In this document: piece by piece, positions 1-35,744 of the stretch
Layout of the letters: each line of letters begins with the position of its first letter
How positions within the stretch are numbered: the stretch's first letter is position 1
The notes under the pieces: generated by a model
Databases searched by the model: none
Told to the model about the DNA's origin: nothing
The model's input: only the letters and a program-made list of their open reading frames with translations
Translations under genes and position numbers: made by a program
Assembly: GCA_038213805.1 (NCBI GenBank)
Contig: JBBQSO010000055.1
Span: 1 to 35,744, forward strand
Reading direction: 5' to 3'
DNA from: Planctomycetota bacterium
GTDB lineage: Bacteria > Planctomycetota > UBA11346
DNA: 35,744 bases

Positions 1-30
1 GACGTCGTCCTGGACCGCGCGCTCATGTGA
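1..30 (+). CDS. 3' end of an upstream gene (DVVLDRALM*), possibly a Lon protease C-terminus
   Basis: Frame 1 reads DVVLDRALM-TGA with high-GC codon usage and resembles Lon C-termini (xEVLxxAL). Too short to be sure. Confidence 0.25.
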   Translation, partial: DVVLDRALM

Positions 31-117
31 GATGCCCATGAGGCCCGGCGGCCCCGAGAGAATCGCATGTCAAGTACTTTTATATAAACGGGTTATGTCG
101 ATCCCGGTCATGGCCTG

Positions 118-510
118 GTGCGCTTAAGTCAACGGCATTGCGCCATAGGTGGCGTCCTGAACGGGTTGCTTGGGCCAGTGGTCGACTCAGCGCCTTCCGC
201 GGGGGATGGCACTGCGGCCTGGGGCGAGCTCGACGCGAGCCTCACCGCCTTTCTGATCTGCCACGACGACGCGAGCGGAGAGGTGGTCGACCGCCAGCGC
301 CTCATCCACGGTCCGCATGGCGCCATGGCGGTGCCCCTTGAACGCGGCCAGCAGGGCCGCCTGGAACTCGAGATCGACGATGGTTCGCGCCAGGTCGCCA
401 TCCCGCTCGCCAGCATCCTGGCCAACCCGGGGCAGCGCGTGGAACTCACCGTGCGAGCGGCCCCGGAAGCCAAGACGACGGCACCCCCACCGGACGCACC
501 TGCTCCCTGA
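118..510 (+). CDS. Hypothetical protein
   Basis: 130-aa ORF with GC3-rich codons in its central part, downstream of an AT-rich patch (60-97). Start uncertain (GTG 118 or 178). No recognisable motif. Confidence 0.5.
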   Translation: MRLSQRHCAIGGVLNGLLGPVVDSAPSAGDGTAAWGELDASLTAFLICHDDASGEVVDRQRLIHGPHGAMAVPLERGQQGRLELEIDDGSRQVAIPLASILANPGQRVELTVRAAPEAKTTAPPPDAPAP

Positions 511-780
511 AGGCGCCAGCGGCGTCCACTGCCTGCCCTGTGCAGGACCCACGCATTCCGCCCAGCACCACGCCGCCTGCGCCGCGGCACGACCCTCGCC
601 CTCCCCACTTCCGGCGCCGCCCCCAGCTGTTAAGCAGTGCGGCCCCACACGCGCTCCGCGCCCCGCTGCGGCTGTCCCCTTCCGCCTCCCGGCACGCGTT
701 CCGTGCCTCCTTTGCCCTCGTGCTGCCTGCTCCCTTTTTTTTCCGTCCTCCCCACTCCGCCCTCTCCCTCCTCGAGCCCC

Positions 781-1497
781 ATGGTCACCTCCGGCATGAA
801 GCGCTACCGCGTGCGCAACGCGGCCCAGTCCACCCTGATCGGCGACAAGGGCGACGCGCCGGTGGACGCCGATGCGCTGTTCGCCAGCAGCGGCGCGACC
901 CGCCTGGAGATCGGCTTCGGCCACGGCGAATTCATCAGCGCGATGGCGGCGGCCCATCCCGGGGAGCGCTTCATCGGCGTCGAGCACGACGACCTGCGCG
1001 TAACCAAGACGGCGCACAAGTGCCTGAAGCTGGGTGCGACCAATGTGCGCCTGTTCGGCGCCGAGGCGCACCGCTTCGTACGGCTGCGTCTGCCGCCGGC
1101 CAGCCTGCAACGCGCCTACATCCTGTTTCCCGATCCGTGGCCGAAACCGGGGCACCGCCGACGCCGGCTGATGACGCGCTCTTTCCTGCTCGACCTCAGC
1201 CATGCGGTCGCGCCGGGCGGGCGGCTGGTGTTCGCCAGCGACACCCACAACTACGCCCTTCAGGTATTGTCCAACCTCACCACCCTGCCCGGCCTGTGGA
1301 CCAACCTCTACCCACCTGGCGGCTACCGCATCGATATCCCGACGCGCTTTCCCACGGTCTTCGAGCGGTACAAGAAGGAGGAAGGCTGCACCATCATGTA
1401 CCTGCTGCTTGAGCGCAGTGCGGCGCCTGCGCCTGCGCGTTGTCCTTTCCCGGATCCGGACGCCCATCTGTCTCCGCACGGAGACGAAGACGCATAG
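781..1497 (+). CDS. trmB: tRNA (guanine-N7)-methyltransferase
   Basis: LEIGFGHGEF SAM-binding motif, HPGERFIGVE, FPDPWPKPGHRRRRL, FASD and T-x-FE motifs typical of TrmB. Start ATG 781 or 796. Confidence 0.92.
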   Translation: MVTSGMKRYRVRNAAQSTLIGDKGDAPVDADALFASSGATRLEIGFGHGEFISAMAAAHPGERFIGVEHDDLRVTKTAHKCLKLGATNVRLFGAEAHRFVRLRLPPASLQRAYILFPDPWPKPGHRRRRLMTRSFLLDLSHAVAPGGRLVFASDTHNYALQVLSNLTTLPGLWTNLYPPGGYRIDIPTRFPTVFERYKKEEGCTIMYLLLERSAAPAPARCPFPDPDAHLSPHGDEDA

Positions 1498-1518
1498 ACG
1501 CCGAATCAGTGGCTGTGC

Positions 1519-2691
1519 TTGCGCTCAAGTTGCTACACCCGGAGCGACTGCGTGATGCACGCTCTTGCGATGAGCAGCACTTCCGTACAGTGGCGGATCA
1601 TGCACCACTCGTCAGCACGCGCCGTCATTTCCTGCGTGATCGGTGGTAGCGGCTTCGGCGAACAGGCCTTGGCGCTGTGCACCGCCGCCTCGCTCGGCGA
1701 TGCCGATCCGAACTCAGTTCGCCTGCGCCAGGCGGCCCTGAACCGCGCTAGCGAACTGCCGGCGGACCCGCCCGGCGCCTACACCGGCGTGATCCTCGCC
1801 GCCCCCATCCCGAGCGACGAAAAAGATTTGTGCGTCCAACTCGCGCCGCTGGTGATCGAGCACCCCGAGGACACCGGCATGCAGCTCGCCTGCCTGGCAG
1901 GGCTGTGCAAGCTGTGGCCGCACGTTACCAGCGAAGAGCGGCCCCTGCTGCGCGCGCGCTTCCTCGCCGGCCTGGCCAGTCGGCGCATGCCGCCCGGCAG
2001 TCAGCTGACCAGCCGCCAGCTGGTCGCCTGGCAGCGCGACCTGCCGACCGCATACAGCAACGCCAGCGCCAGCGTCTCGAGCCTGCGCGCCGTGCTTATC
2101 GCCACTTCCGCGCGCGATGCGCACGTGGTCATGGCCGAACACCTCGGCATCAGCGCCGATCTGCCGACCCTGGCCTGGGTGCTGGGCGCGCTCACCGTGC
2201 AGATGCGCATCCAGCTGCACGACCGCAACCGCCACCTGCTGCACATCCTCATGGGCAGCATGGCCTGCGAACAGCTCGCCGCATGGACCCCGCCCGAACT
2301 CCTCGCTACGTTGCTCGCCCAGCTCGCCCATCAGCTCTGGTGGTGCAGCAATCAAGCGGGCCTGGCGCCAGTGCGCACCTGCCTGGACTCGGTCACCCGC
2401 CCGCTGGCGGAAGCCGTGCGCAGCGGTGACCTGACCGTCGCCCAGCGCTCGGCGCGCGCCGCGTGCAAGCAGCCGGCCGCGTTCTGGGAAACCGTCTGGA
2501 GCCTGCTCGACGCCCGCATCGCCGCCAACGACCCGAGCTGGTGCGAGGCGCTGGAGCTGGTCCTGGCCATCGCCGCGCGCACCGGGACCGACGCGGTCTC
2601 GCCCGACGACGCCGCCGCCTTGGGCACGCTCTTCGCCGACCTCGCGTATCGCGAGCAGCTGCCGACTGCGGCATTGGCGTCGCCGCACTGA
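1519..2691 (+). CDS. Hypothetical protein, predicted mostly alpha-helical
   Basis: 390-aa Leu/Ala-rich ORF with coding-like codon bias directly after trmB. Start uncertain (alternative ATGs 1555-1600). Confidence 0.7.
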   Translation: MRSSCYTRSDCVMHALAMSSTSVQWRIMHHSSARAVISCVIGGSGFGEQALALCTAASLGDADPNSVRLRQAALNRASELPADPPGAYTGVILAAPIPSDEKDLCVQLAPLVIEHPEDTGMQLACLAGLCKLWPHVTSEERPLLRARFLAGLASRRMPPGSQLTSRQLVAWQRDLPTAYSNASASVSSLRAVLIATSARDAHVVMAEHLGISADLPTLAWVLGALTVQMRIQLHDRNRHLLHILMGSMACEQLAAWTPPELLATLLAQLAHQLWWCSNQAGLAPVRTCLDSVTRPLAEAVRSGDLTVAQRSARAACKQPAAFWETVWSLLDARIAANDPSWCEALELVLAIAARTGTDAVSPDDAAALGTLFADLAYREQLPTAALASPH

Positions 2692-2703
2692 CAGCCGTGG
2701 AAT

Positions 2704-2742
2704 TGGGAAGTGGGAAGTGCGGGGTGCGGGGTGCGGGGTGCG
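2704..2742. repeat. Short heptamer tandem repeats (GGGAAGT x2, GGGGTGC x3)
   Basis: gggaagtgggaagtgcggggtgcggggtgcggggtgcgg read directly; loosely complementary C-rich units at ~2811-2847. Confidence 0.7.
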
Positions 2743-2888
2743 GATCTGGACATGACGGTTCTACTTAGGAGCCGGTCTGCCTCATGAGTCGCTGACGGTA
2801 CCCGCCTCGGTCACCTCGCACTCCGCACCTCGCCCTCCGCCCCCCACAATCCCTGCCAAAACCGTTTGGGCCGAGGCCTTGCATCGCT

Positions 2889-2908
2889 CCATCGCGATAA
2901 GACGATGG
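2889..2908. promoter_or_regulatory. Candidate autoregulatory operator CCATCG-N8-CGATGG
   Basis: Dyad CCATCGcgataagaCGATGG immediately upstream of the ArsR-methyltransferase start. SahR/SamR-type regulators bind ~20-bp palindromes at their own promoters. Confidence 0.6.
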
Positions 2909-2913
2909 AAGGC

Positions 2914-3890
2914 ATGCCCGCCCTCAGCGACCACCTGCGCATCCTCGCCGACGAGACCCGGCTGCGCGTCCTGCACCTGCTCGAAGCCGAGCCGCTGACC
3001 GTGGCCGAGCTGCAGGAGGTCCTCGATCTCGGCCAAAGCTCGATCAGTGGCCACCTCGCCAAGCTCAAGGCCGCCGGACTGATCCACGACCTCGCCGAGG
3101 GCAGCGCGCGCCGCTACCGCCTGCGTGAGGATCTCGAGCCGGCGCTGCGCGCGACCTGGACGACGGTGCGCGACCTGTCACGGCCGGAAAGCCGTTTCAG
3201 CGGCGACCGCGAACGCCTCGAGACGCTGCGCGCCCAGCGCGGGCGCAGCTGGGTCGAACGCGTCGCTGGCAGCCTGCACCGCGAGTACGCGCCGGGGCGC
3301 TCCTGGGACAGCCTCTGCCATGGCCTGCTGCATTTCGCGCGCTTCGGACGCTGCGTCGATGTCGGCGCCGGCGACGGCGCGATGGTCGAGCTGCTGGCAC
3401 CGCGCGCGACCACCCTGACCTGCGTCGACCCGGCGCCGGCGATGGTCGCCGCCGGGCGCGCGCGCGTCGCCGCGCTCGGCCTCACCGATGTCGCCTTCGT
3501 CGCCGCCCCGGGCGAGGCACTACCGCTGGCCGATGGCAGTGCCGACAGCGTGCTGTTCCTGCAGAGCCTACAGTACGTCGCCGACCCGGCGCGCGCTCTG
3601 GCAGAGGCCGCACGCGTGCTCGCCCCCGGCGGCCGGCTGCTGGTGCTGACCCTGGCCAGCCACACCTTTGCCGAGGCCGAGGCCTTCGGCCACCGCCACC
3701 GCGGCTTCGCGACCGCCGACCTGCGCCGCTGGACGCGCGGCCTGGTAACGCACCAGCTCTACACCCTGCCCGCAGAGACCCGCCTGCCGCGCTTCCAGAC
3801 CATCATCCTCAGCGCCGAGCGCGCCGCGGACGACGCTGGCCAGCGCGCCGATGCATCACCCGCCCCGACCGCCGCCAAGAAGCCCCGCCC

Positions 3891-3894
<4 letters not shown>
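2914..3894 (+). CDS. ArsR-family HTH + SAM-dependent methyltransferase-fold regulator (SahR/SamR type)
   Basis: N-terminal LADETRLRVL...LTVAELQEVL..GQSSISGHLAKLKAAGLI ArsR HTH; C-terminal VDVGAGDG, GEALPL.DGSAD and RVLAPGGRL methyltransferase motifs. Stop overlaps the metH start (ATGA). Start ATG 2905 or 2914. Confidence 0.9.
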
Positions 3895-7619
<3,725 letters not shown>

Positions 7620-7622
<3 letters not shown>

Positions 7623-7721
7623 TGGCTGATGGCTGAAGCAGCCGCTTCGCGGCGGCTTCGGCGCTTACACGGGGTTTCGAACTCGCCTACCACCGGTGGC
7701 AACTGGCCATCAGCCATCAGC
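7620..7721. repeat. Inverted pair of TGATGGC heptamer arrays enclosing a hairpin
   Basis: TGATGGC x2 (7620-7633) and GCCATCA x2 (7706-7719), with internal hairpin GAAGCAGCCGC-TTC-GCGGCGGCTTC (7635-7659). Confidence 0.75.
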
Positions 7722-7775
7722 GAGGCCACAACTCCTGACCCGTGCAAGCCCATCAGCACCGGTTAGCCTCCGCTC

Positions 7776-9962
7776 ATGACCACTCCGACCTCCGGCGGCG
7801 GCTGGCACGCCATCGGCTACACGCTGAAGAAGGCGCAGGAGGCGGGACCGCTGGCGCTGTGGGCGGCAATGCGCTCGCGCAATGCGTGCAAGACCTGCGC
7901 CCTGGGCATGGGCGGGCAGCGCGGCGGCATGGTCAACGAGGAGGGGCGCTTCCCCGAATTCTGTAAGAAGTCGGTGCAGGCGATGGTAGCCGACATGCAG
8001 CCCGCCATCCCCGCGCACCTCATCGGGGCGGCGAGCTTCGCGCGGCTCGCCGGCTACAGCCCGCGCCAACTCGAGACCATGGGCCGGCTGGTGGTACCGC
8101 TGGTCGCCGAGGCGGGCAGCGACCGCTATCGCGCCGCCACCTGGGAGGAGGCGGTCGAGCGCACGGGCGCCACGCTCGCGACCACCCCACCCGACCAGAG
8201 CTTCTTCTACTTCAGCGGCCGCTCATCCAACGAGGCCGGATTCCTGCTGCAGCTGGTCGCGCGGCTGTTCGGCACCAACAACGTCAACAACTGCTCGTTC
8301 TATTGCCACCAGGCGTCCGGAGTCGGCCTCGGCGGCATGTTCGGCGCCAGCACCGGCACGGTCGCGCTGGAGGACCTCGATCACTGCGACCTGGTGGTGC
8401 TGGTCGGCGGCAACCCCGCCTCCAACCACCCGCGCCTGATGCGCTCGCTGATGGCGCTCAAGCGACGCGGTGGAACGGTCATCGTCGTCAATCCGGTGCG
8501 CGAGGTGGGTCTCGCCGCGTTCAAGGTGCCCTCCGACCCGCAGAGCATGCTGCTCGGCACCACCATCGCCGACTTCTTCGTGCAGCCGCACATCGGCGGC
8601 GACATCGCGCTGTTCGCCGCGGTGGCCAAGGCGCTGCTCGCGCGAGAGGCGACCCTGCCGGGCGCGGTCGACCGCCCCTATCTCGCCGCCCACACCAACG
8701 GCTGGGACGAGCTCGAGACCCAGCTGCGCGGTCTCGACGCCGCCGAACTGGTGCGGCGCTCCGGCGTGGCGCAGGAGGTCATCGAGCGCGTCGCCGAATG
8801 CTACGTGCGCTCTCGCGCGACGATCTTCGCCTGGGCGATGGGCATCACCCACCACCTGCACGGCGTCGACAACGTGCGCATGCTCGCCGACCTCGCGCTG
8901 ATGCGCGGCATGGTCGGACGCCGCGGTGGCGGCCTGCTGCCGCTGCGCGGACATTCCAACATCCAGGGCCTGGGCTCGGTGGGCGTGGCGCCGCAGCTCA
9001 AGGCGGCGCTGTTCGCCAATCTCGAGAGCCACCTGGGGGTGGCGCTGCCGACCGCGCCCGGCCTTGACACCATGGCCTCGATGGAGCGCGCGGCCGCCGG
9101 CGGCATCCGCACCGCCTGGTGCCTGGGCGGCAACCTGTACGGCTCCAGCCCGGACGCGGCGTGGACCACCCGCGCCTTCGCTGCCATCGACCAGGTGGTC
9201 TACCTCAACACCGCGCTCAACACCGGTCACATCCACGGGCGCGGCAAGGAGACCTGGATCCTGCCAGTGCTGCCGCGCGACGAGGAGCCGCAGCCGACCA
9301 CCCAGGAATCGATGTTCAGCTACGTGCGCCTGTCCGACGGCGGCGCCGCGCGCCATCCCGGCCCGCGCAGCGAGGTCCAGGTGATCGCGGCCCTGGCACA
9401 GCGCGTGTTCGCCGGGCGCAGTTCCATCGACTGGGCCGGACTCGAGGCGCACGGCAGCATCAGGCGCCTGATCGCCGCGGTGGTGCCCGGTTACGAGCAA
9501 CTCGCCGACATCGACAGCACGCGCAAGGAGTTCCACGTCCCCGGCCGCAGCGTGCACAGTCCGGCCTTCGCCACCCCGGACCAGCGCGCCCGCATCCAGC
9601 CCATCGCCCTGCCTGGCGAGGCGGCGCCGGCCGGGACCCTGCGCCTGATGACGGTGCGTTCCGAAGGCCAGTTCAACACCGTGGTCTACGAAGACACTGA
9701 CCGCTATCGCGGCCAAGAGCGCCGCGACGTGCTGATGATCAGCCGCGCCGACCGCGAGCGCCTGGGCCTGGCCATCGACCAGCGCGTGACCGTGCGCAGC
9801 AGCACCGGCGCACTGCCCGGGCTGCTGGTGCGCGAGCTCGACGTGCGGCCCGGGAATGCGGTGATGTATTATCCCGAGGCCAACGTCCTGATCCCGCGCG
9901 CCGTCGATCCGGAGTCGGGCACGCCGTCCTTCAAGCACGTTGCGATCACCATCGAGGCGTGA
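7776..9962 (+). CDS. FdhF/YdeP-family molybdopterin oxidoreductase
   Basis: CKTCALGMGG..EFCKKS N-terminus, FYFSGRSSNEA, NNCSFYCHQASG, NPASNHPR, WAMGITHH, PLRGHSNIQG, and C-terminal TVRSEGQFNT/YYPEANVL molybdopterin dinucleotide-binding domain. Confidence 0.93.
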   Translation: MTTPTSGGGWHAIGYTLKKAQEAGPLALWAAMRSRNACKTCALGMGGQRGGMVNEEGRFPEFCKKSVQAMVADMQPAIPAHLIGAASFARLAGYSPRQLETMGRLVVPLVAEAGSDRYRAATWEEAVERTGATLATTPPDQSFFYFSGRSSNEAGFLLQLVARLFGTNNVNNCSFYCHQASGVGLGGMFGASTGTVALEDLDHCDLVVLVGGNPASNHPRLMRSLMALKRRGGTVIVVNPVREVGLAAFKVPSDPQSMLLGTTIADFFVQPHIGGDIALFAAVAKALLAREATLPGAVDRPYLAAHTNGWDELETQLRGLDAAELVRRSGVAQEVIERVAECYVRSRATIFAWAMGITHHLHGVDNVRMLADLALMRGMVGRRGGGLLPLRGHSNIQGLGSVGVAPQLKAALFANLESHLGVALPTAPGLDTMASMERAAAGGIRTAWCLGGNLYGSSPDAAWTTRAFAAIDQVVYLNTALNTGHIHGRGKETWILPVLPRDEEPQPTTQESMFSYVRLSDGGAARHPGPRSEVQVIAALAQRVFAGRSSIDWAGLEAHGSIRRLIAAVVPGYEQLADIDSTRKEFHVPGRSVHSPAFATPDQRARIQPIALPGEAAPAGTLRLMTVRSEGQFNTVVYEDTDRYRGQERRDVLMISRADRERLGLAIDQRVTVRSSTGALPGLLVRELDVRPGNAVMYYPEANVLIPRAVDPESGTPSFKHVAITIEA

Positions 9963-9974
9963 GCGCGGCCGCCG

Positions 9975-10550
9975 TCAGGCGCCGGAGATCGCCATCAGGT
10001 GGTTCAGCCGCAGCTGGGTCAATTGGGTGATGGCCTGGCGGCTGACACGCACCAGGTTGACCGGCACCGGCGCGCAGGCCTGGTTGAGGTGCAGCAGCCA
10101 GGCGACGGTCAGCGAGTTGATGTGCTCGTGCTCGCGCAGGTCGATCTCGACCGCGCTGGCCTCGACGCCACGCAACCACTCATGGGCGTCGGGATCGCTC
10201 AGGAAGGGATGCTGGGCGAGCGCCTTGCTTGGGCGCACCTGGACGCGGCCGCGGTCATCGAGGGTGATGAGCAGCGGTGACTCGCCGATCACCGTCGGCG
10301 GCGGCCCGGCGAGGCTGCCGGTGCGGTCGCAGAGCTGGACGGCGATGCGCGCCGCCGGCGCCAGGCCGGTCAGGCGCACAAAGCCCCAACGTGCGCCGTC
10401 GACCACCGCGGCCAGGAACGCCACCGGCAGGCGCGGGCGCGCGCTGCAGTCGATGGTCAGCACGGTGCCGCCTGCGGTGGCCTCGGCCAAGCGGTCGCGC
10501 ACGGTGCCCGGCGGCAGGTCGGCGATGGTGCAGGTGGCGTCCTGGCTCAT
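9975..10550 (-). CDS. STAS (anti-anti-sigma)-like domain protein
   Basis: C-terminal VEIDLREHEHINSLTVAWLL...VNLVRVSRQAITQLTQLRLNHLM fits the STAS pattern; a more degenerate copy lies N-terminally. Likely start MSQDAT at 10550. Confidence 0.65.
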   Translation of the reverse strand: MSQDATCTIADLPPGTVRDRLAEATAGGTVLTIDCSARPRLPVAFLAAVVDGARWGFVRLTGLAPAARIAVQLCDRTGSLAGPPPTVIGESPLLITLDDRGRVQVRPSKALAQHPFLSDPDAHEWLRGVEASAVEIDLREHEHINSLTVAWLLHLNQACAPVPVNLVRVSRQAITQLTQLRLNHLMAISGA

Positions 10551-10665
10551 GGGTCCCCGTAAAGGTGGTGCCCCGAGCGGGGCGACGGCAGCGGAAGTTC
10601 CGTCCGCACGGCGCTGCGTGCGGACCAGCGGTGTTATCCCCACCCACCCCGCCGACAAGGCGTTT

Positions 10666-12072
10666 TCAGCCCGCTTCGCCCTCTGGAGCGGGCGGCGCCT
10701 GCGGGATTGCCGCGGGCGCGACCATGGCTTTGTGCTGGAGCAGATGGAAGTAGCGCCGGCAGAAGCGGTGCGCCTCGTCGCGCACATACATCAGCAGCTT
10801 GAGCCCGGCGTCGCGCCGCCCGAGCACGACCTCGCTGCCGTCCAGGCGCACGATGGTCTCGGCGCGCTTGGCGAGGCCGACCAGGCAGGGCAGCGCCACG
10901 CCAAGCTCCTCGAGCACCGCGCGCGCCATCGCCAGCTGGCCGTGGCCGCCGTCGATCAGCACCAGGTCGGGCAGCGGCTGGGCCTCGTCGCGCAGGCGCG
11001 CGTAGCGGCGCCCGACGACCTCGCGCATGGCCGCGAAGTCGTCGTTGCCGGGGTCGCCGTCGCCGGCTGCCCCGCGGATCTTGAAGCGCCGGTAGGCGTC
11101 CTTGTTGGGCACCCCGGAGACGAACTGCACCAAGCTCGCCACCACGTGCGTGCCTTGCAGGTGGGCGATGTCGAAGCCCTCGATGACGCGTGGCGGCGCG
11201 GCCAGGCCGAGGTGCGCACGCAAGCGCTCCATGCCGGCGTGGATGTCGATGGTTGGCGCCGCCGGCTCGTCGTAGTCGCGCAGACGGCCGCGCTCCTTGA
11301 GGCGGTCGATGGCGTGGATCTGATCGCGGCAGCGCGCCGCGTCCTCGAAGCGCAGTTCGCCGGCGGCGCGCTTCATGCGCTCGCGCAGCGAGCTGACCAC
11401 GGTGCCCTTGTTGCGCCCGCCGATGAAGGCGCGCAAAGCGCGGATGTCCTCGCCATAGTCGGCCTGCGAGACGCGCGTGGTGCACGGCGCCGAGCAGCGC
11501 TTGATGTGGAAGTTCAGGCACGGCTTGAACGAGCGCCGCCCCGGGTCGTCCTCGCGCAGATCGAGGTCGCAGACGCGGAAGCGGAACACGCGCATCAGGA
11601 AGTGGTAGGCGCGGTAGAGCTCCTTTGCTGAGCCGAACGGCCCGAAGAAATCGACCTCGGGCTGGTCGCGGTCGCGCGTGCAGAATACCCGCGGGAAGGC
11701 CTCGCGGGTGATCGCCAGCAGCGGATAGGTCTTGTCGTCCTTGAGCTTGATGTTGAAGCGCGGCTGGAGCTCCTTGATCAGCACGTTCTCGAGCAGCAGC
11801 GCCTCGACCTCGCTGTCGGTGGCGATGACCTGCAGGTCGACGGTCTCCATCACCAGGCGCAGGGTCTTTGCCGGATGCCCATCGCGCGCCTGGAAGTAGC
11901 TGGCCACGCGCCGACGCAGATTCTTGGCCTTGCCGACGTAGATCTCGATGCCCGCCGCATCCTTGTAGATGTAGCACCCCGGCCCGTCGCCGAGCGCAGC
12001 GATCTTTTCCGCTAGGGTGGTCGGCAGGTCCATCGCGCTGGAGGGATCCGCCGCGGAAGGCGGTTGGGGCAT
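10666..12072 (-). CDS. uvrC: Excinuclease ABC subunit C, short form without C-terminal HhH domain
   Basis: PGCY..IYVGKAKNLRRRVASYF GIY-YIG domain, 4-Cys region, L.FEDAARCRD UVR motif, and IEGFDIAH, DDFAAM, DGGHGQL, RDEAHRF of the RNase H-like domain. Start 12072 or 12033. Confidence 0.93.
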   Translation of the reverse strand: MPQPPSAADPSSAMDLPTTLAEKIAALGDGPGCYIYKDAAGIEIYVGKAKNLRRRVASYFQARDGHPAKTLRLVMETVDLQVIATDSEVEALLLENVLIKELQPRFNIKLKDDKTYPLLAITREAFPRVFCTRDRDQPEVDFFGPFGSAKELYRAYHFLMRVFRFRVCDLDLREDDPGRRSFKPCLNFHIKRCSAPCTTRVSQADYGEDIRALRAFIGGRNKGTVVSSLRERMKRAAGELRFEDAARCRDQIHAIDRLKERGRLRDYDEPAAPTIDIHAGMERLRAHLGLAAPPRVIEGFDIAHLQGTHVVASLVQFVSGVPNKDAYRRFKIRGAAGDGDPGNDDFAAMREVVGRRYARLRDEAQPLPDLVLIDGGHGQLAMARAVLEELGVALPCLVGLAKRAETIVRLDGSEVVLGRRDAGLKLLMYVRDEAHRFCRRYFHLLQHKAMVAPAAIPQAPPAPEGEAG

Positions 12073-12254
12073 GGCGCGATCCTGCCCGCACCGTGCCGGT
12101 CTGCCAGCGGCGCCGCACCGAAGGTGCACCAGTCCACCACGTGAAGCGCGCGTGCCGTCAGGGCCGTCCATCCCAATCCCGTGGTCGAGCGCAGTGCGGC
12201 GCGGTCCTCCCCGGACCGCGCCGCACTGGCGCACCCGGAACGCGAAATGGGGGT

Positions 12255-12299
12255 CCAGGGGCACCGCCCCTGGCAGGGCGTAGCGGGACAGCGTCCCGC
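12255..12299. repeat. Two adjacent GC-rich hairpins (REP-like)
   Basis: CCAGGGGC-ACC-GCCCCTGG (12255-12273) and GCGGGAC-AGC-GTCCCGC (12283-12299). Confidence 0.55.
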
Positions 12300-12460
12300 G
12301 AACAGCAATCCCCCGAGCCGCAACGCGGCGAGCGGGGACGGACGCGGCCGCGCGCAGCGCGGCGCGGTGGCGCAGCCACCGCCGCGGCCGGGCGACGGCG
12401 CGCAGCGCCGCCCGCGCAGCGGGCCCGCCGCAGGCGGAGTCGCCCGGACGCAGCGTCCAG

Positions 12461-13102
12461 CTAGTCGATTTTGGTCTTGTCCTTGTTCATTGCCCACCAG
12501 TCCGTCCAGGCCTTCTTCAGCGCCTGGTGGTGCTCGCCATACCACGCCGCCCAGATCTTCTCGTCGGCGTCCAGCGCCAGGACTTTGGGATCGCGCAGCG
12601 GCACCGGCGGCAGGCCGTTGGCTGTGATGGGCTTGCCGCGCTCGGGAATCTCGCGGTGGTGGCACATCACGCGCAGGATGCTGTCGGCGTTATAGGCGAT
12701 CAGCGGCTGGGGATCCTCGAGCACGCCGATCAGCGCCTCGACACAGCGCTTGGTGCCGGTCGCCGAAAGCACCTCGACCACGCCCATGCGCACGCCCCAA
12801 TCGGTGCTGGAGCCGAGGGTCTCGACCAGGCGCGTCTCGATGGTCGCGCCGCGGCTGATCAGGTTGCGCTTGGCCTCGTCGTAGACCACGGAGTTGGCCG
12901 GATCATCGAGATCCTTGCCCTTGGCGAGCTTGGCGAGGTCCTCGCGCAGCGCTTTCTCCTTCTCGTCGGTCACCGGAGTGGCATCGGTCGAGTAGATCTC
13001 CTTGCGCTCGTCGCCGCAGCCGCCGAGCAGCAGCAGTGCAACCAGACCGGGCAGCAGCGCGCCGAACCCAGACCTGGGACGGACGCAGTGGGGAGAACGC
13101 AT
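12461..13102 (-). CDS. Predicted lipoprotein with HEAT-like repeats
   Basis: Hydrophobic signal ending in lipobox LLGG-C; HEAT-like segments (WGVRMGVVEVL, VEALIGVLEDPQPLIA) and W..WW tail. Start uncertain. Confidence 0.75.
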   Translation of the reverse strand: MRSPHCVRPRSGFGALLPGLVALLLLGGCGDERKEIYSTDATPVTDEKEKALREDLAKLAKGKDLDDPANSVVYDEAKRNLISRGATIETRLVETLGSSTDWGVRMGVVEVLSATGTKRCVEALIGVLEDPQPLIAYNADSILRVMCHHREIPERGKPITANGLPPVPLRDPKVLALDADEKIWAAWYGEHHQALKKAWTDWWAMNKDKTKID

Positions 13103-13206
13103 GGCGCACCTCATGGGCAGTGGCGTACGCAGGCGCATGGGCCTGTCGAGCGCGGCTGCGCCTCCAGCGGACGCGCTGCACCATCCGCCTGACCGAGTGG
13201 GGCGGA

Positions 13207-14124
13207 TCACCCGCCGCCATCCCCGACCAGCACCGCGATGCGACCACCCGGACGTACCCGGTACCGCCCGGCCGGCGCCCAACTGGGCTCGCCATCGAGT
13301 TGCATCGCCATGGCGGCGCCCAAATCGAGGTCGATGCCGGGGCCGCTGGCGACGCGATACGGCCGGCGCAGTCCGCTCGCCGCCATCCCCAGGGGCAGAC
13401 CGGCGGCGAGCGCGAAGAGTTCAAGCCGGCCATCGTCCGCGCGCATGTCTGCGGCCAGGCGCGCGCCGCCGGCATAACTGGGGATGCTCGCCACGACCAG
13501 CGCCGAGGCCCACCCCGGCAACGGCGGGCCGGCGCGCAACCGGCAGCTGAGGGGGCGGTGGGGCTCACGCAGGCCCAGGGCGGTGTAGAGCAGGCGATTG
13601 GCGAGCGCCGAGGGGAACCAGACGCCGTGCCGGCGGCGCAATTGATGGAAGCGCGTGGCGATGCGCGCGTCCAAGCCCAGGCTCCAATAGTTGAACCAGC
13701 CGCGCATCCCTGCCGGGCCGTGCAGCTCCCAACGGTCGAGCGGCCTGACTGGCGCGACAGCCATGCGCGCCAAGATGCGCGCCAGCGCCGCGTCGTCACC
13801 GACCCCGACCCGCCAGCCGCAGGCGCGGGCCAGATCATTGCCGGTGCCCAGGGGGATGATGCCGAGGGCCGCCGCCCCAGACCCGCCGGCGGCGTGCAGG
13901 GCATGACCGACGGCCGCAGCGGTGCCATCGCCCCCGCAAGCGACGAGGGCTGCCGGCGCGGACCCCACGCCCTCCACCATCAGACCCTGCGCCAGGGCGG
14001 CGAGATCGCAGCGCCCGAGCAGGTGCACGTCCGCCGCCCCGACACGGGCGGCGAGTCCTTCGGCCAACCACGCCCCGCGCCGGCCACCGCTGGCGGGATT
14101 GACCACGAACACCAGCCTGCGCAT
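13207..14124 (-). CDS. Diacylglycerol kinase (catalytic + accessory domain)
   Basis: FVVNPASGG, ACGGDGT, IPLGTGNDLAR, NYWSLGLDA, IPSYAGG, DDGRLE and MQLDGEP motifs. Confidence 0.9.
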   Translation of the reverse strand: MRRLVFVVNPASGGRRGAWLAEGLAARVGAADVHLLGRCDLAALAQGLMVEGVGSAPAALVACGGDGTAAAVGHALHAAGGSGAAALGIIPLGTGNDLARACGWRVGVGDDAALARILARMAVAPVRPLDRWELHGPAGMRGWFNYWSLGLDARIATRFHQLRRRHGVWFPSALANRLLYTALGLREPHRPLSCRLRAGPPLPGWASALVVASIPSYAGGARLAADMRADDGRLELFALAAGLPLGMAASGLRRPYRVASGPGIDLDLGAAMAMQLDGEPSWAPAGRYRVRPGGRIAVLVGDGGG

Positions 14125-14344
14125 GCCTGTCCGCTCTCCCGCGTGGGCAGCCTGGACATCGGCCCGGCGGGGTCAAACGGGTCCCGCACGGCACCCCCTG
14201 GCACACGGCCGCTCAGCTGCGGTTTACAGACGCCTCTCCGCGGTGTAAGGTCAGGACATGGAATCCCGCGCCCACACACCGCTTCCGTCGCCCCGCGCGG
14301 GCCGCCAGTGCTCTCCACAGGCAGACACAGGGCCTTGGCCCGCC

Positions 14345-14373
14345 TTGACTGTGGAGATCCCTCCGTTTATGAA
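14345..14373 (+). promoter_or_regulatory. Possible sigma70-type promoter for the roadblock/mglA operon
   Basis: TTGACT-N17-TATGAA in the divergent intergenic region; the -10 match is imperfect. Confidence 0.3.
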
Positions 14374-14478
14374 ACTCCGCAGATAAGCCCCTATCCCGAC
14401 CGGACCTATCCCCAAGCGCCCATCGCCGATGAGCGTTACTGACAGGTCACCCGCCCCAGCCACGAGAGGACTTCCCGG

Positions 14479-15333
14479 GTGGAATCCGAACTCGAACGCC
14501 TGCGCAAGAAGGTGGAGAACTTCCCGTCCGCCTCGGCCTACAACCGGCTGGCCGAACTGGTCAGGTCGAGCGGCGACGACGTCGGCGCCGAGCAGGCGTG
14601 CCGGCGTTGCATCAAGGAGTTCCCGCGCAACGGCCAGGCCTACGTGATCCTCGCCGAGATCGAACTCGGCGCCGGGCGCAAGGCCGAGGCGGTCAAGCAC
14701 CTGCTGAGCGCGACCGAGCGCGACAGCCGCAGCTACACCGCGCACAACCTGCTCGCCGAGCATTACATCGCCGAGCGGCAGATCGACCAGGCGCTCGCCC
14801 ATCTGCGCCACATCCTCACCTTCAAGGCCAACGATCCGGCCATTCTGCAGCGCATCGAGCAGCTGCGCCCCGCGGGCGCTGACAGCGCCGTGGCGCGTCC
14901 GGCGGTCGCACCGCGGCCCCCCACCGCCGCGCCCGGCATCACCGCGCCCGCCCGCACCGCCCAGCCCGGTACCGCCAGCCACGCCGCCAGCCGGCTTACC
15001 GGCTTGGCCGCGCTGTGTGCGGAGAGCGGCGTGCGCGGCGCGCTGGTCGCCGATGCGCGCGGCAGGGTGGTGACCAGCGCCGGCCTTGCCCCCGATGTCG
15101 AGGACCTGCTCGCCGGGCTCGCCGCCGAGATCACCGGCGCCGCGGTGCGCGCGCTGGAAGCCGCCGGCACGCCGCGCCTCGGTGTGTGGTCGCTGACCGC
15201 GGCCCAGGGCCAGATCTTCGCCTTCCGCCGCGAGGGTGACTACACCGTGGTCGCGCTTACCGAGTCGGGGGTGCGGCCGGCGATGCTCGAACTGCGTGCC
15301 CGCCAGGCGCTCCACGACCTGGGAGCGGCCTGA
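14479..15333 (+). CDS. TPR + roadblock/LC7 domain protein
   Basis: GTG start after GAGGA RBS. N-terminal ~130 aa of TPR-like repeats, Pro/Ala linker, then roadblock pattern GVRGALVADARG.V......LLAGLAA. Confidence 0.85.
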   Translation: MESELERLRKKVENFPSASAYNRLAELVRSSGDDVGAEQACRRCIKEFPRNGQAYVILAEIELGAGRKAEAVKHLLSATERDSRSYTAHNLLAEHYIAERQIDQALAHLRHILTFKANDPAILQRIEQLRPAGADSAVARPAVAPRPPTAAPGITAPARTAQPGTASHAASRLTGLAALCAESGVRGALVADARGRVVTSAGLAPDVEDLLAGLAAEITGAAVRALEAAGTPRLGVWSLTAAQGQIFAFRREGDYTVVALTESGVRPAMLELRARQALHDLGAA

Positions 15334-15335
15334 CC

Positions 15336-15683
15336 ATGCAGGAGATCCTCGTCCAACTCAACCGCGTGCGCGGCGTCGGCGGCTCGCTGCTGGTCAGCGG
15401 CGAAGGCCTGACCGTGGCCTCGGCACTGCGCGAGGGCCTCGACGAGACCCAGCTCGCCGCCACCGTGGGCGAGGTCATCGATCACGGCCAGCGGCTCTGC
15501 CAGCACCTCGCCCTGGGCGCTCCCCGCCAACTCCAGGCCGGCAGCGAACAGGGCAGCCTGCTGCTCGCCGCCGCCGGCAACGGCTGGCTGGTGGTGATCG
15601 TCGATCCCGCCGCCAACCTCGCCCTGCTCCAGCTCGAGACCAAACCCTTCATCGAACGCCTCGCCCAACGCCTCTCACTCTGA
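15336..15683 (+). CDS. Roadblock/LC7 (MglB/MglC-like) protein
   Basis: 115 aa; IL..LNRVRGVGGSLLVSGEGL.VAS...LAA, then beta-rich GSLLLAAAG..WLVVIV..ANLALL, the roadblock pattern. Confidence 0.85.
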   Translation: MQEILVQLNRVRGVGGSLLVSGEGLTVASALREGLDETQLAATVGEVIDHGQRLCQHLALGAPRQLQAGSEQGSLLLAAAGNGWLVVIVDPAANLALLQLETKPFIERLAQRLSL

Positions 15684-15726
15684 CGACAGAACGCCGGCCG
15701 CGCCCCTGCGGCCCATGGGAACAGAC

Positions 15727-17094
15727 ATGGTCCAGATTAATTTCGGTCAACGTGAAGTCAGCTGCAAAGTGGTGTTCTACGGCCCCGGCATGTCGGGAAA
15801 GACCACCAATCTCGAGATCATCCACAAGAAGGCCCCGAAAGAGGCGGTTGGCGAGATGGTGTCGATCGCGACGGAGACCGACCGCACGCTGTACTTCGAC
15901 TTCCTGCCGCTCGACCTCGGCCAGGTCGCCGGCATGCGCACCAAGTTCCAGCTCTACACCGTGCCCGGCCAGATCTACTACAACGCCACGCGCAAGCTGG
16001 TGCTGCAGGGCGTCGACGGGGTGATCTTCGTCGCCGACTCGTCGCCCGACAAGATGCCGGAGAACCTCGAGTCGCTGCAGAACCTGCGCGACAACCTCGC
16101 CGAGATGAACCTGACCATCGACGACGTGCCGCTGGTCCTGCAATACAACAAGCGCGACCTGCCGGGGGCGATGAGCATCGCCGACCTCAACGCGCAGATG
16201 AATCCGATGAACGCCCCGGTCTTCGAGGGCGTGGCGCGCGAGGGCAAGGGCGTGTTCGCCACCCTCAAGGAGATCTCGCGCCTGGTCATCGAGAAGCTCA
16301 ACAAGGACCACGCGCCGGCCGCCAACCGCCGCCGCACCAACTCGTCGCTGCCCGGCACCACCTCCACGCAGGTGCGGCCCAGCGCCCCGACGCCGGCCCC
16401 GGTCCAGCAGCCGTCGACTTCGGCCACCCCGATGGGCGGTTCGCGCACGCCGCACCGGCCCGCAGCGGTCGCGGCGCCGCCGGTACTGCCGCCGAGCCCG
16501 CGCAGCACCTTCCCGGTGCCGGCCGCACAGCCGACGTCGGCGCACGGGGCCCTCGCGCAGACGCCTGCGCCGGCACCCAGCGACAATCCGCGCGACAAGC
16601 ACCTGGCCAAGGCCAAGCCGCCGGCGCTCGACAACCTGCGGCAGGCGCCCGCGCGCCTGGACCTCGGCACCACCGATCCCAATCTCAAGCGCTACCAGCA
16701 GACTCAGCAGCCGGGTGGCGGTGGTGCTCTGCGCTCCATGCTGACCGTGCTGCTCGGGCTGATCATCGTGGTCATCGTGCTCGCCATCCTGGTGGTCTTC
16801 GTCCCGGCCGTGCGCGCACTGCTGCCGCAGGACATCCAGCGCATGTTCCTGCAGCCCGCGGCTGCCACGCCGGCCCCGGCCGCCGCGGTGGCGGCGCCGG
16901 TCGCGCCGACCGCACCGGCAGTCGCGCCGGCTGGGCCCAAGCCCGCTGCGAGCGCGCCCACTGCGGTCGCGCCGACCACGGCACCCGCCACGCCGGCCGA
17001 GACACCCGCTGCGACCGTCATCCCCGTGCCGGCGGCGCCGCCCGCGCCCGCCCTGCCCGCGACCCCGCCTGCCGAGGGCGCCAATGGTAAGTGA
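15727..17094 (+). CDS. mglA: MglA-family small GTPase with Pro/Ala-rich extension and transmembrane helix
   Basis: KVVFYGPGMSGKTTN (G1), TETDRTLYFDF (switch I with catalytic Arg), LYTVPGQ (switch II), NKRD (G4). TM-like LTVLLGLIIVVIVLAILVVFV at 16741-16803. Confidence 0.95.
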   Translation: MVQINFGQREVSCKVVFYGPGMSGKTTNLEIIHKKAPKEAVGEMVSIATETDRTLYFDFLPLDLGQVAGMRTKFQLYTVPGQIYYNATRKLVLQGVDGVIFVADSSPDKMPENLESLQNLRDNLAEMNLTIDDVPLVLQYNKRDLPGAMSIADLNAQMNPMNAPVFEGVAREGKGVFATLKEISRLVIEKLNKDHAPAANRRRTNSSLPGTTSTQVRPSAPTPAPVQQPSTSATPMGGSRTPHRPAAVAAPPVLPPSPRSTFPVPAAQPTSAHGALAQTPAPAPSDNPRDKHLAKAKPPALDNLRQAPARLDLGTTDPNLKRYQQTQQPGGGGALRSMLTVLLGLIIVVIVLAILVVFVPAVRALLPQDIQRMFLQPAAATPAPAAAVAAPVAPTAPAVAPAGPKPAASAPTAVAPTTAPATPAETPAATVIPVPAAPPAPALPATPPAEGANGK

Positions 17095-17599
17095 AAACGA
17101 CGCCCTCCGCCTGCGCCGCCTGGTCTTCTATGCCCAGGACATCGACCGCATCAACGCCGCGCTGCTGACCTTCATCAAGAAGGCCAACGCGCAGTGCGCG
17201 CTGGTCATCGACAAGGAGGGCCACATGGTCTCGCGCCAGGGCTTCTTCAAGCAGGATTCGTCCGCGCTGGCGGCGCTGGTCTCGGGCAGCTTCGCCAGCA
17301 CGCGCGAGGTCGCGCGCCTGCTCGGCGAGCCCGAGTTCCGCACCATGTTCCACCAGGGACCGGGGCAGAGCATCCACATCACCCTGATCGGCGAGCGCAC
17401 CCTGCAGGTCGCGGTGTTCCCCGCCCAGGTCAAGGCCGGCATGGCCCAGGTGCTGTGCAAGGAACTCGCCGTGCAGCTCGACGCGGTGATGGCCGACGCC
17501 GGGCGGCGCAAGCCGGATGACGCCAAGCAGGAGACGCTGGGCCAGAACTTCTCTGCCGAGATGAAGACCCAGCTCGATTCCCTGTTCGGCAACCTCTAA
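17084..17599 (+). CDS. mglB: MglB roadblock GAP
   Basis: LVFY..DI.RIN.......ANA...VIDKEG, ALAALVSGSFAST..VARLLGEPEF..MFHQG..SIHI closely follows Myxococcus/Thermus MglB, with C-terminal LDSLF helix. Overlaps the mglA stop. Confidence 0.92.
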   Translation: MVSENDALRLRRLVFYAQDIDRINAALLTFIKKANAQCALVIDKEGHMVSRQGFFKQDSSALAALVSGSFASTREVARLLGEPEFRTMFHQGPGQSIHITLIGERTLQVAVFPAQVKAGMAQVLCKELAVQLDAVMADAGRRKPDDAKQETLGQNFSAEMKTQLDSLFGNL

Positions 17600-17611
17600 A
17601 CCGGCTACGAC

Positions 17612-20600
17612 ATGGGTTTCCAAGGACAGTTGAGCTCGGTCAACCTGGCCGACATCTTCCAGACCCTGCACATGAACCGCCAGACCGGCACGCTCATCGT
17701 GACCGGTGCCGGGCAGAGCGTCGTGCACATCTATTTCGACAACGGCCAGGTCGCGGTGTGCGCGGCGGCGCCGATCGAGGGTTACGCCTTCCTGATCCAC
17801 TCGCTGCTGCGCAAGGGCATGCTCCAGGCCGACCAGGCCCAGGACCTGCAGCACCGCGTACAGACCACCGGCCAGCCGGTGCGCGACCTGCTGCTGGCCA
17901 GTGGCGCGGTCGGCGAGGGCGAGGTCGACGAGATCGCCGCGTGGTGCATCGAGGAGGTGGTCTGCCCGATCTTCGAGTGGAGCGAGGGTGACTTCACCTT
18001 CGCCGACGGCGCACCCACGGCCGCGCTGCAGTCGGTCGACGTGGTGTCGATGGGGCGCAGCGGGCTGCAGACCACCCAGCTGCTGCTCGAGGCGACGCGG
18101 CGCAAGGACGAGTGGAAGCGGATCCGCGAGGTCATCACCGACGCCAACGCGCTCTACGTGGTCGACAACGAGGGCCGCGCCAACCTGCGCAACATCCAGA
18201 CCGACGCCGAGATCCTCAAGGTGCTGCGTTATCTCGACGGACGCCACCGCCTGGATGACATCGCCTCGGCGGTCGGGGTGACGCGCTTCGACACCTTCGC
18301 CATCGCCGCGCAGCTGGTGCTGGCCGGGGTGGCGCGGCCGCGCACACCGCAGGAGCTGGTCGCCGACGCCGACGCGCTGCGCCGCACCGGCGAACTCGAC
18401 ACCGCGCGCGCGCTGCTCGAAAGCGTGCTGCCGGCGGCCAACGTCCCCGAAGTCATCCGCCCGCTCGCCGAGATCAACGCCGAGCTCAAGAACGCGCCGC
18501 GCGCGGTCGAACTCTACCTCGAGCTCATCCAGCTCGCCCAGGACCAGGGCAATCTCGAGCAGGCGCGCGCCGACCTCGACACCGTGCTGAGCCTGTCGCC
18601 CGACGACCCCGACCTGCAGTTCGACCGCGCCAAGGTGCTCAGCGAGCTCGGTCACATGGAGGACGCCGCAGCGGCCTACGTCGCCGCCGCCCAGGCCTTC
18701 CTCGCCACGCGCGACACCGAACGCGCCATCGACGCCTGCCACCGCGCCAAGAACCTGGTGCCCAAGAACCCCGATCCGCACCGCTATCTGGCCAAGGCCT
18801 ACCTGATGACCGGGCAGACCGAGAACGCGCTGGTCGAGTACCGCGCGCTGTGGCACGCCCTGCTCACCAGCCTGCGCCCGCGCCGCGCCATCGAGGTGCT
18901 GCGCGAAACTCTCGAGGCCGACTGCCGCTTCGCCAACGTCAAGGAGCAGGTCCTCAACCAGGCGCTGAATTCCGAGGCGGTCAAGACCAGCAAGGCCACC
19001 CGCGTGCTGGTCTACGTGGTGATGGGCCTGGCCCTGGCCGGGGCCGCGGTGCTGGGGGTCGAATACTGGACGCGGATCCTGCGCGTGCGCGGCGCCGGTG
19101 AGGCGGTCGCCACCTTCGAGGCGACCAAGGGCGAGCGCCAGCGCGCCGGCCAGCACCTTGACCTGCAGCGCGAGATCGACGCCCTGCGCAAGCAGTACGG
19201 CGAGATCCCGCAGGTCGCCGAGCACCTCAGCCAGATCTCGGCCGAGATCGCCAAGGACTTCGAGAGCCTCGCCCAGCGCCAGCTCGAGACCGCCGCGACC
19301 CTGGCCGATGGCGGACAGTTCGCGAAGGCCATCGCCACCGTCACCGACCTCAAGCAGCGCTACCCGGGCACGCCCGCCGCGGCCGGGGCCGACGCGCGCA
19401 TCGAGGCACTGCGCCAACAGCAGATCGGCACCCAGGTGGTGGCGGTCGCCGACGAGGCGCGCCGGCGCTGGGACGCCGACGACTGGGACGGCGCGACCGC
19501 CCAGCTTGCCGAGGTGCTCAAGACCGGCGAGCTGCCCACCGACGTCCGCACCAAGCTGGGCGCCACCGCCGCCGATTGGAACGCGGCGCTGCACAGTGCG
19601 CAGCGCCTGGGCGAACGTGCCGCGCGTCTGGAACAGGGCGGCCACCTGCGCGAGGCGATCGCGGGCTACCGCCGCGCCGGCGCCGCCGAGGGCGAGCCGT
19701 TCGCCGCCCAGGCGCGCGAGAAACAGGGCGTGCTCGAGCTGCGCCTGGCCCACGACCTTGATCACGCCGCCCAGCAGGCCTTCGCGCGCGGCGACGACAA
19801 GACCGCCTTCGCCCAGCTCGACGAGCTCGCTGCTCTGGCGAAGAGCGCGGGCGGCAGGGTCAGCGAATTCACCGCGACCGTGAAGATCCCCTTCACCGTC
19901 ACTGTCGACAGCCCGCTGACCCGGCTGGTGGTCAAGCGCCCCGGGATGGCGGACCAGACCTTCCGCGCACCTGCCGGCAGCACCACCACGTGGAAGCAGC
20001 GCATCGACTACCTGCCGGCCGAGACCCTGACCGTCGAGGCGCGCCGCGCTGGCTTCAGCCCGGTGACCCTGGCGATCGCCGCGGCCGCGCGCAAGGCGCA
20101 GGCGACGGTAGCCCTCAGCCGCGGCAGCCTGTGGCAGAGCGAACTCGGCGCGGTGGCGACCACCATGCCGGTGGCGGTCGGCAAATACATCCTGCTCGCC
20201 ACCGACAAGGCCACCATCGAGGTCGTCGACACCGGTCTGGGCGCGAGCAAGCCGGTGCTCTTCCCGCAGACCGTCGACGAGTTCAAGAGCGCGCCGCTGG
20301 TCTTCCAGAACCTCGCCTACAGCGTTCTGGACAACCGCCTGTCCTGCGTCGACGTGGCGACGCGCACCATCCTCTGGACGTTTCCGCCGCAGGCGCAGCC
20401 CAGCGCGCTGCACCTGACCGGCGGGCTGTGGGTGCAGGAGCACGAGCTCATCCCCGGCGTGGTCCTGGCCTTCGCCGGCGGGGCGGGCGGCGAGCTGCTG
20501 ACGTGGGCCTATGCCAACGGCAAATTCACGCCGTACCCGAAGATCGCCCTGGGCGGCGACCTCACCGGCGCGCTGTTCGGCGACCAGTTCGAGCCCAACC

Positions 20601-21199
20601 ACACCATCCTCTATGCGCCGACCGGCACGCAGATCACCGCCTACGACACCACCGCGGCCACCGAGCACACCGCCGCCACCCTGCTGTCGACCTTCCACAC
20701 CCGTGGCGAGGTGGTCGGACGCATGGTGCGCGCATCCGTCGCCGGCCGGCCGGCGCTGCTGGCGATCGACGCCTCGGGCCTGCTGGTCGCCATCGACGGC
20801 AACCCGTCCGCGCCGGAGGGCAAGCGCGCACTCGGCTCGTGGGCGGTCGAAGGCAGCGGCACCGGCGCCCCGGTCGTCGCCGGTGAAACCGCTTACGTCG
20901 CGGTCACCGAAGGCAAACTGACCGCGGTCGACCTCACCCGGCCCGGGCAGCTGCGCTGGCGCTTCCCGGCGACCGGCGCGATCGGTGGACTGAGCGGGGC
21001 CCCGGCGCTCGGCCAGCGCGGCCTCTACCTGGCCGACGCCAACGGCACCCTGCACTGCATCGACGCGCAGAGCGGCGCCGAGCGCTGGCACGCCGATCTG
21101 GGCTCGCCGGCCACCGCCGGCATCGTCGCCGCCGAGGGCAAGGTCTACATCCCCCTGCGCAACGGCACCCTGACCTGCTTCGAGGAGGGCGCGGAATAG
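17612..21199 (+). CDS. DUF4388 (PATAN-like)-TPR-TM-TPR-PQQ/BamB-like beta-propeller protein
   Basis: FQGQLSSVNLADIFQTL...TGTL..IYFDNG..IFEWSEGDFTF (DUF4388); multiple TPRs; hydrophobic helix at ~19004-19060; C-terminal propeller repeats (LSCVDVAT...LW, LTAVD...LRWRF, LHCIDAQSGAERW). Confidence 0.88.
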   Translation: MGFQGQLSSVNLADIFQTLHMNRQTGTLIVTGAGQSVVHIYFDNGQVAVCAAAPIEGYAFLIHSLLRKGMLQADQAQDLQHRVQTTGQPVRDLLLASGAVGEGEVDEIAAWCIEEVVCPIFEWSEGDFTFADGAPTAALQSVDVVSMGRSGLQTTQLLLEATRRKDEWKRIREVITDANALYVVDNEGRANLRNIQTDAEILKVLRYLDGRHRLDDIASAVGVTRFDTFAIAAQLVLAGVARPRTPQELVADADALRRTGELDTARALLESVLPAANVPEVIRPLAEINAELKNAPRAVELYLELIQLAQDQGNLEQARADLDTVLSLSPDDPDLQFDRAKVLSELGHMEDAAAAYVAAAQAFLATRDTERAIDACHRAKNLVPKNPDPHRYLAKAYLMTGQTENALVEYRALWHALLTSLRPRRAIEVLRETLEADCRFANVKEQVLNQALNSEAVKTSKATRVLVYVVMGLALAGAAVLGVEYWTRILRVRGAGEAVATFEATKGERQRAGQHLDLQREIDALRKQYGEIPQVAEHLSQISAEIAKDFESLAQRQLETAATLADGGQFAKAIATVTDLKQRYPGTPAAAGADARIEALRQQQIGTQVVAVADEARRRWDADDWDGATAQLAEVLKTGELPTDVRTKLGATAADWNAALHSAQRLGERAARLEQGGHLREAIAGYRRAGAAEGEPFAAQAREKQGVLELRLAHDLDHAAQQAFARGDDKTAFAQLDELAALAKSAGGRVSEFTATVKIPFTVTVDSPLTRLVVKRPGMADQTFRAPAGSTTTWKQRIDYLPAETLTVEARRAGFSPVTLAIAAAARKAQATVALSRGSLWQSELGAVATTMPVAVGKYILLATDKATIEVVDTGLGASKPVLFPQTVDEFKSAPLVFQNLAYSVLDNRLSCVDVATRTILWTFPPQAQPSALHLTGGLWVQEHELIPGVVLAFAGGAGGELLTWAYANGKFTPYPKIALGGDLTGALFGDQFEPNHTILYAPTGTQITAYDTTAATEHTAATLLSTFHTRGEVVGRMVRASVAGRPALLAIDASGLLVAIDGNPSAPEGKRALGSWAVEGSGTGAPVVAGETAYVAVTEGKLTAVDLTRPGQLRWRFPATGAIGGLSGAPALGQRGLYLADANGTLHCIDAQSGAERWHADLGSPATAGIVAAEGKVYIPLRNGTLTCFEEGAE

Positions 21200-21500
21200 G
21201 CGCGAGCGGAGTGGTCGTGTGCGGTCCGCGGACCGGGCGCGAGCGTCGATCAACAGCGGTCGCAGGCAGCCCGGGCCGGCCGGTGGAAAGACGCGGCACC
21301 AGCTGGCGTCAGCACCAGTGCGAAACGGTCGCTGACCTACCGTTCCATGTCCGGTTCCAGGCGGTTGTGGCGTCACTCGCCGAAATCATCCAGTTTGGCC
21401 GCCTTGGCCGCCCGTCCATGTCGGATATTCCGCCTTCCAGCCTGCAACACTCTCTTGAAGCTAGGGTACCCTCTCCATGGAATCATCACCGGGACCAGCC

Positions 21501-22124
21501 ATGCGCCGCGGCTTCACCCTCATCGAATTGCTGGTGGTCATCACCGTCATCGCGATCCTCGCGGGGCTGCTCATCCCGCTGATCTCGATCGCGCTGCAGA
21601 AGGCGCGCGAGGCCAAGTGCCAGGCGAAGATCGCCAACATCAGCGCGGCAATCAACAAGTACCGGGACGCGAACGGGGTGGTGCCGGACCGCATCAACGC
21701 CAACGCCTTCGCCGGCAGCACCAGCATTCAGGCCGCAGACCTGCCGGTGGTCGGTCAGGGGTACCAGGATATCTTCTCCTCCGGAGCCACGCCGAAGACC
21801 GTCGACCAGCTCAGCGAGAGCGAATGGGAGAGCATCGGCAAGAACATCGTCGCCCAGCTCGGCACCGTCGATCGCGACAATTTCAAGACGCTCGACGACT
21901 TCCGCGACCCGTTCGGCGCGGGCATCAAGTCCAAGGTCTTCCGCTATCGGCCGGCGCGCTTCTATTCGCTGCAGATCACCGGCAACGCCAGTACACCGCT
22001 TACGTATCCCGACTCGGATGACCCGCCCAACCCCGACACCTTCCAGCTGTGGTCGGTCGGCGCGAACGGTAAGGACGAGTACGGCAGCGCCGACGATCTG
22101 CCGAACTGGAAGAAGAAGAAGTAG
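21501..22124 (+). CDS. Prepilin-type protein, GspG-like (pseudo)pilin
   Basis: MRRG|FTLIELLVVI class III signal with E5; DPFG..FRY and FQLWSVGANG...DDLPNW GspG-like C-terminus. Confidence 0.92.
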   Translation: MRRGFTLIELLVVITVIAILAGLLIPLISIALQKAREAKCQAKIANISAAINKYRDANGVVPDRINANAFAGSTSIQAADLPVVGQGYQDIFSSGATPKTVDQLSESEWESIGKNIVAQLGTVDRDNFKTLDDFRDPFGAGIKSKVFRYRPARFYSLQITGNASTPLTYPDSDDPPNPDTFQLWSVGANGKDEYGSADDLPNWKKKK

Positions 22125-22263
22125 CATGACCGCGGCCCGGCGCAGCGGAGCGGGCGTCGGCATGGGCGGGAATCCCGGCACGTACGGGCCGCACGCGAGG
22201 GCCCCGCTCATGCAGCGGTGCGCTGCGACCCGCCCACCAGCGGCCACCCCCTGCCAGCACCCG

Positions 22264-23709
22264 ATGAACGCCACGCACGCAGCCTGCGCCAACCGCGCAC
22301 GAAGCACTCCGCGCTCCGCACTCCGCACTGCCACCCGCATCCCGCGCGCCGCCTTCACTCTGATCGAGATGATGGTGGTGATCTGCATCATCGCGATCAT
22401 CGCGGCGATCACCCTCGGTTCGATCTTCGGGACGCGCACCGTCAACCGCCTGCTTGCGACCGAGCAGCTGATCGGCGACCTGGTGCGTCAGGCGCGCCAC
22501 ACCGCGCGTTCCACCGGCGCGCCGGTGGTGCTGCGCATCACCCGCGACGCACCCGACGCGGCGGGCAACAGCAGTGGCGCGACCATCGCCGGCGTCAGCC
22601 GCATTCCGCTGTGGACGGAGCCCTTCGAGGGCCCGACGGTCGGCAGCCCCAACGCCATCCCCCTGCCTTCCGCTCCGCATCTGGGCGTCACGGGCTATGG
22701 CTGGTGGACCGGGGGCACCGCTGCCAGCGGCGTGGCGGCCGCCACGGGCCCGGCGGGCCCGCCGCCCTTCGCCGCCCTGGACCGTAATCAGGAGATCACG
22801 CGCGGGAACAGCGCGCGGCGCCTGAGCGACGGCTTCTATTTAGCTTGCACGGTCAACCCGAAACAGGCCGCACCGAACGCCACGCCCATACCGCTGCTGC
22901 TGGTCGGCGATTCGGCCGACATCGCGACCTCGTTATGCGGACTGATCCTGGTGCCGGACACGCGCGCGATCCAAAAGGTCAGCGGCGCGACCGCCAACCT
23001 CGCCAGCTACGAGATTGTCGGCTGGGTGCGGCCGCAGGGCGCGCTGGCGCCCGTCGAGGTCTCGTCGCTGGACAGCGCGGACATCCCCACCGGGGTGCTG
23101 CGCGACGAGCCGCTGCTGCACCCGTCGGTGTCCGGCGAGACCCACCCCAACGACATCGCTGGACCGCTTGCCGGCGGCCGCTGGGAAGAACTCGGCCTGC
23201 TCTACGACGGCGAGCGCCTGGTGCTGTACCGCAACGGCCGCCGCGTCGGCGAGAAGCTGCTGCCCACCGGTAGCGCCAGCCGCCTGCCCACGGGCGGCGC
23301 GCAGATCCACATCGGCGAGGCGGGGACGCAGACCGCCGACGCGACCTGCTTCGACGACTGCCGTTTGTACCGTTTGGCCACCGACCAGCTCGGCCGGCTG
23401 CCCGGACAGGTGGTGCCGAACGACGACTACCAGATCGTCGCGCACCCCGACGGCCGCGTCGAGGTCAACGTCGCCGCGGCAGCGGCCACGGCCGCGGGTG
23501 TGGGCGCGGGCGCCGGTGGCACCACGCTGCCCAACGCCGTCGCCAACGCCAACGCCAGCACCACCATCGCCGTCACCATCGCCATGACCAACCGCGTCCA
23601 GCACGCCGACATCACCATCACCGTCGATGGCCGGGTGAGCAGTGCGCTGCAGCTGGACAGCAAGGGCACGGCGGCGGCGCCGACGGTCGCCATCACCGGC
23701 GTACCGTGA
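22264..23709 (+). CDS. Prepilin-type minor pilin (GspH/FimT-like N-terminus) with LamG-like domain
   Basis: RAA|FTLIEMMVVI; L.RQARHTA.STG.PV.L GspH/FimT-like helix; WEELGLLYDGERLVLYRNG...IHIG...FDDCRLY LamG-like pattern. Start could be 22126, 22210 or 22264. Confidence 0.87.
   Translation: MNATHAACANRARSTPRSALRTATRIPRAAFTLIEMMVVICIIAIIAAITLGSIFGTRTVNRLLATEQLIGDLVRQARHTARSTGAPVVLRITRDAPDAAGNSSGATIAGVSRIPLWTEPFEGPTVGSPNAIPLPSAPHLGVTGYGWWTGGTAASGVAAATGPAGPPPFAALDRNQEITRGNSARRLSDGFYLACTVNPKQAAPNATPIPLLLVGDSADIATSLCGLILVPDTRAIQKVSGATANLASYEIVGWVRPQGALAPVEVSSLDSADIPTGVLRDEPLLHPSVSGETHPNDIAGPLAGGRWEELGLLYDGERLVLYRNGRRVGEKLLPTGSASRLPTGGAQIHIGEAGTQTADATCFDDCRLYRLATDQLGRLPGQVVPNDDYQIVAHPDGRVEVNVAAAAATAAGVGAGAGGTTLPNAVANANASTTIAVTIAMTNRVQHADITITVDGRVSSALQLDSKGTAAAPTVAITGVP
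22304..22331 (+). repeat. GCACTCC-type heptamer x4 inside the prepilin leader
   Basis: gcactcc gcgctcc gcactcc gcactgc read directly. Confidence 0.7.
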
Positions 23710-23735
23710 GGCCGCAAGCGAACGAGGCCCGACTC

Positions 23736-26700
23736 ATGCGTAACCGCGCCCGACGTCCATCCCGCAGCTGCGTGCTCCACCGGCGCGTGCAGCCGGCGCG
23801 CGCCGGCATCGCCCTGATCATGGCCCTGGTGATCCTGGTGGCGTTGATCATCCTCGGTCTGCCCTTCCTGTTCTCGCAGTCGTCCAGCCTGACCGGCACG
23901 CGCACCTTCGCGCACAGCCAGCAGGCCTATGTCGGGCGTACCGCCGCCGAGAATCTCGGCGTCGCATCCGCCACCGCCGCGGTCGCGCAGCATTTCCAGC
24001 CCACCGGCGCCGCCGCCGGCACCGCCCCCGGCGCCGACCCGCTCGAGGAATGGACCAGCCTGAGCGACAACCTCGACCCGGCGGTGCACGCCAACGTGCC
24101 CACCGGCTTCGCCACGCTGCTGCTCGACAATCGCGTCGGCCTGGACCCCAAGCAGCTCAACCTGACCCCCGCCGCGCAGCGCCGCTACAACGCGGTGGCG
24201 GAGAACGCCGCGTTGATCGGCGTGACCCTCGAGGACGAGTCGGGCAAGCTCGACCCCAACTACCTGTCGGTGGCGGCGTGGGACGCGCTGCTGCGCAAGG
24301 TCGGCATCAGCGACTGGGATGACAACGCGACGATCAACAGCAAGTGCTACTACAACAACACCACGGCCAAGTACGAGCAGTACTCGGACGCCGACACCTA
24401 CGGTGAGCTCGCCCTGGCGCTCAGCGAGGTGCGCCTGCTGCCGGCGCTCAAGCACCGTCCGATCGAGCGCCTTGAGCAGCTGCTGCTCGCCGACACCCAC
24501 CACTGGGCGCAACAGGGCGGCAGCTTCAGTTATCCGAGCAGCTCGGCGCCCACCGTGCGTTTCGGCCTGCGCCGGATGCTCACCCGCGCGGAACTCGAGC
24601 TGCTGCGGCCCTACCTGTCGCTGGCCAATCTCGGCCAGGGGCGCTCCGGCCTGATCGATCTCGGGACGGTGGTCAAGCTCGACGACAACATCGGCATCGA
24701 CCACGCCTTGTTCGTCGACGGCAATTTCGAGACCCTGCTCGGTTTCGGCACCTGGATCACCGCCGACCAGCTCGATCCCGCCTCGGGACAGGATCGCCAG
24801 GGCGTGGTCGAAGGCTACTTCGGCAACCTGAACGTCCGCACTGAACCGCTGGGGTCGCCCAACCCGCCGCTCGCCCAGCAGGGCGTCGGCCTCGCCATCC
24901 AGGCGCCTCCGATGGTCAACATCCACGCCGCCAGCGAGGCCGTGCGCGACGCGCTCGGCTACGTTTCCAAGCCCACCACCAGACCGCTGCGCACGGTCTC
25001 GCAGCTCATCACGCTCGGCCTGATGCCGGTCGGCAACACGCCGATGAACGTCCAGCTTACCGTCGCCTTCGACCTGCAGAACCCGCTGGCGCTGCGCTTC
25101 GAGGGCAATCCGCAAGAACAGCTGCGCCCGATCGAGCACCCGCCGCTGGCGATCGCCTCATCGGGCGTGGTGACCATCGAGTCCGCCGCCACCATCACCG
25201 ATCCACAGGGCCGCCAGGACGCCCAGGCCAAGCGCCGCATCGTCGTCCAGGCGGTGCCGCAGGAAACCGCGCTGGAGCAGCGCTGGCTGACCCAGGGCAT
25301 GTTCTCGACGCTGCTCGCGCAGCGCTCGGGCAGCAACCTCGAATCGTGGCCGAACCCGTTCCGCCGGCTCAAGCGCAGCAGCGACCCGCTGACCCTGCCG
25401 AACGATCCGGACCTGGGTGCGGGCGGCAGCGCCGTGGCCGGCACCGGGCTCAAGCCGATTACCGGGCCGAGCTATGCGACCGGCTACATCCACCGCGGCG
25501 ACCTGAACCCCGCCAAGCGCGTGCCCAGCCACGTCACCATCGACTGGCGCGCGCCCTTCGGCGCCGATCTGCCGATCGACACTGCCACCGACGGCGTCGC
25601 CAACGAGACCCTGCAGGGCCTGGTGCCGGTCTCGCCGTCCACCGCCTACGCGGGCCAGGACATGCGCCCCGACGGTCTGCATCTGAGCACCGGTTCGCCG
25701 CTCGCGTATGGTCTGGCCGCCGACGCCAACCAGGGCGCGGCGCACGGCCTTTTCCGGCGCTCGCATCTCAGATTGGGCACCCAGGTGTGGGAACTGGGCA
25801 ACCGCCAGATCAGCTTCTGGATCAAGCCGGAGAGCGACTGGACCGGGATCGTGCCGCTGCTTGAGATGCGCATGCCGGCCGGCCAAGCCGCCGGCGAGAT
25901 CACCCCGGGCGGCGCGCCGGGCGCCGGCAGCAACGAGCTGCAGAACTATTTCGGGCTGTTCTACGACCGCACCCAGCAGCTGCTGGCCCTGGTCATCGCA
26001 CCGCCGGCGATCGAGCACACCGGTGACTACGGTCCGCTGATCCCCAAGGATGACACCGACCTCACTTTCGATTTCGATGAGCGCTCGCTGGGCAGCGACG
26101 CGCCGGGCGCGACCTTTCCGCTCGCAGCGCGTCAGGTGCCGGACAGCGATCCGATGGCCAAGACCTCGGCCAAGCTCGCCAGCATCTCGACGCTGTTCCG
26201 CCCCAACCGCGTCATCCACATCTACCGCGTGCGCGACGCCAGCGCCGGCAAACCGTTCTTCCGCCAGAACCAGTGGTACAACATCCAGCTCGCCCTGGCC
26301 AACGACCGCCCGGGCGGCGCGGCGATCATCGTCGACGGATTGGTCGGACGCGATGCGGCCAAGGGCCCGGCCGCGACCTGCGTGCTCGACAAGACCGGCG
26401 ACCACCTGACTCTGCCCGGCCTGCCGATCACGGCAGAGATCGTGAAGGTCGACGCCACCACCGCCTTCGGCAATGGGCTGAAGGTCGCGGCGGTCACGGT
26501 CAAGGCGGTGACGCTCAAGACTTCTGGCGCCGACGTCGTGCTGCACGCCGCCGACCTCTTCCCGGTGCACGGGCAGGTTAAGATCGACGACGAATACTTC
26601 ACCTACGACAAGGTCACTGGCGACACGTTCTCCACGCTGGTGCGTGCGCAGCGTCAGAACACCAACACCACCGCCGGCACCCTGCAGGGCCGCTGGCCGG

Positions 26701-29018
26701 TGACCCAACACCACGCGGTGGGCACCCTGGTGACCCCGTCGGGCTACCGGCTGCGTCTGCCTGGCGGGACCTTCTTCGTGGGCGGTTGCGCGCTGGCCGA
26801 TCCCCTGGGGGCCGGCGACATGATCGATCCCAACTGGGCGATCTGGGCGCAGGCCGATCCCACCAAGGCGCCGATCATCCCCGACCCGACCGACCTGACC
26901 GGCAACCGCTATATCGTGTTCCAGGGCGACATTCCCCACGACATCCCGATCAAGGGCGGCCTGGGCGTGATCACGCAATTTCCGCAGAGCGGCATCGTGC
27001 GTCTGAACGGCCACGTCTTCTCGTACGCGTCGCGCAGTGCGACCGCGCTGCAAGGCGTCGCTGACCTCGCCGGCTTCACCTTCGCCGGCCCGGGTGCACC
27101 GCCGATGGGCGACACCGGCCAGTTCACCATCAACAAGACCCAGCTGAACTCGCTGCGCATCGTGCTGCTGACCACGTCGTTGACAGGCGATCCGACGGCG
27201 CCGAACGCCTACAGCCAGAATGGCGGGGGCGCGCAGCTGGCCCAGGTGGTCGATGCCGCGACCGGCCGTGTGGAATGGGTGCGCTATGACCTGTTGGCGA
27301 GCAATGGCGGCGTAGGCCACCTCTACGTCAACGACGGTTGGAACTATCCCTCCAACCGCGGCCAGCAGCGCACCTACCACCCGGGGCGGCTGTCGCCCGG
27401 GTACAGCAGCCTCACCCCCTTCGCCGCGGGCAGCCAGCTCATCGCGGTGCAGAGCGATATGCCGAATTCCGGCCACTGCATCGCCACCGGCGACGTGGTG
27501 ACGATGATCACCAAGGACACGCTCGGCACGGTCGCGCCGCTGCAGATGGTGGTGCGGTACGCGGCCATGGACGGCTACGACGCCGTGGCCGACTCGCGCA
27601 ACGGCAGCTATGACACCAAGAACGAATACTTCGCCTTCATGGACAACCTGCCCATGGGTTTCCCCACCGCCGCCAACCGCTTCGAGCTGATCAGCTGGCC
27701 ATGCTGGAGCAGCATCGACCTGACCGGGCCGGGCAACGCGCAGATGAACACCGGCGACATGCCGCGCCATTACATGCCGCGCCTGGACGCCCTGGCGCAG
27801 GGCTACGCGCCCGGCGGCCCCGCCTCGCCGGCCGCCCGGGTCTTCGTCGCGGCCGCGGACAGCGCGCGCGGCGGCCTGACCACCATGGCCGACGCCACCA
27901 TCGACGCCCTGGTCGCGGGGCCGCTGCCCGCCAATCCCACCGCGGCCCAGACCAGCGCGCTGCTGGACAACAACCAGGGCTGGACCAACCAGGGCGGCAG
28001 CGCGCTGGTGACCGCCGACGGCAACGGCATCGGCGCCGCCGTCGGTGACCTCGGTGCCTACGTCCATTCCAGCGACCAGGTGTTCGCGACCCCCACCGGC
28101 CTGGCCCTGATCGGCGGTGAGGTCTTCGCCTGGGAACGCAGCCACCTGCCCAACCCGGATGCGCGCAGCGCCAAACTCATCGGCCGCGGGCTGCTCGGCT
28201 CGGAAAAGGTCACGCACGCAGGGCCAGAGCCGCTGCTGATCCTGCCCATCGGTCCGGTGGCGCAGATCGAGGGCACCCTGCCGGAACAGGACTTCTTCCA
28301 GCTCAGCGACCAGTTCTTCAACAGCAGCCCCTCCTCGCCGGTGCTGGACGCGCCGGTGGCGATGATCTGCGATCCGGGCGGCGACCCCACCAAGGTCGAA
28401 CTCGTCCAGTTCGTCGGCCCGCGGCAGCGCGGCAACGTCAATTCGTACGTCACCGCGCCGTGGCTGCGTGGCCTGTACAACACCGTCAAGCAGACCTGGG
28501 GCCCGAGCGGCGGCCAGAAGCCGATCGTCATCGGCTGGTGGCCACGCTACGCCAGCGCGCTGCCCGGTTCAGGGGCGACGGCGGAGCAGTTCCGTTCGCG
28601 CACCTACGCCTGGGCGGGCTTCCCATTCCGTCTCCACGATGCACGCTTCGACCGCGCCCTGCTCGCCGCCAAGAGCGCGGAAGTCGCCACCGTCAAGCTC
28701 CTCGACCCGGAGATCGGTGACGCCTTCCGCATCGAGGCGCGCGCGCTTGCCCGGGGCTTCGATTGGACGCCTGCCACCGTGATGACGCTCAACACCGCCT
28801 CGACCAGCGATCAGGACGTCAGCACCGCATTCGGCCCGGCCTTCACCAACCAGGCGGTGGACGGCGCGGAGCTGCGCCTGACCTGGCATTACCTCAAGGA
28901 CCCCTCGGGTCTGCTGCCCGACATCGCCGCCGCCGGCAACCGCGCGCCGGCGATCGGCCCGGTGCGCCTGCGCTGCCTGGCGCCCACCGAGATCCTGTCG
29001 GTGGAGGGCCAGCAGTGA
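23736..29018 (+). CDS. Giant GspK/PilX-like minor pilin, putative tip adhesin (~1760 aa)
   Basis: RAG|IALIMALVILV signal lacking E5 (a GspK/PilX trait), LEDESGKLDPN GspK-like motif, later ISFWIKP/WYNIQL LamG-like strands and a beta-rich Gly/Thr/Pro body. Start GTG 23706 or ATG 23736. Confidence 0.88.
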   Translation: MRNRARRPSRSCVLHRRVQPARAGIALIMALVILVALIILGLPFLFSQSSSLTGTRTFAHSQQAYVGRTAAENLGVASATAAVAQHFQPTGAAAGTAPGADPLEEWTSLSDNLDPAVHANVPTGFATLLLDNRVGLDPKQLNLTPAAQRRYNAVAENAALIGVTLEDESGKLDPNYLSVAAWDALLRKVGISDWDDNATINSKCYYNNTTAKYEQYSDADTYGELALALSEVRLLPALKHRPIERLEQLLLADTHHWAQQGGSFSYPSSSAPTVRFGLRRMLTRAELELLRPYLSLANLGQGRSGLIDLGTVVKLDDNIGIDHALFVDGNFETLLGFGTWITADQLDPASGQDRQGVVEGYFGNLNVRTEPLGSPNPPLAQQGVGLAIQAPPMVNIHAASEAVRDALGYVSKPTTRPLRTVSQLITLGLMPVGNTPMNVQLTVAFDLQNPLALRFEGNPQEQLRPIEHPPLAIASSGVVTIESAATITDPQGRQDAQAKRRIVVQAVPQETALEQRWLTQGMFSTLLAQRSGSNLESWPNPFRRLKRSSDPLTLPNDPDLGAGGSAVAGTGLKPITGPSYATGYIHRGDLNPAKRVPSHVTIDWRAPFGADLPIDTATDGVANETLQGLVPVSPSTAYAGQDMRPDGLHLSTGSPLAYGLAADANQGAAHGLFRRSHLRLGTQVWELGNRQISFWIKPESDWTGIVPLLEMRMPAGQAAGEITPGGAPGAGSNELQNYFGLFYDRTQQLLALVIAPPAIEHTGDYGPLIPKDDTDLTFDFDERSLGSDAPGATFPLAARQVPDSDPMAKTSAKLASISTLFRPNRVIHIYRVRDASAGKPFFRQNQWYNIQLALANDRPGGAAIIVDGLVGRDAAKGPAATCVLDKTGDHLTLPGLPITAEIVKVDATTAFGNGLKVAAVTVKAVTLKTSGADVVLHAADLFPVHGQVKIDDEYFTYDKVTGDTFSTLVRAQRQNTNTTAGTLQGRWPVTQHHAVGTLVTPSGYRLRLPGGTFFVGGCALADPLGAGDMIDPNWAIWAQADPTKAPIIPDPTDLTGNRYIVFQGDIPHDIPIKGGLGVITQFPQSGIVRLNGHVFSYASRSATALQGVADLAGFTFAGPGAPPMGDTGQFTINKTQLNSLRIVLLTTSLTGDPTAPNAYSQNGGGAQLAQVVDAATGRVEWVRYDLLASNGGVGHLYVNDGWNYPSNRGQQRTYHPGRLSPGYSSLTPFAAGSQLIAVQSDMPNSGHCIATGDVVTMITKDTLGTVAPLQMVVRYAAMDGYDAVADSRNGSYDTKNEYFAFMDNLPMGFPTAANRFELISWPCWSSIDLTGPGNAQMNTGDMPRHYMPRLDALAQGYAPGGPASPAARVFVAAADSARGGLTTMADATIDALVAGPLPANPTAAQTSALLDNNQGWTNQGGSALVTADGNGIGAAVGDLGAYVHSSDQVFATPTGLALIGGEVFAWERSHLPNPDARSAKLIGRGLLGSEKVTHAGPEPLLILPIGPVAQIEGTLPEQDFFQLSDQFFNSSPSSPVLDAPVAMICDPGGDPTKVELVQFVGPRQRGNVNSYVTAPWLRGLYNTVKQTWGPSGGQKPIVIGWWPRYASALPGSGATAEQFRSRTYAWAGFPFRLHDARFDRALLAAKSAEVATVKLLDPEIGDAFRIEARALARGFDWTPATVMTLNTASTSDQDVSTAFGPAFTNQAVDGAELRLTWHYLKDPSGLLPDIAAAGNRAPAIGPVRLRCLAPTEILSVEGQQ

Positions 29019-30142
29019 GCCGCCTGATGCATCACCACGGCGCTTCGCGCGCCGGCCTGACGCTGATCGAGATCCTGGTCTCGATCCTGATCCTGTCGGT
29101 GGTCTCGATCGCCATGATCGGCATCTTGATGGTCAGTTCGGAGCTGTTCCGGCGTGGCGAGTTCAGCCGCTCGGCGAACGATGAGGCGATCGCGGTGATG
29201 GGGGCGCTGGATGATGATGTGAAGCGCATCATCCCGGTGGTGGATGGGGGTTGGCTGTATGCCGGACTTTCGACCACTCCCAATGGCAACTGCATCCTGG
29301 GCATGGCCATCCCGAATCCCGATCCGTCGGGCATCACCAGCACCGGCACCAACGGGCGGCTGGTGGTGGCGTGGTTCGTGGATGCGCAGGACAATCTGGT
29401 GCGGGTGCAGCGCGAACTGACCACAGCGGGCACCCCGCCGGGGTTTACCGTCGAGGCTCAGCTGCTCAATGACGTCGACGCGGTCATCACCTCCGGCGCC
29501 ATCGGCACGAGCATGGCGACGAATGCCACGCCGGGGTCGAGTCCGACGCAGGCGCAGATCATCACCACAGGTTGCCTGCATTTCAGTCCCTGGCTGAGTC
29601 TGGACGATCCCAGCTACCCGAGCATGAAGCGCACTCACGACGCCAATGGCATCAACTGGGAGGATCCGTCATGCGACCCTCTCGAAAACGCGCCCTTCGC
29701 GGCAGCTCCGGGCGCTTCGGGGGGGTTCGCCACCAATCCCGGGATACCAAGTACCACTACCAGCAGCGGAATTCCGGCAATTCCGATGCCCGCAGCGATG
29801 CGCATCACCGTGGTGTTGACCGGCGGTGGGCGCTTCGCGCCCAAGGGTATCCTGACCGGACCCATCACCGGTGGCGGTGGCGGCGGCGGTGGCCAGGTTC
29901 CGATCTCTGGCGTCGCGGTGCTGCCCACCACGCCCGGATCGATGCTGCGCATCGATCCCGATCCCAGTGGCGGGACCGTCGCTAATGGCAGCGAGTGGAT
30001 CGAATACAGCAACTACAGCGGTGGCAAGGCCACCATCGTGCGCCGCGGTGCGCGGCGCACGAACCAGAGTGCGACCCACGCCAAGGGCGACCTGGTGCGC
30101 GTCGGCGTGACCTATAGCTTGGTACGCAGCCTGCCCCACTAA
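29015..30142 (+). CDS. Prepilin-type minor pilin (GspJ/PilW-like)
   Basis: RAG|LTLIEILVSILIL with E5, L.DDV.RI helix, W..D....LVR and AMRITVVL elements. GTG overlaps the upstream stop (GTGA); alternative ATG 29027. Confidence 0.88.
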   Translation: MSRLMHHHGASRAGLTLIEILVSILILSVVSIAMIGILMVSSELFRRGEFSRSANDEAIAVMGALDDDVKRIIPVVDGGWLYAGLSTTPNGNCILGMAIPNPDPSGITSTGTNGRLVVAWFVDAQDNLVRVQRELTTAGTPPGFTVEAQLLNDVDAVITSGAIGTSMATNATPGSSPTQAQIITTGCLHFSPWLSLDDPSYPSMKRTHDANGINWEDPSCDPLENAPFAAAPGASGGFATNPGIPSTTTSSGIPAIPMPAAMRITVVLTGGGRFAPKGILTGPITGGGGGGGGQVPISGVAVLPTTPGSMLRIDPDPSGGTVANGSEWIEYSNYSGGKATIVRRGARRTNQSATHAKGDLVRVGVTYSLVRSLPH

Positions 30143-30254
30143 GCAGCGGTTTCAGCAGCCCTCCCCCTCCTGAATCCGCGCCGCAAGCAACCTGCCGCAG
30201 CGGCCGGCGGGTTGCCCTTGTCGCCGCCGCGGCTCCCGCGAGGCTGCCCCGCGC

Positions 30255-31187
30255 ATGGGCCCCCTTCTCGACTTTCTCCAGCTGCGCGACTTCGCCCCCA
30301 GCGACCTGCTGGTGGTGCTGTCGCTGGTGGTGCTCGAGGCGCTGCTGTCCTGCGACAACGCGGTGGCGCTGGCGGTGGTGGTGCGGCGGCTGCCGCGCGA
30401 GCAGCAGGGCCGCGCGCTGCGCTACGGCATCGTCGGCGCTTATGCCTTCCTGTTCCTCGCCCTGGTGTTCGCGACCTGGATCGTCCGGCAGTGGTACCTG
30501 AAATTCCTCGGTGGCGCCTACCTGGTATGGCTGGCCTGGAAGCATTTCCGCCAGGCCGGTCATCACGCTGAGGATGCGACCGTACCGACGGCGACCCGAC
30601 GCATCCTGGGCCTGAGCGCGTTCTGGAGCACGGTGGTGATGGTCGAGCTGACCGACGTCGCGTTCTCGGTGGATTCGATCGCCGCCGCGGTGGCGCTCTC
30701 CGACAAGTTCTGGGTGCTGATGCTCGGTGGCATGCTGTGTATCGTCGCCATGCGCTTCGTGGCGCAGGCCTTCATCGCTCTGCTCCACCGCTTTCCCGGC
30801 CTGGAGACCGCAGCCTTCCTGGCCGTGGCGCTGATCGGCATCAAGCTGCTGATTGAGTTCCCCCTCGACGTGGTCGGTCGGCAGGCCGCATTCCCGACGG
30901 AGGTCGCCTACGCCGATGCCGCTGGCTACGTCGCCGCAGCCGCGCAGCACAATCCGCCGGCTGTTGCAGTACCGCACATGGTGACGATCAACCTCAGCGC
31001 CGACCCCCTGCCAGACGCGGCGCGCTTCACCGCGCCGCGCGAATACCAGACGGCGCTCAACCACTGGATCCTGCACGGCCGCGGCTTCATCGACATCGAT
31101 GAGTGGGGAGCCGCGGCGATCATTCCGCTGATTTTCCTCGGTGGTTTTTTCCGGCGGCGGCCGAAAGAGACCGTGGCTGATGGCTGA
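30255..31187 (+). CDS. terC: TerC-family membrane protein
   Basis: LEALLSCDNA, ALRYG..GA, GGAYLVWL, FWSTV..VELTDVAFSVDSI.AAVALS, FPGLE.AA motifs and multiple TM helices. Confidence 0.9.
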   Translation: MGPLLDFLQLRDFAPSDLLVVLSLVVLEALLSCDNAVALAVVVRRLPREQQGRALRYGIVGAYAFLFLALVFATWIVRQWYLKFLGGAYLVWLAWKHFRQAGHHAEDATVPTATRRILGLSAFWSTVVMVELTDVAFSVDSIAAAVALSDKFWVLMLGGMLCIVAMRFVAQAFIALLHRFPGLETAAFLAVALIGIKLLIEFPLDVVGRQAAFPTEVAYADAAGYVAAAAQHNPPAVAVPHMVTINLSADPLPDAARFTAPREYQTALNHWILHGRGFIDIDEWGAAAIIPLIFLGGFFRRRPKETVADG

Positions 31188-31229
31188 TGGCTGATGGCTG
31201 ATGGCTGATGGCTGATGGCTGATGGCTAA
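31174..31229. repeat. TGGCTGA heptamer array (7 perfect + 1 imperfect)
   Basis: Read directly; supplies the terC stop codon. Confidence 0.95.
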
Positions 31230-31272
31230 GAAACAGGAAACCCCCGGCTTGTGACCGGGGGTTTCCTGTTTC
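31230..31272. terminator. Bidirectional intrinsic terminator between terC and sod
   Basis: Perfect 18-bp inverted repeat GAAACAGGAAACCCCCGG / CCGGGGGTTTCCTGTTTC with a 7-nt loop, between convergent genes. Confidence 0.85.
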
Positions 31273-31287
31273 AGTGCTCGGCTGTCC

Positions 31288-31323
31288 GACTTCCGGACTT
31301 CCGGACTTCCGGACCTCCGGACT
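31288..31323. repeat. GACTTCCG octamer tandem repeat (~4.5 units)
   Basis: gacttccg x3, gacctccg, gact, just beyond the sod stop. Confidence 0.85.
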
Positions 31324-31326
31324 GTC

Positions 31327-31914
31327 TTACTTCGCCTTGGCAAGATTCGCCGCGGCGAAATCCCAATTCACCAGATTGGCGAGGAAGGTCTCAATGTACT
31401 TCGGGCGCAGGTTCTTGAAGCTCGGGTAGTAGGCGTGCTCCCAGACGTCGATGGTAAGCAGCGCGGTCTGCTTGGACTTCATCGGCAGGTCGGCATTGCC
31501 GGTCTTGGTGATCTTGAGCGTGCCGCCCTCGCTGACCAGCCAGGCCCAGCCCGAACCGAACTGGGTGGTGGCGGCGGCGGTGAAGTCCTCTTTGAACTTG
31601 GCGAAGGAGCCGAAGTCGCGGGTGATCGCCGCGGCCAGGTCGCCGGTCGGCTCGCCGCCGCCCTGGGGCTTCATGCTGTTCCAGTAGAAGGTGTGGTTCC
31701 AGATCTGCGCGGCGTTGTTGAACACCCCGCCGTCGCTGGACATGATGATTTCTTCGAGCGACTTGCTGGCCTCGGGCTTGCCGTCGAGCAGCTTGTTGAG
31801 GTTGACCACGTAGGCGTTGTGGTGCTTGCCGTGATGGAGCTCGAGATTCTCCTTGGTCAGGTGCGGCTCGAGGGCGGCGACGTCGTAGGGCAGGGGCGGG
31901 AGGGTGAAGGGCAT
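31327..31914 (-). CDS. sodB: Superoxide dismutase, Fe-type signature
   Basis: FTLPPLPY, HHGKHH, FNNAAQIWNH (AAQ is typical of Fe-SOD), QFGSGWAWL, DVWEHAYY. Confidence 0.95.
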   Translation of the reverse strand: MPFTLPPLPYDVAALEPHLTKENLELHHGKHHNAYVVNLNKLLDGKPEASKSLEEIIMSSDGGVFNNAAQIWNHTFYWNSMKPQGGGEPTGDLAAAITRDFGSFAKFKEDFTAAATTQFGSGWAWLVSEGGTLKITKTGNADLPMKSKQTALLTIDVWEHAYYPSFKNLRPKYIETFLANLVNWDFAAANLAKAK

Positions 31915-32166
31915 GGAAGGCTCCGCGGAGTGGCAGTCGCGGTTTGGGCCGCGACGCCGGGGTGAAGAACGGGAACATGTGAAGAGCGGGTCGACGGGGC
32001 TCGGCAGAGGCCTGCGGCATTCCCAGGGAGCGCTGCAGGAATCACCGGCGCGCCGGCCGGACTGGGGCGTGATGTTCGCCCTGCGCACTTGGCGCTCAAG
32101 ACCGGGATCCTGGAATCCAGGCCCCCCTTGCTGGCATTCTGGAATTATTCCCGCAGTCTGACAGGC

Positions 32167-32715
32167 ATGGACGCCCTCGCCCCCAACCTACGCCGCCTCC
32201 GCAAGCAGGGGAAGTTCACCCAGGCCCAGCTCGCCGACCTCGCCGGCCTGCCGCGCGCGACGCTCGCGACCATGGAGCAGGAGGGCGCCAATCCCGGGAT
32301 CCACGCGGTGCTGGCGGTGGCCAAGGCCCTGGGTGTCAGCCTCGACGAGCTGCTGGTGCTGCCGCCCGAGCACCGCCACTACCATGTCGCGCCCGCAGAA
32401 ATGCAGGAGTACCGCGCCGAGGCCGGCCGCTATGTCGCGCGCCTGGTCTCGCCGATCACGTCGAAGGGCGTGCAGATCCACCACGTGACCATGCAGCCGG
32501 GCTGCGTCAGCGTGGGGCGGCCGCACCCCATCGGCGCCCAGGAATTCTATTATGGCCTGAGCGGCACCTCGCTGCTGGTCATCGAGGACGAGAGCGTCGA
32601 GGTGCGCGCCGGCCATCTGGTGCAATTCCCAGGACACCGCCGCCATGTCTACCGCAATCCGGATCAGCGCACGGTGGCGACGGCGATCTCGACGGTGGTG
32701 TTCAGGATGGGGTGA
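32167..32715 (+). CDS. XRE-family HTH + cupin transcriptional regulator
   Basis: NLRRLRK...TQAQLA..AG..RATLA.ME...ANP...AKALGVSL HTH; C-terminal PH..G.QE...G / H.Y.N cupin motifs. Confidence 0.9.
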   Translation: MDALAPNLRRLRKQGKFTQAQLADLAGLPRATLATMEQEGANPGIHAVLAVAKALGVSLDELLVLPPEHRHYHVAPAEMQEYRAEAGRYVARLVSPITSKGVQIHHVTMQPGCVSVGRPHPIGAQEFYYGLSGTSLLVIEDESVEVRAGHLVQFPGHRRHVYRNPDQRTVATAISTVVFRMG

Positions 32716-32731
32716 ATGGATTGGGAGAGGT

Positions 32732-32880
32732 TGATGGCTGATGGCTGATGACTGATGGCGGACGACTGGCGCTCCGCGCCTGGAATCGCGCGTGCGGAGA
32801 TCATCTCCGCCACTTTTTCAGCCCAGGACACTGTGATACCAAGCCATCAGCCATCAGCCATCAGCCATCAGCCGCCATCA
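32732..32880. repeat. Inverted pair of TGATGGC heptamer arrays
   Basis: TGATGGC-type x4 (32732-32759) and GCCATCA x4+1 (32843-32880) flanking an ~83-bp spacer. Confidence 0.9.
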
Positions 32881-32887
32881 GCCCAGC

Positions 32888-32916
32888 TGGCAATCCCGCC
32901 CCAAATAGGTTACACT
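32888..32916 (+). promoter_or_regulatory. Possible sigma70-type promoter of cheY
   Basis: TGGCAA-N17-TACACT, 38 bp upstream of the ATG. Confidence 0.35.
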
Positions 32917-32954
32917 CCCGGGAACCGCTTCATCTCCCGAACCCGGAATCCCCC

Positions 32955-33326
32955 ATGCCCAAGAAGATCCTGGTCGTCGACGACTCCGCGATGATGCGCA
33001 AGATCATCATCAAGAACATGCGCGACTGCGGCTTCGCCATCGATCCGCAGGAGGCCGGCGACGGCGTCGAGGCGGTCAAGATCTTCGCCGCGGGCGGCAT
33101 CGAGGTGGTGTTCACCGACTGGAACATGCCCAACATGGATGGGCTGACGCTGGTGAAGGAGATCCGCAAGCTCGATCCGCAGAAGAAGATCCCGATCATC
33201 ATGATCACGACCGAGGTGACTCCGGACAAGGTCAAGGAAGCGGTCCTGGCCGGCGCCACCAACTACATCGGCAAACCGTTCACGCCCGAGAAGCTCAAAG
33301 AGAAATTCGAGAAGTATCTGATTTGA
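32955..33326 (+). CDS. cheY: Single-domain response regulator, CheY-like
   Basis: KILVVDDS, TDWNMPNMDG phosphoacceptor, IPIIMITTE, YIGKPF; lies upstream of cheA. Confidence 0.9.
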   Translation: MPKKILVVDDSAMMRKIIIKNMRDCGFAIDPQEAGDGVEAVKIFAAGGIEVVFTDWNMPNMDGLTLVKEIRKLDPQKKIPIIMITTEVTPDKVKEAVLAGATNYIGKPFTPEKLKEKFEKYLI

Positions 33327-33750
33327 CCGTAGGCTGCAGAACGTCTGCGGGTGTGGCCACACCGCCGCGCCGTGCGCGCCAGCGGAGCAGCTAACGTACG
33401 CGCCACAAGCGTCGACGGCATTCGCCCTGACACCGAAGTCATAGCGTCGCAGCGATTCCAACATCCTGTCAACCACGGGTCACCCGGGTCCAGCCAACCG
33501 GTCATGGCGGTGAACCGCCTTCGAAATGTCCGATTTTGCGCGTGGGTACGGTCGTTGGACCCACGCTGCGGGCGTCGCTGCGGATGCGCAGCAAAACCAC
33601 TGCTCAAATGGTTTGCGCAAGATTGTGTAGAAGGTTGGCGCTGCCGTGCGGTTTCTGACTGGGACCCAGGGCGGCACGAACTTACGCTGTGGAATGGACT
33701 TCATCGCGAGGTCATGCCCGGCAACCATTGGCGCGTGTCCTGAGTCTTCG

Positions 33751-33780
33751 TTGACTTACGGGCGATCCCGGCGGTATCCT
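33751..33780 (+). promoter_or_regulatory. Possible sigma70-type promoter of cheA
   Basis: TTGACT-N18-TATCCT, ~50 bp upstream of the ATG. Confidence 0.45.
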
Positions 33781-33829
33781 GCCGAGCTTATCCGGTCGTC
33801 CCAATCGCCGTCATCCGGACCCCAAAACC

Positions 33830-35605
33830 ATGGCTGACAGCGATTTCCTCAACGAATTCGTGGTCGAGGCGCGCGAACACCTCGAGAACGGCGAGGCGTG
33901 CCTGCTGCGCCTGATCAGCGATCCGTCGGATCACGAGGCGGTGCAGGCCTGCTTCCGGACCGTGCATACCCTCAAGGGTCTGGCCGGCTTCCTCTCGCTG
34001 GAGCGCGTCCAGGCCGTCGCGCACGCCGCCGAGCAGGTGCTCGACCGGCTGCGCACCGAGCCCACGCCCTGCACCCCGGCCCAGGGCGATGCGCTACTCC
34101 TGACAATCACCCGCCTGCGCGAACTGGTGGATGGCCTGGAGAGCGGCACACCCCCGCCCGAGGACGATCGCGACCTCATCGCACTGCTCGAGGCGACCAA
34201 CCACGCGAGCAGCCGGCCCGCCCCCGAGAAAGACCCCTACCAACCCAGCCCGGGGGCGAGCCAGCGGCAGGAGGCGACCTCGCGGCGCTACCGCACCCAG
34301 GGCGCGCAGGCGGCTCCGCGCACCCCGGTGGTCATCGCGGCGCCGGCGGTGCCGGTGGCGACGGTGCCATCCGACGTGGCGCAGGGTATGAGCCTCGACA
34401 CCGTTCTCGGTGAGCTGATCGGCATGGCGGCGGACGATCTCATGGGCATCACCCGCGTGCTCATGGACCTTGACGGCCTCGCCAGCGCCTGGCCGCCAGG
34501 CGCGCGCACGCTGCTCATGACGATGAAGGGGCTCGGCGACCGCATGCTGGAAAGCACGCTCGGCGCCGAAGGTCTGGCGCAGATCCTCGCCCACGCCGAG
34601 CGCCTGCCGGCGGCCGTCGCGGGTGCGGGTGCGGCGGTGGCCGACGCGCCCGCCGCGGACGGCGACCTGGTCCCAGAGCACCAGGCTGCCGATTTCGCCG
34701 CCGAGGCCCTCGAACTGCTGTCCATCGCCGAGGCCGCGCTGCTCGACAGCGGCGCCGCATCGAACAGCGGCGCGCCCAACCACGATCAGGTCGAAGCGGT
34801 GCTGCGCGCCTTCCACACCATCAAGGGCATGGCGGCGTACCTTGAGCTGCCGCGCCTCGAACGCTTCGCGCACCGCCTGGAGGACGAGCTGATGCCGGTG
34901 CGCGAGGGCCGCGCGCCCTTCACCGCCGCGCTCGCCACCCTGGCGCTCGCCGCGGTCGACGCCCTGCGCGCGCTGGCGGCGCAAGTGCGCCAGCATCGTC
35001 ACGACCGTTACCCCTGGCCGACCGCGGCGCACGCCCTGGCGGCGCAGTTCGGCCTGCTGGTGGATGGTGCGCCGGCCGCGGCCGCCGCGCCGGTCGAGCT
35101 GACCGTCGCCGAAGCGCTGGTGGCCAGCGGCGTGCCCGCGGCGGTGGTGGCGGAGGCGGCCAAGGACGGCGCCACCGGCGAAGAGCTGACCACGCGCCTG
35201 GTGCGCGCCGGCCGCATCACCCCGGCCAAGGCCGAGGAGGTGCTGGTCAAGCAGCGCGAGGCCGCCACCGCCGAGCGCGCCGGCGCCGAGACCTTCACGC
35301 GCGTCAGCATCGCGCGCCTGGAGGAACTGGTGAACCTGGTCGGCGAACTGCTCATCACCCAGGCCATGGTCAGCCAGAGCGACGAGGTCGCGCGCTCAGC
35401 CTTCCTGCAGCAGGCGGTCGGCCGCCAGACGCGCATCGTGCGCGACCTGCAGAACCTCTCGCTCGGCCTGCGCATGGTGCCGCTCAAGGGCACCTTCCAG
35501 AAGATGGCGCGGGCGGTGCACGACACCGCGCGCAAGCTCGGCAAGCCCATCACCCTCGACATGGTCGGCGACGACACCGAGATCGACCGCACCCTGGCCG
35601 AGACC
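33830..35605 (+). pseudogene. cheA: Chemotaxis histidine kinase CheA (two Hpt domains), interrupted before the ATP-binding core
   Basis: FRTVHTLKG and LRAFHTIKG Hpt motifs, RV...RLEELVNLVGEL dimerisation domain, RMVPL..GDDTEIDR. Homology stops where DPLxH..RN (N-box) is expected. Confidence 0.85.
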
Positions 35606-35744
35606 CTACCCATTACCCACAAGTCATCGTCGTCGTTTTCGTTTTTCCGGCTGTTCAGCCTGAGCCTTGGCCATTTCCGCTTGAGCTTCCAGGGCCATGG
35701 CGAAATGCCGCACCATGTCGAGGCCGATCCATAGCGTTTTGGAA
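35606..35744 (-). mobile_element. End of an IS4-family (IS50/Tn5-like) insertion sequence, partial
   Basis: 35606-35624 CTACCCATTACCCACAAGT matches the Tn5 outside end CTGACTCTTATACACAAGT at 13/19. Minus frame 35743-35624 reads SKTLWIGLDMVRHFAMAL...*, like the Tn5-type transposase C-terminal PGxKTLWxG motif. Composition changes abruptly at the junction. Confidence 0.8.

Follow-up and report, generated by a model that had tools for sequence, protein, structure and literature searches.

MglA is the textbook polarity GTPase of bacteria, and current models assume a soluble protein that moves between the cell poles. A run of nine genes in an uncultured planctomycete, all on the + strand (positions 14479-30142), raises the question of whether the same switch can be fixed in the membrane, and whether it then governs the pilin-like genes that follow it. 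The window analysed is a whole stretch of 35,744 nucleotides (contig JBBQSO010000055.1 of assembly GCA_038213805.1). Here we name the genes G1-G9; they and the spacer between the two blocks are as follows:

14479..15333, + strand: G1, TPR and roadblock protein (Pfam TPR_19 35.8 bits; Robl_LC7 25.2 bits, cut-off 23)
15336..15683, + strand: G2, single roadblock/LC7 protein of 115 aa (Pfam Robl_LC7 38.2 bits)
15715..17094, + strand: G3, MglA with TM anchor (Arf-type small GTPase match; probable start 15727)
17084..17599, + strand: G4, MglB-like roadblock protein, predicted GAP, with a C-terminal extension (Robl_LC7 47 bits)
17612..21199, + strand: G5, DUF4388/PATAN-TPR-TM-propeller protein of 1195 aa (Pfam DUF4388 84.7 bits, PQQ_2 57.9 bits)
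21200..21476, no strand: G5-G6 spacer of 277 bp, from the ORF coordinates
21477..22124, + strand: G6, prepilin-type (Pfam N_methyl 33.3 bits; motif MRRG/FTLIELLVV; alternative start 21501)
22126..23709, + strand: G7, pseudopilin-like protein of ~450 aa (N_methyl 23.2 bits; motif RAA/FTLIEMMVV)
23706..29018, + strand: G8, giant protein of 1760-1770 aa with a pilin-like N-terminal hydrophobic helix, no Glu5
29015..30142, + strand: G9, prepilin-type protein of 375 aa (motif RAG/LTLIEILVS; N_methyl 20.2 bits, E 4e-4, cut-off 21.2)

All nine open reading frames were found at these coordinates and on the + strand in an ORF check of the window, in agreement with the co-oriented set listed in the initial annotation, and the gene identities proposed there were borne out by family and structure matches. 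The layout it described, five tightly packed genes, then ~300 bp, then four genes of which the last three are joined by GTGA overlaps, was likewise recovered. The gaps from G1 to G5 are 2 bp, 31 bp, an 11-bp overlap (G3/G4) and 12 bp, the spacer measures 277 bp, and the GTGA overlaps are seen in the sequence at the G7/G8 and G8/G9 junctions; four-base overlaps among the pilin genes also recur in orthologous loci. Genomes of other species, with G5 identities as low as 37%, share the gene order, so that the arrangement is more than chance.

The first step is the GTPase itself. Judged by sequence, the G domain of G3, approximately the first 200 residues, is a true MglA: residues 5-194 align with Thermus MglA (PDB 3t12_A, E 1.1e-75), the M. 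xanthus protein is matched nearly as well (5ymx_A, E 2.3e-70), and R53, T78, V79, P80, G81, Q82, N141, K142 and D144 are invariant in 20 aligned sequences. The roles described for such residues are an intrinsic Arg53 finger, Thr in place of Asp in the GTPase G3 motif, the catalytic Gln82 and the NKxD motif (excerpts of PMC4316618 and PMC3000849). The cognate mglB (G4) is encoded beside it. The protein (455-459 aa, depending on the start) departs from the single-domain soluble MglA of ~195 aa in having an added Pro/Ala-rich linker of ~145 aa, a TM helix (nt 16747-16803, the single hydrophobic 19-mer at residues 345-363) and a Pro/Ala tail of ~96 aa, for which a periplasmic location is predicted. 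The membrane tether claimed earlier held up well, as the helix was found in all 15 clade orthologues, in 6/6 distant planctomycete orthologues and in 112 of the 120 best database matches to G3; more than 6000 long MglA-like proteins were found in the length range searched. A juxtamembrane motif of the linker is also conserved, and is retained in one locus (L029) although the G domain is replaced there. Among the papers listed in the literature searches no description was found of an MglA with its own transmembrane helix, nor anything on an anchored form in Planctomycetes. The anchor argues against pole-to-pole cytoplasmic relocation of the Myxococcus type, and a conserved and abundant integral-membrane MglA would imply lateral or fixed-site membrane signalling.

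The three roadblock proteins differ in how closely they resemble known families. G4 is MglB by specific similarity to the proteins of M. xanthus (6izw_B, E 1.5e-19) and Thermus (1j3w_A, E 5.6e-11), and GAP activity is predicted; with the NCBIfam Thermus-type MglB equivalog it scores 65.3 bits, under the cut-off of 200. Among solved structures G2 comes closest to roadblock proteins of a generic kind (7yh1_D, E 1.7e-7; CvnB5 3leq, E 0.0015) and not to MglB. G1 consists of TPRs (residues 1-125), a Pro/Ala linker and a C-terminal roadblock/LC7 domain (residues ~181-284); an orthologue is present in 15 clade loci, and blastp matches occur also in distant planctomycete loci. Roadblock domains have been described as GTPase platforms (excerpts of PMC3747258). 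In comparison with the MglA-MglB systems of Myxococcus xanthus and Thermus thermophilus, with their roadblock paralogue MglC, RomR/RomX and SgmX, a TPR effector for type IVa pili, the planctomycete locus has an MglA orthologue with the same Arg53, Thr78 and Gln82, an adjoining MglB orthologue, and extra roadblock and TPR proteins. Unlike in those systems, G3 is an integral membrane protein, predicted not to shuttle through the cytoplasm between poles, and its putative partner is the bitopic PATAN-propeller protein G5; no homologues of RomR, RomX or SgmX were identified.

G5 is the component that would link the two sides of the membrane. Its DUF4388 domain (PF14332) scores far above the cut-off of 25 bits and covers residues 4-169. 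This PATAN domain is followed by a helical/wHTH region and TPRs to residue ~455, which complete the predicted cytoplasmic half, and by a hydrophobic segment (residues 465-483, nt 19004-19060). The predicted periplasmic half comprises an all-helical region (491-755), a beta-sandwich (759-833) and an eight-bladed propeller (841-1191, nt 20132-21184) in an AlphaFold model with pLDDT 88. Among 113 full-length orthologues (38-92% identity) the hydrophobic segment is retained in 99, with basic residues on its N-side, so that the model and the conservation together support a bitopic protein with its N-half in the cytoplasm and its C-half in the periplasm. The term trans-envelope in the initial annotation is borne out as far as the crossing of the inner membrane. 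In Foldseek comparisons the propeller resembles BamB, YxaL and eight-bladed designer propellers (E 1e-11 to 5e-13, TMt 0.72-0.83; BamB 3prw, E 2.2e-11, TMt 0.72). G5 as BamB itself was rejected: the score against the BamB equivalog TIGR03300 is 47.3 bits, below the cut-off of 285.2, and the propeller ends a bitopic protein of 1195 aa and not a lipoprotein. The G5 architecture was not found described in the literature searched.

Relatives of the two halves are known separately. PATAN genes have been noted near mglA/mglB (by Makarova et al. 2006, according to PMC4316618), and the PATAN-REC regulators of Synechocystis bind PilB1/PilC (bioRxiv 10.1101/2021.06.11.447907, in the part available). Like the PatA-type cyanobacterial response regulators G5 begins with DUF4388/PATAN; unlike them it has no receiver domain, and combines PATAN with TPRs, a TM segment and a periplasmic region of ~700 residues. 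The closest functional analogue of the role proposed for G5 would be GltJ of the M. xanthus Agl-Glt machinery, a single-pass inner-membrane protein of which the cytosolic domains bind MglA-GTP and the periplasmic domain joins the envelope machine (excerpts of PMC11135422). The likeness is one of analogy: the ZnR-GYF and TonB-C domains of GltJ are unrelated to the PATAN-TPR and propeller parts of G5, with no homology, and the MglA that GltJ binds is soluble whereas G3 is membrane-anchored. When residues 1-460 of G5 were modelled in complex with GTP, Mg and the G domain of MglA, the prediction, run without controls, scored 0.00 and carries no weight either way.

The best reading of these parts, to which we give about an even chance, is a membrane-tethered MglA switch that acts through G5 and governs a specialised type IV filament. 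The canonical G domain of MglA would hang by a disordered linker of ~145 residues from a single inner-membrane helix, with MglB (G4) as its GTPase-activating partner, and G1 and G2 would probably form a second roadblock dimer, whether as an exchange factor, a co-GAP or a scaffold. G5 would be an effector or receptor; its PATAN-TPR half may read MglA-GTP and/or contact the type IV filament motor, and its helical, beta-sandwich and BamB-like propeller half may contact a periplasmic partner. In this clade G6-G9, probably translationally coupled, would supply priming or tip subunits of the filament; putatively one is a GspG-like pseudopilin, two are large pseudopilins and the fourth is the GspK-like giant of 1770 aa, and the anchored MglA-G5 pair would set the place or time of its assembly. 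The shared strand, the absence of a + strand terminator-like site and the 4-bp overlaps of the cassette were counted for coupling, and G8, which has no recognisable pilin globular domain, was counted against the filament reading. The mgl-PATAN link and the control of pili by MglA were already known, the latter being established in the literature (excerpts of PMC4316618 and of PMC11580455 with its preprint); the anchored MglA, the architecture of G5 and the giant cassette are newly seen, in that no description of them was found.

Whether the switch and the cassette belong together depends largely on their linkage in other genomes. In 23 related loci, counted at species level, both flanks of G5 were informative. 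The two blocks are joined in 13 of these, and the other ten hold mgl genes only (three), pilins only (four) or neither (three). On the G5 tree the two deep branches each contain the joined state; the mgl-pilin linkage is, by these sequence comparisons, ancestral but breakable. The initial annotation took unlinked blocks in related genomes as a refutation; this came out in part, the blocks being separate in 10 of the 23 loci. In favour of the coupling, a count of events on the tree has the G5|G6 junction broken at least 4 times, about as often as the G4|G5 junction, and the G4|G5 coupling is itself backed by a wider five-gene module, as blastp matches to G1-G5 were found together in 7 more distant planctomycete loci. 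No prepilin motif was found in the DNA covered at those seven loci, and in two of them (L044 and L073) the module is followed by an S41 peptidase gene and the cell-wall cluster dcw (mraZ-mraW-ftsI-mur). On the other hand, a related DUF4388-roadblock-MglA-MglB module stands, independently, directly before pilB-pilT-pilC in two Zixibacteria. Unrelated neighbours are retained as well: a DAG kinase lies beside G1 in 13/15 loci, and even L039 has retained UvrC. As these are about equally conserved, adjacency alone is weak evidence.

It is quite possible that the mgl/G5 module is a general envelope/polarity or outside-in signalling device of these Planctomycetota, concerned for instance with budding, the division site or the cell wall, and that the cassette is a mere neighbour of long standing, neither block regulating the other directly. 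The seven modules without pilins, the S41-mraZ-mraW-ftsI-mur context of two of them, the separation of the blocks in 10 of the 23 clade loci, the DAG kinase and UvrC as equally conserved neighbours and the 277-bp spacer all fit such a device. So does G5, the propeller and architecture of which are unchanged with or without adjacent pilins; the partner of the propeller thus need not be the cassette. Against this reading stand the ancestral adjacency, which spans G5 divergence to 37% identity, and the four of the 7 loci with lost mgl genes in which G5 stays with the pilins. Against it stand also the Zixibacteria modules, a PilT homologue that in L054 lies within 2.3 kb of a G5-like gene, and the link of PATAN to the type IV pilus motor in cyanobacteria, known from the available part of the Synechocystis report. 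The spacer could hold a separate promoter. In orthologous loci it measures ~60-250 bp (from called ORF and motif coordinates), and an alignment of 6 loci revealed no motif kept beyond close relatives. A promoter and terminator scan of positions 13900-30400 gave no promoter-like site and no terminator-like or sigma-70-like site on the + strand; the 6 terminator-like sites detected are all on the minus strand and equal in number to those in shuffled sequences, which makes the scan uninformative on operon structure.

For a switch that governs a filament, concrete partners are offered by the adjacent cassette, whose giant ranks among the largest pilin-like proteins seen, and by the pilB-pilT-pilC genes of the Zixibacteria, and the locus gives access to the biology of surface filaments in uncultured Planctomycetota. 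A wider proposal, tentative and rather doubtful, is that tethered MglA, a multi-roadblock platform and G5 make up a widespread and undescribed fixed-site switch through which the assembly of giant-tip type IV filaments would respond to information from the periplasm or the surface, with a TM anchor in Planctomycetota and possibly, in Zixibacteria and Fibrobacterota, a C-terminal amphipathic helix (ends of the form LFGWxKKLG) on a long disordered linker. If true, prokaryotes would have a counterpart of Rag-Ragulator and similar membrane-anchored GTPase/roadblock platforms. In that eukaryotic system small GTPases sit at a membrane with several roadblock proteins; the comparison is an analogy only, the anchoring being here through the TM helix of the GTPase itself.

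The cassette proteins are pilin-like mainly at their N-termini. G6 matches PDB pilin N-termini (E 2e-6) and NCBIfam GspG at 49.7 bits (cut-off 88.85), over profile positions 1-61 only; a GspG-type C-terminal motif was rejected for this reason and for want of a T2SSG Pfam match. In G7 the pilin motif lies 74 codons past the first ATG (~codon 75 of the longest ORF), N_methyl is found in 9/10 orthologues, and the N-terminus gives sub-threshold matches to GspH (34.3 bits, cut-off 80) and to the Verru_Chthon-D-like family TIGR02596 (30.6 bits, cut-off 70). A concanavalin A-like lectin module like that of S. sanguinis PilC was considered for G7 but not adopted, Laminin_G_3 reaching 20.2-20.7 bits (cut-off 27.6) and occurring in 0/10 orthologues. 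The N-terminus of G9 is PilV/GspI/GspJ-like (PilV 20.8 bits, cut-off 52.2; weaker to Verru_Chthon C, GspI at 13, cut-off 44.35, and GspJ at 11.9, cut-off 64.85), its C-terminal part is Gly-rich, and N_methyl is found in five of seven orthologues. The NCBIfam TIGR02532 cut-off is reached by G6 and G7. The description of all four genes as prepilin-type is sound for G6, G7 and G9, which carry the N_methyl motif, and weakest for G8, with no Glu5.

G8 matches no Pfam family and not N_methyl, and none of its 8 orthologues has a Pfam family. Searched in five pieces against Pfam and NCBIfam it gave nothing but weak N-terminal matches, far below the cut-offs, to GspK (E 0.007, 15.9 bits, cut-off 130) and Verru_Chthon_A (E 0.085). 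There are 134 representatives among 1.84 billion proteins, the longer matches being 1600-2200 aa. The clusters matched in the ESM Atlas are all unnamed, and in one of them 19% of the members carry Laminin_G_3. A model of residues 11-1100 (pLDDT 80) has a helix at model residues 23-83; Foldseek found no fold match in the PDB at E <= 0.001, and the match to PilC 7oa8 (E 0.11) is not significant. Modular pilins, in which large C-terminal additions sit on the pilin helix, have been described, the largest named in the available part of PMC8179133 having 860 residues. The large C-terminal parts in the cassette fit this concept (Streptococcus sanguinis PilB and PilC), with G8 about twice the largest named. 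The cassette has neither a gene for a PilY1-type protein nor assembly genes beside it. Nothing at the locus shows the tip, adhesion or polarity functions proposed in the initial annotation.

That G6-G9 form a T2SS-like pseudopilus, a piston for polymer secretion or uptake with G5 as periplasmic assembly or scaffold factor and MglA only tuning its activity, and not an adhesive pilus, is improbable. Prepilin motifs are shared with T2SS GspH-I-J-K and type IV minor pilins, the best N-terminal matches run in the order GspG-, GspH-, GspK- and PilV/GspI/J-like, as in the T2SS minor-pseudopilin set, and the BamB-like propeller of G5 is a periplasmic scaffold fold. However, all these matches are confined to N-terminal helices and none reaches the NCBIfam equivalog cut-off for Gsp G/H/I/J/K, proteins of 450-1770 aa far exceed the size of T2SS pseudopilins, and no GspD/E/F gene lies near the cassette; secretion and adhesion are not separable by sequence. 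Genes for an assembly ATPase, platform or secretin (pilB/pilC/pilT, GspD/E/F) were absent from the window and from the flanks of L001-L041. The Verru_Chthon cassette is a set of pilin-like proteins that includes a very large protein A, and its make-up (TIGR02596, TIGR02598-02600) is similar, in that a single giant is combined with several prepilin-like proteins of smaller size. The scores are all far below cut-off (D with G7 30.6, cut-off 70; C with G9 15.1, cut-off 256.5; A with G8 10.7, cut-off 332.3, in a profile of 1296 positions), and protein B has no match among the cassette genes. No paper on the Verru_Chthon cassette and no description of a giant pseudopilin cassette were found in the literature searched, nor was one of the whole arrangement, which the initial annotation had not recognised as described.

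Finally, the view that there is no functional system, only a chance co-oriented run with some spurious ORFs in a high-GC genome, is refuted: at 70% GC long spurious ORFs are common and several starts are uncertain, but GC3 is high in the filter-listed frames (0.88-0.94 for G1, G3, G4, G5 and G8; 0.89 for G6), all genes have same-order orthologues in other species, family matches are strong and folds confident. Scanning the window for Rfam families and tRNA genes gave no matches. As to the uncertain start codons, the database entry for G3 from this very window begins at 15727, and P0238, a database protein 96% identical to G8, begins at the ATG at 23736.

The nine co-oriented genes (G1-G9) that the initial annotation recognized at 14479-30142 are real and were correctly called: translation together with profile scans, by which the genes were defined, confirmed the coordinates, the domains and the two GTGA overlaps in the pilin-like cassette (G6-G9). 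Overlaps of 4 bp are seen again in orthologous cassettes. Of the four genes initially described as prepilin-type, G6, G7 and G9 carry the methylation motif, but G8 lacks Glu5.

Genes of the nine-gene region and its flanks (window coordinates)
14479-15333, +, G1, TPR then roadblock domain
15336-15683, +, G2, roadblock
15715-17094, +, G3, small GTPase with one hydrophobic helix
17084-17599, +, G4, roadblock, MglB-like
17612-21199, +, G5, DUF4388, TPR, one hydrophobic segment, PQQ/BamB-like propeller
G5-G6 spacer, 277 bp
21477-22124, +, G6, prepilin methylation motif
22126-23709, +, G7, prepilin methylation motif
23706-29018, +, G8, GspK-like hydrophobic N-terminus without Glu5
29015-30142, +, G9, prepilin methylation motif
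Upstream flank, divergent DAG-kinase-family gene, HEAT-like ORF, UvrC, MetH
Downstream flank, TerC, SodA, HTH-cupin regulator, then CheY-like and CheA-like genes

The start of G3 is probably at 15727, G8 possibly starts at 23736, and that of G7 is uncertain, its longest ORF having 74 codons before the prepilin motif. The flanking genes are housekeeping. As the G+C content of the window is approximately 70%, long spurious ORFs are common, and very long antisense or overlapping ones are to be expected. A GC3 filter recovered the initially proposed forward-strand frames of G1, G3, G4, G5, G6 and G8 (GC3 0.88-0.94). ORFs at 13036-14442 (+), 17018-21376 (-) and 25158-28217 (-), of 468, 1452 and 1019 aa and antisense to or overlapping real genes, failed the filter and were treated as spurious.

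The most interesting element of the region is a conserved membrane-anchored MglA with a bitopic PATAN (DUF4388)-propeller partner. Judged by sequence, the first ~195 residues of G3 constitute a genuine MglA, matching that of Thermus (E 1.1e-75) and that of Myxococcus xanthus (E 2.3e-70); across 20 aligned sequences, Arg53, Thr78, Gln82 and the NK.D motif do not vary. The match of G4 to solved MglB (E 1.5e-19) completes a canonical MglA/MglB pair, and G2 is closer to generic roadblock proteins than to MglB. Beyond the G domain, G3 continues with a Pro/Ala-rich linker, a conserved juxtamembrane motif (DKHLAKAKPP...LG.TDP.L[KR]RYQ..GGG), a strongly hydrophobic helix and a Pro/Ala tail. MglA is thus fixed to the membrane, as initially proposed: the single transmembrane helix is present in all 15 clade orthologues examined, with 47-143 residues after it, and in 112 of the best 120 database matches (252-804 aa), the other eight being short and apparently truncated. 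MglA proteins of more distant planctomycete loci are all tail-anchored (6/6), with 2-7 residues past the helix. MglA proteins adjoining DUF4388 genes are short in Gemmatimonadota (196-202 aa), and long and devoid of the helix in Zixibacteria and Fibrobacterota, where they terminate in a basic-hydrophobic "LFGWxKKLG"-like motif, possibly an amphipathic membrane-targeting helix.

In locus L029 the MglA position is taken by an ORF (6474-8177) with Rho_N and DUF4912 domains and no G domain, which retains the juxtamembrane motif, the helix and the post-helix motif of G3. It is followed by G4, G5 and pilin genes, and G1 and G2 are absent. Either G3 was broken internally by a rearrangement, or its anchor segment is functional in its own right. 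In many orthologues the last residues of G3, "EGANG[KQ]", are also conserved, unlike the remaining tail; they coincide with the 11-bp overlap (17084-17094) with the mglB start, and their conservation may reflect that start region rather than the G3 protein.

The AlphaFold model of G5 (59-row alignment, mean pLDDT 88) is divided as follows.

Regions of the G5 model (residues)
1-455, PATAN, helical/winged-helix and TPR; confident, cytoplasmic half
457-488, low-confidence stretch holding the hydrophobic segment
491-755, all-helical region
759-833, beta-sandwich
841-1191, propeller

The propeller resembles BamB, YxaL and designed eight-bladed propellers (E 1e-11 to 5e-13, TMt 0.72-0.83). No confident helix was built at the hydrophobic segment in this model. 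Among 113 G5 homologues 1000 aa or longer, 99 retain the segment, and basic residues flank it on the N-side, which fits a single-pass protein oriented N-in/C-out. Full-length orthologues number 113 (38-92% identity), and those with a named source are all from uncultured Planctomycetota. In this part of the phylum the bitopic PATAN-TPR/propeller protein is always encoded with MglA/MglB.

Matches of G6-G9 to pilin families involve the N-terminal helices only and always fall under the curated cut-offs. In this region G6 resembles GspG, G7 resembles GspH or Verru_Chthon D, G8 GspK or Verru_Chthon A, and G9 PilV, Verru_Chthon C or GspI/J. G8 forms a closed family with 134 representatives among 1.84 billion proteins, the longer matches being 1600-2200 aa. 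A Pfam scan detected no domain in G8 or in eight orthologues. Its residues 11-1100, modeled with a pLDDT of 80, open with a helix of ~60 residues, and the model gave no significant match in a PDB fold search.

The initial annotation also linked the mgl block to the pilin block. Scanning one genome per species with a G5 alignment yielded 77 loci, of which L001-L041 hold true G5 orthologues and L042-L077 distant homologues of its N-terminal half. Linkage was scored by tblastn with the window proteins. Upstream, G4 is present in 23 and absent from 11 of the 34 loci with enough DNA (seven uninformative); downstream, G6 is present in 20/28 informative loci, two of these being partial matches at contig ends, and absent from 8/28 (13 uninformative). 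Where both sides could be scored, 13 of 23 loci keep both blocks (L002, 3, 4, 8, 17, 27, 29, 30, 32, 33, 34, 39, 40), three only the mgl block (L020, 21, 28), four only the pilins (L011, 14, 22, 35) and three neither (L009, 23, 36); in loci without the linkage, the genes around G5 are unrelated housekeeping ones. The proposed link is plausible but not universal, the blocks being separated in 10/23 loci. In a quick maximum-likelihood phylogeny of 35 G5 sequences, both deep branches include the joined state, and the separated states fall in derived sub-clades; the simplest reading is that the nine-gene arrangement is ancestral, and at least four breaks are counted at each of the G4|G5 and G5|G6 junctions.

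The DAG-kinase gene (13207-14124, -), divergent from G1, adjoins it in 13 of the 15 loci with G1, and UvrC is retained even in L039. Given such deep regional collinearity, adjacency is by itself a poor indicator of function. A HEAT-like ORF (12461-13282, -) recurs between UvrC and the DAG-kinase gene; the conservation of these neighbors reflects either the collinearity or an unrecognized link to the module.

The main rival explanation, possible rather than probable, is that the module plays a broader role in the envelope or in polarity, with the cassette no more than a neighbor. The five-gene order of TPR-roadblock, roadblock, anchored MglA, MglB and DUF4388-TPR-propeller is found by blastp matches to G1-G5 in seven distant planctomycete loci (L042, 43, 44, 46, 47, 60, 73), and the DNA examined around them showed no prepilin motif. 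The module domains of L044 are confirmed by Pfam, as are those of the G5-like gene of L046. In L044 (7026-20984) and L073 (6790-17780) the module is followed by an unknown protein of ~215-250 aa, an S41 (PDZ) peptidase and then the dcw cluster, which includes MraZ and MraW at each locus and additionally LysM, FtsI-type PBP and Mur ligase in L044; neither stretch has pilin genes. No pilB, pilC or pilT homologs were found in the window or L001-L041. The link to filaments is, however, echoed in Zixibacteria L064 (7662-19791) and L071 (7653-20274), where one strand encodes, with short gaps, ComEC, DUF4388, a small ORF, TPR, an ORF, roadblock, long MglA (463 and ~650 aa), MglB, PilB, PilT and PilC.

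In Gemmatimonadota L057 (7027-17823), two DUF4388-TPR genes bracket short MglA and MglB, accompanied by several TPR proteins and a 650-aa protein composed of a pair of DnaA-like AAA domains; L067, L075 and L076 resemble it by gene sizes and blastp matches. A PilT homolog lies ~2.3 kb downstream of a G5-like gene in L054 (14861-15895), and a PilB/GspE homolog ~6.7 kb upstream of a DUF4388 gene, on the opposite strand, in L045 (1564-3255).

The initial interpretation is supported in part. It is very probable that G1-G5 constitute a membrane-tethered MglA switch partnered by G5; the whole reading, in which this switch acts via G5 on a filament primed or tipped by the ancestrally adjacent, translationally coupled pseudopilin cassette, is evenly poised between right and wrong. 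On that reading MglB would set the GDP state of MglA, and G1 and G2 could form a second roadblock dimer acting as scaffold, co-GAP or exchange factor. MglA-GTP would engage the cytoplasmic half of G5, which may contact a type IV filament machine through its periplasmic half or through PATAN on the motor, in the way that Synechocystis PATAN regulators bind PilB1/PilC (bioRxiv 10.1101/2021.06.11.447907). G6-G9 would supply the priming or tip complex. With MglA anchored, it is more probable that the switch gates locally than that it oscillates from pole to pole.

The system is a variant of the known MglA/MglB type with new features. Association of PATAN genes with mglA/mglB and the control that MglA exerts over type IV pili in Myxococcus and Bdellovibrio are published (PMC4316618, whose text uses "transmembrane" a single time, for CvnA, and never "Planctomyc"), as are GltJ, a single-pass membrane protein binding MglA-GTP (PMC11135422), and modular pilins (PMC8179133). 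The main-text literature searched, which included few subscription journals, held no MglA with its own transmembrane helix and no description of the G5 architecture, the G8 family or the nine-gene arrangement, in line with the initial impression of novelty; this is absence in that literature, not proof.

Beyond TerC, SodA and the HTH-cupin regulator, a CheY-like receiver protein is encoded at 32748-33326, 2.6 kb downstream of G9, and a CheA-like kinase with two Hpt domains and H-kinase_dim at 33830-35734 (3.7 kb downstream), running past the window end. MglA polarity in Myxococcus and cyanobacterial PATAN regulators receive input from chemosensory systems, and this pair may therefore be relevant.

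Follow-up and report, generated by a model that had tools for sequence, protein, structure and literature searches.

An MglA-type GTPase with a long linker, a predicted transmembrane helix and a Pro/Ala-rich tail in a Planctomycetota gene cluster

Background

MglA is the model for how a Ras-like GTPase sets and switches polarity in bacteria. In the accepted picture, MglA is a small soluble protein that leaves one cell pole and rebinds at the other. The available part of PMC4316618 places the characterised MglA proteins on a scale of about 195 aa, with no anchor; this survey by Wuichet and Sogaard-Andersen (2015) applied an upper limit of 240 aa, which removed 39 of the 488 sequences of the MglA clade. 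Long forms fall into a blind spot, since the reference survey of small GTPases dropped them and automatic annotation calls them "SRP receptor beta subunit" or "hypothetical". No description of a membrane-anchored MglA was found in the literature searched.

The current work concerns one such long form, encoded in a window of 35,744 nucleotides (the whole stretch of DNA analysed) from a Planctomycetota bacterium. We consider it likely that this protein and its co-encoded MglB form a membrane-tethered switch that works at the membrane, its probable target being a pilus-like machine. An entire phylum seems to tie its MglA core to the membrane on a long leash, and a second phylum carries an apparently membrane-binding end on the same core. 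These architectures raise the question of whether an MglA/MglB switch can operate in two dimensions in the manner of Ras and Rab, and of what replaces shuttling from pole to pole.

Results and discussion

A catalytically complete MglA domain at the head of a long reading frame

The mglA gene lies in an open reading frame of the plus strand, 15715-17094, which encodes 459 aa. A start at the second Met, position 15727, gives 455 aa. This Met (M1 of MVQINF) is invariant, and 15727 is the likely start because all aligned homologues begin there. The preliminary description had divided the product into an intact MglA domain of about 195 aa, a linker of about 140 aa, a hydrophobic helix and a Pro/Ala tail, and this division was confirmed in the 455-aa frame. 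The features along the gene are as follows.

15727..16320, plus strand: MglA G domain, residues 1-198, from matches to MglA structures in the PDB, invariant catalytic residues and pLDDT mostly 70-94
16309..16338, plus strand: basic patch HAPAANRRRT right after the G domain, from conservation in alignment A2
16339..16587, plus strand: variable linker rich in Pro, Ala and Thr, with low conservation, many gaps and pLDDT 43-62
16588..16698, plus strand: two putatively cytoplasmic motifs before the helix, PRDKHLAKAKPPxLD and DLGxTDPxLKRYQ, from conservation
16735..16812, plus strand: transmembrane helix, uncharged span S337-V362, assigned from hydropathy, AlphaFold2 and conservation
16798..16848, plus strand: motif after the helix, FVPAVRxLLPxxxQRMF, from conservation
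16849..17094, plus strand: tail rich in Pro, Ala and Thr with the stop codon, from composition and pLDDT; probably periplasmic

The G domain is matched over its full length by the MglA of Thermus (3t12_A, E 1.1e-75) and of M. xanthus (5ymx_A, E 2.3e-70), and the next best families, Arf, Sar1 and Rab, reach only 1.8e-05 or worse. Among 107 aligned sequences no variation is seen in the P-loop, D52-R53-T54, T78-V-P-G-Q82 or N141-K-R-D144. The catalytic set of the window protein is complete, with GxxxxGKT, the Arg finger R53, T78 in place of the Asp of G3, Gln82 and NKxD. The roles of these residues are partly general knowledge. They are also described in the available parts of PMC4316618 and PMC3000849. 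Two paralogues in this genome differ in 48 synonymous and 9 non-synonymous codons of 195, and the MglA core appears to be under strong purifying selection. As judged from its sequence, the product has a catalytically complete G domain and is probably a working MglA-type GTPase switch.

Homology of the G domain, the catalytic set and the coupling to mglB all place the protein in the MglA family. With its 455 aa, linker, transmembrane helix and tail, it lies outside the single-domain range of 150-240 aa used in PMC4316618. It is a variant architecture of the family, of the group 1 type, and not one of its small soluble members.

Reality of the extension

Long open frames arise by chance in DNA of high GC content, and several spurious ORFs overlap this region. 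A frameshift, or read-through into GC-rich non-coding DNA, could have fused a normal 195-aa mglA to meaningless sequence. GC3 is 0.84-0.98 across the entire ORF in the mglA frame, which is weak evidence in the Pro/Ala parts because all three codon positions are GC-rich there. Contigs from run X1 cover 16246-17600 with no differences, and those from run X2, another sample, cover 15943-16664 with one difference and 16677-17206 with none. The contigs of the second sample thus run from the end of the G domain through the linker and the motifs, and no indels against the window mglA are listed for either run. Runs X3 and X5 gave only partial matches of 90-99% likeness from related organisms and were left out of the assembly support. 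Six metatranscriptomic runs contain 0.06-0.09 of the words sampled from the window.

Of the 120 best long homologues, 112 have one helix behind the G domain. So do 17 of 18 in another homologue set, and 64 of 67 complete genes taken from genomes that represent species, almost all of them titled Planctomycetota. This conservation excludes a helix arisen by chance. The same architecture thus recurs in assemblies of different species, conserved motifs lie inside the extension, and the start of mglB coincides exactly with the end of the long frame. The frameshift fusion against which the preliminary description had advised a check is thereby excluded, and we give an assembly or annotation artefact practically no credence.

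The linker and the motifs around the helix

In alignment A2, R202 of the basic patch is invariant and A196, P197, R203 and T204 are conserved in at least 90%. The linker contains 27 Pro, 23 Ala and 14 Thr among 143 residues. Before the helix, P298 is invariant and H292, L293, K295, G314, T316, P318 and L320 are conserved in at least 90%; of 120 homologues, 99 have KHLxK and 76 have the second motif. AlphaFold2 predicts short helices here, at 289-293, 301-305 and 321-326. After the helix, V359, P367 and Q371 are conserved in at least 90%, with helices predicted at 360-363 and 368-375, and a loose pattern of this motif matches 85 of 120 homologues. The tail beyond the uncharged span contains 32 Ala, 23 Pro and 9 Thr among 93 residues. 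The pLDDT is 43-62 in the linker (about 200-330) and 50-58 in the tail (376-455), in which the Pfam search found neither TonB_C nor any other folded domain.

Several apparent signals in these parts were set aside. The C-terminus AEGANG[KQ], shared by 22 of 120 homologues while 52 of 120 finish in xG[KQ], was considered as a docking peptide. In all six loci with an xG[KQ] end that were read, the final 11 nt, ATGGT[AC]AGTGA, also encode, in a different frame, the first residues of MglB (M-V-S-E/D); the apparent conservation of the tail end is due to this overlap at the DNA level, and the docking peptide was rejected. The NCBIfam model oadG_fam (E 0.0011, residues 341-393) was judged a look-alike by composition and topology, a transmembrane helix with Pro/Ala, rather than a homologue. 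The JGI names "SRP receptor beta", given automatically to several homologues, and "decarboxylase gamma subunit" were judged to be look-alikes of the same kind; the window helix is C-terminal, and its G domain is far closer to MglA than to other solved GTPases. Wrapping of Roadblock dimers by the linker in the manner of LAMTOR1 was also set aside, as no motif is common to the linkers of tail-anchored relatives.

The helix as a membrane tether

The 19-residue Kyte-Doolittle mean peaks at 3.72 over residues 341-359 of the 455-aa form, and this is the sole segment of the protein above 1.4. AlphaFold2 predicts one unbroken helix at 333-358 with pLDDT 78-95. The helix proposed earlier at 16741-16803 falls inside the uncharged span. 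Lys and Arg number 3.78 before the helix versus 1.94 after it in long-tail relatives (n=18), and 3.52 versus 0.36 in tail-anchored relatives (n=64), counts that include 6 duplicated rows. A cytoplasmic G domain and an exported tail fit these data, because Lys and Arg are enriched on the side of the G domain and the hydropathy scan found no hydrophobic segment at the N-terminus. We infer a cytoplasmic G domain and a periplasmic tail.

In most relatives the helix lies at the extreme C-terminus, as it does with C-terminal sorting signals. The extension might then be real and its hydrophobic segment no stable anchor but a sorting or cleavage signal, or an oligomerisation element, which would leave a soluble mature GTPase. 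However, there is no signal peptide at the N-terminus, the basic residues precede the helix rather than follow it, and no NCBIfam model of a sorting domain matched, the weak oadG_fam being the only match in the region. The window protein lacks the characters of the PEP-CTERM, LPXTG and GlyGly-CTERM types, and a hydropathy of 3.7 over 19 residues within 26 uncharged residues is typical of a membrane span. We hold such a signal or oligomerisation element to be very improbable. The membrane tether claimed in the preliminary description is supported as far as sequence can go, by one very hydrophobic, confidently helical segment whose position is conserved in many independent assemblies.

Distribution of the anchored design

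Most of the helix-bearing genomic homologues (48 of 64) stop 0-22 aa past the helix, and they are called tail-anchored for this reason; tails of 30-143 aa are found in the other 16. With 93 residues beyond its uncharged span, the window protein is not tail-anchored in the strict sense. It belongs to a clade of long-tail proteins (support 100/98) in which the conserved motifs flanking the helix and the tail of 30-143 aa are added. In the window's own family, a 96-aa query over these motifs matches 14 of 15 genomes; elsewhere it gave one marginal match, in another family (E 6.7e-4), and none in the other 284 genomes.

The MglA module is not universal in the phylum, since 126 of 301 sampled genomes have no MglA match at E<=1e-20. 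Among the 67 complete genes only one is of 240 aa or less, and this gene stops inside the linker, on a contig of 2.5 kb. No soluble MglA was found in this genome, which is 90% complete; all three of its MglA-like G domains are in proteins with a transmembrane helix. The anchored design is thus the usual form of MglA in Planctomycetota and no peculiarity of the window gene.

The gene cluster around mglA

The other eight genes of the cluster are listed below. The four pilin-like products have one hydrophobic helix each, at the N-terminus.

14479..15333, plus strand: TPR and Roadblock/LC7 protein, 284 aa, first gene of the cluster (Pfam TPR_19 1e-08, Robl_LC7 1.4e-05)
15336..15683, plus strand: small Roadblock/LC7 protein, 115 aa (Pfam Robl_LC7 1.2e-09; PDB 7yh1_D 1.7e-07)
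17084..17599, plus strand: mglB, homologue of the Roadblock GAP, 171 aa, overlapping the mglA stop by 11 nt
17612..21199, plus strand: PATAN (DUF4388) and TPR protein, single-pass, 1195 aa, with a transmembrane helix at 465-483 and a C-terminal PQQ-like beta-propeller, from Pfam
21477-22124, plus strand: pilin-like gene 1
22018-23709, plus strand: pilin-like gene 2, true start probably near 22330
23706-29018, plus strand: pilin-like gene 3, 1770 aa, no Pfam family
29015-30142, plus strand: pilin-like gene 4

The mglB product matches M. xanthus MglB (6izw_B, 1.5e-19) over residues 12-168 and gives 6.6e-18 with the NCBIfam MglB model, which is under the cut-off of that model. GAGGG is found 5 nt upstream of its ATG, and the overlap with the mglA stop suggests that the two genes are probably translated together. 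Among 79 related loci, 64 have a Roadblock ORF upstream of mglA and 59 have mglB downstream; both are present in 50, only the upstream gene in 14 and only the downstream gene in 9. These counts are lower bounds, because the neighbours were identified by single-sequence phmmer, which is less sensitive.

This genome has the nine-gene set twice, on contigs C55 and C38, and another genome of the genus has it once. The copy of the 284-aa TPR-Roadblock gene on C38 is 48% identical, and this gene is upstream of mglA in all six relatives of the same family that were read. The PATAN-TPR-propeller protein (Pfam DUF4388 6.7e-24, several TPR families, PQQ_2 1.6e-15) has a 50%-identical copy in the second cluster, and its gene follows mglB in four of the six relatives, one of the remaining two being cut by a contig end. 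Pfam N_methyl was matched among the four pilin-like genes (21477..30142) at 3.1e-08, 5.4e-05 and 4.3e-04, and the copies of these genes in the second cluster and in the same-genus genome are 34-37.5% identical.

The extent of the set varies among the six relatives. One has all nine genes and another has five genes together with the giant gene and the last pilin-like gene. A third has five genes with no pilin match in the next ~11 kb, a fourth has four genes with no PATAN gene in ~14 kb, and two are cut by contig ends. The pilin-like genes are therefore not a constant companion of mglA. Nine matches to T2SSE, the pilus/secretion ATPase, were found in the genome, none of them on contigs C55 or C38.

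A proposed switch confined to the membrane

According to the available part of a preprint (10.1101/2021.06.11.447907), PATAN is equivalent to DUF4388, regulators of the PATAN type bind PilB1, the pilus motor, in Synechocystis, and PATAN genes often adjoin those of MglA and MglB. In M. xanthus, the accessible parts of PMC7519303 and PMC7668184 describe MglA as stimulating type IV pili through a TPR protein. In our proposal, the MglA switch would be permanently tied to the cytoplasmic membrane, with the co-encoded MglB as its GAP and the extra Roadblock proteins as co-regulators, by analogy with Myxococcus. The GTP or GDP state would control partners within reach of the linker, which is tens of nm at most. 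Because the anchored MglA could not leave the membrane, it would act locally and move by lateral diffusion only, with no passage through the cytoplasm from one pole to the other. Its targets would most likely be the co-encoded membrane proteins, namely the PATAN-TPR-propeller protein and the pilin-like proteins. MglA may then regulate the place or the timing of assembly of a type IV pilus-like or pseudopilus machine, which is the weakest step of the proposal. The link with PATAN and pilin-like genes offers a concrete phenotype to look for in genetically tractable planctomycetes.

The tail invites another reading, in which it touches periplasmic components together with the motif after the helix. 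Such components might be the PATAN propeller or the pilin-like proteins, and the contact would link the state of the GTPase directly to events in the periplasm. The conservation of this motif and the strongly supported long-tail clade agree with such a coupler. Some relatives' tails, e.g. that of P0022, are Lys/Glu/Pro/Ala repeats, a composition that we take to resemble TonB-like spacers, and the neighbours are single-pass proteins with large regions past the transmembrane helix. A bitopic partner of MglA, GltJ, joins both sides of the membrane in Myxococcus, according to the available part of PMC11135422. However, the tail is variable, of low complexity and predicted to be disordered, it contains no folded periplasmic domain, its apparently conserved xG[KQ]-stop is due to the overlapping mglB start, and 48 of 64 relatives manage with only 0-22 residues after the helix. 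Pro-rich composition is the only likeness of the window protein to TonB-like proteins. Coupling across the envelope is therefore rated unlikely next to a switch acting at the membrane.

The broader idea, that the MglA of this clade is a trans-envelope Ras-like GTPase and that attachment by a transmembrane helix in Planctomycetota and by an amphipathic end in the second phylum is common and overlooked in bacterial MglA, is likewise a speculative one that we would not favour. If it were true, no separate receptor would be needed for pilus or surface events on the outside to determine the nucleotide state on the inside, or for the influence to run the other way.

Comparison with known systems

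The closest described proteins are the group 1 MglA of M. xanthus and T. thermophilus (PMC4316618), whose G domains are about 65% identical to that of the window in the alignments shown, with R53, Q82, T78 in TVPGQ and NKRD as common catalytic residues. The window resembles the Myxococcus/Thermus module also in its adjacent mglB and extra Roadblock proteins. Solved chains of 195-203 aa, and the lengths in the available part of PMC4316618, fit the earlier statement that characterised MglA is of about 195 aa. These proteins have no anchor, whereas the window MglA adds 257 residues of linker, transmembrane helix and tail. The gene order also differs, being Roadblock-mglA-mglB in the window, with mglB downstream and overlapping. 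GltJ of M. xanthus, as presented in the available part of PMC11135422, is likewise a single-pass protein of the MglA pathway, whose switch region is cytosolic and whose periplasmic part is flexible; however, it is a partner of MglA and no GTPase, and it has a TonB-C end where the window protein has no folded periplasmic domain.

The tail-anchored MglA of other Planctomycetota share with the window protein the G domain, the single transmembrane helix and the Roadblock and mglB neighbours. Their linkers, rich in Pro, Ala and Arg, are 80-273 aa long, and they end 0-22 aa past the helix, without the motifs that flank the helix of the window type, which forms a separate clade.

In the second phylum, titled Zixiibacteriota, an MglA G domain is found in 60 of 61 sampled genomes. 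These proteins are also long (311-398 aa), and their hydrophilic linker leads to a C-terminus that seems suited to membrane binding. Unlike the window protein they have no transmembrane helix, the maximum 19-residue Kyte-Doolittle mean being 1.27; all 15 sampled proteins have an amphipathic end, which in 14 of 15 is the conserved basic KKRGFFKRLFG[IVL]K or a near variant. We take this end to resemble the membrane-targeting end of MinD; by that analogy it would give reversible rather than permanent anchoring.

Eukaryotic small GTPases bound to membranes include Ras and Rab, with a hypervariable linker and a lipid anchor, the tail-anchored Miro and Toc34, and also SR-beta. As in the window protein, a flexible C-terminal region holds the G domain at the membrane and makes a two-dimensional switch. 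The window protein differs from them in its anchor, which is an encoded transmembrane helix and not a lipid, in a linker several times longer and in the MglA type of its G domain. In SR-beta, moreover, the helix is N-terminal, whereas that of the window protein is C-terminal.

Architecture of the anchored MglA

The membrane-anchored MglA of the window is a real and conserved feature, in agreement with its preliminary description as an MglA GTPase followed by a Pro/Ala linker, a single transmembrane (TM) helix and a Pro/Ala tail. The second Met (MVQINF) is the start in all homologues and M1 is invariant in the alignments; thus, the 455-aa frame is the likely gene.

Features of mglA in the window
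15715-17094, forward strand: longest mglA open reading frame (ORF), 459 aa
15727-17094, forward strand: likely mglA gene, 455 aa, starting at the second Met
16735-16812, forward strand: TM helix, uncharged span S337-V362, Kyte-Doolittle 19-residue peak 3.72
17074-17094: mglB start inside the mglA end, 11 nt before the mglA stop, ATGGTAAGTGA

Residues 1-198 form a full MglA G domain, which matches the MglA of Thermus at E 1.1e-75 and that of M. xanthus at E 2.3e-70, versus 1.8e-05 or worse for Arf, Sar1 and Rab; Pfam found generic Arf/Ras similarity only. Across 107 sequences there is no variation in the P-loop, D52-R53-T54, T78-V-P-G-Q82 or N141-K-R-D144. After the G domain come a linker of 143 residues rich in Pro, Ala, Thr, Ser and Arg, the S337-V362 region, which alone in the protein is strongly hydrophobic by 19-residue Kyte-Doolittle means, and a tail of 93 residues with 59% Ala+Pro. 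An AlphaFold2 model built on a 107-sequence alignment has a folded G domain (pLDDT mostly 70-94), disorder at residues ~200-330 (43-62) and 376-455 (50-58), and a single long helix at 333-358 (78-95). The G-domain matches, hydropathy and this modelled helix show that the gene had been correctly placed and described.

Integrity of the reading frame

A frameshift fusion, the artefact against which the preliminary description had advised a check, is excluded. Contigs of sequencing run X1, possibly the source sample, agree with the window over 16246-17600 with no difference. Run X2 comes from another sample of that study, and its contigs span 15943-16664 with 1 substitution and 16677-17206 with 0 differences; no insertions or deletions are listed in either set over the mglA stretches covered. 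The junction of G domain and linker is bridged independently by X2. Conservation is a stronger argument against an artefact than this contig cover. Among the 120 best database proteins (252-804 aa; best of 6204 at E<=0.001, with 8000 candidates scored), exactly one hydrophobic segment follows the G domain in 112 and none in 8.

Distribution in the phylum

The MglA G domain was detected at E<=1e-20 in 175 of 301 sampled genomes of the window's phylum. Twenty matches were fetched from 19 families other than the window's, and 18 were uncut by a contig end; a hydrophobic segment (KD>=2) lies at or near the C-terminus in 17 of these, with a weaker hydrophobic end in the 18th. Species-representative genomes were also scanned, with 577 relatives among 599 candidate stretches; the best 80 correspond to 79 distinct loci, six of them duplicates of the earlier 20 matches. 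Nearly all are titled Planctomycetota or its classes, one Zixiibacteriota, and a few only 'bacterium'. Complete ORFs are present in 67 of the 79 loci and the helix in 64 of these 67. The single complete ORF of <=240 aa (220 aa) ends inside the linker, on a 2.5-kb contig; the remaining two helix-less ORFs have a weakly hydrophobic end and a basic amphipathic end, respectively. In the 64 helix-bearing ORFs, the residues beyond the helix fall into two classes, 0-22 (48 proteins, tail-anchored) and 30-143 (16 proteins, long-tail).

The long-tail clade

In the G-domain tree, one clade holds all 18 long-tail rows and 3 rows cut or helix-less (support 100/98), and another holds 46 tail-anchored and 8 cut rows (96/91); the supports are ultrafast bootstrap/SH-aLRT, with the bootstrap not fully settled. 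A 96-aa query of the window's motifs and helix matched 14 of the 15 genomes in the window's own family; beyond that family it gave a single marginal match (E 6.7e-4), in one other family, and nothing in the remaining 284 genomes. Thus, the window's mglA is a clade-specific elaboration of a phylum-wide design. In the alignments, its extension is more than low-complexity sequence and contains conserved parts.

Parts of the extension in the window's clade
Basic patch HAPAANRRRT: directly after the G domain, R202 invariant
Variable Pro-rich stretch: after the basic patch
Motif PRDKHLAKAKPPxLD: before the helix, KHLxK in 99 of 120 homologues
Motif DLGxTDPxLKRYQ: before the helix, in 76 of 120 homologues
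Gly run: between the second motif and the helix
Conserved motif FVPAVRxLLPxxxQRMF: just past the helix
Variable tail: after the FVPAVRxLLPxxxQRMF motif

Hydropathy of the whole protein revealed no hydrophobic segment at the N-terminus. Averages of Lys+Arg in 15-residue flanks, six duplicated rows included, are 3.52 before and 0.36 after the helix for tail-anchored rows (n=64); for long-tail rows (n=18) they are 3.78 and 1.94. This bias, together with the need for GTP in the cytoplasm, points to an N-in, C-out orientation.

Overlap of mglA and mglB

An xG[KQ]-stop ends 52 of the 120 MglA homologues, and a conserved tail peptide was considered. In all six xG[KQ]-ending loci read, mglB begins, in another frame, within mglA, so that its opening codons make up the final 11 nt of mglA; in the window, GAGGG lies 5 nt upstream of the mglB ATG. 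The recurrence in long-tail MglA is best explained at the DNA level by this overlap, not by peptide function, and the sole argument for a conserved peptide at the tail end is thereby removed. The overlap also shows that mglA and mglB are tightly coupled. The gene that follows mglA encodes a genuine MglB homologue (M. xanthus MglB, E 1.5e-19 over residues 12-168).

Gene cluster and its second copy

The gene lies in a cluster at 14479-30142, in which every gene is on the forward strand.

Genes of the cluster, all forward strand
Gene 1: TPR-Roadblock protein
Gene 2: Roadblock protein, 115 aa
Genes 3 and 4: MglA and MglB
Gene 5: PATAN (DUF4388), TPR repeats, one TM helix and PQQ-like propeller, 1195 aa
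Genes 6-9: four proteins with prepilin-type N-termini or an N-terminal helix

Among the pilin-like genes, 23706-29018 encodes a protein of 1770 aa whose one hydrophobic helix is N-terminal and which matches no Pfam family; it could be a giant protein of minor-pilin-like or tip type, and its copy in the second cluster has 1875 aa and is 34% identical.

A second copy of the whole nine-gene set is located on another contig of the genome (G000:C38, L004:970-17042, minus strand). The copies are 34-73% identical, with MglA at 67% overall and 95% in the G domain. The paralogous G domains differ by 48 synonymous versus 9 non-synonymous codons of 195, a pattern that indicates purifying selection rather than recent gene conversion. 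No soluble MglA was found in this genome. One more MglA-like G domain, the third of the genome (45% identical), forms the start of a protein of 1477 aa (G000:C9, L116:1623-6056, minus strand). This protein also contains a Zn-ribbon-like stretch, a protein kinase domain (Pfam 1.3e-10), a single TM helix and a C-terminal region of ~790 aa, and its contig bears a T2SSE ATPase gene at a distance of about 11.6 kb.

Of the 79 related loci, 50 have both an upstream Roadblock gene and a downstream MglB gene, 14 have the upstream and 9 the downstream gene only, and 6 have neither; PATAN follows mglB in 9. These counts, from single-sequence phmmer, are lower bounds because many loci stop at contig ends. 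Six relatives were compared in the window's family: one has all nine genes; in a second, five genes are joined by the giant gene and the final pilin-like gene; a third has five genes, and the next ~11 kb give no pilin match; a fourth has four genes and shows no PATAN gene over ~14 kb; contig ends truncate the other two. Thus, the constant core is (TPR-)Roadblock, Roadblock, MglA and MglB, and PATAN and pilin-like genes are frequent, not obligatory.

About 2.6 kb past the cluster, beyond unrelated TerC, superoxide dismutase and HTH-cupin genes, 32748-35734 encodes a response regulator (Response_reg 1.1e-25) and then a CheA-like kinase (Hpt 7.2e-27, H-kinase_dim 2.1e-09) whose gene runs past the window end. 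Chemosensory input into the MglA module is possible.

Proposed mechanism

The sequence establishes how the protein is built and that this build is conserved, that the catalytic residues are intact and that mglA is coupled to mglB. The G domain may be pictured as hung by a flexible leash on the inner side of the cytoplasmic membrane; the 140 residues of the leash would have an estimated contour length of about 50 nm and a typical extension much less. MglB and the Roadblock proteins would govern its GTP/GDP cycling. Because the G domain would be leashed to the membrane, the effectors would have to be at the membrane as well.

In Synechocystis the pilus motor is a binding partner of PATAN domains, and MglA/MglB genes often have PATAN genes as neighbours (preprint 10.1101/2021.06.11.447907); in M. 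xanthus, MglA acts via a TPR protein to activate type IV pili (PMC7519303, PMC7668184). Given this literature, the co-encoded PATAN-TPR protein and the pilin-like set, control of a pilus-like machine is our best guess, tentatively put at somewhat under an even chance. Against it, the nine T2SSE ATPase matches of the genome all lie on contigs other than those of the two clusters.

Naming and a second phylum

No description of an anchored MglA was found in the full-text literature outside subscription-only papers. In a survey of prokaryotic small GTPases (PMC4316618), 'Planctomycetes' does not occur, and the sole passage with 'transmembrane' deals with the histidine kinase of a conservon rather than with MglA. 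Public names of anchored MglA (P0002, P0010, P0076 and others) include 'signal recognition particle receptor subunit beta', 'decarboxylase gamma subunit' and 'hypothetical'; these are most likely misnomers to which an Arf-like G domain and a TM helix next to a Pro/Ala stretch have given rise.

The Zixiibacteriota-titled locus (L111) belongs to a phylum (genomes G301-G361) in which 60 of 61 sampled genomes have the G domain. All 15 genes read (L123-L137) encode 311-398 aa without a TM helix, and 14 carry KKRGFFKRLFG[IVL]K or a near variant at the C-terminal end. This is a basic amphipathic end of the membrane-binding kind, which may resemble that of MinD. That one switch carries different anchoring devices in the two phyla, a TM helix and a basic amphipathic end, argues for selection on membrane attachment itself.
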